The notes: generated from the sequence alone by a model not told the origin. A stretch of DNA of 64,000 nt from Planctomycetia bacterium (GCA_005799545.1 SYGM01000073.1:1190-65189), one strand, 5' to 3'. Counted from the stretch's first letter, positions 1-64,000 are shown. Made by a program: numbers and translations.

Positions 1-1
1 C

Positions 2-1051
2 ACGCGCTGTCTGCGCTGGATGGAGCGCTGCGGTTTGGAGCGGCCGGAGCGTTTTCTTGCGCGCCATCCGCACCAGCTCTCGGGGGGAGAGCGCCAACGC
101 GTGCTGCTCGCGCTGTGCCTGGTGCGCGAACCGAAGCTGATCCTCGCCGACGAGCCGACCAGCATGCTCGATCCGGAGCTGGCACAGGCCTGGATGCGCG
201 TGCTGATCGAAGAGGTGCGGCAGCGCCGGGTCAGCCTGATCTTCGTGACCCACGAGGAGCAGCGCATCGCACCGCATGCGGATCGTCTCTTGCGCCTCGA
301 GGCCGGACGATTGGTCCCCGAACGCGCTCGCGAGTGGAGCTATCCTGCACGCGCGCCGCAGCCCCGGGGAGCGCGGCTCCTGCGCGCGCACCAGCTGTGC
401 GTGCGTCGCGCGCCTGGCCTGCCTTGCGTGCTCAACGGGCTCGATCTGGAGCTCTTTGCCGGCGAGATCGTCGCGGTGGTGGGGGCTTCTGGAGCGGGCA
501 AGACCACGCTGGCCCGCACGCTGGCCGGATTGCTCACCGCGGAATCCGGCACGCTCGAGTTGCCGGCGAGCCGGTCGCGCGCGCGAACGGTGCAGCTGTA
601 CTTCCAGGATCCGCTGGCGAGCTTTGACCCGCGGCGCACGCTCCAGCAGTCGCTTGGCGACAGCGGTGCCGCACCCATGGAAATCAGCCGCCTGTGCACC
701 GAGCTGGAGCTGGGTACCGAGCTGGAGCTGGGTGCGCAGCAGCAGGGCAAGCTGGATCTCGCGCGGCGTCCGGCGGCCTTTTCCGGCGGCGAGCGCGCGC
801 GTCTGGCGCTGGCACGCATGCTGCTGACCAAGCCCGACGTGCTGATCTACGACGAGCCGCTCGCCGCTCTGGATGGGCCGCTGCGCGTGCGCATGGTGGA
901 GCAGCTGTTGCGGCTTCGTCAGGCCGGAGCGGTGGCGCAGCTGCTCGTCAGCCACGACCGCGAACTGGTGCACGCCGTGGCCGATCGCGTGCTGCAGCTC
1001 AAGGACGGGCGACTCGTCGTCGCTCAGAACGACTCGAGCCGGATTCCGTAG
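2..1051 (+). CDS. ABC transporter ATP-binding protein with two fused ATPase domains (5' end outside window)
   Basis: The frame of ORF 20..1051 stays open back to nt 2. First domain: signature and Walker B 'LSGGERQRVLLA...ILADEPTSMLD'. Second domain is complete: Walker A 'GASGAGKTTLARTLAG', signature 'FSGGERARLALARML', Walker B 'VLIYDEP'. Confidence 0.85.
   Translation, partial: TRCLRWMERCGLERPERFLARHPHQLSGGERQRVLLALCLVREPKLILADEPTSMLDPELAQAWMRVLIEEVRQRRVSLIFVTHEEQRIAPHADRLLRLEAGRLVPERAREWSYPARAPQPRGARLLRAHQLCVRRAPGLPCVLNGLDLELFAGEIVAVVGASGAGKTTLARTLAGLLTAESGTLELPASRSRARTVQLYFQDPLASFDPRRTLQQSLGDSGAAPMEISRLCTELELGTELELGAQQQGKLDLARRPAAFSGGERARLALARMLLTKPDVLIYDEPLAALDGPLRVRMVEQLLRLRQAGAVAQLLVSHDRELVHAVADRVLQLKDGRLVVAQNDSSRIP
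698..733 (+). repeat. Perfect 18-bp tandem duplication (accgagctggagctgggt x2), in frame, encoding TELELG-TELELG
   Basis: Read directly: 698-715 and 716-733 are identical. Confidence 0.9.
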
Positions 1052-1755
1052 CGCGAGCGCAGGATCTCGCCGAGCTCGCGGAAGTCCTGCACGGAATGAT
1101 CCGGCTCGATGCCGGTGGTCTGCGGCGTGCGGCGCGCCGCGCGCGCCGACCAGACGGTGGCCATGCCCAGCGAGCGGGGCGGCGCGATGTCATGCTCGGG
1201 GCTGTCGCCGACATACATCACCTCCGCCGGGATCAGGCGCATGTCGGCGAGCGCCACGGACCACAGCTTGGGGTTGGGCTTGGAAATGCCGATCTGATCC
1301 GAGATGAAGACGGCCGTGGGTTCCAGATAGGGGACGAGCCCCAGACGCACGAGCTTCTCCGCCTGCTTGACCGTCCAGCCGTGCGTCAGCACGCCCAGGC
1401 GCATGTTGGCCCGGCGCAGCGCCGCGAAGAAGGGGATCACATCGTCGAAGGGGAACAGCTCCCGGAACTTGGTGTCGTGGTAGGCCACCACGCCGGCCGC
1501 GACGATCAGTGCCGGGTTCACGCGGCTCAAGGAAGGCGGCCGCAGGCGCATCAGGAGCTTGTCGAAGTGGTGCTCGTAGTTGGAGGAGAACTCCGCCAGC
1601 ACCTCTTCGAGCTCCTTCATGACCACTTCTTCCGGCAGGTCGAGGCCGGCCTTGACCATGGCGTGCACCGCGTTGGAGCGGGCCTTGCGCGCGAATTCGG
1701 TGGTCGAAAAGAGCGTATCGTCGATGTCGAAGAGGATCGCTTTGAGCTGGGGCAC
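1024..1755 (-). CDS. HAD-superfamily hydrolase (subfamily IA-like)
   Basis: Motif I 'AILFDIDDTLF' and motifs III/IV 'ISKPNP...MYVGDSPEHDI'. ORF 1024..2016 has no ATG between its first codon and motif I, and its N-terminal ~85 aa look non-protein-like. GTG at 1753-1755 (or 1771-1773) is proposed as the start. The 3' end overlaps the ABC gene convergently by 28 nt. Confidence 0.7.
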   Translation of the reverse strand: MPQLKAILFDIDDTLFSTTEFARKARSNAVHAMVKAGLDLPEEVVMKELEEVLAEFSSNYEHHFDKLLMRLRPPSLSRVNPALIVAAGVVAYHDTKFRELFPFDDVIPFFAALRRANMRLGVLTHGWTVKQAEKLVRLGLVPYLEPTAVFISDQIGISKPNPKLWSVALADMRLIPAEVMYVGDSPEHDIAPPRSLGMATVWSARAARRTPQTTGIEPDHSVQDFRELGEILRSRYGIRLESF

Positions 1756-2028
1756 GGCGGGAGCATACTCCACGGCCTCTTCCGGTTCGGCAAGCTGGTC
1801 CGGGGGAGGAATGCTTGGCGGATGTAAGCTTCTATGTACCAAGTGGTTATGGCTGTGGCTGCTCGCGCTGCCCAGGTACGGGAGCCCTCGAGAGGAAGGT
1901 CCCCGCCAGCCCTGATTTGTGCTGAAAGCGCCCGAAAAAAGTTCAAGATCTAGGATTGTGCAAACATATGGTGGGAGGTTGCAATCTACCGAGCGGGTCC
2001 AGTCCCCCCCGCGCAATCCTCCTCACCT

Positions 2029-3015
2029 ATGAAACTGCTAGCTCCTATCCTTGCCCTGTCTCTGACCGCTCCGGTCTTCGCTCAGTCCAACGTCTCTGAC
2101 GGCGGCTCCCTGCTCGTCTTCACGGAGTTCGACAACCGGGCGGGTGTCTCGACGCTCTTCAGCATCACCAACGCTTTTGACGGGTCTCTGGAGGACGGAA
2201 CGATCGATGTGGAGTTCGTCTACCGCGGTGCGGTGGGGATGTCCGGCCAGCCTCTGGGGTGCCTGGAGTTCAACCGCGTGGTGCGCCTGACGCCCAACGA
2301 CACCTTCAGCACGCTGACCTTCGTCCACAACCCGAACCAGGAGCAGGGCTTCTGCTACGCCTTCGCACGCAACAAGACGACCGGCAAGGCGATCAAGTTC
2401 GACCACCTGATGGGGCAGACGCTGGTGATCGACGGCCCCGGCGCGTTCGAATATTCGCTGGCACCAGTGACCTACAAGGCCGGCTCGGCCCTTGCGCAGG
2501 GCGCGCAGACCGATGCCGACAACGACGGCATCCGCGACCTCGACGGCGTGGAGTACGAGGCCAGCGCCGACGAGATCCTGATTCCGCGCTTCTTCGGTCA
2601 GAACCGTCAGTACGAGAGCGATCTGGTGCTGATCAACCTCACCGGCGGCGCTCAGTTCGACGCGATCCTCGACTTCCTCGTGTACAACGACAATGAAGAG
2701 GTCTTCTCGGCCCAGCACACCTTCCGTTGCTGGCAGAAGCGCAAGCTGCTGCAGATCAGCCAGGTGTTCCTGAACGAGTTCCTGCTGAGCACCAACCACA
2801 ATCCCAACGAAATCCAGACGCTGCCCTTCCTCAAGACGGGCTGGATGCGCATCGACGGCAACTCCGCCTCCTCGACCGCGAAGACGATTCAGGATCCGGC
2901 GTTCCTCGCGGTTCTGATCGAGCGCGTGGGCCCGTACAAGGCCGCGGATCTCCCGTACCGCCGTGGTACCCAGACCAACGGGGACCTGCTGCCGCAAGGC
3001 GTGCTGGGCGACTGA
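2029..3015 (+). CDS. Secreted protein of unknown function (signal peptide; one DxDxDG-type acidic loop)
   Basis: N-terminus 'MKLLAPILALSLTAPVFAQS' is a clear Sec signal. Protein-like composition. 'DADNDGIRDLDG' resembles a thrombospondin-type-3/calcium-binding loop. I recognise no family. Followed by a strong terminator. Confidence 0.6.
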   Translation: MKLLAPILALSLTAPVFAQSNVSDGGSLLVFTEFDNRAGVSTLFSITNAFDGSLEDGTIDVEFVYRGAVGMSGQPLGCLEFNRVVRLTPNDTFSTLTFVHNPNQEQGFCYAFARNKTTGKAIKFDHLMGQTLVIDGPGAFEYSLAPVTYKAGSALAQGAQTDADNDGIRDLDGVEYEASADEILIPRFFGQNRQYESDLVLINLTGGAQFDAILDFLVYNDNEEVFSAQHTFRCWQKRKLLQISQVFLNEFLLSTNHNPNEIQTLPFLKTGWMRIDGNSASSTAKTIQDPAFLAVLIERVGPYKAADLPYRRGTQTNGDLLPQGVLGD

Positions 3016-3056
3016 CTTCAGAGTCGGGCATCCAAGCCCGGAAACGGAAACGCTGC

Positions 3057-3093
3057 GATCACCCAATCCGCGGATTGGGTGATCGTTTGCATT
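3057..3093 (+). terminator. Rho-independent terminator (28-nt perfect palindrome + T-rich tail)
   Basis: gatcacccaatccg/cggattgggtgatc (3057-3084) is followed by gtttgcattt, 42 nt after the stop of 2029..3015. Confidence 0.75.
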
Positions 3094-3388
3094 TGATGGC
3101 AAACCCGCCGGGCTTCGCAATCTGCTGTGCGGGCGAGGGCAAACCGAGGGTGCATCCTGAACCAGAAGCGCATCTCACGACTCGTTTATCCGTGGAATAA
3201 CGGGCCGTCGCGCTTTTTGGAATGAGTGTTTGTGGCGATTCCCTTGCAGCAGGCCTACCCTCGCCTCCGCCTCGCCCTTGCAGGCTGCTTGCGCTTGCGC
3301 ATTTGCGGACCTGATCCCGGGCCGGCCGCCGTTCGCTCAAGTTCCTGCTGTGAACGGCGATCCTCTGGCCCCCCTGCGAATCTTCACC

Positions 3389-6300
3389 ATGAAACTGAAC
3401 CTCCCGCTTGGGAAGCGTCGGCACGCTGTCGCCGCCCTGACCTCACTGTTCGTCAGCTCGTTCCTCACGGCCTCCGCTCACGCCCAGTTGGATGAGCCGC
3501 CCGTTGCCGTACCGCCGTCCCTGAAGACGATTCCCACACGGCTTCCCGACGGTACGGGCGTTGCGCGTCTCGCCGATGGCACGGCCGTCAGCACCAAGCC
3601 CTTGTCGTGGGCCGTGACCGATTTTCAGGCTGCCGTGCGCCTTGGCAAGTTGCTGTTCCATGACATGCAATTGGGCAGCGATGGCGTGATGGCCTGCGCT
3701 TCGTGTCACTTCCACGCGGGTGGTGACTTCCGTCTCAAGAACCAGCTGGCTCCCGGATTTGATGGAGCGTTCGGTCAGCCGGACGGCAGCAGCGGGGGAC
3801 CGAACTCCATTCTGGAGGCGGCGGATTTCCCGTTCCGCAAGCTCGAGGTGCCCGATGACAACGAGTCGCCCGTGCTGAGCGATCTCAACGACATCGCCTC
3901 GAGTTCCGGCGCGTTCAACCAGAACTTCGTCTCCGTCTCTCCGGGCGTGGATGTCGATCAGGGAACGCCGGCGGGCGATGCTACGTTCCGGGTGGGTGGC
4001 ACACAGCTGCGTCAGGTGCCGGGCCGCAACAGTCCCACGACGATCGGCGCCGTGTTCCTGCACCGCATCTTCTGGGACGGGCGTGCGAGCCACTACTTCA
4101 ATGGCCGCAACCCGCTGGGCGAGCTCGATCCCAACGCGCGGATTCTGGTCAAGCAGGGCGATGGCAGCGTGGCCGAGGAGTTCGTCCTGTTCAACAATGC
4201 CGCGCTGGCAAGTCAGGCGGACGGTCCTCCGGGATCGAGCGTGGAAATCTCGCACGCGGGGCGTTCCTTCGATGACATCGGCAGGAAGCTGCTGGCTTCC
4301 CGGCCGCTGCGCGGCGCCAAGGCCCTGACACTGCAGGGCACGGATGGCACCTTCGGTCAGGTGGTGGATCCTACGGACAGCGTGCTCGGAACGCTGTCGG
4401 CCTATCCGCAAGCCGGCATTCTGCCGGCGACGACCACCTACGCGGACCTGATCCAGCAGGCCTTCGACACCAAGCTGTGGTCGGGTGCTGGGGACTTCGG
4501 TGGCTTCACGCAGATGGAGAAGAACTTCTCGTTGTTCTTCGGTCTGTCGGTGCTGGCCTATGAGTCCACGCTGCGCGCCGATGACACACGCTTTGACCGC
4601 TACATGGAAGGTGGCGGCGAAGGCGGCACGAATTCAAATCTGCTCACCGCTCAGGAGAAGGAAGGTCTCGACATCTTCATGAACCGTGGCGCGTGCATTG
4701 CCTGCCACGCGGGTCCCGAGTTCGCCGGTGCCGCATTGAGTGAGCTGCTGCCTGCCGGCGGTGGTCCTGCTGCGCTGCTCGAGCGCATGCCCACCGAGTC
4801 GAGCTTCGCGGCGGGGGACATCACGCTGATCAAGAACCCTCCGGTCGCACCCTTCGATGAGGATGGTGTGCCGGAACCGGCGGATCCGGCCGAAATCACG
4901 ATTGGTTTTGATCCGCGCGGCAAATACGTCGAGATCCGCAAGCCTACGGGCGTCGGCGGACCCGTCGCATGGGCCTTCTCGAACTTCAGCCTCGCGGCGG
5001 GTCAGTTCAGCCCGGCCCTCGATCAGCGGCTGCCGATGACGGCGGGCTCGTCCGTCACGAATCCTGCGGGCATCGAATTCGAAGCCGAGATGCGCATTCG
5101 CGTGCGGCCAGACGGAACGATCCGTTTCCGCGTCTCCATGGGGTGGCTGTACCCTGGTCTGCCGGCTGGCGACTACAAGGTCTATGTGGGCGGGGCTTTC
5201 GTGGGCACCATCACGATGGCACCGGTGCAGCCGCTTGCCGTCTACGACAACGGCTTCTACAACATCGGCGTGCGCCAGACCCTTGAGGATCTGGGCTCCG
5301 GCGGTGGTGTGGATGCGGCGCGTCCGTTCGCACTCTCCAAGCGTGCACAGCTGGGTTGGAATGTCGACGGCGGGTCGCTGCAGCCGCCGGTGGGCGCGAG
5401 CGAACGCCTTGCGGTCAATGGCGCGTTCAAGACTCCGACCGTCCGCAACGTCGAGCTGACCGGCCCTTACATGCACAACGGCGGCTTCGCGACGCTGGAG
5501 CAGGTCGTCGATTTCTATGTCGGCGGTGCGCACTTCTTCACGCAGAACCTCGCCGACCTCGATGCCGAGGTTGCGGGCACGGGAGGCATGAGCCCCGCGC
5601 GCAAGGCAGCGCTCGTCGCGTTCATGAAGGCGCTTACCGATGAGCGAGTGCGGACGCGCAGCGCGCCGTTCGATGCTCCGCGGGTCTTCGTGCCGCACGG
5701 GCATGTCGGCAATGTGGCCAATGTGTCCGACTCCAACGGGGACGGGCTTGCCGACGATGAGTTCCTCGAGGTTCCCGCCGTGGGAGCCGCAGGTGGTCCG
5801 GCACTGCTGACCTTCGAGCAACTGCTGGGCACGAACATCGCTGCTCTGCCGGAAACCGGTCTCAGCGTGCAGGAGCAGGGACAGATCAGCGCAACCGCGC
5901 AGATTGCGCTCTCCCGCAAGCCGACGCACCCGGTGCGCATCCAGCTCTCCGTCAACCTGCCGAACGAGGCGAATGTGACGCCCTCCTTCGTCGAGTTCAC
6001 CCCGGAGAACTGGAGCACGCCGAAGAATGTCACCGTCACGGCCGTGGAGGACTGGGTTGTCGATGGTGACAAGCCGATCACGATCGTGACTTCGAAGGCG
6101 GTCACGCTGGATCTGGGCTATCAGGACTTCAACGTTGCGGACATCACCGTGCAAGCCATCGACAGCGGACGTCACCATGTGACGCAGGTGATCGAGGCTG
6201 AGTCCGCTCAGCTCAGCGCACCCTTGATCAGCGTAGCGGATGCCAATGCTCAAGGGGGCCTGTTCATCGAGGCGCCGGAAGGCTCGGGCAACATCCTGAG

Positions 6301-6679
6301 TCCGGATGGGGGTGCGGGTACAGCCGTGTTCCAGGTGAACCTCTCCAGCGCGGGCACTTATGCGATCTGGGGTCTGGAACTTTCTCCCGCCGCCAGCTCG
6401 AACTCGTTCTGGATCCAGGTCAATGACGGGGTCTGGCAGAACTGGACCTGCTATCGCCGGCCGGGCATGCCTTGGACCTGGGACCGCGTCAACGGTTCCG
6501 TGGATCCGTTGCTGTTCGACCTGCCTGCAGGACAGCACGCGCTCCGACTGCAGGTTCGTGAGGACGGGACGCGACTGGATCAACTGATCCTATCCAACGA
6601 CCCGAACTTCGTGCCGGCGATGGGTGCTCCCGTGGATCTGCCGCGCCGCGGTGGCTCCCTGAGCGGTCTGGGCGGTTGA
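3389..6679 (+). CDS. Di-haem cytochrome c peroxidase/MauG-family protein with large insertions and C-terminal beta-sandwich (Calx/cadherin-like + CBM-like) domains
   Basis: Two CxxCH motifs ('CASCHF', 'CIACHA') and the CCP C-terminal motif 'FKTPTVRNVELTGPYMHNGGFATLEQVVDFY'. Start set at ATG 3389, which gives signal peptide 'MKLNLPLGKRRHAVAALTSLFVSSFLTASAHAQ'. The C-terminus 'EAESAQLS...ANAQGG...RLQVREDGTRLDQLIL' looks like a carbohydrate-binding-type module. Confidence 0.8.
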   Translation: MKLNLPLGKRRHAVAALTSLFVSSFLTASAHAQLDEPPVAVPPSLKTIPTRLPDGTGVARLADGTAVSTKPLSWAVTDFQAAVRLGKLLFHDMQLGSDGVMACASCHFHAGGDFRLKNQLAPGFDGAFGQPDGSSGGPNSILEAADFPFRKLEVPDDNESPVLSDLNDIASSSGAFNQNFVSVSPGVDVDQGTPAGDATFRVGGTQLRQVPGRNSPTTIGAVFLHRIFWDGRASHYFNGRNPLGELDPNARILVKQGDGSVAEEFVLFNNAALASQADGPPGSSVEISHAGRSFDDIGRKLLASRPLRGAKALTLQGTDGTFGQVVDPTDSVLGTLSAYPQAGILPATTTYADLIQQAFDTKLWSGAGDFGGFTQMEKNFSLFFGLSVLAYESTLRADDTRFDRYMEGGGEGGTNSNLLTAQEKEGLDIFMNRGACIACHAGPEFAGAALSELLPAGGGPAALLERMPTESSFAAGDITLIKNPPVAPFDEDGVPEPADPAEITIGFDPRGKYVEIRKPTGVGGPVAWAFSNFSLAAGQFSPALDQRLPMTAGSSVTNPAGIEFEAEMRIRVRPDGTIRFRVSMGWLYPGLPAGDYKVYVGGAFVGTITMAPVQPLAVYDNGFYNIGVRQTLEDLGSGGGVDAARPFALSKRAQLGWNVDGGSLQPPVGASERLAVNGAFKTPTVRNVELTGPYMHNGGFATLEQVVDFYVGGAHFFTQNLADLDAEVAGTGGMSPARKAALVAFMKALTDERVRTRSAPFDAPRVFVPHGHVGNVANVSDSNGDGLADDEFLEVPAVGAAGGPALLTFEQLLGTNIAALPETGLSVQEQGQISATAQIALSRKPTHPVRIQLSVNLPNEANVTPSFVEFTPENWSTPKNVTVTAVEDWVVDGDKPITIVTSKAVTLDLGYQDFNVADITVQAIDSGRHHVTQVIEAESAQLSAPLISVADANAQGGLFIEAPEGSGNILSPDGGAGTAVFQVNLSSAGTYAIWGLELSPAASSNSFWIQVNDGVWQNWTCYRRPGMPWTWDRVNGSVDPLLFDLPAGQHALRLQVREDGTRLDQLILSNDPNFVPAMGAPVDLPRRGGSLSGLGG

Positions 6680-6699
6680 TCCCACGGGGTTTGCCCGAG

Positions 6700-6742
6700 G
6701 CGCCGGCCCCCGCGTGAATCGGCGGGCCGGCGCTTCTCATTT
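6700..6742 (+). terminator. Rho-independent terminator after the peroxidase gene
   Basis: gcgccggccc (6700-6709) pairs with gggccggcgc (6724-6733), followed by ttctcattt. Confidence 0.65.
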
Positions 6743-7840
6743 GGTGAACTGCTCCAGATCCGTGGTCATGCCGCGAGGCGAATGCGACCGCGGATGGTCA
6801 GCAGCTCCTGAGGCTCGAGAGGTCGCGGCATGATGCAGAGCGCGGAAGCGCTCGACTCTGACCGGCACTTGCGGGTGATCGTGCGCACGTAATTGCGGTA
6901 CGCGACATAGATCCAAAGGTGCTGTACCAGCATCTCCCGCTTCTTCGCGTGAGCCCAGTTCGGCCGCACGAGGCATGACATGTTGTCGCGCATCTGGCCG
7001 AAGAGATTGTTGATGGGGAACATCGGGTTGTGGATGTTGCGTGCCTGTCTGGAACTGATGCGCAGGTGCGCGTACTGCGCGAATGCCTTGCGCAGCAGCT
7101 TGGGATAGCTGTGCTTGCGATCCGATACGAAGTGCGGGGTGCACTTTTCGTCGGTGATCGCGAGAGTCTTCTGAAGGCAGATCCAGACGGCCTGATTGGA
7201 CTGATGCTCGCGTGGCGCTGCATCCTTCTGGCGCCGCCGGGCCGGCAATGTGCCCACCTCTGCATGGATGACAAACCAGGTCTTCCCATGCACCACCACC
7301 GGCATCGTCAGCGGCTGACGGATTCTGGATGTCTCAAACGTCTTGAGCTCGTCGAACACATAGGGGGCATCGAGACCGAGCCTTACGCCCGTCGTCTTCA
7401 TGACGTGCTCATGCACCTCAAGGCACTGTCCACCGATCAGCTTCTTGCGGTGTGCGATGGTCTTGAGGTTGACGCTGAAGAGCGAGGCCATCTGGCGCAT
7501 GGTGACCTTCGAGACGAAGAGCTTGAACAGCGGAATGACGAGGTCCGGTCTGCGCAAACCGCGATCGACACGGTCGGTTTGTGATGAGAACCGCCGGTTG
7601 CAGCGCAGGCACTGCACGCGCGGGACGGTGCGGCCATCGCACTTGCGCTTGTAGTGACCGCGGCTGCGCCAAGTGAACGAACGGCTGCGGTCACAGGCCG
7701 GATACGGGCAGTCCTTGGGTGCAAAGGCGGGCATGGAATGCGGTCTCCTTCCACCTCGGAGGACGCTCGCCATCCGCTGCCGCGCGGTGAAAACTGCTCT
7801 TTCGGAGAAGATCGAGTCCAGAGCTCTGGAGCAGTTCCCC
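6743..7840 (-). mobile_element. IS1-family insertion sequence (~1.1 kb) with 16-bp terminal inverted repeats
   Basis: IRL ggtgaactgctccaga (6743-6758) versus the reverse complement of 7825-7840, ggggaactgctccaga (15/16 identical). The GGTGA... start resembles IS1 ends as I remember them. Encloses a single transposase ORF. By eye the element is less G+C-rich than its flanks. No target-site duplication seen. Confidence 0.65.
6766..7734 (-). CDS. IS1-family transposase (InsA-like zinc finger/HTH fused to InsB-like catalytic part, single ORF)
   Basis: N-terminus 'CPYPACD...VQCLRCNRRF' (zinc ribbon), then 'MRQMASLFSVNLKTIAHRKK' (HTH, compare IS1 InsA '...GLNTIFRHLK'). Then 'FDELKTFE', 'VSDRKHSYPKLL' and 'NNLFGQMRDNMSCLVRPNWAHAKKREMLVQHLWIYVAYRNY', resembling IS1 InsB blocks. 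The start could be ATG 7734 or 7773. Confidence 0.65.
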   Translation of the reverse strand: MPAFAPKDCPYPACDRSRSFTWRSRGHYKRKCDGRTVPRVQCLRCNRRFSSQTDRVDRGLRRPDLVIPLFKLFVSKVTMRQMASLFSVNLKTIAHRKKLIGGQCLEVHEHVMKTTGVRLGLDAPYVFDELKTFETSRIRQPLTMPVVVHGKTWFVIHAEVGTLPARRRQKDAAPREHQSNQAVWICLQKTLAITDEKCTPHFVSDRKHSYPKLLRKAFAQYAHLRISSRQARNIHNPMFPINNLFGQMRDNMSCLVRPNWAHAKKREMLVQHLWIYVAYRNYVRTITRKCRSESSASALCIMPRPLEPQELLTIRGRIRLAA

Positions 7841-7877
7841 CAAAAAGCAGCGCGGGCTGCCCTTCGGCAGCCCGCGC
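7838..7877 (-). terminator. Rho-independent terminator of the secretin operon (minus strand)
   Basis: gcgcgggctgcc cttc ggcagcccgcgc (7850-7877). On the minus strand it is followed by tgctttttggggg. Lies 22 nt after the stop of 7899..10466. Confidence 0.7.
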
Positions 7878-7898
7878 CTTCGTTCTCGACCCTGCGGA

Positions 7899-10466
7899 TC
7901 AGCGCTGGGCTTCGATCTTCTTCAGCTCGTCGCGGACATCGGTGATGCGCGCGCGGATCAGGATCATCAGCGACTTGTTCTCGTCGCTGTAGCCTTCCTG
8001 CTTGAAGAAGAAGCCCACGATCGGGATCTTCGCGAACCAGGGGACTTCGGCGCGGCGCTCGACGTTGCGCACGTTCGACAGGCCGCCCAGCATGATCGAT
8101 CCGCCGTCCGGGATGATCGCGCTGGTGAAGACGCTCTGAACCTGAACTTCCGGCAGCTGGAACTCGACGGGGGAGGTGTTGCCGCCCAGGGTCGAGCTGA
8201 AGTCGCGCAGCGCGACGACCTTGGCGACCGTAGGCTGGATTTCCAGCGTCAGGTAGCGGCGGTCCTGGTGGATCGTCGGACGCACATCGAGGACCACGCC
8301 CTCGTTGAGGACGTTGACCTGCGGGTCGGCGACGGCCTGGAACTGGGCCACTTCGACGTCGAAGTCCTGGATGAACGCGCGCTGGTTGATGACCGTGACA
8401 TAGCCGCGCTGGGTGTTGTGCACCGAGAGCACCTGATCGTTCACCAGTTCGATGTTCGAGGACTTCTCGACCGCGCGCAGGATCGCCGACAGATCCAGCT
8501 TCGACAGGTAGGCGAGCTGGAAGGTCATGCCACCCACGTTGGTGAGCGTGCTGCCGAGCTGCTTGCCGAAGTAGTTCTGGGTCGTGGCGAGGTACGAGCC
8601 GTCCTGACCGTCATCGTAGAAGATGCCGGCGGAGGGGTGACCTGCCTGGTTGGTCTGGCCCGTGCCGCCATTGTCGAGGCCGCGCGAAGCCATGTCTTCC
8701 AGACCGTTGGTCACGTCATCGAGCTCGATGCCGTCAAGACCCCGGAAGTCGACACCGATCTCCTGGATCCAGTTCTGGCTGACGGTGAGGAACTTCGACT
8801 CGATGGTCACCAGCGAGGAGTTGAAGCGGCGCAGATCCTCGAGGAAGCTGCGGACTTCTTCCTGCACCAGAGCGGTGTGGGTGATCAGGATGTAGCCTTC
8901 GCGGGCATCAATGCTGATGCCTTCGTCCTGCCACGTGCCGACCGCCACGTTCTCCTGAATCAGTGTGGCGAGGTCCGCCGGCTCGATCAGCTTGGGCTTC
9001 TCGCCGATGCCGCCGAAGGGGCCGCCGCCATCGTCATCCGTCATGCGATCCACGAGGCGCAGCTCGTTGATGCGCGGACCCATGAAGTCGGTCAGACCGA
9101 AAATCAGGTCCTGAACGTCATGGTTGACGGTCTTGGGAGCGCCGCGGGCCTTCTCGCGCGTGGTCACCAGCACGACATCGTGCTTGATGGTCCAGGTGAC
9201 GCCTTCGGGGATCATCCCGATCGTCAGGTTGAGCGCTTGCTCCATGTTGAGCTTGTGCTCGAGCGAGAAGTTGAATACGACGCCATTGGCCGCCGCTTCC
9301 GCAGCCGGGTCGACGATCAGCGGCAGGCCGGTGATCGTCTTCATCATGTCGATCACCTTCGTGAGGCTTTCCTCATCGGCGATCTTCGGCATTTGGATCG
9401 TCGTGGTGCGCAGTTGCTCGCGCAGCGCGATCTCGCCTTCGCTCATCTTGGAGGAGATGTCGTAGCCCGGACGCTTGGCGCGGCGAGCGGTGATCTCGTT
9501 CCAGAACTCGGCATCGGGCGTCGTGATCGGCTCGGTCCACGGGATCTGCATCTCGCGGAGCGATTCCTGCCAGCGGCGGAACTGTTCCTTCTTGCGCTGG
9601 ACGTACTCTTCCTTGACCTGCGTACGGCCGGCGCGGAACGCCGAGTCGCGCAGCTCGATCGCCTGCTCATTGCGCGGATCGCGCGCGAGCACCTCCTTGG
9701 CGAGCTTCTCCGCCGTCTCGTAGTCAGCTTCCTCGAACGCAGTGATGGCGCGGTCGAGAGTGTTGGCGATCTGCGAGTTCTTGCGCTCGCCGACCGCGGC
9801 TTCCTCGGCCTGGAGGCGCTCGAAGGCCTCGCGCTGCTGGCGCTCGGCTTGAGCCTTCTCGGCGGCGGTGCGGGTCGCCTTTGTGCTCTCGAGCAGCGAC
9901 TTGGCTTCCTGGTCGACGCCTTCCCAGTTGATGGAGTAGGGGGCGAAGCGCACCAGGTTGTTGACGATCTCCAGCTCGGCGATGGCGCCGGAGTAGTCCG
10001 AGCGCGCGATCATGAGCTTGGCTTGACGCAGGCCGTCTTCGGCCTCGGCGCGCAGCTCCTGAACCTTGAGCTTGTAGAGATCGGACATCTGGTCCGCGAT
10101 GCTCTGGTCCGTGCCCACGGCCTCGCCCTTGAGGGCGAGAATTTCCAGACGCAGCTTGCGGGCGGCGCCATGGTCGGGGTCGAGCGCCAGAGCCGCATCG
10201 GCTTCACGCAGGGCCTCGTCGAGGCGGACCTGCGCGAGCATTTCGCGGCTGGTGGCGAGGTACTGATCGATCAGCACAACCTTGCGCTGGTCGGCCAGGG
10301 AGAGCTTCTGGGCATCGGCGGTCAGCTGGCTGTCGGCGCTCGCCTGCTCGGAGGCCTGCTCGGCCGGCTTGCGATCAACCGGGGCAGGGCTCTTGCTGGG
10401 AGCCGTCGACTGGCAGCTGGCCGCGGCGGCCAGAGCGAGGATCAGGGCGGAGTTCGTCTTCCTCAT
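7899..10466 (-). CDS. Secretin-family outer-membrane channel (GspD/PilQ superfamily) with lipoprotein signal and long TPR/coiled N-terminal region
   Basis: 'MRKTNSALILALAAAASCQS' (lipobox). C-terminal secretin domain '...NTQRGYVTVINQRAFIQDFDVEVA...GGSIMLGGL...VPWFAKIPIVGFFFKQEGYSDENKSLMILIRARI'. Confidence 0.85.
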   Translation of the reverse strand: MRKTNSALILALAAAASCQSTAPSKSPAPVDRKPAEQASEQASADSQLTADAQKLSLADQRKVVLIDQYLATSREMLAQVRLDEALREADAALALDPDHGAARKLRLEILALKGEAVGTDQSIADQMSDLYKLKVQELRAEAEDGLRQAKLMIARSDYSGAIAELEIVNNLVRFAPYSINWEGVDQEAKSLLESTKATRTAAEKAQAERQQREAFERLQAEEAAVGERKNSQIANTLDRAITAFEEADYETAEKLAKEVLARDPRNEQAIELRDSAFRAGRTQVKEEYVQRKKEQFRRWQESLREMQIPWTEPITTPDAEFWNEITARRAKRPGYDISSKMSEGEIALREQLRTTTIQMPKIADEESLTKVIDMMKTITGLPLIVDPAAEAAANGVVFNFSLEHKLNMEQALNLTIGMIPEGVTWTIKHDVVLVTTREKARGAPKTVNHDVQDLIFGLTDFMGPRINELRLVDRMTDDDGGGPFGGIGEKPKLIEPADLATLIQENVAVGTWQDEGISIDAREGYILITHTALVQEEVRSFLEDLRRFNSSLVTIESKFLTVSQNWIQEIGVDFRGLDGIELDDVTNGLEDMASRGLDNGGTGQTNQAGHPSAGIFYDDGQDGSYLATTQNYFGKQLGSTLTNVGGMTFQLAYLSKLDLSAILRAVEKSSNIELVNDQVLSVHNTQRGYVTVINQRAFIQDFDVEVAQFQAVADPQVNVLNEGVVLDVRPTIHQDRRYLTLEIQPTVAKVVALRDFSSTLGGNTSPVEFQLPEVQVQSVFTSAIIPDGGSIMLGGLSNVRNVERRAEVPWFAKIPIVGFFFKQEGYSDENKSLMILIRARITDVRDELKKIEAQR

Positions 10467-10519
10467 CGGGGGGATCTCGCGTGTTCGCTAGTGGAGTGCG
10501 TGTGGGGGAGGGGTGAGGA

Positions 10520-13165
10520 TCAGAGGCGGCTCTTCTTGACCTGCGGACGCAGCTGGGCCGGGGTCGGCTCATGCTCGATCGGGATCACGATGCTGGCCTT
10601 CAGCAGCACCAGGAGCTTGCGGTTCGAGACATAGTTGCCCTGACGGTCAAACAGGAACGACACGATCGGGATCTTGTTCAGGATCGGGACGCCGGATGCC
10701 ATGTCCTGACGGTCCGAAACCTTCATGCCGCCGAGCAGCACGGTGCCGCCATCGGGCATCGGGATCGAGGTGCGCACGCGCTGATACTCGACCTCGGGCA
10801 GCTGGATGGTGACCGAGTTCTGCGAACCCAGCGTGGTTACGACCTCGCGGATCGGGCGCTTGAGAGCTGCGATCGTCGGGCGCAGTTCCAGCGTGATGAA
10901 CCGACGATCGGCGGAGACCACCGGACGGACGTCGAGCACCACTCCGTCTTGGACCACATTGATAACCGGGTCGGCGATCGAAGACGCCTGCGCGATTTCC
11001 ACGTTGAAGTCCTGCACGTAGGCAACCTGGTTGAGCACCGAGAGGTTGCCGCGGGCGGTGTTGTAGACCGTGATGCGCGGGCTGGTGACCAGCTGGACGC
11101 GCTCGCTCTTCGAGACCGCGCGCAGGATCAGCTCCAGCTGCAGGTCGTTGAGGTAGGTCCACTGGAAGGAGAGACCGCCGGAGCCGTCGATGACGTTTTC
11201 GTCACCCAGACCCACGTCGTACAGCTCCTCAACGCGGGCGCGCATGTCGCCTTCCGCGTTGCCAAGGCCCTTGTTGTAGAAGGCGCCCAGGTCGGTGTCC
11301 TGACCGATTTCCTTGCCCAGATCAGCCTGCGCCGTCGGGTCGCCGAAATCGTTGAAGAACTCGTTGGTTCCCTGGCCGGGCGAACCCAGACCGCGGAAGT
11401 CGACGCCGATGTCTTCGAGGAAGTTATCCTCGACCTTCAGGAAGCGCGCCTGGATATCGACCATGATGCCGGTCGCTTCACGCAGGTCGGAGAGCAGCTT
11501 GACGATCTGCTCGTGCACTTCGGGCGTCTGGTTGACGACCATCTGGCCGGTGGGGGTGATGCGCAGGCTGTTGCGCGGATCCGCATCCCAGCTGCCGACC
11601 GCAACGCTGTTGCGGATCAGCGTGTCGAGGGCATCGGAGGTCAGCACGTTGGCTTCGCGCTCGGCGACTTCCTCCTCGGAGAGTTGCGCTCCGCCCGAGG
11701 GCGACACGTTCATCTCCTTGGCCGGGAAGTCGGGGATCGGATGGATCAGGTCGCGCACTTCGTAGGTCGCGAGGATCTGACCGCCGGTCATCTCCTCCTT
11801 GACCACGAACTTGACGACGCCGTCTTCGATCTTCCAGCGCAGGCTCTCGCTCGTCTCGGCAATGATGTCGAGCACCTTGGCGACGCTGCGCGCCGTGTCG
11901 AGCTTGAGACGGACGGTCTTCTGCTCTTCATCCAGCTCCGAGTTGGCCTTGGGGCTGACGATGAAGTTGACGCCGGTCGCCATCTGCAGGTACGAGGCCA
12001 CATCCGCCAGCGCGGACCCGGTGCCCTCGGCCGTTTCGAAGCGCGGGGTGATGGAGGTCGTGTTGAGACGCTCCATGATCGCCGCCTTCTCGGCGTTGGT
12101 GCCCTGCGTCAGGCTGGTGAACTCCAGCGGCTTGCGCTCGCTGACCTCGGCCCAGCGCTTGAGGTCGTCGAAGACCAGCGCCGAATCCTGCGGGATGTTC
12201 ATCGTTTCCAGTTCCTCGAAGGTGCGCACCCACTGCTCGCGGTAGTTGCGGCGCGTCGTCTCCTCGGTCTTGGCGTGGCGGGCATCGCGCGCGATCTGGC
12301 GGAGCTCGCGGGCGGCCTGATTCTGCGGGTCGTTGAGCAGGATCTGGTCGCAGTACGACTCAGCCTTCTCGAACTTCTCGTTGAGGAAGGCGGCGTGCGC
12401 GTTGTCGAACAGCGAGCGCAGCACGTTCTGGCGGTATTCCGCCTCTTCCGTCTCGCGCTTCTCGCGCTCGGCGCGGGCGGCGTCCTCGGCCTGGGCAGCG
12501 CGTTGGCGCGCCAGCTCGTCGCTCATCTCCAGAGCGCGGGCCAGCTTGCCGCTGACGATCTTCTCGTCGAGGCTGTCCGTGGCGATCAGCGGGTTGTAGC
12601 GCAGGATCATCTGAGCCTGGCGGTAGTTCTCCACCGCGGCCTCCAGATCACCGCTGCGCAGCGCGTTGTCGCCGGCGATGTCCTTTTCCTCGGCGGCCAT
12701 GCGAGCCTGGGCGCGGCGCACCATCTGCTGGCTGGCGGCGTCCTGGATCTGCTGGGCGGCGTCGGCGTAGGAATCGCCCATCAGTGCGCGCACCTTGAGC
12801 AGGCTGGCGCGGGCTTGGGCGTTGGAGGGTGCCAGCTCCAGAGCGGAGGAGTAGGACTCCAGCGCGGCGTAGAGATCGCCACGCTCCAGCTCGCGATCAC
12901 CGCGCGTCTGGTACTCGGAGGCGAGGAAGCTGCGCTGCTGAGCGCGGCGCTGCTCCGTCGCGGCATCCGCGGACAGGTTGGGCTCTTGGCCTGCAGGAGC
13001 GGCCGGCGCGGAAGCTTCGATCACCGCAGCCTGTTCGGCTTGAGTGGTCTCGCTCGCACCGCCCGCAACGGGCGTGTCCGAAGAAGCGTTCGTCTTCGGC
13101 GCAGTCGAGTTGCAGGAGCAGGGGAACGCCGCCAGAAGCGGGAGGAGGATCGACCTCAGCTGCAT
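10520..13165 (-). CDS. Second secretin-family outer-membrane channel, paralogue of the downstream gene (lipoprotein signal + TPR N-terminus)
   Basis: 'MQLRSILLPLLAAFPCSCNS'. '...NTARGNLSVLNQVAYVQDFNVEIA...GGTVLLGGM...VPILNKIPIVSFLFDRQGNYVSNRKLLVLLKASIV'. Same architecture as 7899..10466. Confidence 0.85.
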   Translation of the reverse strand: MQLRSILLPLLAAFPCSCNSTAPKTNASSDTPVAGGASETTQAEQAAVIEASAPAAPAGQEPNLSADAATEQRRAQQRSFLASEYQTRGDRELERGDLYAALESYSSALELAPSNAQARASLLKVRALMGDSYADAAQQIQDAASQQMVRRAQARMAAEEKDIAGDNALRSGDLEAAVENYRQAQMILRYNPLIATDSLDEKIVSGKLARALEMSDELARQRAAQAEDAARAEREKRETEEAEYRQNVLRSLFDNAHAAFLNEKFEKAESYCDQILLNDPQNQAARELRQIARDARHAKTEETTRRNYREQWVRTFEELETMNIPQDSALVFDDLKRWAEVSERKPLEFTSLTQGTNAEKAAIMERLNTTSITPRFETAEGTGSALADVASYLQMATGVNFIVSPKANSELDEEQKTVRLKLDTARSVAKVLDIIAETSESLRWKIEDGVVKFVVKEEMTGGQILATYEVRDLIHPIPDFPAKEMNVSPSGGAQLSEEEVAEREANVLTSDALDTLIRNSVAVGSWDADPRNSLRITPTGQMVVNQTPEVHEQIVKLLSDLREATGIMVDIQARFLKVEDNFLEDIGVDFRGLGSPGQGTNEFFNDFGDPTAQADLGKEIGQDTDLGAFYNKGLGNAEGDMRARVEELYDVGLGDENVIDGSGGLSFQWTYLNDLQLELILRAVSKSERVQLVTSPRITVYNTARGNLSVLNQVAYVQDFNVEIAQASSIADPVINVVQDGVVLDVRPVVSADRRFITLELRPTIAALKRPIREVVTTLGSQNSVTIQLPEVEYQRVRTSIPMPDGGTVLLGGMKVSDRQDMASGVPILNKIPIVSFLFDRQGNYVSNRKLLVLLKASIVIPIEHEPTPAQLRPQVKKSRL

Positions 13166-13581
13166 GGATTCGCGGACCTTGCCTAGGTTTCGAGGGCCAT
13201 GACACCGACACTCCTCAGGGGAGCGGGGGCATGAGCCGTTGGGGGGTAGTACGGTCTATTACGGGGGGGTGATGCTTGCGCAGGCCTTGCGGGCCGGCCA
13301 GCGTCCGAACGCAGTACCGCTGGCGGGGGGAGAAACTCGTTCACGGCACGGCGCGCGTGCAGTGCAGGCCTTGCAGCCTGACTTGGCAGTTCGACGGCAC
13401 TCCGCGCGGGAGCGCCCCAAGTCTGACGAGGTTCCCCGCAAGGGGCTCGTTGTCCGGATTGTGTCAAGAACGGGCGGGGAGCTTACCTACGCGCAACCAT
13501 CGGGTCAACGAATGGAAACGCGTCAGCGATGCTTTCCGCAGTTTTTTTGGCGACGCGGTCTAGCCGGGGGGAGCGGAGAAG

Positions 13582-14382
13582 TTACCGATTGCCACCGGAA
13601 GGAATGGGGATACCCAGCACGCCCATGGCGAGCTGGATGTCCTTCCAGCATTCCTTCTTCTCTCCCGGGCTGCGCAGCAGGTAGGCGGGGTGGTAGGTCG
13701 GGACCACTTGGCGCCCGCCGATTTCATGGATACGGGTGCGCATTTCACCCATGGAAGCCTCGCGGCCCAGGATGTGCATGGATGCGTGGCGCCCCAGCGG
13801 AATCAGGACCTTCGGGTCGTGCAGCTCGATCTGGCGGTCCAGCCAGGGGGTGCAGATCGACTTCTCCTCGGGGGTGGGCTCGCGGTTGTCCGGCGGCCGG
13901 CACTTGAGCACGTTGGCGATCAGCACCTCTTCGCGGGCGATGCCCATGCCCTTGGTGATGATGTCGGTCAGCAGCTGGCCGGCGCGGCCTACGAAAGGCA
14001 CGCCCGTGCGGTCTTCGTCGGCTCCGGGGGCTTCGCCGATGAACATCAGGCGGCGCACGGGGCTGCCATCCTGAAAAACGGTCTGCGTGCGGGTCTTGTG
14101 CAGCGAGCAGGCCTCGCAGCGCGCAACGCAGCCGCGCAGCTCCTCCAGAGTGCGGGCCGCCTTGGCCTGGGCGCGCACATCAGCACCGCTGCGCGCGGGG
14201 GCCGGCCCGCTTGCGGCGGGTTCCGTCACAGCCTTTGCCGCTGCCTTGGGCTCGGCTTTGGGCTCGGCTTTGGTGGATCGGGTGGCTCTCGTGGATCGGG
14301 CCCCGCGCGCCTTGGCGCGCTGGATCTCTTTGCGGGCTCCGCTCACCAGTTGGCTCCATTCTTCGCGCACATCATCGTTCAC
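13582..14382 (-). CDS. Uracil-DNA glycosylase, family 4 (Fe-S type), with Ala/Lys/Pro-rich N-terminal extension
   Basis: '[19 protein letters not shown]', '[23 protein letters not shown]' and 'HPAYLLR' are family-4 UDG motifs. The N-terminus contains '[15 protein letters not shown]'. Confidence 0.85.
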
Positions 14383-14411
14383 GCCCGCGGAAGATACCCT
14401 ATCCGCGCCGC

Positions 14412-15716
14412 ATGATGCACAAGGCCCTCATTTTGTCGCTGTCCCTGCTGGCCTTCGGCTGCAGTCCCCAGTCACCCCAGGAACCTGCGGCTGCGCAGAC
14501 GGACTCCGGATCGGCTCCGCAGGCAGCGGCCTCGGCCTCCCAGGCGCCACTGCGGTCCCATCCGCGCGTTCGGTCCGTCGAGCTCGACCAGCTGCGGCGC
14601 GCGCTGGATCTGGGCGAACGCGAAAAGGCGCTGGCGCTGATCGCGCATGCCGACGGCGCCGGGGCCGAGGAAGCATTCCTGTTGCGCGCACGCCTTGCCG
14701 CCATGGAAGGCAAGGGCATCGAGGCACTGCGACTGGTCGAGGCGGCGCGCGCGCAGTTCCCGAAGTCGCCAGCCGTGTATGCGACCGCCGCCGAGGTCTA
14801 TGCGACCAGCGAGGGTTTCGACAGCGCCGCGCGCGAGATCGTGCGCGGCGAGAAGGAGTGCGGGAAAAGCCCCGAATTCCTGCGTGCGCGCGGCATCATC
14901 TCGATCCTGAAGCCCGGCGGTGCCGCCAAGGGCCTCGCGGAACTGGAGAGCGCGCGCAAGGCCGATCCGGACCTGCCCTTCGTGCTCCGTCCGCTGGGAC
15001 AGGCTCATTTGCTCGTCGCCAAGGAAGCAGCCAAGCAGGATCAGCGTGCGCGGGCGCTGGAGCACGCGCAGTTCTCGGTGTCCTTCGATCCGCTGGATGT
15101 GGATGCGCGGCGCTTCCTCTCGGAGTGTCTCGCCGCGAGCGGCGATTTCGAGGGCGCGCGCACGCTGCTCTCGGCGCTGGTCGCCGAGGGGGAGCCGCTG
15201 GGTTCCGAGCTTGCGCTGCTGGAAAAGCGCGCCGGCATCGCCGCGCTGCTGCAGCGCGAGCGCGAACGCGCACTGGAGCATTTCCGCGAGGCTCGCCGGC
15301 TGGGACTCAGCGATGAGGAACTCTCCAGCGGGGCGCGCCTGCTCTCCGAAGCTTCGGCGGCGCATCTCGAGCGCGGCATGCAGGCCTATCAGCGCCAGGA
15401 GCTCGCAGCAGCCGAGGAGGCGTTCCGCGCCGCGCTGCGCGATGAGCCCGATTCGCTGGCGGCGAGGAATCACCTGGCCGTGACGCTGTACAGCCGCGGG
15501 GGCTTCGCCGAGGCCGCGGGACTGTGGGAGCAGGTGCTCGCAGTGGCGAATGCCGAGGGTCTGGAGCTGCCCGAACCGGTCGAGCTCAACCTCGCGAAGG
15601 CCTGGCGCTCGGCGGGCGAGAGAGAAAAGGCGCGCGCGGTGCTGCAGTCCTTTGTTACAAGCAAGCCCCAGTCGGCGCACGCAGTGCTCGCGCGCGCGAT
15701 GCTCGAAACCCTCTGA
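14412..15716 (+). CDS. TPR-repeat lipoprotein
   Basis: Start moved to ATG 14412, giving 'MMHKALILSLSLLAFGCS' (lipobox). Repeated Ala/Leu-rich TPR-like helices throughout. Upstream of 14412 the track ORF (from 14211) overlaps the divergent UDG gene. Confidence 0.7.
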   Translation: MMHKALILSLSLLAFGCSPQSPQEPAAAQTDSGSAPQAAASASQAPLRSHPRVRSVELDQLRRALDLGEREKALALIAHADGAGAEEAFLLRARLAAMEGKGIEALRLVEAARAQFPKSPAVYATAAEVYATSEGFDSAAREIVRGEKECGKSPEFLRARGIISILKPGGAAKGLAELESARKADPDLPFVLRPLGQAHLLVAKEAAKQDQRARALEHAQFSVSFDPLDVDARRFLSECLAASGDFEGARTLLSALVAEGEPLGSELALLEKRAGIAALLQRERERALEHFREARRLGLSDEELSSGARLLSEASAAHLERGMQAYQRQELAAAEEAFRAALRDEPDSLAARNHLAVTLYSRGGFAEAAGLWEQVLAVANAEGLELPEPVELNLAKAWRSAGEREKARAVLQSFVTSKPQSAHAVLARAMLETL

Positions 15717-15724
15717 GTACTTCC

Positions 15725-16864
15725 ATGCCTCGGATTCACTCCCTCGCTTTCCTGCTGATTTCCCTGTTCACACTTCCGCTCTGCGCGCAGGGCTCCGGCG
15801 ACGAGCAGATCACTCTGCTCAACCGTCAGGTGCTCGAGGCCTGTCAGGAGAAGAAATACGACCAGGCGCTGCGCGCGCTGGAGCAGCTCGATGCGCTGCA
15901 GCCGCAGCACACGGGCAATGCGTACAACTTCGCCTGCGTCTACAGCCTGCGGGGCAACGTCGAGGAAGGGCTGGCCTGGCTCGATCGTGCCGTGTCGTGG
16001 GGCTTCGGCGGCTCGCGTGCGACGATCTATGTGCCGGGTTCAACGGCACCGGCTCCGCAGTGGCATGCCCAGATGGCCGAGAAGGATCTCGACCTGGCGA
16101 AGCTGCGCGCGGATCCGCGCTTTGCGCGACTGATCGAGCGCATGCGCGCTACGCAGAAGCGCGTCGAGGAATACACCGCGCGAGCAGGCGTGTTCGTGCC
16201 AGCCGCGCTCAAGGAGCAGAAGACCGCTCCGGTGCTGGTGCTGCTGCATCGCGCGGGGTCGGACAAGGAGGTCGCGCTCGCGCGCTGGAGCCGCTTCGCC
16301 GAGCAGCACGGTCAGGTGCTGCTGGTGCCCTGCGCGCCTGTGCCGATGAAGGAGGCGGCCGTCGCGGGCATGCGCTGGATCGATGATGCGGTCGCATTCC
16401 GCGCAGGTCAGGATCGCGGCGCGGCGCTGGGGTGCGTGCAACAGGCGCAGGCGCAGCTGGCAGCCCAGGGCATTCAACCCGCGGGCCTGACCTTCGCCGG
16501 AGAGGGTGAGGGCGGCACGCTGGCACTGCTGGCGGCGTTCGCGAATGCGAAGCAGACGCGCGCCGTCTGCGTGGTCGATCCGCTCTTCGATCTCAACTGG
16601 GTGTACGCGCAATCCTCCGCGGCCGCGGAGTCAGGCCTGCGTCTCATCTGGATCCAGTCACTCCCGGAGGATACGGCCGCGCTGGAGAGCGCCAAGGCTG
16701 CGCAGGCGCGCCTGCGCACGCAGTGTGCGCAGTGGGGGCTCGCCGGAGCGGGTTTTCAGCTGGAGAAACTCGCCGGAGATGCCGAGCGCGAGCAGTCACT
16801 CGAGGCTCATCTGGGCAGCTCGCTCTCGGGCTCCAGCGGTTCCTTGCCGCCGAGCTCCAAGTAG
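15725..16864 (+). CDS. Secreted protein: N-terminal TPR-like region + alpha/beta-hydrolase (esterase/PHB-depolymerase-like) fold, nucleophile motif apparently degenerate
   Basis: Start at ATG 15725 gives signal peptide 'MPRIHSLAFLLISLFTLPLCAQG'. 'PVLVLLHRAGSD...LLVPCAP' resembles esterase strands. 'FAGEGEGGTLA' sits where G-x-S-x-G is expected. Confidence 0.5.
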   Translation: MPRIHSLAFLLISLFTLPLCAQGSGDEQITLLNRQVLEACQEKKYDQALRALEQLDALQPQHTGNAYNFACVYSLRGNVEEGLAWLDRAVSWGFGGSRATIYVPGSTAPAPQWHAQMAEKDLDLAKLRADPRFARLIERMRATQKRVEEYTARAGVFVPAALKEQKTAPVLVLLHRAGSDKEVALARWSRFAEQHGQVLLVPCAPVPMKEAAVAGMRWIDDAVAFRAGQDRGAALGCVQQAQAQLAAQGIQPAGLTFAGEGEGGTLALLAAFANAKQTRAVCVVDPLFDLNWVYAQSSAAAESGLRLIWIQSLPEDTAALESAKAAQARLRTQCAQWGLAGAGFQLEKLAGDAEREQSLEAHLGSSLSGSSGSLPPSSK

Positions 16865-17703
16865 CGCTGATGGTGCGTGCGTGCGCGCTCGAGAGCGCCC
16901 GCACGCTGCTCCAGGCGTGCGAACTCCAGCCAGCCGCGCGGCTCCGTCGGCCAGCGCATGGTGAGTTCCTCCAGCCACAGCCGCGCGATGTCATCGCGCT
17001 GCGCGGCGATCATCAGTTGCGCCAGGCCCAGCCGCGGCAGCGGATCCTCAGGCGCTTCGCGCAGCTGGATGCGGCGCGCACGGTAGTAGCTGTGCCATTG
17101 TGCGCTGGCGAGGCCGGCCTGAGCGCAGGCCTTGGCGCGCTCGGGGTCCGCGCTCTCGCGCGCTCCGCGGGCCAGCATGTGCCATGCCGCGGGCGCCTGC
17201 GGTGAGAGCGGCGCGTTCTGAACAAAGCGCTCCAGCGGCGCGCGCGCTGCCGCGCTCCTGCCCTGACGGTCCAGCAGCTTGCCGAGCAGCCAATCGCTCT
17301 CCGGCAGTCGCGCGAGTTCCGCCGGCAGCTGTCCCCGGGCATCCAGTCGCAGCGCCTGCGCGCACTCCGCGAAGGCATCCTGCGAGAGCGCGAGCCGCGC
17401 GCGACACAGCGACAGCCAGACGCGCTGCTCGTCGGCAAGGCCCGCAGGATCCAGTGCCAGCTCCAGCAGGCGCGGCTCGTTGGCGCCCGAGGCGAGCTGC
17501 ACCGCGAGATAGCGCGCTTCGCCGCTTGCGCGCAGGCTGCCCTGCGCGGAGAGCTGCTCAGCCATGTCACGCAGCGCCTCCTGCGGCAGATCCAGTTCCA
17601 CCGCATCGCGCCAGCGTTCCAGCGCCGTGGGTGCGCCCGGGCGCACCTGGGCAAGCAGCAGCAGGCCGAGCAGCGCGTTTGCGATCATGGCAGGCGCCAT
17701 CAT
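16807..17703 (-). CDS. TPR-like helical repeat protein, translationally coupled to the upstream CRTAC1-like gene
   Basis: Start ATG 17701-17703 overlaps the upstream TGA (17700-17702) as ATGA. 'MMAPAMIANALLGLLLLAQV' is a signal/anchor. The rest is Ala/Leu/Arg-rich helical repeat. The 3' end overlaps 15725..16864 convergently by 58 nt. Confidence 0.55.
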   Translation of the reverse strand: MMAPAMIANALLGLLLLAQVRPGAPTALERWRDAVELDLPQEALRDMAEQLSAQGSLRASGEARYLAVQLASGANEPRLLELALDPAGLADEQRVWLSLCRARLALSQDAFAECAQALRLDARGQLPAELARLPESDWLLGKLLDRQGRSAAARAPLERFVQNAPLSPQAPAAWHMLARGARESADPERAKACAQAGLASAQWHSYYRARRIQLREAPEDPLPRLGLAQLMIAAQRDDIARLWLEELTMRWPTEPRGWLEFARLEQRAGALERARTHHQRYLELGGKEPLEPESELPR

Positions 17704-19508
17704 CGCAGAAGCTCCTCGCGCACGATGCCGCGGCCTTCCTCGATCGCGAGGCTGCGTCCGCCTGCACCCGCCGGCAGTTCTTCCACCGTTCCCGATGGCC
17801 ACAGGAGCTTGATGGCGCGATACCCCTGCGCGCTGCCCAGTCCGAAGTGCAGCCGCAGAGTGCTCGAGCTCTGGTAGCCGCAGGATGTCTGCGACTCGGC
17901 GATCAGCGCGTATTCCTCCGCCCCGTTCTGCAGCACCACGATGGCCTTGGCGCCGCGTCCATCGCGCGGCGTGACGCGGCCCGAGGGGCCTTTCTTCAGC
18001 GCGCCGCGCAGCTCCAGGCTGAGCCGCCGGTTGCCTGTTCCCATGTGATTGATCGCCAGTGCGCACGGTCCGTCGATGCGCGCGAGCACGAGGTCCAAGC
18101 GGCCATCCTGATTGAGATCACCGAGGGCGCTGCCGCGCGCGCCGAGCTTCTGTTCCAGCACCGAGCGCGCATCCCGGCCCGCGACGCGGCGCAGTTCCGG
18201 CTGCAGTCGGAAGAGGCTCGGCTGCTGGTGGTAGCTCGTGCCCGTCTGCGGCGCATCGGCCTGCGGGAACACATGTCCGTTGGTCGTGAAAAGCTCCAGC
18301 CAGCCGTCGCCATCGAAATCGGCGAGGTGCACGCTCCAGGAGAGCAGCGCGCGCGTCTCGCGCGCCAGCGCCAGACGGTGCGTCATGCGCGTGAAGCCGC
18401 GCTCCGATCCGAAGTACAGCTCGGTCGCCTCGTCGGAGAAGTTCGTCACCGCCAGATCCGGCCGACCGTCGCGGTTGACATCCCCGCTGGCAGCACCCAT
18501 GCCCGCCTGCGCCATGCCCTCCGCACTCAGGGCCACGTCCGTGTCCATCGCCAGATCGACGAAGCGCGGCTGGCCGTCGGGGCCGGGCTGGTTGATCCAG
18601 AGGTTGTTTGGCGAGGAGTCGTTGGCGACGAACACATCGGTGTCGCCATCGCTGTCGGCATCGAAGGCCGCCACGGCCAGCGCGAAGCCGGGCTGCGCGT
18701 CGACGAGCCATTGCTCCGAGCGATCGACGAACCCGCCCTTGCCATCGCCCGCGTACAGGCGATCGGTCTGCGGCTGGAGTCCGCGCGGTCCGCAGAAGAC
18801 CGGCAAGCCCTTCCAGCGACAGGGAATCGCCAGCGCGCCGCTGCCGAGCTTCTCCAGCGGCGGATGCTTCGGATCGAAGTCGAGATACAGTCCGACGTAC
18901 AGATCCAGCGCGCCGTCGCCGTCGGCATCGAAAAGCGCGAGACTGGTGGGCCAGGCGGCGTACTCGCCGTGCGCCGCCAAGGGCAGCGGCTCTGGTAGCA
19001 GAGCACCCTGATCCTGGCGCAGCAGCCACAAGTCTCCGAAGGCTGCGGCGATGAGATCCTGATCCCCGTCGTTGTCGACATCGCCGACCGCCAGGCCGGT
19101 CCACCAGCCCTTGAGGCCGGGTCCGGGCCGGCGCGTGAACCCGCCCCGGCCGTCGTTTTCGAAGACCTCCAGATCGGCTCCGCCGCCCTCGGCGAAATCC
19201 TTCAGGCTGGCGAGTCCCTGCCCGAACACGAGGTCGAGATCGCCGTCGGCCCCCAGGTCGATCACAGCCACGCCCGCGCCGTTGGCCTCCAGGATGGTGG
19301 CCTTCTCGGGCCCGCCGGAGCGGTTTCGGTAGTCAACACCCCGCTCCTGCGCCTCGTTGACGAGGTCCTCTTGGGGGGCAGGGGGAGGGGCAGCGGGGCC
19401 AGACGGAGGCGCCTGCTCGGAGCAGCCGTACAGCAGCAGGCCGACCAAGACAGGGCCGATCACGGCAGGGGCGATCCGGCAGATGGGCCGCGGAAGCATC
19501 GTCTGCAT
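17700..19508 (-). CDS. CRTAC1-family lipoprotein (FG-GAP/VCBS repeats + ASPIC/UnbV C-terminal domain)
   Basis: Start at ATG 19508 gives 'MQTMLPRPICRIAPAVIGPVLVGLLLYGCS'. Repeats 'DVDNDGDQDL', 'DADGDGALDLYV', 'DSDGDTDVFVAN', 'NRDGRPDLAVTNF', 'DFDGDGWLELFTTNG', 'LNQDGRLDLVLA'. C-terminus 'GYQSSSTLRLHFGLG'. Confidence 0.8.
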   Translation of the reverse strand: MQTMLPRPICRIAPAVIGPVLVGLLLYGCSEQAPPSGPAAPPPAPQEDLVNEAQERGVDYRNRSGGPEKATILEANGAGVAVIDLGADGDLDLVFGQGLASLKDFAEGGGADLEVFENDGRGGFTRRPGPGLKGWWTGLAVGDVDNDGDQDLIAAAFGDLWLLRQDQGALLPEPLPLAAHGEYAAWPTSLALFDADGDGALDLYVGLYLDFDPKHPPLEKLGSGALAIPCRWKGLPVFCGPRGLQPQTDRLYAGDGKGGFVDRSEQWLVDAQPGFALAVAAFDADSDGDTDVFVANDSSPNNLWINQPGPDGQPRFVDLAMDTDVALSAEGMAQAGMGAASGDVNRDGRPDLAVTNFSDEATELYFGSERGFTRMTHRLALARETRALLSWSVHLADFDGDGWLELFTTNGHVFPQADAPQTGTSYHQQPSLFRLQPELRRVAGRDARSVLEQKLGARGSALGDLNQDGRLDLVLARIDGPCALAINHMGTGNRRLSLELRGALKKGPSGRVTPRDGRGAKAIVVLQNGAEEYALIAESQTSCGYQSSSTLRLHFGLGSAQGYRAIKLLWPSGTVEELPAGAGGRSLAIEEGRGIVREELLR

Positions 19509-19583
19509 GGCATAGCGCACGGAAGCTGGCAGGGGAAGGGCGGTTGACCCATCCCCGGCCTTCGCGTACGCTTTTCCTCCCTT

Positions 19584-20312
19584 TTGTCTGCTCCCATGAG
19601 CCTGCGCAAGCCCAATCTCCTCGACGCCTTCCAAGCCTCCGCGCCGGAGGGCCGCAAGGCCGCACCCCGCGCGAACAGTGGTGCGGCGGCCGGCCCCTTT
19701 GCGGGCGAGGGGGTCAAGACGCCGGCGGATATCGTGCTGCCCCATTCAGTCCCGGGCGGCGCGCGCAGGGGCTTCTTCGCCCGCTTTGCCGGCGATCGCG
19801 TGGTGCAACTGGCCCTCGTCACGGCGCTGCTGGCCGTGATCGTCGCCTATTGGGTCGGGCAGCACAGCGGGCAGAACGAAACGCTGGCCGAAGCACCTGC
19901 AGAGGCCAATCCCGGCGCCCTGATGCCGGAGAAGACTCCGCTGCCGCGCGATCCGGATCTGGCGGATGCCAACCAGCGCACGGCTGCCGCTGGCAGCACG
20001 CACGATGAGCAGTTTCTCGACCCCGTGAACCGGTTCACGGTGCGCGTGGCCTCCTTCTCGGCGGACGAAGCGGGCCGCCGCGCGGCATTCGAGCACCGCG
20101 ACTACCTGCGCGGTGAAGGTGCGCCCGTGATTCAGCCGATCCAGAAGGGCCGGACGCTGGTGCTGTGCATCGGCCACGAAGCGAGCATGGAAGGCGCGCA
20201 GAAGCTGCTGGGTTTCGCCAAGGCGCTGCGCGGGCCCAAGGGCTCGAAGAAGCCGCCCTACCAGGACGCCTACATCGACAACATCGACAACGTGGTGGCG
20301 CGCAAGAAGTAG
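19584..20312 (+). CDS. Membrane-anchored protein with C-terminal SPOR-like domain
   Basis: One TM 'VVQLALVTALLAVIVAYWVG'. C-terminus 'FTVRVASFSADEAGRRAAFEHRDYLRGEGAPVIQPIQKGRTLVLCIG' fits the SPOR beta-alpha-beta pattern. The family call is tentative. Confidence 0.4.
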   Translation: MSAPMSLRKPNLLDAFQASAPEGRKAAPRANSGAAAGPFAGEGVKTPADIVLPHSVPGGARRGFFARFAGDRVVQLALVTALLAVIVAYWVGQHSGQNETLAEAPAEANPGALMPEKTPLPRDPDLADANQRTAAAGSTHDEQFLDPVNRFTVRVASFSADEAGRRAAFEHRDYLRGEGAPVIQPIQKGRTLVLCIGHEASMEGAQKLLGFAKALRGPKGSKKPPYQDAYIDNIDNVVARKK

Positions 20313-20353
20313 CGCTGTCACGATTCAAAGACCTCACAAGGAGCCAATCACAC

Positions 20354-20626
20354 ATGTCCATTCACTCCAGCCTCCGCGCCAGCACCAGCATGAAGGGTGA
20401 GCGCAGCGTGTTCACCCGCGTCGAGCGCCTCGCCGTCCTCAAGAAGGCCGGCAAGTTCGACGACACCAAGGATTCGATCTACGGAATCCCGAAGGTCCGC
20501 ACCCGCTTCAAGGTGGCCAGCGCCAAGAAGAAGGATGACAAGGCCGCCGCTGCGGCTCCGGGCGCGGCTGCCGGTGGCGCTGCCGCCAAGCCGGCGGCTG
20601 CCGCGAAGCCGGCCGCCAAGAAGTGA
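20354..20626 (+). CDS. Small basic protein (PVC-type 'small basic protein' family, from memory) with Ala/Lys/Pro-rich tail
   Basis: ATG 20354 is preceded by aaggag (20337-20342). 'MSIHSSLRASTSMKGERSVFTRVERLAVLKKAGKFDDTKDSIYGIPKVRTRFKV' is followed by 'KKKDDKAAAAAPGAAAGGAAAKPAAAAKPAAKK'. Confidence 0.55.
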   Translation: MSIHSSLRASTSMKGERSVFTRVERLAVLKKAGKFDDTKDSIYGIPKVRTRFKVASAKKKDDKAAAAAPGAAAGGAAAKPAAAAKPAAKK

Positions 20627-20672
20627 TTCCGCGTCCGCCGCCGGCGGCCTGAACTCGCCTCGAGACCTGAGC

Positions 20673-21545
20673 ATGGCCGCTCGTGCGGTGAGAGCCGACA
20701 TCGTGGAAAAGCGCGTCCTCGCCCCGTTGATGGAGGTCTTCGCCTCCATTCAGGGCGAGGGCGCTTTCGTTGGCGAAGCCCAGATCTTCCTGCGCCTGCG
20801 CGGCTGTCCGCTGCGCTGCCGCTGGTGCGACACGCCCGCTTCCTGGGCCGCAAGCACGACCTCGCGGGTGCGCATTGACTCCGTGCGGCAGGCGCGCGAG
20901 GAGCCTGCGCTGGCGACACCGTTTCAGGCCGCCTGCTGGGTCGCGGAGTGCGAGCCCGGCGAGCCGCGCACGGTCAGCGTCACGGGCGGTGAGCCGCTGG
21001 CCTGGCCCGACTTTCTGCTCGCGCTGCGACCGCTGCTCAAGCCGCGGCGCATGCACCTCGAGACGGCCGGCGCGCATCCGCGTTCGCTCGCGCGCGTGCT
21101 GCAGGTCTTCGATCACATCAGCCTCGACCTCAAGCCGGAAGCGGATCTCGATGCGCCCGAGGAACTGGGCTTGCCAGAGGATGATGTGCGCATGCCCTTC
21201 CGCGTGCCGGGAGGAGACGGCGGCGAGCAGAGCGAGCGCAGTCCGCGCACCATCGGCGAGTGGCAGTCCGCGCGCGAGGCGTGTCTGCGTCTGGTGGCGG
21301 GACGCGACGCCTGCGGCAAGATCGTCGTGCAGGGTGGTCGCGAGGCGCGCGATTACGTGCACCTGTTCGATCAGGTCGAGGCGCTCGCGCCGGGCCTCCC
21401 GCTGTTTCTCACGCCGGTGACTCCGCTGGGCGGCATCGCACCGGCGAGCCGCAAGCTGCTGCAGGACGTGGTCGAGCTGGCGCGGGATCGCGGCCTGAGC
21501 GTGCGGGTGGTTCCCCAGGTGCACCGCTTGCTGAAGCTGCCCTGA
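20673..21545 (+). CDS. queE: 7-carboxy-7-deazaguanine synthase (radical SAM)
   Basis: 'MEVFASIQGEGAFVGEAQIFLRLRGCPLRCRWCDTP' is the QueE N-terminal signature with a CxxxCxxC cluster. Start set at ATG 20673. Confidence 0.8.
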   Translation: MAARAVRADIVEKRVLAPLMEVFASIQGEGAFVGEAQIFLRLRGCPLRCRWCDTPASWAASTTSRVRIDSVRQAREEPALATPFQAACWVAECEPGEPRTVSVTGGEPLAWPDFLLALRPLLKPRRMHLETAGAHPRSLARVLQVFDHISLDLKPEADLDAPEELGLPEDDVRMPFRVPGGDGGEQSERSPRTIGEWQSAREACLRLVAGRDACGKIVVQGGREARDYVHLFDQVEALAPGLPLFLTPVTPLGGIAPASRKLLQDVVELARDRGLSVRVVPQVHRLLKLP

Positions 21546-21569
21546 TGCGGCGCCGCGTAGGGCGGGCTT

Positions 21570-23180
21570 TCAGTTGCCGCGCAGCTCTGCAGAGCGCAGG
21601 CGGTAGCGCTGCGGCGCGACGAACCCCGGCCGCAGGCGGAGGCGGCCGATGGCATCGGCATCGGGAATGCGCACGACGCGGCGGTTGGAGCCGCGCTTCA
21701 GCGTGATCTGCAGCATGTTCTCGCGCGTGTACTCGCTGTTTCCGGGCTGCAGCCAGAACAGGTCGGCAACGGTGTCGATGGGGGAGTCGATCGCGAGTTC
21801 GAGCAGCAGTTCCTTGCGCGGGGTGGGCGGAATCGCGGGCAGGAGCAGGCTGCCGGCCAGATTCTGCAGCTCAAGATCGAGCACGAAGCCCGACGGAGTC
21901 TCGGCGCGCGTGATTTCCAGACCGGGCATCGTCCGGTACTCGTGCGGGGCGCTCGAGCCGCTGAGCCGCCAGTAGGTCTTCGAGGCCTGAGCGAAGTCGG
22001 CGCTGAGATCACCGTACTCGCCGGGCTTGAGCTGCGAGGGGTACAGGAACACCAGCGCGCGCTCGACCCAGATCTCGATCATCAGCGCAGGGCGCAGCTC
22101 CAGCAGCGCCTCGCCGGGGAATTTGTAATCCCACACGGCCTGCATCTCACTGAAATGCTCGCTCAGCGGCTCTTCGATGTAGGGGCCGAAGGAGTCGTGC
22201 AGGATCAGCGCCTTGGGCAACAGGGGGTCGTCCACGCGCGAGATGCGCGTGCGGCCGCGCCCCCAGCCGGAATCCTTGATCACCTGCGCACGGCGCTCCG
22301 CGGGCGGAACGCCGAAGATCCAGTCCTTCTGGCGGACGGTGTCCTGGATGTACATGCTGCGCCGCCAGCTCTCACCGGTGCCGCCGGTCTCCTTGCGCTC
22401 GAATTGCTCGGCCGGGCGCGCGCTGAGTCCGGGCAGCAGCTGCGCCGCCGCGTTCATCACGGCCTCGTACGCCACCAGCGCGCCGCGTCCGTTCCAGTGC
22501 GTGCCTTCCGCGTAGTAAAGCCAGTCATCCGCGGCGTCTGCGGGCTTGGCCTCGCGCAGCGCCTCGCGCAGATCGAGCACGTGCAGTTGTCCGTCCTTGC
22601 GAGCGGCCTCGACCAGCTGGTCCAGACGCGAAGGCCCGTAGACCGTCCATTCCTCCGGCATGCGCTCGGAGTAGACGCTTTCCTTGTTGGGCGCGATCAC
22701 CAGCAGGTGCTGGCAGCCGATGCCGGCCAGCCATTCCTGCCGCGCGCGGAGGTTCGCGATCATGACAGAGAGCGATTCGGGGCCCTGTTCGGGGTAGGGC
22801 AGCAGCCCGCGGTAGACCGGCACCGTCTCGTCGCCGTAGTAGAACATCCAGTCGTCCTTGCCGAGGAACACCAGCGGCGAGGGCGAGGTGTGGAACAGCG
22901 CGAGCGTCTGCAGCGAGTGCCAGCGCAGCAGCCTGTCGCGCAGACCGAAGCTGTCCTGGAAGTACTTTTCGTACTGCGTCGGATACTTCCACAGCACGCG
23001 CGCATCCCACTTGAGTTCAGGACGCTTCTCGGGACTGCGCAGCTCCGGCTCGCGCGGACTGCGCGCCTCGTCATCGCGCACCGCGAGATCGATCCAAGGC
23101 GCACCCAGCAGCAGCAGGAAGGCCGCCAGCAGCGTGCGGCGCGGTCCCTTGTGCGTCAGCGGAACGGGAGTGGGTTGCAC
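21570..23180 (-). CDS. AlgJ/AlgX-type SGNH-like O-acetyltransferase accessory protein with extra C-terminal domain
   Basis: Signal/anchor 'RRTLLAAFLLLLGAPWI'. 'LLVIAPNKESVYSERMPEEW' and 'YYAEGTHWNGRGAL' match the AlgJ/AlgX SGNH-like blocks (DxHW-type). Lies immediately downstream of an MBOAT gene. Confidence 0.6.
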   Translation of the reverse strand: MQPTPVPLTHKGPRRTLLAAFLLLLGAPWIDLAVRDDEARSPREPELRSPEKRPELKWDARVLWKYPTQYEKYFQDSFGLRDRLLRWHSLQTLALFHTSPSPLVFLGKDDWMFYYGDETVPVYRGLLPYPEQGPESLSVMIANLRARQEWLAGIGCQHLLVIAPNKESVYSERMPEEWTVYGPSRLDQLVEAARKDGQLHVLDLREALREAKPADAADDWLYYAEGTHWNGRGALVAYEAVMNAAAQLLPGLSARPAEQFERKETGGTGESWRRSMYIQDTVRQKDWIFGVPPAERRAQVIKDSGWGRGRTRISRVDDPLLPKALILHDSFGPYIEEPLSEHFSEMQAVWDYKFPGEALLELRPALMIEIWVERALVFLYPSQLKPGEYGDLSADFAQASKTYWRLSGSSAPHEYRTMPGLEITRAETPSGFVLDLELQNLAGSLLLPAIPPTPRKELLLELAIDSPIDTVADLFWLQPGNSEYTRENMLQITLKRGSNRRVVRIPDADAIGRLRLRPGFVAPQRYRLRSAELRGN

Positions 23181-23186
23181 GGCGCC

Positions 23187-24650
23187 CTAGAACCGGAAGT
23201 AGATGAACGGGTTGTAGGAACCCGCCGCCAGCTTGAGCGCGCACTCGAAGAACACTAACAGAAGCAGGGGGATGCTGAGGTACTCGAGCGTGACGGACAG
23301 TCCCTGACGACCCTGCGCCGCGAGACCCTTCCACCAGTTGACGAGCGCGGGCAGCCAGGGTGTCGAGCCGATCACGCCAGCGATGATCGCGGTCCAGATC
23401 TCCGCATCGGTGAAGTGGGCCACCTGGTGCAGCAGCGGGTCGGCATCGTTCAGGCCCGCCATGGCGGCGAGGTACTGCAGGGCCTGCTGCGAGTCGACGG
23501 CACGGAAGAAGACCCACCCGATCATCGCGACCAGCAGGGTGTACACGTGCGCCACCGGCCGGCTCTTTTCGAGCCAGCGGGCCAATCCCAGCCGTTCGAT
23601 CACGAGGAACGCGCCGTGCCACAGGCCCCAGATCACGAACACGAAGCTCGCTCCGTGCCACAGGCCGCACAAGAAGAACACGGTGACGAGGTTGAAGTAC
23701 GTGCGCGCGGATCCGTGGCGGTTGCCTCCCATCGGGATGTAGAGGTAATCGCGGAACCAGGTGGAGAGCGAGATGTGCCAGCGGCGCCAAAACTCCGTGA
23801 TCGAGCGCGAGATGTAGGGGAAGTTGAAGTTCTCGAGGAAGCGGAACCCGAACATGTGGCCCAGGCCGATGGCCATGTCGGAGTAGGCCGAGAAGTCAAA
23901 GTAGATCTGCAGCGTGTAGCACAGGATGCCCAGCCAGGCGACCGGTGCCGTCAGCTCGACGGCGGGGATGCCGAAGATCTTGTCGGCCACCTCCGCGACG
24001 AGGTTGGCGATCAGCATCTTCTTGCCCAGTCCGATCACGAAGCGGCGGATGCCGTAGGCGAAGCCATCCTCGGTCACGGTGCGCTGGCGGATCTCCGCCG
24101 CGACGTCGAGATAGCGCACGATGGGGCCGGCGATCAGCTGCGGGAACAGGGACACATACAAGGCAACGCGGAACCAGCTGCGCTCGACAGGCGCGTCCCT
24201 GCGGTACACATCGAGCACATACGAGAAGGCCTGGAACGTGAAGAAGCTGATGCCGATCGGTAGGCGCACCCGGCCGTCGGGGTTGAGGAACAGCTCCCTC
24301 AGGCCAGAGTCGGCCGGCAGGAAGGTGCCGATCAACGGCAGTCCGACCAGCTCGAAGATCCAGTCGATGTACTTGAACAGCACCAGCAGGCCGAGGTTGA
24401 AGATGCTCGACCAGACGACGACGGCCTTGCCCTTGCCGCGGTCCATTTCGCGCGCCAGCCACAACCCGAACAGCCAGTTGGCCGTGATCGAGAGCAGCAT
24501 GATCGCCACGAGGTACTTCTCGCCCCAGGCGTAGAACAGCAGGGAGGCCGCCAGCAGCAGCAGATTGCGCAGCTCCTGGCGCACGCTGAAGTACAGCGCC
24601 AGCAGCAGCGGCAGGAAAAGCCACACGAAGAGGGTGGAACTGAACAGCAT
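23187..24650 (-). CDS. MBOAT-family membrane O-acyltransferase (AlgI/DltB-like)
   Basis: 'MLFSSTLFVWLFLPLLL...', multiple TMs, and the catalytic block 'FWRRWHISLSTWFRDYLYIPMGGNR'. Confidence 0.85.
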   Translation of the reverse strand: MLFSSTLFVWLFLPLLLALYFSVRQELRNLLLLAASLLFYAWGEKYLVAIMLLSITANWLFGLWLAREMDRGKGKAVVVWSSIFNLGLLVLFKYIDWIFELVGLPLIGTFLPADSGLRELFLNPDGRVRLPIGISFFTFQAFSYVLDVYRRDAPVERSWFRVALYVSLFPQLIAGPIVRYLDVAAEIRQRTVTEDGFAYGIRRFVIGLGKKMLIANLVAEVADKIFGIPAVELTAPVAWLGILCYTLQIYFDFSAYSDMAIGLGHMFGFRFLENFNFPYISRSITEFWRRWHISLSTWFRDYLYIPMGGNRHGSARTYFNLVTVFFLCGLWHGASFVFVIWGLWHGAFLVIERLGLARWLEKSRPVAHVYTLLVAMIGWVFFRAVDSQQALQYLAAMAGLNDADPLLHQVAHFTDAEIWTAIIAGVIGSTPWLPALVNWWKGLAAQGRQGLSVTLEYLSIPLLLLVFFECALKLAAGSYNPFIYFRF

Positions 24651-24714
24651 GCTGGGGGGTGAGGAAATCTTCTCCCATGCGCGCGCAATTGTCCAATCGC
24701 GGCGCGGCGGCAGG

Positions 24715-26181
24715 TCAGGAACTGCGTCGGGGGCGGGCCGCGCTGCCGGCCACGAGCACCGCGGCCAGCGTGGCGATGGTCATGGTCCACGGCCAGGCCA
24801 GCTCGGGCAGGCCCAACGGAGCCAGCAGCTGCTTCTGGAAGAAGAAAGCGGTGCCGAAGAGGACTCCGGTGAGCATGCCGAGCGGCACGCTGGTGTCGTT
24901 GCCGCGCGTGTCGAGGAACAGCGCCACGAGGAACGCACCCAGGATGCCCGGGTAGAGGATCGTCATCGCGCTCAGCGCCAGCTGCACCAGATCGATGGTG
25001 GATCCTTCGGAGTACCAGCCGAAGAACAGTCCGACCGCGCACAGCAGCAGACCAAACACGAAGATCAGCCGGCGCACGCGCGCAAGGCCCGTGTCGGCCA
25101 GCGGGCGGATGTCGCTGGTCCAGGCCGAGGTGGTCGCGTTGAGCGTGGCGCCGAGCGAGGAGACGGCGGCGGCGAACAGGCCCGCGAAGACCAGCCCGCG
25201 CAGGCCGGCCGGCAGCTCGTGAACGATGAAGTTCGGGAAGATGCGCTTGACCTCCTCGGGCGTCGTGATGCCGTAGGCAGTGGGCGTGTTTTCCGCGTAG
25301 AAGGCCCACAGCATCGTGCCCACGGACAGGAACAGCGCCACGATCGGGAAGGTGAAAAGCCCAGAGGTGAGGATGCTCAGCGCCGAGCCGCGCTGGTTGC
25401 GCACATTGAGCATGTGCTGCACGTTTTCCTGGTCGGTGCCGTGGCTCGCCAGTGCCAGCACGAAGCCGCCGAGGATCGCGGTCAGCGTCTGGTAGGCATC
25501 GCTGAAGGGGTTGGCTTCCCACTTGAACACCGTCAGCTTGCCGGCGGCGAGCGCACGCTCGACGACGGCCCCCGGTTCGATCGAGAGCGCGTGCAGTCCC
25601 ACCAGCAGCGCCACCAGCGCGCCCAGCGCGAAGATCGTGCCTTGAGCCACATCGGTCCAGACCACCGCCTTGAGACCGCCGAGCAGCGTGTAGACCGTCG
25701 AGAGCAGCGCCATGCCGACGATGGCGTTGCCCAGTCCGAAGCCCGTCGCCGCATCGAAGGCCAGCGCGGCGATGAACAGTCGCACGCCGCTGGCGATCAG
25801 GCGCCCGCCGAGGAAGGCCCAGGCGCAGCTCTTCTGGGCCAGCGGGCCGATGCGCTGGCCGAGAAAGCCGTAGACCGTCGGCAACTGCAGCTTCCAGTAG
25901 CGCGGCACGAAGGTCGTCGCGAGCACAAGCTTGCCGAGCAGCGCCCCGAGCGCGAACTGCAGGTAGCTCCAGTTGCCCTTGTACGCTGCCTCGGGCACGC
26001 CGATGTAGGTCGCGGCGCTGACCTCGGTCGCAAGGATCGAGAACACCACCGCCCAGGCAGGCAGCGAGCGATCTGCGCGCAGATGGCCCTCCGCGCTGTG
26101 CGGGCCGCGCGAAGCGGCCACGCCGATGCCGATGACGAGCGCGGCGTAGGCCAGCATCACGATCCAGTCGAGGGTTTCCAT
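24715..26181 (-). CDS. Sodium:solute symporter family transporter
   Basis: Start at ATG 26181 ('METLDWIVMLAYAALVIGIGV'). 'ATEVSAATYIGVPEAAY', 'TVYGFLGQRIG' and about 13 predicted TMs are typical of the SSF family. Confidence 0.8.
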   Translation of the reverse strand: METLDWIVMLAYAALVIGIGVAASRGPHSAEGHLRADRSLPAWAVVFSILATEVSAATYIGVPEAAYKGNWSYLQFALGALLGKLVLATTFVPRYWKLQLPTVYGFLGQRIGPLAQKSCAWAFLGGRLIASGVRLFIAALAFDAATGFGLGNAIVGMALLSTVYTLLGGLKAVVWTDVAQGTIFALGALVALLVGLHALSIEPGAVVERALAAGKLTVFKWEANPFSDAYQTLTAILGGFVLALASHGTDQENVQHMLNVRNQRGSALSILTSGLFTFPIVALFLSVGTMLWAFYAENTPTAYGITTPEEVKRIFPNFIVHELPAGLRGLVFAGLFAAAVSSLGATLNATTSAWTSDIRPLADTGLARVRRLIFVFGLLLCAVGLFFGWYSEGSTIDLVQLALSAMTILYPGILGAFLVALFLDTRGNDTSVPLGMLTGVLFGTAFFFQKQLLAPLGLPELAWPWTMTIATLAAVLVAGSAARPRRSS

Positions 26182-26276
26182 GCGGGAAGGCCCCTTGTAG
26201 CGATCGCTGCGGGAGCTTTCGAGGGCCAAGGTTGTGCCGCGCGCCGTTTGTGGCGTACTCTCTGCGGCCTGATTCC

Positions 26277-27728
26277 ATGAATGACCAAGCCACCCAACGC
26301 CTCCCGCGCATCGCGCTGGTCGGGCGGCCCAATGTGGGCAAGTCGACGCTGCTCAACCGCCTGTGCGGTTCGCGCGTGTCGATCGTCGAGCCCACGGCCG
26401 GTGTGACGCGCGATCGCGTTGCCGTGCCGGCCCTGATCGGCGACGGCCAGCGCGAGGCCTGGGTCGAGGTGGTGGATACCGGCGGCATCGGCATCGTCGA
26501 CCGCGACGATCTCGGGCCTCAGGTCGAGGCGCAGATCCAGGCCGCGCTCAGTACGGCCAATCTCGTGCTGTTTCTGGTCGACGCGAAGGAAGGGCTGACC
26601 CCGCTCGACATGGAGGTAGCTTCGCGCCTGCGCGGGTTCCCCGTGCCCGTGCTGCTGGTGGTCAACAAGGTCGAGGCGCTCTCCGCGGAATGGGAAGTAG
26701 AGAGCTTCCGCCGCACGGGCATTTCCGAAGGGCCCTTCCCGATCAGCGCCCAGAACGGCGTGGGCATCGGCACGCTGGTGACCCGCGTGCTCGATCTGCT
26801 GCCGCGCAACCCCAATCCTGCGCCGCCGCAGAAGCCCGTGATGCGGCTGGCGGTGGTGGGCCAGCGCAACGCCGGCAAGTCCAGCCTGATCAATGCCTGG
26901 GCGCAGGAGGAGCGCATGATCGTCTCCGAGCGCCCGGGAACGACCCGCGACGCGGTCGATGTGTACTTCGACCGCGACGGGGAGGCCTTCGTGGCGATCG
27001 ACACGGCCGGCATCCGCCGCAAGCGCTCGATCGCCGACGCGATCGAGTTCTACTCGGATGCGCGCAGCCACCGCGCCGTGCGCCGTGCCGATGTCGTGAT
27101 CCTGCTTTTCGACGTGACGCGCAAGCTCTCCTCGATCGACAAGGAGCTCGCCCGTTACGCCATCGAGCACCACAAGCCGCTGATTCTGGGTGCCAACAAG
27201 TGGGATCTGGTCGAGAACATCAGCCCTTCTGAGTTTCAGGAGTACATCGACGCCGAGATTCCCTCGGCCAATTTCTCACCGGTATCGTTCCTCTCCGCCA
27301 AGGAAAGCCATGGAGTGGAGGAGACGCTGCGACTGGCGCGCGAGCTGTTCGAGCAGGCGCACAACCGCGTCGGCACGGGCGAGCTCAACCGCACGCTCAC
27401 GCGCGCTCTCGATGCGCGCAGTCCTACGAGCTCCGGTCACGCCGCGCGGATCTACTACGCCACGCAGGCCGATGTCGCCCCGCCGACCTTCGTGCTGTTC
27501 GTCAACGAGAAGAAGCACTTCAACAAGGACGCGATCCGCTATCTGCAGAACCGCATCCGCGCGGAGCTGCCCTTCTCCGAGATTCCGGTGCGAATCGTGC
27601 TGCGCGACCGCAACCCCGATCCGGATGAGCAGCGCCGCATGGAAGGCGACTTTGCGCGGCGCAAGGGACCCACGGGACGACTGGAAGAAGACGAAGAACG
27701 CGTCGAAGTCGAGGAGGAAGCCGAATGA
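26277..27728 (+). CDS. der: Ribosome-associated GTPase Der/EngA (two G domains + KH-like domain)
   Basis: 'IALVGRPNVGKSTLLNRL' and 'LAVVGQRNAGKSSLINA' (two P-loops), 'DTGG'/'DTAG', 'NKVE'/'NKWD'. Start at ATG 26277. Confidence 0.9.
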   Translation: MNDQATQRLPRIALVGRPNVGKSTLLNRLCGSRVSIVEPTAGVTRDRVAVPALIGDGQREAWVEVVDTGGIGIVDRDDLGPQVEAQIQAALSTANLVLFLVDAKEGLTPLDMEVASRLRGFPVPVLLVVNKVEALSAEWEVESFRRTGISEGPFPISAQNGVGIGTLVTRVLDLLPRNPNPAPPQKPVMRLAVVGQRNAGKSSLINAWAQEERMIVSERPGTTRDAVDVYFDRDGEAFVAIDTAGIRRKRSIADAIEFYSDARSHRAVRRADVVILLFDVTRKLSSIDKELARYAIEHHKPLILGANKWDLVENISPSEFQEYIDAEIPSANFSPVSFLSAKESHGVEETLRLARELFEQAHNRVGTGELNRTLTRALDARSPTSSGHAARIYYATQADVAPPTFVLFVNEKKHFNKDAIRYLQNRIRAELPFSEIPVRIVLRDRNPDPDEQRRMEGDFARRKGPTGRLEEDEERVEVEEEAE

Positions 27729-28171
27729 ACCGCATCGTGCACGCCTGCTGTCTGCTTGTGCTGTTGCTCGCAGGTTCCTGTGCCTCCACGAAACACCCCG
27801 AGCAATGGCAGCCCGCCGATGTGCGCAGCTCCAGCGAGCGCATCCTCAGCGAGGTCACGCGCCTGACGCTCGACAAGAACAACTTCCCGGGCGGTACCGG
27901 GCTGGATCCGACCACGCTTAGCATGGTCTCGGGCTGGAACATCTCGCTCGCTCCGTTTCGCGGCAAGGGCTTCCGCGAGCGCTGCCACATCCGATTTCAG
28001 CGGCTGAAGGATGGCAACTACACAGTCGAGGTGCGCGTTGAGCGCCAGCGCAACGATGACATCCTGCGTCCACTGGATCTGACCTACGCACAGTGGGAAG
28101 AGGATCCCGACAACATCGAGCGCTCGCGAGTCGTGCTGCAGTACCTGCGCTCGCTGCTTGCGCAGCAGTGA
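27725..28171 (+). CDS. Small lipoprotein of unknown function, start overlaps der stop (ATGA)
   Basis: 'MNRIVHACCLLVLLLAGSCAS' (lipobox). ATG 27725-27727 overlaps TGA 27726-27728. Confidence 0.6.
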   Translation: MNRIVHACCLLVLLLAGSCASTKHPEQWQPADVRSSSERILSEVTRLTLDKNNFPGGTGLDPTTLSMVSGWNISLAPFRGKGFRERCHIRFQRLKDGNYTVEVRVERQRNDDILRPLDLTYAQWEEDPDNIERSRVVLQYLRSLLAQQ

Positions 28172-28180
28172 GCCTGCGCC

Positions 28181-29452
28181 ATGAGTGCCCCGACCCTCGT
28201 CCTGTGCGCCGCCGGAGGTCCGCTGGAAGCGGCTGCTTCGGGTGGGAAGGGACTTGAGCTCACGCGCATCGAGGACGCGGCCGGTACACACCACATGGTG
28301 GCGCAGCTGCGGGAGCTGCTGGGTGCGCGCCGTCCTGCCTGCCTCGTGCTGCCGCGGCCCGATTCGGAGCACGAGGGCGAGCGTGCGCTTGCCATGGCGG
28401 CGGCTGCGGCGCTGGCTAGACTCGCCGAGCTGGAAGTCCGCGCGGGCTCGCCGAGCGCGCCTCCGGAGTCGTCCACGGCTCTTCTGGGCGCGTTCCGCAA
28501 GCTCGCGCAGCAGCGCGCGCGCAGTCACGGGCTGCCGACCTCCAGCGCGGTCCTGAGCTCATGGAACAAGTGCGCAGACCTTGCTGCCAATCTCGAGGCG
28601 ATCCGCGCCCAGACGCTGCCCTTTGAATCGGTGGTGGTGGTCGACAACGCCAGCCATGACGGCAGCATCGAGATGGTGCGCCGCGACTTCCCCGAGGTGC
28701 TGCTGGTGGTGATGCCGCACTCACAGTACGGCGCTTGTGAGACCTTCAACATCGGCTTTGCCTGTGCGCGCTCGGAATTCGTCGCCATCCTCGACGATGA
28801 CATCGTGATGCCGCCGGCATGGCTGGAGCGCAGCACGCGGCGCCTGGTCGCGGAGCCCGCGACGACCGCGATCGTGTCGACGCAGGTGATCGAGCCCGGC
28901 ATGCCGGAGAGCTATCGCACCTCGAAGTCGGTCAACGAAGAGCGCTACATGTCGACCTTCCGCGGCTGCGCCTCGCTGGCGCGCCATGCGGCGATCGCCA
29001 AGGCCGGGTACTACGACGAACGCCTGTTCATCTACGGCAACGAGCGCGATCTCACCTGCCGCCTGCTGAATCTGGGCTTCCGGGTGCTGCAGTACCCCGG
29101 CGTGTCGGTGTTCCACAAGACGCCCTTCGGCATCAAGCTGGGCAAGCGCTCGCTGTACTACCACGCGCGCAACGCCTTCCTCTCGATGCTGAAGTACGCG
29201 CCGCTCTCCGATCTCCTGCGCTTGCCGTTCCTCGCATTGTTTCAGGTGCTGCTGCGCGGCGAAAGAAAGGAAGCCGAGGGCAGCGTGCGCGATGCGGTCG
29301 GCACGATCGGCATCGGCCGTTCGGTGCGCGAAACACCGGGCGCCTGGTGGGTGCTCGTCAAGGCGAGCGCCTCGATCCTCTACAACATTCCGTACTGTTG
29401 GAAGCGCCGCCAGCCCTGCACGCACGAGGACTTCGAGCTGCCGCTCAAGTGA
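28181..29452 (+). CDS. Family-2 glycosyltransferase with ~110-aa N-terminal extension
   Basis: 'VVVVDNASHDGSIEMV', 'AILDDDIVMPPAWLE' (DxD). The N-terminal 110 aa have no recognisable family. Confidence 0.7.
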   Translation: MSAPTLVLCAAGGPLEAAASGGKGLELTRIEDAAGTHHMVAQLRELLGARRPACLVLPRPDSEHEGERALAMAAAAALARLAELEVRAGSPSAPPESSTALLGAFRKLAQQRARSHGLPTSSAVLSSWNKCADLAANLEAIRAQTLPFESVVVVDNASHDGSIEMVRRDFPEVLLVVMPHSQYGACETFNIGFACARSEFVAILDDDIVMPPAWLERSTRRLVAEPATTAIVSTQVIEPGMPESYRTSKSVNEERYMSTFRGCASLARHAAIAKAGYYDERLFIYGNERDLTCRLLNLGFRVLQYPGVSVFHKTPFGIKLGKRSLYYHARNAFLSMLKYAPLSDLLRLPFLALFQVLLRGERKEAEGSVRDAVGTIGIGRSVRETPGAWWVLVKASASILYNIPYCWKRRQPCTHEDFELPLK

Positions 29453-29456
29453 GCGC

Positions 29457-30770
29457 TCAGCGCACGCGCTGGTACAATACCCAGCGGTAGGCCGAGGGAC
29501 CCGCGCCGGTGAACTCGCGCGAGCGCCGGTAATTCGAGCCGCGATCGGCGAAGTTCTCGGGCGGAAGCTCTGCCGAGGCAATGACGATCCACTCCACGCC
29601 CTCCGGCCCGATCTGCGCGGGCTCCACCCAGCGCAGGCCGCGACCGGCCACGAACTGCGCGTGGTAGGCGAGTGTCTTGCGCGTGTCGAAGGCGATGTCG
29701 CTGGAAACAGTCGGCACGGTTTCGCGGGACTGTTCCAGCATCCAGGCGATGGCGGCGCGGTACTCGCCGCGTCCGGCACGCGCCCAGGCGAGCGACTGCG
29801 CGAGGTTGCCGACGCAGATCAGCGTGGTCACCAGCAGACCCGTGCGCCCCGCGCGCCCCAGCGCGCCGCCGGCCAGCAGCGGCACGAAGGCAAGCGGCAG
29901 CAGGAAATAACGCAGCGCCACGAAGGAAGGATTGAGGATCAGGAAGGTCAAAAGCGGAGGCAGCAGCAGCAGCGTGCCGTACATGGCCAGCTCTCCGTGG
30001 CTTCTGCGCAGGCTCCAGCCCAGCAGAGCCAGTAACGCCGCCAGTACGAGCATGCCCGGCATGCCCGACAGTCCCAGCAGCTGCACGGCCGCATCCTGTC
30101 CCAGGCTGCCGAAGCTCCACGCGTCGCCGCCGCCCACAGCCATGCCGGAGATGAAGTACAGATACCAGCCGGCGCTGAATGCCAGCGGCGGCAGCAGCAC
30201 CCAGGGCGAGCGCCGCAGCACCAGCTCGCGCACACCCACAGCCGCCAGAGCGAACACGAAACTGAAGTGCGAGAGCAGTCCGACGGCGCAGAACAGGCTG
30301 AACCAGGCGGTGCGTCCGCGGGCCTGCGTTTCCAGCATGAGCGCCGCGGCGTAGACCATGCACAGCGCCAGCGCGTAGCCGCGCGCTTCGCTGGAGTAGT
30401 AGGCGAGCAGCGTGGAGCTGGCGAGGAGTGCGGCGGATAGGACCCCGGCGCGCGGGCTGAAGACGCGCGCGGTCCACAGCGCGCCGAGCAGCACGGCCGC
30501 GCTGCCTGCGAGTATCGGCAGCGCGCGCTGCACGAGGGCCTGCTCCTGAGGGCCGAGCAGCCGGAGCATCAGCGTGTTGAGCGGGTGGTTGTTGTCGTGG
30601 CGCAGCGTGAAGGCCGCCAGCGGGCCGTCGAGTCCGCGGGCAAAGTCCGCTGACCAGATTTCGTCGAGCCACAGCTCGCCGCGGCCGAGCAGCAGCCGCA
30701 GCGCCAGGCCCAGCAGCACGAAGGCGCCGATCCAGATTCGGTCCCGGCGGCTGAGGGGCAGCTTCTCCAC
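29457..30770 (-). CDS. Polytopic membrane glycosyltransferase, GT39/ArnT (PMT_2)-like
   Basis: 'LPLSRRDRIWIGAFVLLGLALRLLLGRGELWLDEIWSADFA' is followed by about 10 hydrophobic segments. Start uncertain: GTG 30770 (short model) or ATG 30998 (long model, which would overlap the divergent GT2 gene and contain the 14-nt repeat). Confidence 0.55.
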   Translation of the reverse strand: MEKLPLSRRDRIWIGAFVLLGLALRLLLGRGELWLDEIWSADFARGLDGPLAAFTLRHDNNHPLNTLMLRLLGPQEQALVQRALPILAGSAAVLLGALWTARVFSPRAGVLSAALLASSTLLAYYSSEARGYALALCMVYAAALMLETQARGRTAWFSLFCAVGLLSHFSFVFALAAVGVRELVLRRSPWVLLPPLAFSAGWYLYFISGMAVGGGDAWSFGSLGQDAAVQLLGLSGMPGMLVLAALLALLGWSLRRSHGELAMYGTLLLLPPLLTFLILNPSFVALRYFLLPLAFVPLLAGGALGRAGRTGLLVTTLICVGNLAQSLAWARAGRGEYRAAIAWMLEQSRETVPTVSSDIAFDTRKTLAYHAQFVAGRGLRWVEPAQIGPEGVEWIVIASAELPPENFADRGSNYRRSREFTGAGPSAYRWVLYQRVR

Positions 30771-30845
30771 GCCGCCGATGCTGCCCGAGCGCAGCCTCGC
30801 ACTCAAGTCCGCGGGCCGGACTCCCGCTGGGGAACGCGCGCCCCT

Positions 30846-30892
30846 GAAGGTCGAATGCGGAAGGTCCGATGCGGAAAGTCCGATGCGGAAGG
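30846..30892. repeat. 14-nt tandem repeat, three full copies plus a partial one (tcgaatgcggaagg / tccgatgcggaaag / tccgatgcggaagg)
   Basis: Read directly: units at 30851-30864, 30865-30878 and 30879-30892, preceded by a partial 'tgaagg'. The third copy supplies the ATG (30883) of the GT2 gene. Confidence 0.9.
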
Positions 30893-32031
30893 GAGCTGTT
30901 GAAACAGTGGATCTGGAAGCGGGGCCTTTCGGATGGAAGAGTGGGGGACAGGTGTCCCTCCCCGTGCGTTCCCCTCCGGTCAGCGTCGTCGTCGTCAATT
31001 ACAACGGCGAGCACTATCTCGGCGAGTGCCTGCGCGCGATTCTCGCGCAGGAGCCCGCACCCGCTGAGGTGCTGGTGGTCGACAATGCCTCCACGGACGG
31101 CAGTCGGGCCCGACTCGAGCCCTTCGGCGAGCGCGTGCGCTGGCTGGGGCTCGAGCGCAACGAGGGGCCGTCACCGGCGCGCAATCATGGTCTCGCCCAG
31201 GCTGCGCACGAGTGGGTGCTGCTTGTGGACAACGATGCGGTGCTGATGCCGGGCACGCTGGCGGCGCTGCTCGAGGCCGCCTTGTCGAGCCCCGATGCGG
31301 CGCTGGTGCAGCCGCGCAGCGTGTTCTTCGACGAGCCGACCCGCGTGCACTACGACGGCGGCCGGTTCCATTACTGCGGACTGATCTCGCTGGCGAACTT
31401 TTATGTCCCGCTGTCGCAGGCGCAAGGCACCGGAACGCTGGAGCGCGATTGCGCCGTCAGCGTGGTGCTGCTTGCGCGGCGTTCGACGCTGCTGCAGCTG
31501 GGCGGTTTCGAGCCGCGCTACTTCATCCTGTTCGAGGATCTGGATCTGTCCTACCGGCTGCGGCTCGCCGGGCACACCATCTTCAGCGTCGAAGACGCGC
31601 TCGTGCTGCACAAGGGCGGCACGGGCGGCATCAGCTTCCGCAAGGGGCCGCGCTATCCCGCCCGCCGCGTGTTCCTGCACGCGCGCAATCGCTGGATCTT
31701 CCTCGTGCGCAATCTGTCGCTCGTGACGCTGCTGTGTGCGCTGCCGGGCCTGATGCTGTATGAGCTCGCCGGCTTTGTCTTCGCGCTGCTGGCGCTCGCT
31801 CCGCACCAGTGGCTGCTCGGCAAGCTCGACTGCCTGCGCATGCTGCCGGCGCTGCTGTCGGAGCGCCGACGCATCCAGGCCACACGCCGCAGAAGCGACC
31901 GGGAGCTGCTGCCGGTCGTGCCTCTGACCGTCACGCCCGATGCGCGGCGCGGTCTGCGCGGCGTGGCGGAGCGCGCGCTGTCCGCCGCCTTGAGCGCTTG
32001 GTGGCATTTGGCGCGCATTCTGCTGCCCTGA
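30883..32031 (+). CDS. Family-2 glycosyltransferase
   Basis: 'VSVVVVNYNGEHYLGECLRAILAQ', 'VVDNASTDGS', 'LLVDNDAVLMPG'. C-terminal hydrophobic segments. Start at ATG 30883. Confidence 0.75.
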   Translation: MRKGAVETVDLEAGPFGWKSGGQVSLPVRSPPVSVVVVNYNGEHYLGECLRAILAQEPAPAEVLVVDNASTDGSRARLEPFGERVRWLGLERNEGPSPARNHGLAQAAHEWVLLVDNDAVLMPGTLAALLEAALSSPDAALVQPRSVFFDEPTRVHYDGGRFHYCGLISLANFYVPLSQAQGTGTLERDCAVSVVLLARRSTLLQLGGFEPRYFILFEDLDLSYRLRLAGHTIFSVEDALVLHKGGTGGISFRKGPRYPARRVFLHARNRWIFLVRNLSLVTLLCALPGLMLYELAGFVFALLALAPHQWLLGKLDCLRMLPALLSERRRIQATRRRSDRELLPVVPLTVTPDARRGLRGVAERALSAALSAWWHLARILLP

Positions 32032-32061
32032 AGGCCGGGGCGCACTAGGATCTGCGCCCGC

Positions 32062-33252
32062 ATGAGCAAGGCAAAGCTGACAGGCAAGGGCCGACGCTGG
32101 CTGGAGAGTGGGCATCCGTGGATCTACCGGGATGATCTCGCACAACTGCCCGCCGAGGACGGCGGCATCTGCGAGCTGGAAGGCCCGCGCGGGGAGAGTC
32201 TGGGCTTCGCCGCCTACAGCGCCGCCTCGCGCATCGCGCTGCGGCTGATCACGCGGCGCAAGGAAGCTCCTGATGCAGCATTCTGGCGCGCTCGCGTGCA
32301 GGCAGCGGTCGAACGACGCGCGCGATTGGGTCTGTCCGATCCGGCCGGAGCCGCGCGCCTGATCGCCGGCGATGCCGACGGTGTGCCGGGTCTGGTGGTG
32401 GATCGCTATGCCGATGCGCTGGTCGTGCAGAGCGGCACGCTGTTCGCCGACCGCATGCGCGACTCGATCCTTGAGAGCGTGCGCGCCGTTCTCGAACAGC
32501 CGATCCGCTGCGTGGTCGAGCGCTCGGATTCCTCCGTGCGGCGGCTGGAGAGCCTGGAGGAACGCAAGTCGGTGCTGGAGGGCGAGCTGCCTTCGGAACT
32601 GCTCGTGCGCGAGGATCAGCTGGTCTTCGAGGTCGATCTGCTCGGCGGGCACAAGACCGGTCACTACCTCGATCAGCGTGAGAACCGTCGCCGGGCGAGC
32701 GCTCACGCCCGCGGACGGCGCTGCCTCGATGTGTTCTGCTACGACGGCCTGTTCGGCATTCGCATGGCGCTTCAGGGCGCAGCGGAAGTGCTGTGCATCG
32801 ACCAGTCGCAGGCGGCGCTCGAACGCGTGCAGCGCAATGCCGCGCGCAACGGGGTCGCCGAACGGGTGCGCGTGCACAAGGCCGATGCGCTGCACGACCT
32901 GCGCGCGCGCGTCGAAGCCGGCGAGCGCTACGGATTGGTGGTGGTGGACCCGCCGGCCTTCGCCAAGAACCGCGCACAGGTCGAGGGCGCCCGGCGCGGC
33001 TACACCGAGCTGCATCGCCGCGGCATCGAGCTGACCGAGCCAGGCGGCCACTTCGTCAGCGCCTCCTGTTCCTACAACGTGCGCGCGCACGAGTTCGTCG
33101 AGCTGGTGCGCGACGGAGCGGCGCTGGCCCGCCGCGAGGCCTGGCTGCTCGCGCTGGAGGGGGCCGCCCCCGACCACCCGCACCTCCTCACGCTGCCGGA
33201 GACGCACTACCTGAAGTGCGCCTTTGTCGCGGTCGGGGCCAGGACCGATTGA
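32062..33252 (+). CDS. rlmI: Class I SAM-dependent rRNA (m5C) methyltransferase, RlmI-like (PUA + MTase)
   Basis: 'GRRWLESGHPWIYRDDL' (N-terminal PUA-type block), 'DGVPGLVVDRY', 'LDVFCYDGLFGI', 'VVVDPPAF'. Confidence 0.7.
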   Translation: MSKAKLTGKGRRWLESGHPWIYRDDLAQLPAEDGGICELEGPRGESLGFAAYSAASRIALRLITRRKEAPDAAFWRARVQAAVERRARLGLSDPAGAARLIAGDADGVPGLVVDRYADALVVQSGTLFADRMRDSILESVRAVLEQPIRCVVERSDSSVRRLESLEERKSVLEGELPSELLVREDQLVFEVDLLGGHKTGHYLDQRENRRRASAHARGRRCLDVFCYDGLFGIRMALQGAAEVLCIDQSQAALERVQRNAARNGVAERVRVHKADALHDLRARVEAGERYGLVVVDPPAFAKNRAQVEGARRGYTELHRRGIELTEPGGHFVSASCSYNVRAHEFVELVRDGAALARREAWLLALEGAAPDHPHLLTLPETHYLKCAFVAVGARTD

Positions 33253-33288
33253 GCCAGACGGCGCTTTCTGGGAGACTGCCCCTCCCCC

Positions 33289-33501
33289 ATGAGCCGCCCG
33301 ATCCAGATCCGCGTCAACGGCGAGCCGCGCGAGGTGCCCGAGGGCACCAGCGTGGAAGCCCTGCTGGGCGTGCTCATGCTGCCGCGGGATGCCGTGGCGG
33401 TTGAGCGCAACGCGCGCCTCGTTCGCAAGCAGGAGCGCGAACGCACGCTGCTCGCGGCAGGGGATCAGATCGAGATCGTCACACTGGTCGGAGGTGGCTG
33501 A
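33289..33501 (+). CDS. thiS: Sulfur-carrier protein ThiS
   Basis: 70 aa with a ubiquitin-like pattern, ending '...GDQIEIVTLVGGG'. Lies directly upstream of thiG. Confidence 0.8.
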   Translation: MSRPIQIRVNGEPREVPEGTSVEALLGVLMLPRDAVAVERNARLVRKQERERTLLAAGDQIEIVTLVGGG

Positions 33502-33503
33502 GT

Positions 33504-34313
33504 ATGCAGCAGGATCCCACTCGGGATGATCCGCTCACGGTTGGTTCGCACACGCTGCGCTCGCGGCTGCTCGTCGGCACCGGCAAGTACAAGAGCTTCG
33601 AGGAGACGCGCGCGGCACTGGAGATCAGCGGCACCGACTGCGTCACCGTGGCGGTGCGGCGCGTCAACCTCGATCCCAAGGCCGGCCCTTCGCTGCTCGA
33701 GTTCATCGATCGGCGTCGTTACACGATCCGGCCCAACACCGCCGGCTGCTTCGACGCCGCCAGCGCGATCCGCACCGCGGAACTCGCGCGGGATGTGCTC
33801 GACACCAATCTGGTCTAGCTGGAAGTGCTCGGCGATCCGCGCACGCTGCTGCCCGATCCGATCGGCACGCTGGAGGCGACTCGTGAGCTCGTCGCGCAGG
33901 GCTTTGAGGTGCTGGTGTACTGCTCCGATGACCCGCGCATGTGCGTGCGGCTGGCGGAACTCGGCGCGAAGAGCGTGATGCCCGCGGGCTCGCCGATCGG
34001 CTCGGGTCAGGGCGTGCTCAATCCCAACGCAATCCGCATCATCCTGGAGCTCGTCGAGGTCCCGGTGATCGTCGATGCGGGCGTCGGCACGGCCTCGGAT
34101 GTGGCCTTTGCCATGGAACTCGGCGCGGCGGGCGTGCTGCTCAACACGGCCATCGCCGGTGCACAGGATCCGCTGCGCATGGCCGCCGCGATGAAGGCGG
34201 CCTGCTTTGCCGGACGGCAGGCCTGGCTGGCGGGGCGCATTCCGCGCCGCCTGTACGCCAACGCCTCCTCGCCGATGGAAGGCCGGATCGCCGGAGCCGG
34301 GAGCGGCGCATGA
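33504..34313 (+). pseudogene. thiG: Thiazole synthase ThiG interrupted by one in-frame TAG (33816-33818)
   Basis: ORFs 33504..33818 and 33825..34313 are in the same frame. Joined, they read '...RSRLLVGTGKY...IRPNTAGC...[19 protein letters not shown]...[12 protein letters not shown]...[12 protein letters not shown]...GVLLNTAIA', which is ThiG from end to end. Confidence 0.85.
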
Positions 34314-35161
34314 ACGCACAGGGTATCAACTGGAATGACGCACTGGTCGTTGGACTGGCGCTCGTGGCCGCGACGATCGCGCTGGTGCCGCTGGTGATCC
34401 TGCTGGTGCAGCGCATCTACCCCGGGCGCAACGTCTACTTCGCGCGCTGGGGCTTCTCGCACGTCGTGGTCGCGCTGGCCGTGATCCTGCTCTCCATGGC
34501 CGTCGTCGGCTGGCTGTGGCCCGTGCCCGAGGGGCAGCGGCTGGACGCGGTCGATGCGCTTTCGCGCACGGCGCTGGGACTGGGACTGGGCTGTGCCAGC
34601 GTGGCGGCCTTTGCCGCGCGCCTGGCGCCTGAGGGCATTCGCGCTCTGGGGTTGGCGCGCGGACGGCATGGCAGCGCCGTGCTGGCCGGAGTCCTGAGCT
34701 ACTTCCTGCTGCTGCCGGGACTGTTCGGCGTGATGATCGTCTGGAAGGTGATCCTCGACAAGCTCGCACCCGGCCATGAACCGCAGGCCGTGATGCAGAT
34801 GATGCTGGAGTTGTCACCGGATCGCCGTCTGATGGCGGTGTTCTTCGGCGTCCTGCTGATTCCCTTGTTCGAGGAGCTGCTGTTCCGTGCCTTCCTGCAG
34901 CCGCTGCTGGTGCAGAACGTTCGCGATCGGCTGGGCATCGTCGTCACCGCGCTGATCTTCGGCCTGCTGCACGGCACCGCGGCCTGCGTGCCGGTCTTCG
35001 CACTGGCGCTGCTGCTCGGCGGCCTGATGCTGCGCACGCAGAGCCTGATCGCGGTCTGGGCCGTGCACGCGCTGCACAACGGGCTGATGTTCGTCGTGAT
35101 CTTCGTGTTCCCGGAAGCCGTGCGCAATCTGCAGTCGCAGGGCCTTGTGATCTGGCCATGA
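34310..35161 (+). CDS. CPBP-family intramembrane glutamic endopeptidase (CAAX protease-like)
   Basis: ATG 34310 overlaps the thiG TGA (ATGA). Motifs '[14 protein letters not shown]', 'FGLLHG', 'HALHNG'. Multiple TMs. Confidence 0.8.
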
Positions 35162-35664
35162 GCTTCTTTCCGCGTCAGGGACGCATGCAGGCCCTCGAAG
35201 GCGGCGCCTTTGCCGCCGACAACGCCGTGCTGACCGGCGAGATCACGCTGGGCCGCGACAGCGGAGTCTGGTGCGGCTGCGTGCGGCGCGGCTACGATGC
35301 GCCGCTGGTGATCGGCGAGCGCACGAACATCCAGGATCTCACCATGATCCATGCCGACCCCGGCGTGCCCAATGTGATCGGCAACGATGTCACGGTGGGG
35401 CACCGCTGCGTTCTGCACGGCGCGCGCGTCGAGGACGGCTGCCTGATCGGAATGGGAGCGATCCTGCTGGGCGGCTCGGTGATCGGCGCGCAGTCGCTGG
35501 TCGCGGCGGGTGCGGTGGTCAAGGAGGGCTTCGTGGTGCCGCCGCGCTCGCTCGTCGCCGGCGTGCCCGCCAAAGTGATCCGCCCGCTGACGGACGAAGA
35601 AGTGGCCCGCATCGCGCAGAGCGCGGTCGGCTACGTCCACAAGATCCGGCTGTACCTGCCGTGA
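35158..35664 (+). CDS. Gamma-carbonic-anhydrase-family / hexapeptide-repeat protein (PaaY/YrdA-like)
   Basis: ATG 35158 overlaps the upstream TGA (ATGA). 'VIGERTNIQDLTMIHADPG...IGNDVTVGHRCVLHGARVEDGCLIGMGAILL...VVPPRSLVAGVPAKVIRPL'. Confidence 0.8.
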   Translation: MSFFPRQGRMQALEGGAFAADNAVLTGEITLGRDSGVWCGCVRRGYDAPLVIGERTNIQDLTMIHADPGVPNVIGNDVTVGHRCVLHGARVEDGCLIGMGAILLGGSVIGAQSLVAAGAVVKEGFVVPPRSLVAGVPAKVIRPLTDEEVARIAQSAVGYVHKIRLYLP

Positions 35665-36473
35665 GCGAGACTGAGTATCTGGAGCGGCGGTTGCGCCTGT
35701 TCGAAAGCCTGCGCGGGCTGGAAAGTCTCGCCGTGGCCTACTCCGGCGGAGTCGACTCGGCAGTGTTGCTGCATGCCGCGACGCAAGTGATCGGAAACCG
35801 TGCGGTGGGGGTGATCGCCGACTCGCCTTCGCTGCCGCGCCGGGAACTGGCCGAGGCGCTCGAGCTCTCGCGGAGCATGGGGGCACGCACCGAGGTCATC
35901 GCCACCGCGGAACTGGAGGACGAGCGCTACCGCGCCAACTCCGGCGATCGCTGCTACTGGTGCAAGACGCATCTGTTCCAAGCCATGGAACCCTGGGCGC
36001 GCGCGCGCGGCTTTTCCGCGCTGGCCTTCGGTGAAGTCACGGATGACTGGCTTGACCACCGGCCCGGCGCACGGGCCGCACGCGAGTTCGGTGTGATTGC
36101 GCCGCTCTCCGCCGCGGGGCTTTCCAAGGACGATGTGCGCCGCTACGCACGCGAGGCAGGACTTGCTGTCGCCGACAAGCCTGCTTCCGCCTGTCTGGCG
36201 TCGCGGCTGCCGGTCGGGACCCGCGTGGATCGCGCGCGCCTCGAACGCGTCGAACGCAGCGAGGAGCAGCTCAAGCGACTCGGGCTGGCGGCACTGCGCG
36301 TGCGCGATCATTTCCCCAAGGCCCGAGTGGAGCTGGGCGCGCAGGAGTGGACGCGTCTGGAGGCCTTGCGCCAAGAGATCGAAGCCCGGCTCTCGCAAGA
36401 GGGATTTTCAGAATTTGAATACGCGCGCTACCGCTCGCCCGCCGAGCGAGCGGAAAGTCGCGGCATGAGTTAG
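35661..36473 (+). CDS. PP-loop ATP pyrophosphatase, LarE-like (TIGR00268-type) sulfur transferase
   Basis: GTG 35661 overlaps the upstream TGA (GTGA). PP-loop 'LAVAYSGGVDSAVLL'. Conserved Cys block 'KPASACLASRLPVG'. Confidence 0.7.
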   Translation: MSETEYLERRLRLFESLRGLESLAVAYSGGVDSAVLLHAATQVIGNRAVGVIADSPSLPRRELAEALELSRSMGARTEVIATAELEDERYRANSGDRCYWCKTHLFQAMEPWARARGFSALAFGEVTDDWLDHRPGARAAREFGVIAPLSAAGLSKDDVRRYAREAGLAVADKPASACLASRLPVGTRVDRARLERVERSEEQLKRLGLAALRVRDHFPKARVELGAQEWTRLEALRQEIEARLSQEGFSEFEYARYRSPAERAESRGMS

Positions 36474-36476
36474 TGT

Positions 36477-38045
36477 ATGAGCCCACTCATGCTGCCCCTC
36501 CGCACTGCATTCGCCCTGCTTCTGTGCGCGCTGCCGCAGATCTCGCTGCCGCTGTGCGCACAATCCGCACCGGCTCCCAGTTCGCGCCTCGATCGACGCA
36601 TGGATTCCGGCGTCGTCGAGAACGACAGCTCCGAGCGCCGCGTGCTGGCTTCGTTCTCCATCGAGGAGCCCGGCGCGATCTGGATGCGTCTCTACTTCGA
36701 TGAGCTGGTGCTGGGCGGCGACGAGGCCACCGGCAACGGCTCATATGTGCGCATCACCTCGATGCTGGATGGCGCGAGTCAGGTGCTGCATGCCAGCCAT
36801 GCGGCGCAATGGCGGAATTCCAGCGCCTACATGAACGGCGACGCGGTGCTGGTCGAGCTGATCGGCGAGCCCAAGAGCGGCGCCAGCCGCATGCGTCTTG
36901 CCGCGATCGATGCCGGCTTCGCCGTGCTCAACTCGATCTGCGGGGCAAGCGATGATCGCGTGCTTTCCGCCGATCCGCGCGCCGCGCGCGCCATGCCGGT
37001 GGGCTGCACCGCGTGGCTGATCAGCGACTGCGGACGCTGCTTCCTCACCGCAGGTCACTGCATGTCGGGCAGCAACCTCACTGTGGTTCAATTCAACGTG
37101 CCGCCGTCGACATCTTCGGGCGGTCTGCAGAACCCGCCGCCGGAGCATCAGTACGCCGTCGACTCCGTCTCGCGTCAGTTCGTCAACGGCGGCGTCGGCA
37201 ATGACTGGGGCTATTTTGGCTGCTTCCCGAACAGCAACACCGGTCTCAAGCCTTTTCAGGCGCAGGGCGCAGCCTACGTGCTCGCCAACCCGCCCGCCTT
37301 CAGTTCCAGTCTGACGATGCGCATCACGGGCTACGGCACGGATTCATCGCCTTCGACCTCCAATCAGGTCCAGCAGACGCACAGCGGGCCGTACTTCGCC
37401 CTCAGCGGCACGGCTCTGCAGCATCAGGCCGACACCACCGGCGGCAATTCCGGCTCAGCTGTCTTCTGGGAGCAAGGCGGCGTGGCCGTCGGAATCCACA
37501 CGCACGCCGGCTGCAACAGCACATCCACCGGCGGCAACTCCGCCACCGCGCTGACCAACGCCGGCCTGCAGGCCGCGCTTGCGGCACCACTGGGCGTCTG
37601 CAACACGCTCTGCGCCTCAGGTCTGACCCAGTACTGCACCGCCAAAGTCAACTCACTGGGCTGCACGCCGCAGATCTCCTCGGTGGGCACCCCCAGCGCG
37701 ACCTCTCCGGCTCCCTTCCTGATCACGGCCTCCAATGTGCTCAACCAGAAGAGCGGCATGCTGGTCTACTCACTGATGAGCGCGGCGACTCCCTTCCAGG
37801 GCGGCACGCTGTGCGTGGCGAGCCCGCTGATCCGCACGACGCTGCAGAACTCCGGCGGCAACGTCGGAGTCAACAACTGCAGCGGAACGCACAGCTACGA
37901 CATGCGCGCGCGCATTCAGAGCGGGCTCGATCCCAACCTGCGCGCAGGCACCACGGTGTACGTCCAGTGGCTGACGCGCGACGTCGCCAGCCCGACGGGC
38001 CCGCTGGGCCTCACCGCAGCGCTCGCGGTCAGCATCGGACCCTGA
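36477..38045 (+). CDS. Secreted trypsin-fold (S1, V8/Glu-endopeptidase-like) serine protease with Cys-containing C-terminal domain
   Basis: Signal 'MSPLMLPLRTAFALLLCALPQISLPLCAQS'. His block 'CFLTAGHCMSG'. Ser block 'TTGGNSGSAVF'. About 170 aa of C-terminal extension. Confidence 0.75.
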   Translation: MSPLMLPLRTAFALLLCALPQISLPLCAQSAPAPSSRLDRRMDSGVVENDSSERRVLASFSIEEPGAIWMRLYFDELVLGGDEATGNGSYVRITSMLDGASQVLHASHAAQWRNSSAYMNGDAVLVELIGEPKSGASRMRLAAIDAGFAVLNSICGASDDRVLSADPRAARAMPVGCTAWLISDCGRCFLTAGHCMSGSNLTVVQFNVPPSTSSGGLQNPPPEHQYAVDSVSRQFVNGGVGNDWGYFGCFPNSNTGLKPFQAQGAAYVLANPPAFSSSLTMRITGYGTDSSPSTSNQVQQTHSGPYFALSGTALQHQADTTGGNSGSAVFWEQGGVAVGIHTHAGCNSTSTGGNSATALTNAGLQAALAAPLGVCNTLCASGLTQYCTAKVNSLGCTPQISSVGTPSATSPAPFLITASNVLNQKSGMLVYSLMSAATPFQGGTLCVASPLIRTTLQNSGGNVGVNNCSGTHSYDMRARIQSGLDPNLRAGTTVYVQWLTRDVASPTGPLGLTAALAVSIGP

Positions 38046-38094
38046 AGCGCGCAGGTGCTTGCCGAGTCGCCTCGGCGCGGTTCCAATGCACGGC

Positions 38095-39273
38095 ATGACC
38101 TCGTCGATCCGCATCGGTCTCATCGGCCAGAAATTCATGGGCCGCGCCCACTCCAACGCGTGGGGCCAAGTCAATCGCTTCTTCGATCTGCCGCGCCATG
38201 CGGAGCTGCACACCATCGCCGCGCGCAATGGCGCCGAGCTCGCCGCCTTCGCCGAGCGCTGGGGCTGGAAGCACAGGTCCACCGACTGGAAGAGCCTCGC
38301 CAAGGATCCCGACCTCGATCTGGTCGACATCGGCACCTCCAATGATGTCCACGCCGAGCAGGCGATCGCGATGCTCGAGGGCGGCAAGCATGTAGCCTGC
38401 GAGAAGCCGCTCGCGGGCACGCTCGATGACGCGCGCACGATGCGCGATGCCGCCAAGCGGCGCAAGAAGCAGCACACCTTCGTCTGGTACAACTACCGCC
38501 GCTGCCCGGCGGTGGCGCTGGCCTGGCAGCTGATGCGCGAGGGCTGCATCGGCCGCGTCTACCACGTGCGCGCGCAGTACCTGCAGAGCTGGGGCGGGCC
38601 CGACACGCCGCTGCTGTGGCGCTTCCAGAAGAAGTCCGCCGGCAGCGGCGCGCACGGCGATCTCAACGCGCACATCATCGACATGGCACGCTTTCTCGTG
38701 GACGAAGAGGTGGCCGAGATCCACGGCGCGATCAACAAGACCTTCATCGCCGAGCGCGCCATCCCGACCTCGGACGCTTCGCTCTCGGGTTCCGGAGGAG
38801 CGAAGAAAGGCAAGAGCGATGTCGACGACGCCGTGCTGTTCCTGGCGAGCTTCCGCGGCGGGGCCGTGGCGAGCTTCGAGGCGACGCGCCTCGCCACCGG
38901 ACGCCAGAACGCCAACTCGATCGAAATCAACGGCGAGAAGGGCGCGCTGCGCTTCGAATTCGAGAACATGAACGTGCTCGAGTACTTCGACAACACGCTG
39001 CCAGCGCGCACGGCCGGCTGGCGCCGCATCATGTGCACCTCGAGCGCGGGCGGGCATCCTTATGCCGCCAACTGGTGGCCCGATGCGCATGTGCTCGGCT
39101 ACGAGCACGGCTTCGTCAACATGGCGGCGGACATCCTGCGCGTGCTGTGCGGCGAGAAGGCGCTCGTCCCGCTGCCCGATTTCGAGGATGCGTACCAGAC
39201 CCAACGCGTGCTCGAGGCGGCGCTGATCAGCGCCAAGGAGCGCCAGGCGATCAAGCTGGCGGATGTGCGCTAG
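38095..39273 (+). CDS. Gfo/Idh/MocA-family NAD(P)-dependent oxidoreductase
   Basis: '[19 protein letters not shown]' (Rossmann), '[11 protein letters not shown]'. The start is ATG 38095 (or 38086). Confidence 0.85.
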
Positions 39274-39446
39274 CGCAAAGCGCCGCTGCGGAGCCGCTCT
39301 TAAACCTGCTCCAGTCTCTCGCACAGCATGCGTTTCCCAGCCGGCAGCGCGTTGAAGTCCGGGTGAGCGTTCTTGGGGATGGCGACCTGCTCGCCGCGTG
39401 CCCTGCCATTCTCCCCGCCGCCCCGCCGCGCTATCCTCTAGGCGCC

Positions 39447-40490
39447 ATGCCGCGCCCCGTCTCCCTCTTCACCGGCCAGTGGGCCGATCTCTCCCTCGAC
39501 AACCTCTGCCAGAAGGCCAAGTCCTTCGGCTACGACGCGCTCGAGCTCGCCTGCTGGGGCGATCACTTCGAAGTGCAGCGCTGCCTCAAGGACAAGGATT
39601 ACGCCAAGCGTCACTGGGACATCCTCCAGTCGCACGGACTCGTCTCGCTGGCGGTCTCCAACCACCTCGTCGGTCAGGCCGTCTCGGATCCGATTGATGC
39701 GCGCCACAAGCAGATCCTGCCCGAGCACGTCTGGAAGGACGGCAAGCCCGAAGGCGTCAAGAAGCGCGCACAGCAGGAGATGATCGACACCGGCCGGGCC
39801 GCCCGCGTGTTCTTCGATGCGGCGCCCAAGAGCGTCAAGCAGCAGCTCAAGCGCAGCGGCCGCACGGTCGTGGTGGGCTTCACGGGCTCGCCGATCTGGC
39901 ACATGGCCTACGCTTTCCCGCCGCACACGGCGCGCGCGGTCGAGCAGGGCCTTGCCCAATTCGCGTCGGAGTGGAAGCCGATTCTCGATGAGTACGACAA
40001 GGTCAATGTCAGCTTTGCACTGGAAGTGCATCCCACCGAGATCGCGTTCGACATCCACTCCATGCGCCTGGCGCGCAAGGCCCTGAAGAACCACAAGCGG
40101 TTCGGCGTCAACTTCGATCCGAGCCACTTCGGCTACCAGGGCGTCGACTATCTCGCGTTCCTCGACGAGTTCCGCGCACTGATCTGGAACGTGCACATCA
40201 AGGACGTCTGGTGGAGCGAAAAGCCGATGGCCGCGGGTGTGTTCGGCGGTCACGCAGCATTCGGTTCCTCGACGCGCTACTGGGATTTCCGCTCGCCCGG
40301 ACGCGGCCGGATCGATTTCGAAGGCATCGTGCGCATGCTCAACCACGCCGGATACGCCGGGCCGCTCTCGGTCGAGTGGGAGGATTCGCACATGGATCGC
40401 GAGCATGGAGCCACTGAGGCGGCGGCCTTCGTGCGCCGACTGGACTTCCCGCGCTCCAACCGCGCGTTCGACAGCGCCTTCTCCGAATGA
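39447..40490 (+). CDS. Sugar phosphate isomerase/epimerase (xylose-isomerase-like TIM barrel)
   Basis: Start at ATG 39447. '[17 protein letters not shown]', '[13 protein letters not shown]', 'NVHIKDV', 'LSVEWED' are typical of the AP_endonuc_2/TIM family. Confidence 0.8.
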
Positions 40491-40505
40491 TCGGGTGATC
40501 CCACC

Positions 40506-41759
40506 ATGCAGCAAGCTCCCCCCGCGCTCCTGGCGCGACTGTCGGTGATGATGTTTCTGCAGTACGCCATCTGGGGGGCCTGGCTGCCCTTCCTGTGGTC
40601 GTTCCTCTCGGGCGCGCGCGGTTTCGCGCCCGAACAGATCGGCAACATGTTCGCTGCGGGTGCGGTGGGTGCGATCCTCGGACCCTTCATCGCGGGTCAG
40701 ATCGCCGACCGCTGGTTCGCGACGGAGAAGTTCCTGGCGCTGAGCCACCTGCTCGGCGCCGCGCTGATCTGGAATCTGGCGACGATCGCGAGCTACGAGG
40801 GCTTCCTGCTGTTCTCGCTGCTCTACGGCATGGTCTACGCGCCGACGATGGCGCTGACCAACTCGCTGGCCTTCCATCACCTTACCGATCGCGATGCGCA
40901 GTTCGGCAGGGTGCGCCTGTGGGGCACCTTCGGCTGGATCGCCGTGGGCCTGGCGATGGGGCAGTGGCTGGCGCACGCGCACGCTGCGGATGTCGTGGCC
41001 GGCAAGGCGGATGCGTTCCGGCTGAGCGCGTTGCTGGGCGTGGCCATGGGCGTCTACTGCCTGACGCTGCCGCACACGCCGCCCTCGCGCGGCGCGCGCA
41101 GGAACGCCACCTTCGAGGCGCTGGGCGAGATCCGCCGGCAGCCGCTGCTGATGCTGTTCCTGCTGGCGGTGCCGGTCTCGTGCATCCACCAGTTCTACTT
41201 CGTGCACACAGAGTCTTTTCTGGGTGCGCGTCAGGCTGCCGCGCCGGAGTTCTTCAAGACCATCTTCGGCGAGGGCGGCGGCGGCCTGATGACGGTGGGG
41301 CAGATGAGCGAAGTGGCTGTGCTCGGCCTGATTCCGTTCTTTGCCAGAAGACTCTCGCGCAAGTCGCTGCTCGCGATCGGGCTGACCGCCTATGCGCTGC
41401 GGATGGCACTGTTTGCGCACGTCGATGCACTGCCCTTCCCGGTGATGGGCACGCTGATGGCGGGCATCGCGCTGCACGGTCTGTGCTTCGGCTGCTTCAT
41501 CTTCGTGGCCTTCATGATCGTCGATGAGAACACGAGCAGCGATGTGCGCGCCTCTGCGCAGAACCTGTTCAATCTGGTGATCATCGGCATCGGCGTGATT
41601 GTGGGCAGCAAGCTCGCCGGTTCGATTGCCGCGTGGGCTTCCGCAGGAGGCTCGATGGACTACCAAAGGCTGTTCAGCGTTCCCCTGTGGGCCGCGCTGG
41701 CGTGCCTCGCCGCACTGCTGCTCTTCTATCCCACTCCTGGACGCAAGGTGATCGCATGA
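40506..41759 (+). CDS. MFS transporter, nucleoside:H+ symporter (NHS)-like
   Basis: 'LSVMMFLQYAIWGAWLPFL', 12 predicted TMs, 'GQIADRWF'. Confidence 0.75.
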   Translation: MQQAPPALLARLSVMMFLQYAIWGAWLPFLWSFLSGARGFAPEQIGNMFAAGAVGAILGPFIAGQIADRWFATEKFLALSHLLGAALIWNLATIASYEGFLLFSLLYGMVYAPTMALTNSLAFHHLTDRDAQFGRVRLWGTFGWIAVGLAMGQWLAHAHAADVVAGKADAFRLSALLGVAMGVYCLTLPHTPPSRGARRNATFEALGEIRRQPLLMLFLLAVPVSCIHQFYFVHTESFLGARQAAAPEFFKTIFGEGGGGLMTVGQMSEVAVLGLIPFFARRLSRKSLLAIGLTAYALRMALFAHVDALPFPVMGTLMAGIALHGLCFGCFIFVAFMIVDENTSSDVRASAQNLFNLVIIGIGVIVGSKLAGSIAAWASAGGSMDYQRLFSVPLWAALACLAALLLFYPTPGRKVIA

Positions 41760-42469
41760 TGCTCAGCGCCGCACTGCTGTTGCTGTCCAAGCCCGTGTTT
41801 CAGGCTCCGCCCCCGCCGGTGCGCGGACGCGATCCCTGGGTCTTTCGCTGCGTGCTCGACAAACGCCCGCGCATGGTTGTTTTCGCGCTGAGCGAGCAGG
41901 GCCTGTGGTGCGCCTACGATGCGCAGACACTGAGCTTCTACAAGTGCTGGCAGGGCAATGTGCGGCTGACCGGATCGGTCTATGACACTTCGCACGGACC
42001 GCAGCCGACCGTGCAGGGCACGGAGTACCTGCGCGGTTTCGACGAAGACAACTGGCAGGTCTTCGTCGGGGGCAAGGGGGTGGCGGCCGAGCCGCGTTTC
42101 GGCGGCTACTGGATGCACGACGGACGGGCCACGTTGCTCTACCACCTGATCCTGCCCGATGGTCGCAATATCCAGGTACGGGAGACGCCCGAGTTCTCGC
42201 GTCCGGAGGAGTTGTTCTCGGACGATCAGATCGAGGACTTCGTGCTGGAGAAGAGCGATCTGTGTCTGTGGCGCTCGTTCCAGGTGGTGGAGTGCCCTGA
42301 GGATGTGCAGATTGCGCTGCGCGTGGGCTTCAAGGGGACGAGCCGCAAGCTGGTGGAGATGATGGAGCGGGAAGATCCCGACAAGCAGGAAGGCTGGCTG
42401 GTGCTCAGCAGCACACGGCCCGGCAACAACCTGCTCCTGTTCTTCAAGCCCAAGTCCGAGGTGCGCTGA
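41756..42469 (+). CDS. Hypothetical exported protein; resembles the N-terminal module of PVC-type large dehydrogenase/DUF1080 proteins (from memory)
   Basis: ATG 41756 overlaps the upstream TGA. 'MMLSAALLLLSKPVFQ' is a signal. 'DPWVFRCVLDKRPRMVVFAL...LWCAYDAQTLSFYKCWQG'. Its stop overlaps the next start (TGATG at 42467-42471). Confidence 0.45.
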   Translation: MMLSAALLLLSKPVFQAPPPPVRGRDPWVFRCVLDKRPRMVVFALSEQGLWCAYDAQTLSFYKCWQGNVRLTGSVYDTSHGPQPTVQGTEYLRGFDEDNWQVFVGGKGVAAEPRFGGYWMHDGRATLLYHLILPDGRNIQVRETPEFSRPEELFSDDQIEDFVLEKSDLCLWRSFQVVECPEDVQIALRVGFKGTSRKLVEMMEREDPDKQEGWLVLSSTRPGNNLLLFFKPKSEVR

Positions 42470-45072
42470 TGCTGGCTCTCATGTTGCTCTGGCTGGCGCA
42501 GGAGGCTCCCCGTCAGGAGGGCGTCTCGATGCGCTTCTACTTCCTCGGTGAGCCCATCGAGGAGCTGTGCGATCTGGTGGCGGGTCAGACGCCGAACATC
42601 TCGCGCATCGAGCCGCAGCTGGATTTCGACACGGATCAGGCTCGCGGCATCGCGGGTTTGGAGTACACCTTCCTGGCCGTCGTTGACGGCTGGATCGAGA
42701 TCCCCGCGCCCGGCAAGTGGAGCTTTCGCCTGACGAGCGACGACGGATCGAAGCTCGAACTCGACGGCAGGACGCTGATCGAACACGACGGCCTGCACGG
42801 TTCCACGGCCAAGGTCGCCGAGCGGGAGCTGAGCGCCGGTTCGCATCCGTTCCTGCTGCGGCATTTCCAGTGCTACGGCGGCTGGTCGCTGCGTCTGGAG
42901 TGGAAGGCGCCGGGTGCAGAGCGCTATGAGCTGATCCCCTCGAGTGCCCTGCGCTGTCCTGCGGGTGAAGTGCGTGTCACGGCGCCCGGCACCAAGCGCA
43001 TCCTCAAGCCATTGTCGAAGCTGCGGCCCGGCAGCGGACGGCCGCTGGAGAGCGTGCATCCTGGCTATGCGCTCTTCCCCGCGCGCCCGGCCGATTTCTG
43101 TCCCAAGGTCGGCGGGCTGGCGTTCCGCGAGAACGGTGATCTGCTGGTCAGCACCTGGGATCCGGAAGGTGCCGTGTGGGCGCTGAGCGGCGTCAGCAGC
43201 GGTGATCCGGCGAAGATCACGGCCCGCAGGATCGCCAGCGGGCTCGCCGAGCCGCTGGGGCTGTGCGTCGTGGGCAAGCGCGTGTTCGTGCTGCAGAAGC
43301 AGGAACTGACCGAGCTGATCGACATCGACGGGGATGGCATCACAGACACCTACTCCTGCCTGTGCAGCGACTGGAATGTCGGTCCGAACTTCCACGAGTT
43401 CGCCTTCGGGCTGGTGCACAAGGACAACTGGCTCTACGCCAATCTGGCGATCGCGATCGATCCGGGCGGCAAGTCCACGCGTCCGCAGGTGCCTGGTCGC
43501 GGCGAGGCGATCCGCATCAGCCTTGAAAACGGACGCTTTGAGACCGTTGCGCAGGGACTGCGCACGCCCAATGGCATCGGCACGGGGCCGGAAGGGGAGC
43601 TCTTTCTCACGGACAATCAGGGCGATTGGCTACCGGCTTCGAAGCTGATGAGGCTGGAGCCCGGCGCCTTCTACGGTTCGCGTGCCGTCAAGCTGGAGGA
43701 AGCCGCGAAGCTGCCGGTGACTCCGCCCGTCCTGTGGCTGCCGCAGAATGAGATCGGCAACAGCCCAAGTGCTCCGGCGCTGATTCCCGCCGGTCACGGA
43801 CCGTACAGCGGACAGCTGTGCCATGGAGACGTCACCTACGGCGGCGTGCAGCGCGATTTCCTCGAGGTCATCGAGGGCGTGTGGCAGGGCTGCGTGATTC
43901 CGTGGATCCAGGGTCTCGAGGCAGGCGTCAATCGCCTCGTGTTCGGTCCGGACGGCGCGCTGTATGTCGGCGGCATCGGCTCGAGCGGCAACTGGGGACA
44001 GTCGGGCAAGGCGAACTGCGGCCTGCAGCGTCTGGTCTGGCAGAACCAGCCCGTATTCGACCTGCTTGCCGTGCGCGCGCACAGCGACGGGCTCGAGCTG
44101 GAGTTCACGCACGCGATCGGCGATGGCGAAGGCTGGGAACCGGAGAACTACGCCGTGGCGCAGTGGCATTACGAGCCGACCGAACAATACGGCGGACCCA
44201 AGCTCGATGAGCAAGCGCTGCGCGTGCGCCGTGTCAGCGTCTCCGCGGATCGTCGCAAGGTGGCGCTGCAACTGGAGGGCCTCAAGGAAGGCCATGTCGT
44301 GCACGTGCGCATTCCCGGTGCCTTGACCGCACAGACAACGCCCGGCGGTTCCGCACAGCGGCTTGTGGCGGCCGAAGCGTGGTACACGCTCAACCGCCTG
44401 CCCAAGGAACGCCCGCTGTTCGTGCGCGAGCGTCCGCGCAGCGAGGCGCTCAACCGACTGAGCGCCGCCGAACGCGAGCAGGGCTTTGAGCTGCTCTTCG
44501 ACGGCGCGAGCACGCGCGGCTGGCGTCCGTTTCGAGGGCAGGGGCCTGTGCAGGGCTGGAGCGTCGTCGATGGTGCTCTGGCACGCACGGGGCCGGGCGG
44601 TGACATCATCACCGAAGCCCAGTACGGAGACTTCGAGCTGCGCCTGGAGTGGAAGGTCGCTTCGGGTGGCAACAGCGGGGTCTTCTTCCGCGTGGACGAG
44701 AACCACGATGCTGTGTGGCGCACCGGCGCGGAGATGCAGGTGCTCGACAACGACGCGCATCCCGATGGCCGAAATCCCGCCACCAGCGCGGGCGCCAATT
44801 ACGCGCTGCACTCGCCTCCCGTCGACGCGACGCAGCCGGTCGGCTTGTGGAACCGCGCCCGACTGGTGGTGCGCGGCAGTCATGTCGAGCACTGGCTCAA
44901 CGAAGAGAAGCTGCTCGAGTACGAGCTGTGGTCGGAGGAGTGGAAGGCACTGGTCGGGCAGAGCAAATTTGCGTCGATGCCGGCCTACGGGCTCAACAAG
45001 ACCGGCCACATCGCGCTGCAGGACCACGGCGATCCGGTGGCCTTCCGCAACATCAGCATCCGGAAGCTGTAG
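42469..45072 (+). CDS. PA14 domain + beta-propeller (glucose/sorbosone-dehydrogenase-like) + C-terminal DUF1080 (3-keto-disaccharide hydrolase-like) protein
   Basis: PA14: 'FLAVVDGWIEIPAPGKWSFRLTSDDGSKLELDGRTLIEHDG'. Propeller-like middle: 'GLRTPNGIGTGPEGELFLTDNQGDW'. DUF1080: 'FELLFDGASTRGWRPF...GNSGVFFRV...GHIALQDHGDPVAFRNISIRKL'. Confidence 0.75.
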   Translation: MLALMLLWLAQEAPRQEGVSMRFYFLGEPIEELCDLVAGQTPNISRIEPQLDFDTDQARGIAGLEYTFLAVVDGWIEIPAPGKWSFRLTSDDGSKLELDGRTLIEHDGLHGSTAKVAERELSAGSHPFLLRHFQCYGGWSLRLEWKAPGAERYELIPSSALRCPAGEVRVTAPGTKRILKPLSKLRPGSGRPLESVHPGYALFPARPADFCPKVGGLAFRENGDLLVSTWDPEGAVWALSGVSSGDPAKITARRIASGLAEPLGLCVVGKRVFVLQKQELTELIDIDGDGITDTYSCLCSDWNVGPNFHEFAFGLVHKDNWLYANLAIAIDPGGKSTRPQVPGRGEAIRISLENGRFETVAQGLRTPNGIGTGPEGELFLTDNQGDWLPASKLMRLEPGAFYGSRAVKLEEAAKLPVTPPVLWLPQNEIGNSPSAPALIPAGHGPYSGQLCHGDVTYGGVQRDFLEVIEGVWQGCVIPWIQGLEAGVNRLVFGPDGALYVGGIGSSGNWGQSGKANCGLQRLVWQNQPVFDLLAVRAHSDGLELEFTHAIGDGEGWEPENYAVAQWHYEPTEQYGGPKLDEQALRVRRVSVSADRRKVALQLEGLKEGHVVHVRIPGALTAQTTPGGSAQRLVAAEAWYTLNRLPKERPLFVRERPRSEALNRLSAAEREQGFELLFDGASTRGWRPFRGQGPVQGWSVVDGALARTGPGGDIITEAQYGDFELRLEWKVASGGNSGVFFRVDENHDAVWRTGAEMQVLDNDAHPDGRNPATSAGANYALHSPPVDATQPVGLWNRARLVVRGSHVEHWLNEEKLLEYELWSEEWKALVGQSKFASMPAYGLNKTGHIALQDHGDPVAFRNISIRKL

Positions 45073-45084
45073 AGTGTCCTCCGC

Positions 45085-46185
45085 ATGAGCGCCGGCCTGA
45101 GCATCTCCAAGGGCACGCTGCACGTCATCGTGGCGTTTGATGTGGGCTTTGCCGTGGACCTCACGGCCTGTCGGCGCTCGATCACCGATCTCACGGAGCT
45201 GGCAGCGATTCGCCACAAGGGCGCTGCGCCGGCCTACTTCCAGTTCGATCCGCTGCCGTTGCGCGTGACCCAGCGCATTCCGCGGCTGGATCTGGGCTCA
45301 GGCTTCGCGAGCACCGATGAGGTCGAGATCGTCATCTACGATTTCGGCGGCGTCAGCGTGATCTACGACGTTCCGATTCAGGGTGCGCTGGAGCCGCTGA
45401 TTGAGCTCTCCGCGCGCTTGACGGCCTCATCCTCCGTGCGCGAGGACGCCCGCTCGCGCATCGAACACCTGCTGGCTGTGATTGAGCCGGCGGTGACGCG
45501 TCCCAACATCGAGGCACTGACGGAGGAGTACTACATCTTCCAAGTGCAGGGTTTCGAAGGTCAACCGGCGCTGGACCCGCCGGTCAGCGCGCACGCCGGC
45601 GATCTGGCGCGGCTGCTGCGCGCGGAAACCGATCCCCTGAGCGATCAGGAAGTGCAGGACGCGCTCTCCAGCCGGGCCTCCTTCGGTCGCAAGGATCTTG
45701 CGATCATCGACTGGAACGCGGCGCTCCTGATCGACAGCGAGCCGCAGGATGTCATCAGCGTGCTCGAGTTCGCCAATCTGCAGCTCTTGGAGCTGCGCTT
45801 CCTCGATTCACGACTCGATGCGGCGTTGGATCGCAGCTACGAGCGGCTGGCGCGCGATCAGAGCACCCGTTGGCGCCTGCCCGGCGGTACGCAGGGCGAT
45901 CTGCGGCGCGTGGCCCAGCTGCAGGTCGACGGCGCGGTGCTTTTCGAGCGCATCAACAATGCGCTCAAGCTGCTTGGGGATCAGTATCTGGCGCGCGTGT
46001 ATCGCTCGGCGAGCCAGCGCTACCGGCTTTCGGAGTGGAACAGCTCCATCGCGCGCAAGCTCGAAACGCTGGAGAGCATCTACGAGAAGCTCCACGACCA
46101 TGCGGCCGAGGCGCGCATGGAACTTCTGGAGTGGATCATCATCATCCTCATCGCGATCGGGCTGGTGGTGCCCCTGCTGGGCTAG
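45085..46185 (+). CDS. RMD1/DUF155-like protein with C-terminal TM helix
   Basis: 'VEIVIYDFGGVSVIYDV' and the C-terminal 'LLEWIIIILIAIGLVVPLLG' fit the DUF155 pattern as I remember it. The call is tentative. Confidence 0.4.
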   Translation: MSAGLSISKGTLHVIVAFDVGFAVDLTACRRSITDLTELAAIRHKGAAPAYFQFDPLPLRVTQRIPRLDLGSGFASTDEVEIVIYDFGGVSVIYDVPIQGALEPLIELSARLTASSSVREDARSRIEHLLAVIEPAVTRPNIEALTEEYYIFQVQGFEGQPALDPPVSAHAGDLARLLRAETDPLSDQEVQDALSSRASFGRKDLAIIDWNAALLIDSEPQDVISVLEFANLQLLELRFLDSRLDAALDRSYERLARDQSTRWRLPGGTQGDLRRVAQLQVDGAVLFERINNALKLLGDQYLARVYRSASQRYRLSEWNSSIARKLETLESIYEKLHDHAAEARMELLEWIIIILIAIGLVVPLLG

Positions 46186-47257
46186 TGCTCTCCGTAGTAC
46201 GGGTGCCTCCCTCGGTCTTGGCACCTGCCGGAGTTGTGGTGACTGCCGGAGTTGCGGTGCACCACTGCGCCCCGTGTTTCTTCCACCAGGCCAACCAGGC
46301 CGCGTTGGAATGCATGCCGCGCAGACCCGTGATCTGCGCCAGGCTGCCGCGGATCACGGACTGCTCATAGAGCACCCCTGAGCTGCCGACACCGGTCACA
46401 GCGGCATCGAGCACCGCACCCTCGAGCAGCGTGTTGACGGAGGGATCGGCCACCGAGGAGAAGGCCGCGACCTCGACATCGAAGTCCTGCACATAGGCGC
46501 GCTGGCTGCCGATGAAGATGTGGCTGTGGGGGATGCGCGAAGAGGGGGCCGAGCCTGACTGCGGCGCAGCCAGTCGCGCCATCAGCGGCTCGACGCCGGC
46601 CCGGCTTCCGACGATGCCCAGCGCGCGCGCCGCGGCGGTGCGTTCCGCCGCGGAGCCGCCGCGCTCCAGCGTGCGCACCAGCGGCAGCACCCAGTTGGGA
46701 TCCTGCGCGGCGCGGATCGTGCGCGCGGCCTGGGTCTGCACCTCCAGCGAAGGATCGTAGATCGCAGAGCGCAGCACCGCCTGAGCGGCGTTGCCGGGGA
46801 AAGCGCGTCGCAGGCCCACCAGTGCGATCGCGCGACGCTCGACGATGTTGCTGCGAAGAGCCAGCTCCAGCTCACGCTGCCATTCCTCGCGCGTGACACC
46901 GCGCTCCAGCGCCATGAGGCTGAGCTCACGCACGGCTGCAGCGCCAGAGCGGGGCCCCGCATCGCGCCACAGTTCCTCGCGCGGCTTGTCGAGCTGGATC
47001 CAGTTGCCGGTGCGCAGCTCGGCGATGGCCGCGGCGTGATCAGGATCGACGCTGAGCACGCGGTCGAGCTCCCGCAGCGCCTGCGCCTTGAGCCCGGCGC
47101 GGCGGGCCTGCTCGCACCACTGGACGCGCGCGTTGAGATCGCGGGCATCGATCTGGCGCAACTGCGTCTCCAGCCGTGCCTGCACGGGTGTGGGATCGCT
47201 TGCGTTGGAAACAGGTGCGAGCAGCAGGGCCCAGGCGAGCAGGGAAAGGGTGGTCAT
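46148..47257 (-). CDS. Secreted HEAT-repeat protein carrying a secretin-derived segment near its C-terminus
   Basis: Signal 'MTTLSLLAWALLLAPVSNAS'. HEAT/PBS-lyase-like repeats '...RRAIALVGLRRAFPGNAAQAVLRSAIYDPSLEVQTQAARTIRAAQDPNWVLPLVRTL...ERTAAARALGIVGS'. Then 'SQRAYVQDFDVEVAAFSSVADPSVNTLLEGAVLDA', matching both secretins. Confidence 0.65.
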   Translation of the reverse strand: MTTLSLLAWALLLAPVSNASDPTPVQARLETQLRQIDARDLNARVQWCEQARRAGLKAQALRELDRVLSVDPDHAAAIAELRTGNWIQLDKPREELWRDAGPRSGAAAVRELSLMALERGVTREEWQRELELALRSNIVERRAIALVGLRRAFPGNAAQAVLRSAIYDPSLEVQTQAARTIRAAQDPNWVLPLVRTLERGGSAAERTAAARALGIVGSRAGVEPLMARLAAPQSGSAPSSRIPHSHIFIGSQRAYVQDFDVEVAAFSSVADPSVNTLLEGAVLDAAVTGVGSSGVLYEQSVIRGSLAQITGLRGMHSNAAWLAWWKKHGAQWCTATPAVTTTPAGAKTEGGTRTTESTSPAGAPPARSR

Positions 47258-47277
47258 GGCGTTGTTAGGATGGGCGA

Positions 47278-48297
47278 ATGCTGGCTTTCCTTATGGTGTT
47301 CGCCGCGGCGCTGCCATCGACGACAGCCGATTCTACCCGGCCTCTGGAGCAGGGTTTCCGTGTCGTGCGCGAGCATTTCCGGCCCGCGCAACCGATACCA
47401 CTCGCCGCCGGCTCGCAGTTCACGCTGCCGCGTTTTGAGAATCGTGCCCGCGAGGCGCTGGTGTCGTGGAACCTCGCTCTCGAGCCGGGAGCGGCCGCAC
47501 GGATCGAGGCCCGCGTGGGGCGCTGGGACGATGCGTTGCAGGCGACACCGTGGTTGTTTGTGGGTTACGCCGGTGCCGTGCCGGCGACGAAAGGTCAGCA
47601 GCAAGGCGGTTTTGCACAGATCGATGTCGATGTGCTGCGCTCGGAGGTGCCGCTGGGCTGGATCGAGGTGCGCGTCTCCAACACGGGCCGCGCTCCGTTG
47701 CGGGTGGAACGCGTTGACATCACGCTGCGCGATCGCCAACGCAGGAGCGCTTTGGCTGCGCCGCCAGCGCCCCTGCGGGCCATGCCAGCACTCCAGGTGC
47801 CCGCGCGGTCCCAGCGGCACGATACGGGCGCGCTTGGCAGCCGCCTGTGCAGTCCCACCAGCGTCAGCATGGTGCTCGCCTACCACGGCATCGAACTACC
47901 GACGCTCACGGTGGCGGCGAGCAGTCATGACGCGCTGCACGACATCTACGGCAACTGGCCGCGCAATGTGCAGGCGGCTTTCGAGCACGGGCTGGAAGGT
48001 TACCTGACGGCGATCGCGCGCTGGAGCGAGGCCGAGGCTCTGCTTGCACGCGGCATCCCGCTGGTGATCAGCATCGCGGCCGGCGAAGGTGAGCTGCGCG
48101 GCGCACCGTATGCGCGTACGGGAGGGCATCTGTTGGTGCTGCGCGGTGTCGATGCGCGCGGCGATCTGCTGGCGATGGACCCGGCCAGTTCGACTCAACC
48201 GGAGCGCACCTACCGTCGCTCCGACCTGACCCGCTGCTGGCTGGCGCGCGGGGGGACCTGCTATGTGCTGCTGGGGCCGCGCCGGCCACAGCGCTGA
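47278..48297 (+). CDS. Secreted protein with C-terminal papain-like C39-type peptidase domain
   Basis: Signal 'MLAFLMVFAAALPSTTA'. 'LCSPTSVSMVLAYHGIE' (Cys block) and '...GGHLLVLRGVDARGD' (His block) fit the Peptidase_C39-like pattern. The call is tentative. Confidence 0.5.
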   Translation: MLAFLMVFAAALPSTTADSTRPLEQGFRVVREHFRPAQPIPLAAGSQFTLPRFENRAREALVSWNLALEPGAAARIEARVGRWDDALQATPWLFVGYAGAVPATKGQQQGGFAQIDVDVLRSEVPLGWIEVRVSNTGRAPLRVERVDITLRDRQRRSALAAPPAPLRAMPALQVPARSQRHDTGALGSRLCSPTSVSMVLAYHGIELPTLTVAASSHDALHDIYGNWPRNVQAAFEHGLEGYLTAIARWSEAEALLARGIPLVISIAAGEGELRGAPYARTGGHLLVLRGVDARGDLLAMDPASSTQPERTYRRSDLTRCWLARGGTCYVLLGPRRPQR

Positions 48298-48339
48298 GAA
48301 GTTGTCGCTGAAAACTTGGCGCTGAACATTCAGCGCTGA
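48292..48339. repeat. Four CGCTGA motifs at an exact 14-nt period spanning a convergent intergenic gap
   Basis: cgctga at 48292, 48306, 48320 and 48334 (read directly). The first contains the TGA stop of 47278..48297. The last lies in the last codons of 48330..49448 (minus strand). Confidence 0.8.
48319..48336. terminator. Palindromic hairpin gcgctgaa-ca-ttcagcgc between convergent genes (possible bidirectional terminator)
   Basis: 8+8-nt perfect inverted repeat. On the minus strand it is followed by caagttttc. There is no long T-tract, so terminator function is uncertain. Confidence 0.4.
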
Positions 48340-49448
48340 AAGATCGGCAAGAGGCTCTCCGGCAGCGCGAGGAACAGCGCGTTCATGGCCGTGGCGTAGC
48401 TCGTGCCGTAGCGCTCGTCCTTCCAGACGCCCTGCGCATTGCGCGCCCGCAGCACGCGCTCGCATTCGCGCGGATACCAGTCCTGAAACAGGGCACGCTC
48501 GCGGGCCTGCCAGAAGCACAGCGCCAGATACAGCCGCTCGTAGTAGGGGCAGGAGACATGCATCCCGTCTGCGGGATCATTGGCCTGTTCCGGTGACACT
48601 CCCGCCGCGTCGCGCCGGGCGAGCTCGAGTGCCAGCCAATCGAGTCCGCGCCGCACGCTGGCGGCTTCGTATTCGCCGGCTGCCTGAAGTGTCGCGAGCG
48701 CCGCCGCCGTGAGCGCCACGCTGGAGTGATCATCCCCGAGGCTGTAGCAGAAGGAACCATCTTTCTTTTGGGAGCGCTCGACATAGCGCACAGCGCGCCG
48801 CACGGGTTCGGCTTCGATGCGCAGGCCCGCACCCTGGGCACCGCGCAACGCTGCGAGGCACGCGATCGTCAGCGAACCCTCGTGCCTCACGCTCTTCTCA
48901 AAGCCGTACCACCAGCCGCCCTCGAGGCCCTGCGTGCCGAGGATGCAGCGGGTGGATGCGCTCAGCGCGGATTCCAGCCGCTTGCCCAGCAGTGATTGCG
49001 GGCTCTGGCACCAGGCCTGGCTCAGCGCCAGCGCGGCAAAGCCCTGACCATGCATGCGCGAGATGAGGTCGCGCTCGTCGGTGATCACGCCGCTGGTGGC
49101 GTCGGTGCGGGCGAGCAGCCATTCGAGATTGCGCTCGAGCGCCACATGCTGCCTGCCGCGACCGGGCAGGTTGCCGCCCGCCATCAGCGCCAGCGATCCC
49201 AGCGCCGTGACGGCAACGGGCGCTCCCAGGCGCGCATCCGTGCAGGCGATCGAGCCGTTCTCTTCGAGCGCTCCTGCCAGATGATCCAAGGCCGCATCCA
49301 GCGCGCGGCGGCGCAGCTCCTCCGCGCCAGACGGTGCGAACGCCGGTGCAGGCGACTGATCCTGTTCGAACGCCGCCGGCAACGGACCGCACAGCAACAG
49401 AAATGCCGCGACGAACAGGCTTCGCCGCGGCATCACAATCCGGTTCAC
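48330..49448 (-). CDS. Secreted prenyltransferase/terpene-cyclase-like alpha/alpha-toroid repeat protein (paralogue 1), ends ...LLPIFQR
   Basis: Signal 'MPRRSLFVAAFLLLCGPLPAAF'. Repeats with 'GGWWYG', 'DGSFCYS', 'GVWKDERYG' are typical of squalene-cyclase/prenyltransferase-type repeats. GTG 49448 overlaps the upstream TGA (GTGA); the alternative start is ATG 49433. Confidence 0.65.
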   Translation of the reverse strand: MNRIVMPRRSLFVAAFLLLCGPLPAAFEQDQSPAPAFAPSGAEELRRRALDAALDHLAGALEENGSIACTDARLGAPVAVTALGSLALMAGGNLPGRGRQHVALERNLEWLLARTDATSGVITDERDLISRMHGQGFAALALSQAWCQSPQSLLGKRLESALSASTRCILGTQGLEGGWWYGFEKSVRHEGSLTIACLAALRGAQGAGLRIEAEPVRRAVRYVERSQKKDGSFCYSLGDDHSSVALTAAALATLQAAGEYEAASVRRGLDWLALELARRDAAGVSPEQANDPADGMHVSCPYYERLYLALCFWQARERALFQDWYPRECERVLRARNAQGVWKDERYGTSYATAMNALFLALPESLLPIFQR

Positions 49449-50332
49449 GGACGCTGGTTGAGCTTCTTGTAGTAGCTGTCGATCCAGTCGCGGTAGCGCG
49501 CGGGGTACTCACCGCCGCCCTGCGAACGGAACACATCGCGCGCGTGCTCGGGCAGGAAGCCCCAGGTTTCCGCGGTGTTGGCGTTGTTCGCGACAGCGCC
49601 CTTCTCCGAACCCGGAGGCGGTGCGCCATCCTGCTGCGTGGCAGGCTGATCCGAGGCCCGGTTGCCATCGGGACGACCCTGTCCTTGCGGCTTGTTCTGC
49701 GCCGTCGCCGGCTGCTGGCCGCCGCCCGCTTCGCGGCGGTCCGCGCCGGTCTGTTCACGCTGCGTGGTCGCATCGCGAGAACCTTCCAGCGGGCTCTGCT
49801 TGCCGGCACTGGGTTGCTGGCTCTGCGCGGTCTCACCCGAAGGCGAGGAGCCGGGCTTCTTGCTGACGGTCTTGCGCAGCGAAGAGCACTGACCGCTGGA
49901 GCAGTCCGAGTTGCTCTGCTTGGGAATGGACGCCAGCTCAAGGATCTCGTCGATGCTCTTCACGACCGACTCGCTCTCGCTCCGGGAGCGCTTCATCAGT
50001 TCGGTCATGGCCTTGGCGGACTGACCCGCCTCCCGGGCCGCATCACCGGCGCCGCTGCCGCCCGCCGCAGCGTTCTCGAGCAGGCGGTCGATGCTGCGCA
50101 GCTGCTTCTCGACATCGCGGATCAGCTCTTCGAGACGCGCATCGATCTCATCGTCGGTCTGGTTGCCGCCGAGCACCGGAGGCAGCTTGACATCGATCGG
50201 AGGCGCCGTTTCTTCAACGGGCTTGGCTCCGCTCGGCTGGCCTTGCTCCTGAGCGGTCAGCGGGAAGGCGAGGCACAGCGCGGCGAGTGCGGGGATCCAG
50301 CGGTTGCGTTGCATGAATCGATTCTCCTTCAT
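49445..50332 (-). CDS. Secreted low-complexity (Q/G/S/P-rich) protein with conserved-looking C-terminus, unknown function
   Basis: ATG 50332 overlaps the upstream TGA (ATGA). Signal 'WIPALAALCLAFPLTAQE'. Short coiled segment. C-terminus 'WGFLPEHARDVFRSQGGGEYPARYRDWIDSYYKKLNQ'. Confidence 0.55.
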   Translation of the reverse strand: MKENRFMQRNRWIPALAALCLAFPLTAQEQGQPSGAKPVEETAPPIDVKLPPVLGGNQTDDEIDARLEELIRDVEKQLRSIDRLLENAAAGGSGAGDAAREAGQSAKAMTELMKRSRSESESVVKSIDEILELASIPKQSNSDCSSGQCSSLRKTVSKKPGSSPSGETAQSQQPSAGKQSPLEGSRDATTQREQTGADRREAGGGQQPATAQNKPQGQGRPDGNRASDQPATQQDGAPPPGSEKGAVANNANTAETWGFLPEHARDVFRSQGGGEYPARYRDWIDSYYKKLNQRP

Positions 50333-53199
50333 GGATTTTCGTCCTCCGGATCCGGAAGACCCAGTCGTTTCCTGAATTTACCAAACAAATCCGTGGTGCG
50401 CTGGTGTTTCCAGGCCAGCCGCTGGAGGTCCTCCAGCACGAGGGGGTCGGCGGGTTCGGACCCGTCGCCGGCCTCCAGCTCGGGGTGCAGCTTGAGGAAT
50501 TTTTCAATGGAGCGCTGGTTCTCGACCTCCATGCGCCGCAAGAGCTTCAGCTCAGCCACATCCGGCACCAGCTTCGGGGGAGGCGGCTGGCCTGAGTTGG
50601 GCTGGTTGGGATCCTGCTGCTGCTGCTGCTGCTCGGGTGGCTCCTCGCGCCGGCGCTGCTTCTCCTTCTCGAGGGCCTCGGCCAGCCAGTTGAGATTGTC
50701 GCGCACGTCCTGCTGCAGGCCCTGGATGCGCTCGCCGCTCTGGTACTCGCCCTCCTCGCCCATGTCGCGGCCGATGCGCTCCAGATCGGCCTTGAGCTGC
50801 TCGAGCACCTCCGCGAACACCAGACTGCCCTCTTCGGCGATCGCCTTCTGGATCGTCGCCGCGCGCGCGGCCAGTGCCGCCTCGGCCTTGGCGATCTTCT
50901 TGAGTCGCAGGCGCTGGGTGTGGCTGGGGCGCTCACTGCCTTCGCGGGCGCGCTCGACCTCCAGCGTGGCGTCGATCTGCAGCTGGTGCTCGCTCGCCAT
51001 CTGGCGCACTTCCTCGGCGATGCGGAACAGCAGTTCTTCCTGACGCAGCCGCTGGTACTGCTCCTCCTCCTGCGAGAGCTCGCGCTGCGCCTGCTCCATC
51101 TGGCGGCGCGCTTCCTCCGCCGACTGCTCGCCCTCGTCCATTTCTCCTTCGCGGAAGGACTGCTGCGCCTGCTGGGCGCTGCTCTGCGCACCCGAGAGGC
51201 TCTGGGGCTGTGACTGGGCATTGCGCTGGCGGTTGCGTTCGGCAAGCTCGGCAAGTGCCTTGCGCACGCGCTCCTGCTCCTTGGCGAGCTCTTCGGCGGC
51301 GCGCTTTTCTTCCGGAGTCTGCGGCGCGCGCGTCTGGCCGGCAGCCTGCGCCGCCTTCGAGAGGGCCGACTGAGCCTGGCTCTGCGACTGCGAAGCCGAC
51401 TGGCTGCGCCCTTCGTTGAGCTGGGCTTGCGCGGACTGCATCGCCTGCTCCGCGGCTTCGAGCGCCTGCTCGGCCGCCTGCTGCGCCTGCGGGCTCAGGC
51501 CGGACTGCTGCGCGGCGCGCTGCAGCGCCTCGACCTCGCGGGCGAGCGCCTGCTGCTCCTGCGACAGCGCTTGCTGCTCGGGACGCGAAGCCGATTCCGC
51601 CGCGGAGGCCTGGCGCGCGGAATCGAGCGCGGACTGCGCACGCTCCATGGCCTGGCGCGCAGCTTCAGCGGCCTGCTGCGCGTTCTGTGCCGACTGGGCG
51701 GCCTGCGGAGTCTGACCCGCCTGAGCCTGCTGCGCCGATTGCTGCGCAGCCTCGCTGGCGGCCTGTGCCTGCTGCGCGGCTTCCTGCAGTGCCTGCTGCG
51801 CTTGCTGCCCGGCGGGGGAGTTGCCTTGCGGAGCCTCGGCCATGCGGCGGGCCAGCTCCTGTGCGCTCTGGGCCTGGGTGGCCTGGGAGCGCGAGAGCGC
51901 CGGCGCCAGTTCCTCAAGCTCCGACAGACCGGAGCGCAGCGCGCGCTCGGCGGCCGACAGCGCCTCCTGAGTGCCGCCGTTCTCGGATTGAGCCTGCTCG
52001 AGCTTCTCGAGCGCCTCGCGCGCCACGGCGGCGGCACCGCTCTCACCCTGCGCGCGCTCGCGCAGGCCTTCCGCCGCGCTCTGCGCGCCTTGCTGCGCAT
52101 TCTGCTGCTGCTCACGCGCAGCCTGTTCCAGCTGCTCGGCCTGCGCCTCGAGGGTCTTGGCCGCGTTCTCGCGGCCGGCGGCTTCCTTGCCCGCCGCCTG
52201 CGCGGTCTCCGAACCCTGCGTCAGCTGTTCCCCTGCGCGTCGTGCCGCCTCACCGCCCGAGATGCGCGCCGCCTTGTTGTCGCGCTCGGCCGCTGCGGAA
52301 AGCTCCTTCGCTATCTGCTCGGAGCTGCGCTCGCTGCCGCGCAGATCCTGCGCGGCGCCGCGCAGCTCCTGTGCGGCCCGTTCCAGTCGCTCCGCACGCG
52401 CGCTCGACTCCACGGCGCGCTGCAGCGGCTCCTGCAGCGGCGCGAGGGCGCTGTTTTCCTGCGGCGAGAAGCTCTTCGCCACGTTGGCATCGGTGGCCTG
52501 ATCCTTGCGCAGCTGCGCCAGCTCCGCCGCCAGCTGCTCCAGATCCAGAGCGCGGTTCTCGCGGGCCAGTGCCTCGGTGCGCTCCTGCAGCGCGCGCTGA
52601 CGCTCGCGCGCCGACTCCAGCCGCGTCAGCAACTCGCGCTGTTCGGGCGTCTGCATGCGCTCCTGCTGGGCCTGGGCCTGCTCGACGATGCGAGCCTCAT
52701 CCTTGGCGAGCTGCGCCAGATCCGCGGAGATCTGCTTGAGGTCCTTGAGCGCCTTTTCGAGGTTGTCCATCCCCGCGCGGTCCGTCAGGATCTCGTACAG
52801 GCGCTCGAGGCTCTTGACGACCTGCATCTGGGCATCGAGGGCCTGCACGGAAGCGCCCGTGTCGATGCCCTTCTGCGAGGCTTCCATCAGCTCTTCCAGC
52901 GTGCGGTTGCCGTACTCGGCCCGACGCTCCTCGAGGTGCACGATGCCCTGACGCAGCAGCTTGGCGGCGTGCGTGCGGCCCTCGGCATCCATGCGCTGGG
53001 CCAGGAGCTCCATCGTGGAGCGCAGGCGCTTCAATTGGCGCAGCAGCAGCGCCTGATCCTCGGCCAGTGCCTGGCGCGTGCGCGCATCGCCCCCGGACTG
53101 AGTCGGCGCAGACTGGGTCGGCGCGGACTGGGGAGCGGCAGACGGCTGCGGCCCGGTGTTCGACAGCAGAAGGAGCGAGAAGGCAAGCAACGGAAGCAT
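50329..53199 (-). CDS. 956-aa secreted Gln/Ala/Glu-rich coiled-coil protein, unknown function
   Basis: Start moved to ATG 53199 ('MLPLLAFSLLLLSNTGPQ'), 2 nt after the upstream stop. Long heptad-like A/Q/E/R stretches. Q6 run encoded by (CAG)6. C-terminus 'VPDVAELKLLRRMEVENQRSIEKFLKLHPELE'. Confidence 0.65.
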   Translation of the reverse strand: MLPLLAFSLLLLSNTGPQPSAAPQSAPTQSAPTQSGGDARTRQALAEDQALLLRQLKRLRSTMELLAQRMDAEGRTHAAKLLRQGIVHLEERRAEYGNRTLEELMEASQKGIDTGASVQALDAQMQVVKSLERLYEILTDRAGMDNLEKALKDLKQISADLAQLAKDEARIVEQAQAQQERMQTPEQRELLTRLESARERQRALQERTEALARENRALDLEQLAAELAQLRKDQATDANVAKSFSPQENSALAPLQEPLQRAVESSARAERLERAAQELRGAAQDLRGSERSSEQIAKELSAAAERDNKAARISGGEAARRAGEQLTQGSETAQAAGKEAAGRENAAKTLEAQAEQLEQAAREQQQNAQQGAQSAAEGLRERAQGESGAAAVAREALEKLEQAQSENGGTQEALSAAERALRSGLSELEELAPALSRSQATQAQSAQELARRMAEAPQGNSPAGQQAQQALQEAAQQAQAASEAAQQSAQQAQAGQTPQAAQSAQNAQQAAEAARQAMERAQSALDSARQASAAESASRPEQQALSQEQQALAREVEALQRAAQQSGLSPQAQQAAEQALEAAEQAMQSAQAQLNEGRSQSASQSQSQAQSALSKAAQAAGQTRAPQTPEEKRAAEELAKEQERVRKALAELAERNRQRNAQSQPQSLSGAQSSAQQAQQSFREGEMDEGEQSAEEARRQMEQAQRELSQEEEQYQRLRQEELLFRIAEEVRQMASEHQLQIDATLEVERAREGSERPSHTQRLRLKKIAKAEAALAARAATIQKAIAEEGSLVFAEVLEQLKADLERIGRDMGEEGEYQSGERIQGLQQDVRDNLNWLAEALEKEKQRRREEPPEQQQQQQDPNQPNSGQPPPPKLVPDVAELKLLRRMEVENQRSIEKFLKLHPELEAGDGSEPADPLVLEDLQRLAWKHQRTTDLFGKFRKRLGLPDPEDENP

Positions 53200-53201
53200 G
53201 G

Positions 53202-55532
53202 TCAGTTCTCCTTGGCGTACTGCTTGGTGCGCTCGTTGAGCGTCTTCTGCCCGCCGAGGATGTCGCGGGTCAGGTTGAGCACCGTCTGGAAGTTGTCCCA
53301 CTCGGCGAGCAGCTCGCTCAGCTGCGCCAGCTTCAGCACGCAGGCGTTGAGTTCGCTCTGCGCCGAGCCGAGCGCCTCGCGCAGCGACGCGAGCTCTTCG
53401 GCCTGCTGGGTTGAAGCGAGGCTGTCCACTGCCGAGCGCGAATGGTCCTCGCTGATCTCGAGCGCAACGCCGTTGATCTCAACCAGCTTGGCGGCGAAGG
53501 CGCCCGCAGCCAGCTCTCCGCGCCGGCGCGCATCGGCGAGATCGCGCCAGGGAGCGGGGTCGAAGCCGCGCGTCACCGACTGGGAGAGGCGCGCATCGAT
53601 CGCCTCCAGCGCGCCCTGTGAGCGCTCGTCGATGCGCGAGTACAAAAGCGCCTCGACCAGCGAGGTCAGCTCGCGCGTCAGCGTGCGGGCATCGCCCTGC
53701 ACGCGTCGCGCGCCGGTCAGCGCCAGCGCGCACTCGCGCTGGGCGCTGGAAAGCTCGGCGGCCGAAGAGTCGAGCACGGCGCGCAGCGCGACCGCGTCGG
53801 CGAGCTTGCTCTGCGCCAGATCGCTCAGCGTGCGCGTGGAGGCCTGCGCGCGGTTGAGCCGTTCCTGCACTCGGCGCAGGAACTCATCCGGCGACACAAC
53901 GCGCACGCGCACCACGGACGAGCGGCCTTCGCCCGGACGCGGCTCGCAGTTGTCGCGCGCCAGCACGGACAGCTGCCACTGCGACCCTTCGCCGGCGCCG
54001 CCGGCGACGAGCTGGTCGGTGCCAATGCGCGTGCGCGCGAAGGCACGCACCTTGCCGGCCTTGCGGGAGCCGGGCTGCTTCTCGGTTTCGGCACCCAGTT
54101 CCTCGGGCGAGAGCGCGCGCCATTCCAGCGGGTATTCGACCGCGGCGGGATCCTCCGCGGCGCCGGCGGCGCTGACGGTCCAGGCCAGCTCGCGCAGACC
54201 GAAATCGTCATCAGCGCGCACGCGCAGGCTGATCCAGCCGCCGGGCACGGTGTCGTACTCACCGCGCGCAGGCGAGAGCAGCTCGACCTCGGGCGCCGAA
54301 TCGGCGATCACGGTGACGCCGTAGAGGCCCGGATCGGGATTGTCGAGCCCGTTGTCGTCCTTCAGCAGGAAGCGGTAGCGCAGCGAGCGCTCGGCGGTGA
54401 GCTCAAACGAGTAGCCCGGGCGCGTGCCTGCTCCTTCGGTGAGAGGGGGGAACTCTGCCGGCTGCAGCGCGATGCGGTTCATCTGCGGCAGCAACTCCGC
54501 CTCGCCCTTGACCGCGGCCGGGCGCGTGGCGACGAAGAAGCTCAGGCGCGAACCCGCGAGAGCCTCGATCTGCGGCTCGGTGCGCAGCTGGACCGGCAGC
54601 CCGCTGTACGCGGGCGGCTCGACGCGCACAGCGATCGCTTCGATGTCCGGCGGTTCGAGCACCTCGATCCGCAGACGCGGCTCGTCGTCTTCATCGTCGC
54701 CGCCGCGCACGCTGAGCTCGACGCCCGCCGCAAGCGAGCGCAGGAACGTGCGGAAGTACTCGCCGCTGCGCGGCAGCGGCAGCGTCTCGGTTCCGCCTGC
54801 CGACTGAATCCGCAGCTCGACCTCATCCGGAACCTTGCCCAGCGCCTTGATCACGACGGCGAAGTCGCCGCCCTTGGTGAAGCGCAGGCTGCGCTCGCCG
54901 CTCTCGAGCAGCTCGAGCCGGCCCTGATCGGACATGAGCTCGAAGGCCAGCGTGGTTTCGCGCGGCCAGGCCTCGCTCGAGCCGAACAGGCGTCTGGCAT
55001 AGAGCTGGAAGGCCGCCGGCTGCGTCAGGGCCAGCAGAGCCAGCAGCGCCAGCAGGCCGGTGCCGGCGAGTGAACGCAGCAGCGGCTCGCGCGTGCGCAG
55101 AACGCCCGCCGGTTCGATCCCGGCGGCGCGCTGCTCGGCGTTGCGCAGGATTGCCTCGCGCAGCGCGCGCTCGCGGCCGCTGACGGCCGCCGGATCCAGT
55201 TCGACGGCGCTGACCAGCGCCTGCCCCAGCTGCGGATAGGCGCGCTCGTACAGCAGCGCCAGCCCGCTGCGGCCGGGCAGCCGCTGCAGCGGCTGCAGCA
55301 GCCAGCGTCTCGCCAGCCACACGACCAGAGTCAGCAGCACGACGAGGTGAATCAGTCGGATCGTCAGCGGCACGTGCAGCCACCAGTCGAGCGCGAACGT
55401 GATCCCGATCCAGACCGCCGCGACGCCCAGCAGCGAGAGGCCGCCGGAGACGATGGTCCAGCGAAGCAACGCCCCGCGCAGTGCGCTGAGGCGCTGCTCG
55501 ACGATCGCGCTGGCTGTGCGTTGTGCGCTCAT
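53202..55532 (-). CDS. 776-aa membrane protein with N-terminal double-TM hairpin (reminiscent of DUF4175-type proteins), large extracytoplasmic region
   Basis: 'LLRWTIVSGGLSLLGVAAVWIGITFALDWWLHVPLTIRLIHLVVLLTLVVWLARRWL' gives two TMs. The remainder is beta-rich and then helical. No catalytic motif recognised. Confidence 0.6.
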   Translation of the reverse strand: MSAQRTASAIVEQRLSALRGALLRWTIVSGGLSLLGVAAVWIGITFALDWWLHVPLTIRLIHLVVLLTLVVWLARRWLLQPLQRLPGRSGLALLYERAYPQLGQALVSAVELDPAAVSGRERALREAILRNAEQRAAGIEPAGVLRTREPLLRSLAGTGLLALLALLALTQPAAFQLYARRLFGSSEAWPRETTLAFELMSDQGRLELLESGERSLRFTKGGDFAVVIKALGKVPDEVELRIQSAGGTETLPLPRSGEYFRTFLRSLAAGVELSVRGGDDEDDEPRLRIEVLEPPDIEAIAVRVEPPAYSGLPVQLRTEPQIEALAGSRLSFFVATRPAAVKGEAELLPQMNRIALQPAEFPPLTEGAGTRPGYSFELTAERSLRYRFLLKDDNGLDNPDPGLYGVTVIADSAPEVELLSPARGEYDTVPGGWISLRVRADDDFGLRELAWTVSAAGAAEDPAAVEYPLEWRALSPEELGAETEKQPGSRKAGKVRAFARTRIGTDQLVAGGAGEGSQWQLSVLARDNCEPRPGEGRSSVVRVRVVSPDEFLRRVQERLNRAQASTRTLSDLAQSKLADAVALRAVLDSSAAELSSAQRECALALTGARRVQGDARTLTRELTSLVEALLYSRIDERSQGALEAIDARLSQSVTRGFDPAPWRDLADARRRGELAAGAFAAKLVEINGVALEISEDHSRSAVDSLASTQQAEELASLREALGSAQSELNACVLKLAQLSELLAEWDNFQTVLNLTRDILGGQKTLNERTKQYAKEN

Positions 55533-55546
55533 GTGGCCTGTTCTTT

Positions 55547-56674
55547 TCAGCGCTGGAAGATCGGCAGCAGACGGTAGGGGATTTCCAGCGTCAGCACGGC
55601 CATCGCCGTGCCGAGCGCGGGGCCCGGACCGATGTCATTGCGCCACGAGCCGTCGGGCTGCTGCATGTCGATCAGCGTGTTGCGCAGGTTCTCGAAGTAG
55701 GGCTCCCAGTAGGGTGCGCCCGCGGTGTACATGGCCTGCACCGCGTAGTAGTGGCCGTACCAGAAGAAGTAGTGGCCGCGGCGGTTGTCCGGGCGCGAGT
55801 TGAAGCGCGCGTGTTCGCCGGCGAGGTACTCCAGGCCCTTGTGGATCAGCTCATCCGAGTAGATCCCCAGACCGTGCAGCGCCGTGACGCCCGCTGCGGT
55901 CAGCGGGAAGGATGTGCGCGAGTACTGGTCGCGCTGGTAGCGGAACGTGCCCAGCGGGTTGGAGCCCCAGATGCCCTGCTGCGCGTTGTACTCCGCGGTC
56001 ACCGCGGAATCGACGACATAGCGGGCCGCAAGGTCGATCGTGCTCTTGGGCACCTTGATGCCGATGTTGCGAGCGGCGCGCAGCGCAATCACCTGACAGA
56101 CCACGATCGACATGTCCGATTCGCGCTGGTACGGCTCGTAGCGCCAGCCGCCGTCCTTGTTCTGCGAACGCACGATGAAGTCGACCGCCTTCTGCAGCAC
56201 CTTCTGCACATCCTCGCGGTGCGTCATGCCGACGATCTCGGCCAGGAAGAGCGTCGCGAAGGCATGGTCGTACATGCGCGAGCCGGCGTGGAACAGGAAG
56301 CCGTCCTCGGACTGGCAGGTCAGCACGAAGTCGAGCGCGCGATCCACATGATCGCCGTAGCGGCCGCGCCCGGGCAGGTGCCCGCCGGCGAGGAAGGCCA
56401 TGCCCGCCAGCGCCGTGACGCCCAGATGCGGTTTGTCGTTCTCCGTGATGTTGAAGCCTTCATTCAGCTTGTAGCCGATGCGCGCCACCCAGGCTCCGTT
56501 GGGTTCCTGCGACTTTGCGAGCCATTCGAGTCCGCGCTCGACGGCCTGGGCCTGCGCCTCGGTCACGGAAACCAGCGCGCTGGAATCGGCACCCGGGCCG
56601 GATCCTCGCGAGGGTTGTTGGACCGGGACGGCCAGCAGGCCTGACATGAGCAGTGTGTTGATGATCATTGCCAC
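55547..56674 (-). CDS. Secreted prenyltransferase/terpene-cyclase-like alpha/alpha-toroid repeat protein (paralogue 2), ends ...LLPIFQR
   Basis: Signal 'MIINTLLMSGLLAVPVQQ'. 'NGAWVARIGY', 'DGFLFHAGSRMYDHAF', 'DGGWRYEPY', 'DGSWRNDIG'. Start is GTG 56674 or ATG 56668. Confidence 0.65.
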   Translation of the reverse strand: MAMIINTLLMSGLLAVPVQQPSRGSGPGADSSALVSVTEAQAQAVERGLEWLAKSQEPNGAWVARIGYKLNEGFNITENDKPHLGVTALAGMAFLAGGHLPGRGRYGDHVDRALDFVLTCQSEDGFLFHAGSRMYDHAFATLFLAEIVGMTHREDVQKVLQKAVDFIVRSQNKDGGWRYEPYQRESDMSIVVCQVIALRAARNIGIKVPKSTIDLAARYVVDSAVTAEYNAQQGIWGSNPLGTFRYQRDQYSRTSFPLTAAGVTALHGLGIYSDELIHKGLEYLAGEHARFNSRPDNRRGHYFFWYGHYYAVQAMYTAGAPYWEPYFENLRNTLIDMQQPDGSWRNDIGPGPALGTAMAVLTLEIPYRLLPIFQR

Positions 56675-56681
56675 CCTCCGT

Positions 56682-59600
56682 TCATTGCCACAACTCCAGG
56701 CGGCGCTCGCCGCGCACGAGCAGACTCGACCCCATCGGAATCAGCTCCAGACTGTCGCTGGAACCGAAGTATTCCTGCGGCAGCGCGCGCTTGTCCGCCC
56801 TCACCAGCCCGCTGGCCCGGTCGAGGAAGACCAGCTGCGCGCCGATGGCGTTGGAGCGATTGGGCTGCATGCCCGGAGTGTAGGCCAGCACCACGGTTTC
56901 CTCGGAAAGCGCCGGCAGCGGAGTCTGCGCGCCGCTGATCTCCTTCCAGGGCGTCAGCAGTGTCGTGACCCAGCGCTCGCCGCTCGTCAGATCGACGCAG
57001 CGCACGCGCGCTTCCTGCGGATTCTGCGGACGGCGCGAGAGCACGAACAGCTCGGGACTCGGCAGCGGCCGGCGCCGCCACTGTCGCGAGCCGAGCAGCC
57101 GGTCGTCGAAGGCCAGACGCACATGGCTCAGCGGTGCGAGCGCGCCGATTTTCGTGGCAAGCTCGATCAGCTGCGGCGAGCGCTGCGAGGCGCCGTTGCC
57201 GATCGGACGCAGGTAGAGCCAGGTGCGCTCGCCGTGCTGCAGCACGACGCTCAGCTGACGGCGCTCCTCGCCGCTGCCCGAGAGATCCAGCTCCCACAGC
57301 CGCTGCAGGCTGCGCACGGAGTGGCATTCCACGCGGCTGATGCTCGAGTGATCGATCCAGGGTACGAGCAGGCGCTCGCCCTCGACCCAAGCATCGGCTT
57401 CCAGCCGAGCCTGCGCACCCGCGGCCAGCGCAAGGCTGCCGATGCGCCGGCCGGTGTACAGGTCTGCGATCTCCACCTCGCTGCCGCCCATCTGCGGCAG
57501 GAAGCACAGCCGATCTTCCGCGACCAGCGGCAGCGCGCGCTGACCGTGGCTCGCGCTTGCCCGCGACCACAGCTGGCGGCCCGTGCGCGCCTCGAATGCG
57601 ACCAGTCGGTTTTCGGGTACCTCGTTGCGTGCGAGCACCATGACCACGCCGCTGCCGCTGCACAGGCCCAGCGCCACCTCCTGGGACTCGAGGAACACGC
57701 GCCAGCTGAGCTCGCCCGTGCCCGCATCCAGTGCCAGCACCTGCGTGTCCGACGCGATCACAACGCGCTCATGCATCAGGCGCGCCTGCGTGCGCCAGTC
57801 TGCGGCGGCAAGTTGCTGGCCCATTTCGGGCGGCAGATCGGTGGACCAGCGCGGAGCGGAGGCGTCCTTGGCGCTCCACGCCGTCAGCTTCCAGACGCGC
57901 GTCTGCGGCTCGATCAGCGCCACATAGACCAGTGCTTCGCCACGCACGGTCTGCGTTCCGAGGAAGTGGCTCGCGGTGTCGATCAACCAAAGGCGCGGGG
58001 GATCGGGCCGAAAATTCGCGCCGGGGGCGGCCAGTGTGCTGTTGAGCGTGCTCTGCAGCGAGCGTCGCAGCGCCTCCGCGCGTTCGGCGAGCCCCGCGGC
58101 CTGCGCGCTGCCGGCAGTGTCACCGGCCGCCCCGGCTGCGCGCGCCAGAGTCTGAAACAGCGTCTGCGCCAGTTCCAGCGAGCCGGAATCCGCGAGCCCG
58201 CTCGCAGCACGCTTCCAAAGCGCAAGCTCCGCGGGCGGCAGGCTCGCCGGATCCAAAGGACCACCGGCGCGCTGGGCCAGAATCGCGATCAGCTCCGCGG
58301 CGTTGCCGGAGGCCGCCGCGCGCTCCAGACGTGCATCAGCGGCGCGCGCCGCCGCACGGGTGCCCGGCCACCAGTTCTCCAGCTGCAACAGAGGCTCTTC
58401 GCCCGCGCCGCTGCCGACGCGGCTGTCAGCGCTGCCTTGAACGCTGAGTGCGCGCTCCAGCTCGACCTGGGCGCGCTGCTCGTAGCCGACGAGCTGCTCC
58501 GGCGCGCTGCCGCTCACCAGTGCCAGCATGCGCGCGCGCGCCAGCACTCCGGCCGTGCCCGTGCCTTCGCGGGTGGGCAGCTCCACTCCTGCATACTCGC
58601 GCACCAGCGGTTCCAGCGCGCGCAGCTCGTCATCGACGCGCCCGGCGGCGCGCGCGCTGCGCGCCCGCTCACAGGCGATCCACAGCGGCACCGGCAGTTC
58701 GCGGTGGTTCTCGCCAACGCCTGGAGCGAAGGCCAGCGGATCCTCGCCGTCGATCGGCAGGCACACGATCGCCAGCGCTCCGCCTTGCTGTTCGAACTGC
58801 TCAAGCAGCGCCGCGCGGCCGGCGGCATTCTCGAGCTGATACTCGACCAGCAGACCTTCCAGCCGCTGCGCCGTGCTGACCGCCAGCGTGCGTGCGCGCT
58901 GCAGCAGCTTCAGCGCGGCGCGCTGGTCGGCGAGTCCGCGCTCGGTCTGCGCCCATTGCCACACCACTCGCCACACGAGCTCGCGATCCTCTAGCGGAGC
59001 ATCCGCCAGGCCGCCGAGGCGTGAGAGGCGCTCGTCGGCCTCGCGCAGCTCGGTGCGCGCGCGCAGTGTGTCGCCGCTCTCCAGCGCGGTGCCGGCACTC
59101 GCCAGCAGGAGCCGGGCGACCAGCAGCGTCTTTTCGCGGTCGGACGGCTGTGCGTCCGCCTCGGAGCGGGCGCGCGCGATCATGCGCTCCCACTCGAAGA
59201 AGCCCTGCACGCCGCCGCGCGTGATGCGGAAGAGCTCGCCGCGGCCCAGCAGCAGGTTGCCCGTGCTGTCCATGGGAATGCTCGCGCGTGCCCGGCCGCT
59301 GTCGAGTTCCAGCTCGACGCGCGAGTCGAGCAGCGCCAGATGCAGCGCATCCCGCGTCAGCACAGGCCGGCCGAGCGCGGTCGGGTTGGACAGATCCTCA
59401 TGCTCGAACTGCCAGGACAGGCGCCGCGGCGCACCGTTGGAAAGCCCGCCCGCATTGCCGAGCGCCAGCAGCTTGGTGCCCAGCACGAAGACCTTGTCCG
59501 CCGTGGCGCCCGCGAACATCAGCTCCTGACCGCGGTAGCGTGCCGCGCCCTGCGCCATGAAGAAGCTGTAGGGCAGCGACCACAGCAGCGCGCCGCTGCG

Positions 59601-61214
59601 CGTGTCGATCGCCACCAGATCGGGGCTGTCGTACGGCGTCGCGAGCAGCAGCGAGCCCACCAGCACCGGAGGACTCTGCCGCCACACGTTGACCAGCGGC
59701 TGCGCTTCCATGCGTGAGTAGTTGCGCTCGATCACGATCTGCTCGTAGGCCGTCTGCCACAGCAGCTCGCCGTTGAGAGCATCGATCGCCGCGACCGTGC
59801 CCAGGCTCGTCAGCGCATACACGCGGCCGTTCTCGACGACCAGCGGCGGTGCGCAGAACTCGGAGGCCTGCCGGCCGAACATGTTGAGCTCGCGCTGCCC
59901 GCTGATCAGCGAGCGCGACCAGCGCAGCGCGCCCGTGTCGAGGTCGATGCAGGCCACATGCAGATCGATGCGGCCCTCAATGCGTGCGTAGGGCGCGTAA
60001 ATGCGGTTGCCGGCGATCACCGGCGGGCCGCAGATGTTCATGCGCTCGAGGAATGATCCGCCGGTGCCGTCCCAGTTCGGCGGGGGACGGTGATTCCACA
60101 GCGGTTTGCCGCTGGCGATCTCGAAGGCCGCCAGACGCCGCTCTGGCATCGGCTTGAGAATCTCCATCTGGCCGAAGGTCTGGCGTTCGTTGAGCGCGAA
60201 GGGCAGTTGCTGCGCGGCCACGACGATCTGCGCGCCAGCGGCCGCGGCGTACTGCGCGGTTTCATCGTGCACGGCGAGCGAGAGCTCTTCGCGCGCCCGG
60301 TTGGACAGTCTGGCCCAGCCCGGCGGCTCCTCGCTCTCCCACAGGCGCGCTCCGCTGAAGGCGTGCAGCGCGATCAGGCGGCGCGGCAGCGCCACGAACA
60401 GCGTGTCACCCGAGCGCGTCAGCTGCAGCGCGTCAGAGGAGGGGGAGCGTCCGGACACGATCTCACCCAGTCGGTAGGCTTCCGGCCACTGGCTGGCCGC
60501 GGGACCCGGCGCGCTGAGCTCCAGGCGCGCGCGCGCTCCAGGCTGGAACGAGCCGAGCGCCTCGCGCTCGCGCTGCGGTGCATCGCGGGCGGGTGCCCGC
60601 AGCTCGTCGAGCAGCGAGCGACGGCCCGCGGAGAGCGTGCCGAGACTTTCCGGGTCGTTCTCCAGCGCACGCGACCAGGCGTCGAGCGCCTGCGCCTCCC
60701 GGCCGGCTTCCAGCTCGAGATCGCCCAGCGCGAACAGTGCCTGCGTCGCGATCCTGGTCCACGGATGCAGGCGGGCGAGCTCGGCCAGCACGGCGCCATC
60801 GCGCTCACTGCGCGCGCGCTCGAGCATGCCTTCCGCGCGGTTGATCTGACGTTCGCGGTAGCGCTCCAGAGCTGGCGCAGGCAGCGTGCGCAGGAGCTCG
60901 CGGGCCTGCGCGCTGGCGCTCAGGAAAACCGGCTGTTGCGAGCGCACGCCGCCGGGCTCCTGCACGCCCGGCAGCACATCGCCCGCGTGCTCGGCGATCA
61001 GCAGTTCCAGCTGGTCGATGGCCTCGATCCAGCGTTCACCGTTGATGTGTTCGCGCGCTTCGTCAAAGCGCGCCTGTGCGAGGCGCGTGTTGGGGATCGA
61101 GTACGTGTGCGAACCGGTGTCTTCCGGCTGCTGCCGGCCCGCCCGGACCGGCGAGACCGACGAAACCGGCCCCATCAGTGCGGCCAACGCCAGCAGGAGC
61201 AGGTGCGCGCCCAT
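56682..61214 (-). CDS. 1,510-aa secreted protein: N-terminal TPR region + multiple PQQ/BamB-like beta-propeller repeat blocks separated by helical repeats
   Basis: Start at ATG 61212-61214 overlaps the upstream TGA (61214-61216). Signal 'MGAHLLLLALAALMGPVSS'. Repeated '...G(K/A/E)xLW...' strands ('GKPLWNHRPP', 'GALRWSRSL', 'GELLWQTAYE', 'GALLWSLPYS', 'GELSWRVFLE', 'GRQLWSRASA', 'LQRLWELDLS'). Confidence 0.65.
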   Translation of the reverse strand: MGAHLLLLALAALMGPVSSVSPVRAGRQQPEDTGSHTYSIPNTRLAQARFDEAREHINGERWIEAIDQLELLIAEHAGDVLPGVQEPGGVRSQQPVFLSASAQARELLRTLPAPALERYRERQINRAEGMLERARSERDGAVLAELARLHPWTRIATQALFALGDLELEAGREAQALDAWSRALENDPESLGTLSAGRRSLLDELRAPARDAPQREREALGSFQPGARARLELSAPGPAASQWPEAYRLGEIVSGRSPSSDALQLTRSGDTLFVALPRRLIALHAFSGARLWESEEPPGWARLSNRAREELSLAVHDETAQYAAAAGAQIVVAAQQLPFALNERQTFGQMEILKPMPERRLAAFEIASGKPLWNHRPPPNWDGTGGSFLERMNICGPPVIAGNRIYAPYARIEGRIDLHVACIDLDTGALRWSRSLISGQRELNMFGRQASEFCAPPLVVENGRVYALTSLGTVAAIDALNGELLWQTAYEQIVIERNYSRMEAQPLVNVWRQSPPVLVGSLLLATPYDSPDLVAIDTRSGALLWSLPYSFFMAQGAARYRGQELMFAGATADKVFVLGTKLLALGNAGGLSNGAPRRLSWQFEHEDLSNPTALGRPVLTRDALHLALLDSRVELELDSGRARASIPMDSTGNLLLGRGELFRITRGGVQGFFEWERMIARARSEADAQPSDREKTLLVARLLLASAGTALESGDTLRARTELREADERLSRLGGLADAPLEDRELVWRVVWQWAQTERGLADQRAALKLLQRARTLAVSTAQRLEGLLVEYQLENAAGRAALLEQFEQQGGALAIVCLPIDGEDPLAFAPGVGENHRELPVPLWIACERARSARAAGRVDDELRALEPLVREYAGVELPTREGTGTAGVLARARMLALVSGSAPEQLVGYEQRAQVELERALSVQGSADSRVGSGAGEEPLLQLENWWPGTRAAARAADARLERAAASGNAAELIAILAQRAGGPLDPASLPPAELALWKRAASGLADSGSLELAQTLFQTLARAAGAAGDTAGSAQAAGLAERAEALRRSLQSTLNSTLAAPGANFRPDPPRLWLIDTASHFLGTQTVRGEALVYVALIEPQTRVWKLTAWSAKDASAPRWSTDLPPEMGQQLAAADWRTQARLMHERVVIASDTQVLALDAGTGELSWRVFLESQEVALGLCSGSGVVMVLARNEVPENRLVAFEARTGRQLWSRASASHGQRALPLVAEDRLCFLPQMGGSEVEIADLYTGRRIGSLALAAGAQARLEADAWVEGERLLVPWIDHSSISRVECHSVRSLQRLWELDLSGSGEERRQLSVVLQHGERTWLYLRPIGNGASQRSPQLIELATKIGALAPLSHVRLAFDDRLLGSRQWRRRPLPSPELFVLSRRPQNPQEARVRCVDLTSGERWVTTLLTPWKEISGAQTPLPALSEETVVLAYTPGMQPNRSNAIGAQLVFLDRASGLVRADKRALPQEYFGSSDSLELIPMGSSLLVRGERRLELWQ

Positions 61215-63604
61215 CAGACCAGCTCCCACTTCTTGCGCAGGATCCACTCCGCGCACAAGAGTGCCAGCGCCAGAGCCAGCGTCGAGAAGCTGTCCCAGAT
61301 GTCATCCAGCTCGGAGCTCAGCGGCTCGCGCCGCTCCTCGCCGCCCGGCAGCGCGTCTTTGAGCGCGCGCAGATCGGAGAGCTCCATCGCGAGTCCTCCG
61401 CTGCCCTGCGCCAGGCGGGCCATCAGTTCAGGATTGGGGGCGGGTTCGTTGTTCTCGCGCGAGGGCAGCACGACTTCGAACTCAGTGCTGGCGCTGCGCT
61501 GCGTGCCGTTGGCGCCGGCTTCGCTCTCGATCCACGCGCGGTAGACGCCCGCGCGCTCGGGTTCGAGCGAGACGCGGTACTGGCCCGGGCGCTCGGGCAC
61601 CAGTTCCAGCCGCAGCGGCGTCACCTTGCCCTCCGGATCCTCCAGTCTGGCCTCGACCTCGGTGGCGGTGCCGGGGCGGTAGTCCTCATCGAGCACACGC
61701 GCTTCCAGCACCACGCGCTCATCCAGATCGTAGCGCGAGCGCAGCGCATCGAGCTGCACGCGCCGATCGCCGCTCTTGAGGCGTCCCAGCGCCACCCAGC
61801 GCAGCGCGTTGCGCCAGAAGCGTTCGTGGAAGCGATCGCCGAAGCGGTAGCGCCACATCCAGGTCGAGTCGATGCCGATGAAGAGCGTGCGTCCGGCGGG
61901 GAAGTAGCCCGCGACCATCAGCGGATGCTTGCCCGCCGCATTCTGCGCCTGGGGGTGGCGCAGGAGCGACTCGGCGCCGGGCTTGGCGCGCAGCGCGGGA
62001 TAGAACCAGGTGAAGCCGCGCAACCCGCCCTGTCCTTCCCACAGCGCGCGGTTCTCCTCGACGTCGCTGGTGAGGCGCACGATCTCGTGCGGCGCCTTGG
62101 GTGCTTCCAGCTCGCCGTGGAACTCCTCGCCGCTGGCATCGCCCAGCGCAAGTCCCGTGGGATCGATCACGATCGGCAGCAACTCCTCGACCGGGGTGCC
62201 GAGGAACGAGCGCGGGTTGTCCATCTCGCCTGCCTGGCTGATCAGGCCGCCGCCGCGCTCGACGAACTCCTGCAGCGCGGAGAGGAACTCATCGCACGCG
62301 CGCGGGTCCGCGGAGATGCGGAAGGGGTTGACGTCGCCCAGGATCACGATGTCGTAGTTCTCCAGCAGCGCGCGTCGATCGGTCGGCACGCGCTCCAGCG
62401 CCGGCACGCCCTTGGTTGATTCCTGTACGAAATCCGGCGTCGCGGAGAGCAGGAAGCACTGCGCCTGGATGTTCTGGTCCGAGCGCAGCAGCAGATTCTT
62501 CAGATAGCGGTATTCCCAGCGCGGATAGCCGTCGACATACAGCACACGCAGCTTCTCCGGCGTGATGCGCACCGTGAAGTCGACCTGATTGTCGTCGGTC
62601 AGCGTCTCCTCGGGCTGAACGGGCACGCGCACGCGCAGGCGGCGCTCGCTGCGGCCGGCTTCCATCGGGACCGGCGGCGCGATCAGCACGACGCGCGCGC
62701 CCGCTGCGCTGAGCTCGGCGGACTCCTCGCTGATCGGCAAAGCGCGGCCCTCGCCGTCGATTTCCTCGAGCACAACGGCCGTGCGTGCGCCGCCGGGCGT
62801 TCCGCGGCCGACCAGCCTCACGCTGACCTCGATCTCATCGCCTTCCAGCGCGCTGGGCGGCGCTTCCGCGATCTCGACCAGCGCGTTCTTCTCCGGCCGC
62901 GTGTCGCCGACGACGATGGTGTGCACGGGGATGCCCATGCTCGCCGCATTGCGCGCAACATCCTCCGGCGGCAGCCCGGAGTTGTTGCGGCCGTCGGAGA
63001 GCACGATGATGTCCGTGACATGGCGTCCGCGGTGCGTGGCGAGCGCCTGCGACAGCGCCGCACCCAGCGCGGTCGCGTTGGAGCGCCCGCTGAGCGCGGA
63101 GGAGTCCGCCAGCGGCTCGAGCGTCTCGCCGAAGCGGTAGGTCTTTGCCAGGTAGCCGCGTTCGCGGGCCTGCGCCAGCACGACCTTGTCGAGCGCCGCG
63201 CGCGTGAGGTCGATGCGGCGCGCACCCTCGGGCGCACGGCCGAGCAGCTCCTCGAGCGCATCGCGGCGGCGCTCCTGGCCCACATAGGCGTCCTGCCGCA
63301 GCATGCTGGCCGAGTCATCGACCAGCACCAGCACTTCGGCGGGCCGCACTTCCTCGCGCCGTTCGACGAACACCGGCCGGAACAGGATCGCGAACAGCAG
63401 CAGGAAGGCGAGCGCGCGCAGGCCGGCGAGCACGATGCGCCGGCGCAGCTCCACGCCCTGTCCCAGATAGCTGATCCACGCGAGCACGAAGCTGCCGGGG
63501 ATCACGAGCAGCACGACGATCCACAGCTCGGGCAGATCGAGCAGCTGGAAGGTGGCGCGCGTGCCCTCGCCGGACAGCGCTTCCTGCAGTAAAGCGAGGT
63601 TCAT
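61214..63604 (-). CDS. Membrane protein: N-terminal two TMs + von Willebrand factor A domain + class-I glutamine-amidotransferase-like domain + C-terminal TM (BatA/BatB-neighbourhood type)
   Basis: Start at ATG 63602-63604 overlaps the upstream TGA (ATGA). 'LPELWIVVLLVIPGSFVLAWISY', 'LRALAFLLLFAILFRPVF'. MIDAS 'VLVLVDDSASM...TDIIVLSDGRNN'. 'RVLYVDGYPRWEYRYLKNLL...YDIVILGDVNP'. C-terminal 'FSTLALALALLCAEWIL'. Confidence 0.7.
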   Translation of the reverse strand: MNLALLQEALSGEGTRATFQLLDLPELWIVVLLVIPGSFVLAWISYLGQGVELRRRIVLAGLRALAFLLLFAILFRPVFVERREEVRPAEVLVLVDDSASMLRQDAYVGQERRRDALEELLGRAPEGARRIDLTRAALDKVVLAQARERGYLAKTYRFGETLEPLADSSALSGRSNATALGAALSQALATHRGRHVTDIIVLSDGRNNSGLPPEDVARNAASMGIPVHTIVVGDTRPEKNALVEIAEAPPSALEGDEIEVSVRLVGRGTPGGARTAVVLEEIDGEGRALPISEESAELSAAGARVVLIAPPVPMEAGRSERRLRVRVPVQPEETLTDDNQVDFTVRITPEKLRVLYVDGYPRWEYRYLKNLLLRSDQNIQAQCFLLSATPDFVQESTKGVPALERVPTDRRALLENYDIVILGDVNPFRISADPRACDEFLSALQEFVERGGGLISQAGEMDNPRSFLGTPVEELLPIVIDPTGLALGDASGEEFHGELEAPKAPHEIVRLTSDVEENRALWEGQGGLRGFTWFYPALRAKPGAESLLRHPQAQNAAGKHPLMVAGYFPAGRTLFIGIDSTWMWRYRFGDRFHERFWRNALRWVALGRLKSGDRRVQLDALRSRYDLDERVVLEARVLDEDYRPGTATEVEARLEDPEGKVTPLRLELVPERPGQYRVSLEPERAGVYRAWIESEAGANGTQRSASTEFEVVLPSRENNEPAPNPELMARLAQGSGGLAMELSDLRALKDALPGGEERREPLSSELDDIWDSFSTLALALALLCAEWILRKKWELV

Positions 63605-64000
63605 GCGCCCGGCCTCCGGCGACGGCCGATGAAGGCCGCAAAGAGACTCTCGACGACGAGGAAGCACAGTGTGGCGATCGCCAGCGCGCGCCACAGCTCG
63701 CCGCGCTCGGGCTCGGGCTTGTCGGCGCTCTCCCGCTGTTCCGCCTGAGGCAGGCGCAGCGCCCGGTGTAGGGAGCCGAGCTCCTCGCGGGACAAGCGCT
63801 CCAGATCGCCTTCGCGTGCGTCGAACTGCACGGCAAACCAAGCCGGCGACGCGCCTTCGCGCAGAACCGCGTAGGCGCCGATGCGGTCGGTTTCCTCGCC
63901 GCCGATCGCGGGCAGCTTCCAGCGGCCGCCTTCCAGCGCCTTGGGCTCGCCGAGCAGCGCCCGCTCGACTCCGCCGGGCTTGGAAAGACGCAGATTGCGC
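63601..64000 (-). CDS. 3' part of an upstream operon gene (protein with C-terminal TM anchor); 5' end outside window
   Basis: The frame of ORF 63601..63831 stays open to the window edge ('...LSKPGGVERALLGEPKALEGGRWKLPAIGGEETDRIGAYAVLREGASPAWFAVQFDAREGD...'). C-terminal TM 'LWRALAIATLCFLVVESLFAAFIG' followed by RRRR. Confidence 0.5.
   Translation of the reverse strand, partial: RNLRLSKPGGVERALLGEPKALEGGRWKLPAIGGEETDRIGAYAVLREGASPAWFAVQFDAREGDLERLSREELGSLHRALRLPQAEQRESADKPEPERGELWRALAIATLCFLVVESLFAAFIGRRRRPGA

What the first reader, a model, noticed from the sequence alone, without database searches (positions are those of the whole stretch)
48330..64000. Operon of at least 8 translationally coupled envelope genes with no assignable enzymology: best candidate for an undescribed system
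Every gene from the window edge (64000) down to 48330 is on the minus strand and tightly packed.

Junctions:
- ATGA overlaps at 63601-63604, 61212-61216 and 50329-50332.
- GTGA overlap at 49445-49448.
- Gaps of 2 nt (53200-53201), 7 nt (56675-56681) and 14 nt (55533-55546).

Gene products in order:
- a C-terminally anchored protein (partial);
- a 2-TM + VWA (MIDAS DxSxS) + GATase1-like + C-terminal-TM protein;
- a 1,510-aa TPR + multi-beta-propeller protein;
- an alpha/alpha-toroid protein;
- a double-TM 776-aa protein;
- a 956-aa Q/A-rich coiled coil;
- a 295-aa low-complexity secreted protein;
- a second toroid paralogue.

All carry signal peptides or TM anchors, and none has a recognisable catalytic motif. 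The VWA membrane protein recalls MoxR/DUF58/BatA-type ('aerotolerance') loci. The two toroid proteins, the giant propeller and the giant coiled coil are not components of the Bacteroides bat operon as I know it. The stoichiometric coupling and the mix of scaffold folds (VWA, propeller, TPR, coiled coil, toroid) suggest a large periplasm- or envelope-spanning assembly rather than a pathway.
Basis: partly seen in the sequence, partly recalled or inferred. Interest (0 to 1): 0.7.

Follow-up and report, generated by a model that had tools for sequence, protein, structure and literature searches.

The report
Planctomycete extended MoxR–BatA envelope operon
The eight tightly packed genes are the downstream part of a ten-gene operon, strictly conserved in uncultured Planctomycetota, that extends a widespread but still unexplained ATPase-linked (MoxR) cell-envelope gene cluster with extra non-enzymatic scaffold proteins.

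Summary
Window 48330-64000 carries seven complete minus-strand genes and one partial one, joined by overlaps or gaps of at most 14 nt.

That makes a 10-gene operon. Its order is collinear in every sufficiently long locus among 160 fetched from Planctomycetota genomes and metagenomes.

It is not a wholly undescribed system:
- The first four genes match the Rhizobium MoxR-DUF58-BatA-GATase1_like operon (the RL3499-RL3502 type).
- The 776-aa, 956-aa and 295-aa proteins are one DUF4175-like protein split into three genes. They are fused in relatives.
- MoxR-DUF58-BatA-DUF4175 plus GATase1_like clusters recur in other bacteria.

Specific to this lineage are the 1,510-aa TPR/propeller protein and two secreted (alpha/alpha)6 toroids. 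Both toroids end in a conserved LPIFQR C-terminus.

No catalytic motif was found outside MoxR. Function remains inferred: a MoxR-controlled periplasmic scaffold anchored in the inner membrane. Verdict: a new variant of a known but uncharacterised kind, of moderate interest.

The parts
63601..64000 (-). 3' end of the BatA-type gene (last 132 codons of a 748-aa protein). Architecture: N-terminal double-TM BatA/TIGR02226 domain, VWA with MIDAS, CARDB Ig-like domain, weak GATase1_like, C-terminal TM ending in RRRRPGA.
   Evidence: Frame translation. The full gene lies on the source contig, L001 7758-10004. Pfam BatA 2e-18, VWA_2, CARDB. TIGR02226 77.5 bits against a cut-off of 23. MIDAS DxSxS present in 59 of 60 orthologues.
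61214..63604 (-). g7, 796 aa: two N-terminal TM helices, periplasmic VWA (MIDAS D96-S98-S100, T178, D204), a beta-rich middle, a GATase1_like domain without a conserved Cys, and a C-terminal TM with an RKK tail. It is a paralogue-like partner of BatA.
   Evidence: Pfam VWA and GATase1_like. Hydropathy. Invariant columns of alignment A3. DxSxS in 74 of 74 orthologues. 23% identity to the fourth gene of the Rhizobium MoxR operon. Fused to BatA in a Gemmataceae MAG.
56682..61214 (-). g6, 1,510 aa, secreted: N-terminal TPR, a PQQ_2/BamB-like beta-propeller, a helical-repeat middle and a second propeller. It is the fastest-evolving large component (median 31% identity).
   Evidence: Pfam PQQ_2 1.8e-39, TPR_2, EMC1-type propeller. 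NCBIfam BamB and PQQ-dehydrogenase scores far below their cut-offs. Present at the same position in the related loci.
55547..56668 (-). g5, 373 aa, secreted single-domain (alpha/alpha)6 toroid with QW-type repeats. It is the second most conserved protein of the operon (median 64% identity). It ends in LPIFQR-stop (55547-55567).
   Evidence: Pfam Prenyltrans and SQHop_cyclase_C. PDB sequence hits to SHC. AF2 pLDDT 83, pTM 0.83, with a low-confidence C-terminal tail. Foldseek returns generic (alpha/alpha)6 barrels with TM 0.5-0.6. No DxDD. C-terminus conserved in orthologues.
53202..55532 (-). g4, 776 aa: TM hairpin, conserved cytoplasmic helical segment of about 75 aa, third TM, three to four periplasmic Ig-like beta-sandwiches, and a long C-terminal helical bundle. 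It corresponds to the N-terminal part of a DUF4175-like protein.
   Evidence: AF2 pLDDT 87. Foldseek finds only tandem Ig/FnIII rods. The profile links it to PF13779-carrying proteins at E 1e-57 to 1e-30. Pfam DUF4175 hits in relatives P0058 and P0068.
50329..53199 (-). g3, 956 aa, secreted, Q/A/E-rich helical (presumed coiled-coil) protein. It corresponds to the middle part of the DUF4175-like unit.
   Evidence: Composition. Collinear in the related loci. Occupies the position of the long tail of the fused 1,162- and 1,269-aa relatives, whose C-terminal regions resemble g3 by eye. The BLAST match of those relatives covers only g4.
49445..50332 (-). g2, 295 aa, secreted, largely low-complexity, with a conserved C-terminal motif ...YPARYRDWIDSYYKKL. 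It corresponds to the C-terminal part of the DUF4175-like unit.
   Evidence: The same motif ends the single-polypeptide relative P0068 (...PPRYRKQVEDYYKALAR). It also occurs in the 182-aa gene of plasmid pPL62-3. Collinear in related loci.
48330..49448 (-). g1, 372 aa, second secreted (alpha/alpha)6 toroid, a paralogue of g5 at about 26-29% identity. It also ends in LPIFQR-stop (48330-48350). It is the last gene of the operon.
   Evidence: Pfam SQHop_cyclase_C. Paralogy. C-terminal motif conserved. A convergent gene follows.

Best explanation
The region is the downstream 70% of a 10-gene operon: MoxR, DUF58, BatA, g7, g6, g5, g4, g3, g2, g1. It is a Planctomycetota-specific elaboration of the widespread MoxR-DUF58-BatA-GATase1_like(-DUF4175) envelope gene cluster.

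Proposed mechanism:
- A cytoplasmic MoxR AAA+ hexamer, with the soluble VWA-like adaptor DUF58, acts on the cytoplasmic loops of three inner-membrane proteins: BatA, g7 and the DUF4175-like g4.
- Their large periplasmic parts are VWA domains with intact metal-ion adhesion sites, Ig-like rods and helical bundles. Together with the secreted partners they form a non-enzymatic periplasmic scaffold.
- The secreted partners are the coiled-coil g3, g2, the TPR/propeller giant g6, and the two toroids g5 and g1.
- ATP hydrolysis would assemble, remodel or release this scaffold.
- The conserved free C-terminal LPIFQR peptide of the toroids would serve as a docking peptide.
- The likely physiological role is envelope architecture or integrity, as in the Rhizobium operon.

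Shown: gene content, homology, predicted topology, motifs, co-conservation and gene fusions. Inferred: the physical complex, the direction of control, the docking role of LPIFQR, and the envelope role.
For: **Operon and conservation**
- MoxR (AAA_3, 209 bits), DUF58 and BatA lie immediately upstream on the source contig.
- Gene order is strictly collinear in 80 genome loci (BatA to g1) and 80 metagenome loci (MoxR to g3). It holds down to about 30% identity of g7 and g4.
- Junction overlaps are conserved.

**Motifs**
- Walker A GVPGLAKT is present in 47 of 48 MoxR orthologues.
- The DxSxS part of MIDAS is present in 53 of 53 DUF58, 59 of 60 BatA and 74 of 74 g7 orthologues.
- In g7, D96, S98, S100, T178 and D204 are all invariant.

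**Gene fusions linking the parts**
- BatA and g7 are fused in a Gemmataceae MAG (1,636 aa).
- In P0073 and P0068 the N-terminal part matches g4 by BLAST. The C-terminal regions resemble g3 by eye, and P0068 ends in the g2 motif.

**Topology**
- BatA and g7 have two N-terminal TM helices, a large ectodomain and a C-terminal TM with a basic tail. This is the topology shown experimentally for the BatA-type protein BB0173, whose VWA domain is periplasmic (PMC5700661).
- g4 has a conserved cytoplasmic segment between TM2 and TM3.

**No enzyme signatures apart from MoxR**.

**Related operon**
- The homologous four-gene Rhizobium operon is reported to affect cell morphology and envelope integrity. 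This rests on the title of Vanderlinde et al. 2011, cited in PMC5118466. Homology to it was shown.

**Toroid tail**
- The LPIFQR tail is conserved in both toroids and in distant cluster variants.
- AF2 does not pack it confidently.
Against: - No experiment bears on any member of this extended cluster, and no complex prediction could be run.
- Bat/MoxR operons have given inconsistent phenotypes. Deleting all bat genes in Leptospira biflexa changed neither growth, morphology nor oxidative-stress tolerance (PMC3557215).
- g5 is conserved at enzyme-like levels (median 64%). It carries nearly invariant His, Asp, Glu and Cys residues. That sits uneasily with a purely structural role.
- How a cytoplasmic AAA+ would transmit work to periplasmic domains is unknown for any Bat-type system.
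- The coiled-coil nature of g3 was judged from composition only.
Confidence: 0.5

Rival explanations
1. The operon is built around a periplasmic enzyme. The highly conserved toroid g5, and perhaps g1, would modify or bind a glycan or a polyprenyl/hopanoid-type lipid. The VWA, Ig, coiled-coil and propeller proteins would position it, and MoxR would load or activate it, as MoxR proteins do for other enzymes.
For: - g5 is the second most conserved product (median 64% identity, against 31-45% for its neighbours).
- It has nearly invariant polar and aromatic clusters: ESDMS...C, RMY(D/S)HAF and GHYFFWYGHYY.
- Its fold is shared with glycoside hydrolases (GH76, MmpH), epimerases, the transaldolase AprG and class II terpene cyclases.
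- Databases name it a terpene cyclase/mutase family protein.
- MoxR/VWA pairs are known activators of enzymes (quoted in PMC8926400).
Against: - There is no DxDD motif.
- Foldseek gives only moderate matches (TM 0.5-0.6, 8-19% identity) spread over unrelated enzyme families and the non-catalytic complement TED domain.
- The paralogue g1 lacks most residues conserved in g5.
- Cluster variants without any toroid exist: pPL62-3, L085, L171 and L172. A toroid enzyme therefore cannot be the core function.
Confidence: 0.2
2. It is a stress or conflict system: a MoxR-vWA module that protects the envelope against pore-forming or membrane-damaging attack, like Arc2 of Pseudomonas. Alternatively it is a member of the MoxR-vWA-beta-propeller ternary conflict systems.
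For: - The MoxR gives a Pfam bpMoxR hit of 49.7 bits.
- The operon contains MoxR, vWA proteins and a TPR + propeller protein with an N-terminal hydrophobic segment. This resembles the third component described by Kaur et al. for planctomycetes and others (PMC7159879).
- Arc2 (PA4317-23) contains MoxR and VWF proteins and defends against the pore-forming toxin ColA (PMC8926400).
Against: - The defining vWA-propeller fusion is absent.
- The P-loop is GVPGLAKT, not GxxxTAKS.
- AAA_3 scores far higher than bpMoxR (209 against 50 bits).
- No PADLOC family is hit.
- The cluster is rigidly collinear. It shows no effector swapping or variable region, unlike conflict systems.
- In the contigs examined it sits among housekeeping genes such as enolase and pantoate ligase.
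Confidence: 0.1
3. It is a membrane-shaping or coat-like machine. g6 combines beta-propellers with alpha-solenoid/TPR regions, like the membrane-coat-like proteins reported in PVC bacteria. Together with the MoxR-driven anchors it would shape invaginations of the cytoplasmic membrane from the periplasmic side.
For: - g6 has a propeller plus helical-repeat architecture and a signal peptide.
- PVC membrane-coat-like proteins are defined by that domain combination (PMC2799638).
- The rest of the operon is anchored in the inner membrane.
Against: - The resemblance is of architecture only. No sequence or structure comparison with the published coat-like proteins was possible.
- g6 is absent from the one Gemmataceae locus and the one Planctomyces plasmid locus examined.
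- The coat-like paper does not mention MoxR or VWA neighbours.
Confidence: 0.05

Closest known systems
RL3499-RL3502-type operon of Rhizobium leguminosarum (MoxR, DUF58, BatA_N+DUF4159 protein, GATase1_like membrane protein)
   Same: - The first four genes correspond in order.
- MoxR is 50% identical and DUF58 is 26% identical.
- The third gene carries the same BatA/TIGR02226 double-TM N-terminus.
- The fourth gene is homologous to g7 (23% identity over about 580 residues) and has a GATase1_like domain.
- The operon has been linked genetically to cell morphology and envelope integrity. This rests on the title of Vanderlinde et al. 2011, quoted.
   Different: - The Rhizobium operon stops after four genes.
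- Its third protein has a DUF4159 domain, and no VWA family was listed for it.
- It has no DUF4175-like genes, propeller or toroids in the operon.
Bacteroides/spirochaete aerotolerance (Bat) loci
   Same: - MoxR, DUF58 and BatA-type proteins (two N-terminal TM helices, a periplasmic VWA with MIDAS, a C-terminal TM) are adjacent.
   Different: - No BatC (TPR-only), BatD or BatE (TPR+SH3) equivalents were detected.
- BatA and g7 here are more than twice as long, with Ig-like and GATase1-like extensions.
- Six further genes follow.
- The function of Bat loci is itself unresolved.
Uncharacterised cluster in other bacteria: DUF4159 - GATase1_like - (340 aa) - DUF4159 - MoxR - DUF58 - BatA/VWA - DUF4175 (loci L171, L172, L085; organisms not identified; the only named relative of these DUF4175 proteins is from Gemmatimonadales)
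   Same: - It has the same five families: MoxR, DUF58, BatA+VWA of about 690 aa, a GATase1_like protein of about 756 aa, and a DUF4175-like protein whose N-terminal half is homologous to g4.
- P0068 (L085) ends with the g2 motif.
   Different: - There the DUF4175 protein is one polypeptide of about 1,160-1,190 aa.
- The GATase1_like gene lies upstream of MoxR.
- DUF4159 paralogues are present.
- There are no toroids and no giant propeller.
MoxR-vWA-beta-propeller ternary conflict systems (Kaur, Burroughs, Iyer, Aravind 2020)
   Same: - MoxR plus vWA proteins plus a protein with a hydrophobic N-terminus, TPR and beta-propeller regions.
- That system is reported from planctomycetes among other phyla.
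- The MoxR gives a weak bpMoxR Pfam hit.
   Different: - No vWA-propeller fusion.
- Canonical P-loop.
- No variable region.
- Rigid synteny.
Class II terpene cyclases / prenyltransferase beta subunits (the database names given to g5 and g1)
   Same: - (alpha/alpha)6 barrel with QW-type repeats.
   Different: - Single domain of about 370 aa with a signal peptide.
- No DxDD.
- A beta-hairpin insertion.
- A conserved free C-terminal LPIFQR.

Membership tests
MoxR-DUF58-BatA envelope operons (Bat / RL3499-RL3502 kind) | MoxR (AAA_3) ATPase gene with intact Walker motifs in the same operon | tested here: met
   On the source contig, L001 5818-6801: AAA_3 at 2e-62, Walker A GVPGLAKT, Walker B DEINR. 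It lies outside the window. It is present upstream in every sufficiently long metagenome locus.
MoxR-DUF58-BatA envelope operons (Bat / RL3499-RL3502 kind) | DUF58 (VWA-like) gene next to MoxR | tested here: met
   PF01882 at 7.5e-44. DxSxS in 53 of 53 orthologues.
MoxR-DUF58-BatA envelope operons (Bat / RL3499-RL3502 kind) | Protein with the BatA / TIGR02226 N-terminal double-TM domain | tested here: met
   PF07584 at 2e-18 and TIGR02226 at 77.5 bits (cut-off 23) for the 748-aa protein whose 3' end is window 63601-64000.
MoxR-DUF58-BatA envelope operons (Bat / RL3499-RL3502 kind) | GATase1_like membrane protein homologous to the fourth gene of the Rhizobium operon | tested here: met
   g7 against the Rhizobium 689-aa protein: 23% identity over 578 residues, E 3e-16. 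Both have PF07090.
Bacteroides Bat operon in the strict sense | BatC (TPR), BatD and BatE (TPR+SH3) genes | tested here: not met
   No such families appear among the products. The only TPR is inside the 1,510-aa propeller protein.
MoxR-DUF58-BatA envelope operons | Envelope, morphology or aerotolerance phenotype on mutation | not testable with these tools
   The organism is uncultured. Published phenotypes differ between species.
DUF4175 (PF13779 / TIGR02302-like) | Direct Pfam hit above threshold | tested here: not met
   g4, g3 and g2 of the window give no PF13779 hit even at E <= 10.
DUF4175 (PF13779 / TIGR02302-like) | Profile-level homology to proteins that carry PF13779 | tested here: met
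   A profile of g4 relatives finds PF13779-carrying proteins of about 1,100-1,200 aa at E 1e-57 to 1e-30. Relatives P0058 and P0068 hit PF13779 directly (2.4e-8 and 5.9e-10).
DUF4175 (PF13779 / TIGR02302-like) | Single polypeptide: N-terminal TM helices, then a long Gln/Ala-rich extracytoplasmic region | tested here: not met
   Here it is split into three genes, g4, g3 and g2. Relatives P0068 and P0073 match g4 in their N-terminal part and continue into a long tail; P0068 ends with the g2 motif.
Class II terpene cyclase / squalene-hopene cyclase | DxDD general-acid motif | tested here: not met
   No DxDD in g5 or g1. The homologous stretch reads ESDMS in g5 and RHEGS in g1.
Class II terpene cyclase / squalene-hopene cyclase | Score above the family cut-off; two-domain enzyme of about 630 aa | tested here: not met
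   TIGR01507 gives 41 bits against a cut-off of 431. The protein is a single domain of 373 aa.
Class I glutamine amidotransferase | Catalytic Cys (Cys-His-Glu triad) | tested here: not met
   No invariant or nearly invariant Cys in the 13-sequence g7 alignment. PF07090 scores just below its gathering threshold (26.6 against 27).
PQQ-dependent dehydrogenase / BamB | Score above the equivalog or subfamily cut-off | tested here: not met
   TIGR03075 gives 29.8 against 480. BamB TIGR03300 gives 64 against 285. Only the generic PQQ_2 repeat fold is met.
MoxR-vWA-beta-propeller ternary conflict system | vWA component fused to a C-terminal propeller of about four blades | tested here: not met
   DUF58, BatA and g7 carry no propeller family.
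MoxR-vWA-beta-propeller ternary conflict system | MoxR P-loop variant GxxxTAKS (described as frequent) | tested here: not met
   GVPGLAKT in 47 of 48 orthologues.
MoxR-vWA-beta-propeller ternary conflict system | Third component with a variable N-terminal region, a TM segment, TPR and a propeller | tested here: inconclusive
   g6 has a hydrophobic N-terminus, TPR and propellers. It is a stable orthologue at a fixed position.
Known anti-phage defence systems | Match to any PADLOC model | tested here: not met
   None of the 10 operon proteins gave a match.

The most novel reading that the evidence does not exclude
The operon encodes a so far unseen ATP-controlled periplasmic machine peculiar to Planctomycetota.
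- Two toroid subunits would dock through their free LPIFQR C-termini onto the MIDAS sites of the two VWA anchors, or onto the TPR parts of the giant propeller protein.
- A long Ig-rod plus coiled-coil stalk (g4, g3, g2) would span the enlarged planctomycetal periplasm.
- The assembly would shape or tether the cytoplasmic membrane to the outer layers. It would therefore be a structural determinant of the unusual planctomycetal cell plan.
Probability: 0.12. Interest if true: 0.8.

Novelty: new variant of a known kind. Interest (0 to 1): 0.5.

Why it matters
- MoxR-DUF58-BatA clusters are conserved across several bacterial phyla. They have resisted functional explanation since the Bacteroides aerotolerance operon was described.
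- This variant is the richest version seen here. It links the DUF families BatA, DUF58, GATase1_like and DUF4175 into one co-inherited unit and shows gene fusions that tie them together.
- It adds three partners whose folds suggest testable contacts: a C-terminal peptide, MIDAS sites and TPR regions.
- If a cultured planctomycete with a related cluster is studied, it could show what this whole class of MoxR envelope systems does. Candidates are the plasmid copy in Planctomyces sp. SH-PL62, or a cultured Gemmataceae strain if one proves to carry the cluster.
- It also corrects the database names ('terpene cyclase', 'squalene cyclase') given to the toroids.

Tried and rejected
1. **Pfam, NCBIfam and PADLOC on all products.** Nothing was found for g4, g3 and g2, and there were no defence hits.
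2. **PDB sequence search for g7.** No hit.
3. **Foldseek of the g4 model.** It gave only generic tandem Ig/FnIII rods, with no functional lead.
4. **Foldseek of the g5 model.** Moderate matches were spread over many (alpha/alpha)6 families, so no specific enzyme class could be assigned.
5. **The search for related loci with the 27-sequence g4 alignment.** This failed for lack of conserved stretches. It was repeated successfully with 17 closer sequences.
6. **Literature searches.** I searched on MoxR/DUF58/BatA, DUF4175, DUF4159/TIGR02226, BatB/BatD, and Planctomycetes with BatA. No paper on this extended cluster was found. The only DUF4175 mention is the division protein AdvA of Acinetobacter, which has a short DUF4175 match and was not pursued.
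7. **The membrane-coat-like paper.** It mentions no MoxR or VWA neighbourhood.
8. **The Vanderlinde 2011 paper.** It is not held. Only its title could be cited.
9. **Is the 335-349-aa gene of the clusters in other bacteria a divergent toroid?** No support was found.
10. **Rfam and tRNA scans of the window.** Nothing was found.
11. **Rejected readings.** A real glutamine amidotransferase, a PQQ dehydrogenase, BamB and a squalene cyclase are all rejected; see the membership tests. Fortuitous adjacency is rejected by the synteny data.

Full report
**Observation**

Window 48330-64000 carries seven complete minus-strand open reading frames and the 3' end of an eighth. I read the junctions directly:
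- ATGA overlap at 63604-63601.
- TGATG, a one-base overlap, at 61216-61212.
- A 14-nt gap before the 776-aa gene.
- A 2-nt gap before the 956-aa gene.
- ATGA at 50332-50329.
- GTGA at 49448-49445.

After the 1,510-aa gene there is a GGAGG ribosome-binding motif followed by GTG (56674) and ATG (56668). The ATG has the better spacing and is the start used in public gene calls (373 aa). That gap is therefore probably 13 nt rather than 7.

The operon ends at 48330. A convergent Peptidase_C39_2-like gene (47278-48297, plus strand) follows after 32 nt. Tight junctions are conserved in orthologous loci. For example, a start candidate at a 4-nt overlap exists in 43 of 56 BatA/g7 junctions and 56 of 71 g6/g5 junctions.

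**What lies beyond the window edge**

An exact-sequence look-up of the 796-aa protein found the source contig, a 204-kb metagenome contig (L001). Upstream of the partial gene it carries, in the same orientation:
- a MoxR ATPase (AAA_3 at 2e-62; Walker A GVPGLAKT, Walker B DEINR);
- a DUF58 protein (7.5e-44);
- the full 748-aa protein whose tail is in the window. This has a BatA/TIGR02226 double-transmembrane N-terminus, a VWA domain, a CARDB Ig-like domain, a weak GATase1_like match and a C-terminal anchor.

The unit is a 10-gene operon: MoxR, DUF58, BatA, g7 (796 aa), g6 (1,510 aa), g5 (373 aa), g4 (776 aa), g3 (956 aa), g2 (295 aa), g1 (372 aa).

**Co-conservation**

- A scan of one genome per species with a g4 alignment found relatives in 150 genomes. 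All but a handful of the 80 fetched were labelled Planctomycetota MAGs.
- tblastn with every operon protein showed the order BatA-g7-g6-g5-g4-g3-g2-g1, all on one strand, in every locus long enough to show it. g4 identity in these loci ranged from 35 to 74%.
- A metagenome scan with a g7 alignment gave 80 more loci. Wherever the contig reaches far enough, MoxR and DUF58 precede BatA and the same genes follow, down to about 30% g7 identity.
- The flanks are not conserved. The adjacency is therefore not fortuitous.
- Median identity to the window proteins: MoxR 74%, g5 64%, DUF58 59%, g7 53%, BatA 45%, g1 44%, g4 39%, g3 38%, g2 33%, g6 31%.

**What the parts are**

*BatA and g7.* They share one architecture: two N-terminal TM helices, a large ectodomain and a C-terminal TM with a basic tail.
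- The MIDAS residues are invariant in g7: D96, S98, S100, T178 and D204.
- DxSxS is present in 59 of 60 BatA and 74 of 74 g7 orthologues, and in 53 of 53 DUF58 orthologues.
- This topology was shown experimentally for the BatA-type protein BB0173 of Borrelia, whose VWA domain faces the periplasm (PMC5700661).
- The GATase1-like domain of g7 has no conserved cysteine, so it is not a working amidotransferase.

*g6.* It has TPR and PQQ_2/BamB-like propeller repeats. It scores far below the cut-offs for PQQ dehydrogenases and for BamB.

*g4.* The model is confident (AF2, pLDDT 87).
- It shows a TM hairpin, a helical cytoplasmic segment of about 75 residues, a third TM, three to four Ig-like beta-sandwiches and a long helical bundle.
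- The cytoplasmic segment carries one of the best-conserved motifs of the family, and the same motif is visible in the distant relatives P0068 and P0073.
- Foldseek against the PDB returned only tandem Ig/FnIII rods such as adhesin stalks.

*g5 and g1.* They are single-domain secreted (alpha/alpha)6 toroids.
- Evidence for g5: Pfam Prenyltrans/SQHop_cyclase; AF2 pLDDT 83, pTM 0.83.
- Foldseek matches are moderate (TM 0.5-0.6). They scatter over GH76, MmpH, AprG, epimerases, small class II cyclases and the complement TED domain.
- There is no DxDD motif.
- Public databases call g5 'terpene cyclase/mutase family protein' or 'squalene cyclase'. The defining catalytic motif and the family score cut-offs are not met.

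**The three 'unknown' genes are one split protein**

- A profile built from g4 relatives finds proteins of about 1,100-1,200 aa that carry Pfam DUF4175 (PF13779), at E 1e-57 to 1e-30. Two relatives hit PF13779 directly.
- The 1,162-aa relative P0068 matches g4 in its N-terminal part by BLAST. It continues into a long helical tail and ends in ...PPRYRKQVEDYYKALAR. That is the same motif that ends g2 (...YPARYRDWIDSYYKKL).
- The 1,269-aa Gemmataceae relative P0073 likewise matches g4 in its N-terminal part. Its C-terminal region resembles that of g3 by eye, and it is followed by a separate g2-like gene.
- A cultured strain, Planctomyces sp. SH-PL62, carries on plasmid pPL62-3 the series DUF58, BatA, VWA (30% to g7), a g4-like 744-aa gene, a 542-aa gene, and a 182-aa gene with the motif PPEYRTVLERYYRRL.
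- In the Gemmataceae locus, BatA and g7 are fused into one 1,636-aa protein.
- These fusions argue that BatA+g7 work together physically, and likewise g4+g3+g2.

**Relation to known clusters**

- *Rhizobium leguminosarum.* The series there is MoxR (50% identical), DUF58, a BatA_N+DUF4159 protein, and a GATase1_like protein homologous to g7. This is the RL3499-RL3502-type operon. By the title of Vanderlinde et al. [quoted passage not shown] The paper itself was not available.
- *Other bacteria.* The DUF4175-carrying relatives lie in clusters reading DUF4159 - GATase1_like - (340 aa) - DUF4159 - MoxR - DUF58 - BatA/VWA - DUF4175. The organisms were not identified; one relative is named Gemmatimonadales.
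- *What this means.* The core of the window operon is a widely conserved set of families. All of them are 'domains of unknown function' or equivalents. The lineage-specific additions are the giant propeller and the toroids. One toroid is also present in the Gemmataceae variant.
- *Bacteroides-type Bat operon.* It shares MoxR, DUF58 and BatA, but its BatC/D/E genes are absent here. The function of Bat loci is itself unresolved. Deleting them in Leptospira biflexa had no growth, morphology or oxidative-stress phenotype (PMC3557215).
- *MoxR-vWA-beta-propeller ternary conflict systems* (PMC7159879). I considered these because Pfam bpMoxR hits the MoxR (49.7 bits). The defining vWA-propeller fusion is absent, the P-loop is canonical, and the cluster shows none of the variability typical of conflict systems. 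No PADLOC model matches.

**A new detail: the toroid C-terminus**

- Both toroids end exactly in LPIFQR-stop (window 55547-55567 and 48330-48350). These are the only two such ORF ends in the 64-kb window.
- Nearly all g5 orthologues and most g1 orthologues keep the motif.
- It persists in a cluster with 30% g4 identity (YLPIFQR twice) and in Gemmataceae (YLPILQK).
- In a search of 1.84 billion representative proteins, 71 of the best 150 relatives of g5 end in a variant of it.
- AF2 gives the last ten or so residues low confidence although the barrel itself is confident.
- I read this as a free docking peptide. Candidate receptors are the MIDAS sites of the two VWA anchors, which bind carboxylates, or the TPR parts of g6, a fold known to clamp C-terminal peptides. 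This is inference from general knowledge of those folds and was not tested.

**Most likely mechanism (confidence about 0.5)**

A cytoplasmic MoxR ring with its DUF58 adaptor engages the cytoplasmic loops of BatA, g7 and g4. It thereby controls assembly or remodelling of a non-enzymatic periplasmic scaffold made of VWA adhesion domains, an Ig-rod/coiled-coil stalk (g4-g3-g2), the TPR/propeller giant and two toroids. The role would be in envelope architecture or integrity.
- Shown: homology, motifs, predicted topology, synteny, fusions.
- Inferred: the complex itself, the coupling across the membrane, and the physiological role.

**Rivals**

- *g5 is really an enzyme or ligand-binding subunit, and the rest positions it (0.2).* Its conservation is second only to MoxR. 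It has nearly invariant His, Asp, Glu, Cys and aromatic clusters that g1 lacks. Against this, cluster variants without any toroid exist, so a toroid enzyme cannot be the core function.
- *An envelope-protective stress or conflict role like Arc2 of Pseudomonas (0.1)* (PMC8926400).
- *A membrane-coat-like, membrane-shaping role for g6 (0.05).*

**Verdict**

This is a new, richly elaborated and strictly conserved variant of a known but mechanistically unexplained class of MoxR envelope operons. It is not a categorically new system. Interest is moderate (0.5). A specialist would not be astonished. The fusions, the split DUF4175 protein and the conserved C-terminal peptide nevertheless give concrete, testable handles on a long-standing 'conserved unknown'.

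Noticed in passing
window 47278-48297 (+): A secreted Peptidase_C39_2-like protein (339 aa) converges on the operon end, 32 nt from the g1 stop. A relative lies in the same place in loci L004, L016-L018 and L027.
   Followed up: partly
window 46148-47257 (-): A secreted HEAT-repeat protein (369 aa). Relatives lie downstream of the operon in L004-L006, L012 and L027, so it is loosely linked to the operon in close relatives only.
   Followed up: partly
window 42469-45072 (+): An 867-aa protein combining PA14, DUF7133 and a C-terminal 3-keto-disaccharide hydrolase domain. It is unrelated to the operon.
   Followed up: no
L001 3780-5662 (source contig, beyond window position 64000): A 111-aa single-TM protein directly after enolase is conserved about 2.5 kb upstream of MoxR in about 20 related loci. 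A fast-evolving ORF of about 500-880 aa sits between it and MoxR. These ORFs are homologous to each other, but by BLAST only one (L097, 38-39%) was similar to the 510-aa ORF of this organism. They could be further members of the operon or merely syntenic.
   Followed up: partly
window 55547-55567 and 48330-48350; proteins P0074-P0223: The C-terminal peptide LPI[FYL]Q[RK]-COOH marks a large family of small secreted (alpha/alpha)6 toroids. The family has 672 representatives at E<1e-30. 71 of the best 150 end in the motif. Whether all of them sit in MoxR/BatA clusters is unknown.
   Followed up: partly
L169 (Planctomyces sp. SH-PL62 plasmid pPL62-3, 551-10735): A reduced copy of the cluster (DUF58, BatA, g7-like, g4-like, g3-like, g2-like) lies on an 81-kb plasmid of a cultured planctomycete. 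An NPCBM/DUF1583 protein and a WD40 protein follow it. This is a possible experimental entry point.
   Followed up: partly
L085 13513-21006: In this relative, the fused DUF4175-like gene is followed by a run of small unknown genes. Among them are a PF13941 ('MutL', actin-like ATPase fold) protein and a DUF6754 protein. This may be another accessory module.
   Followed up: no
window 50001-52000: Strongly negative AT skew (-0.31) over the g3 gene. It is presumably caused by the Q/A/E-rich codon usage of this gene on the minus strand.
   Followed up: no
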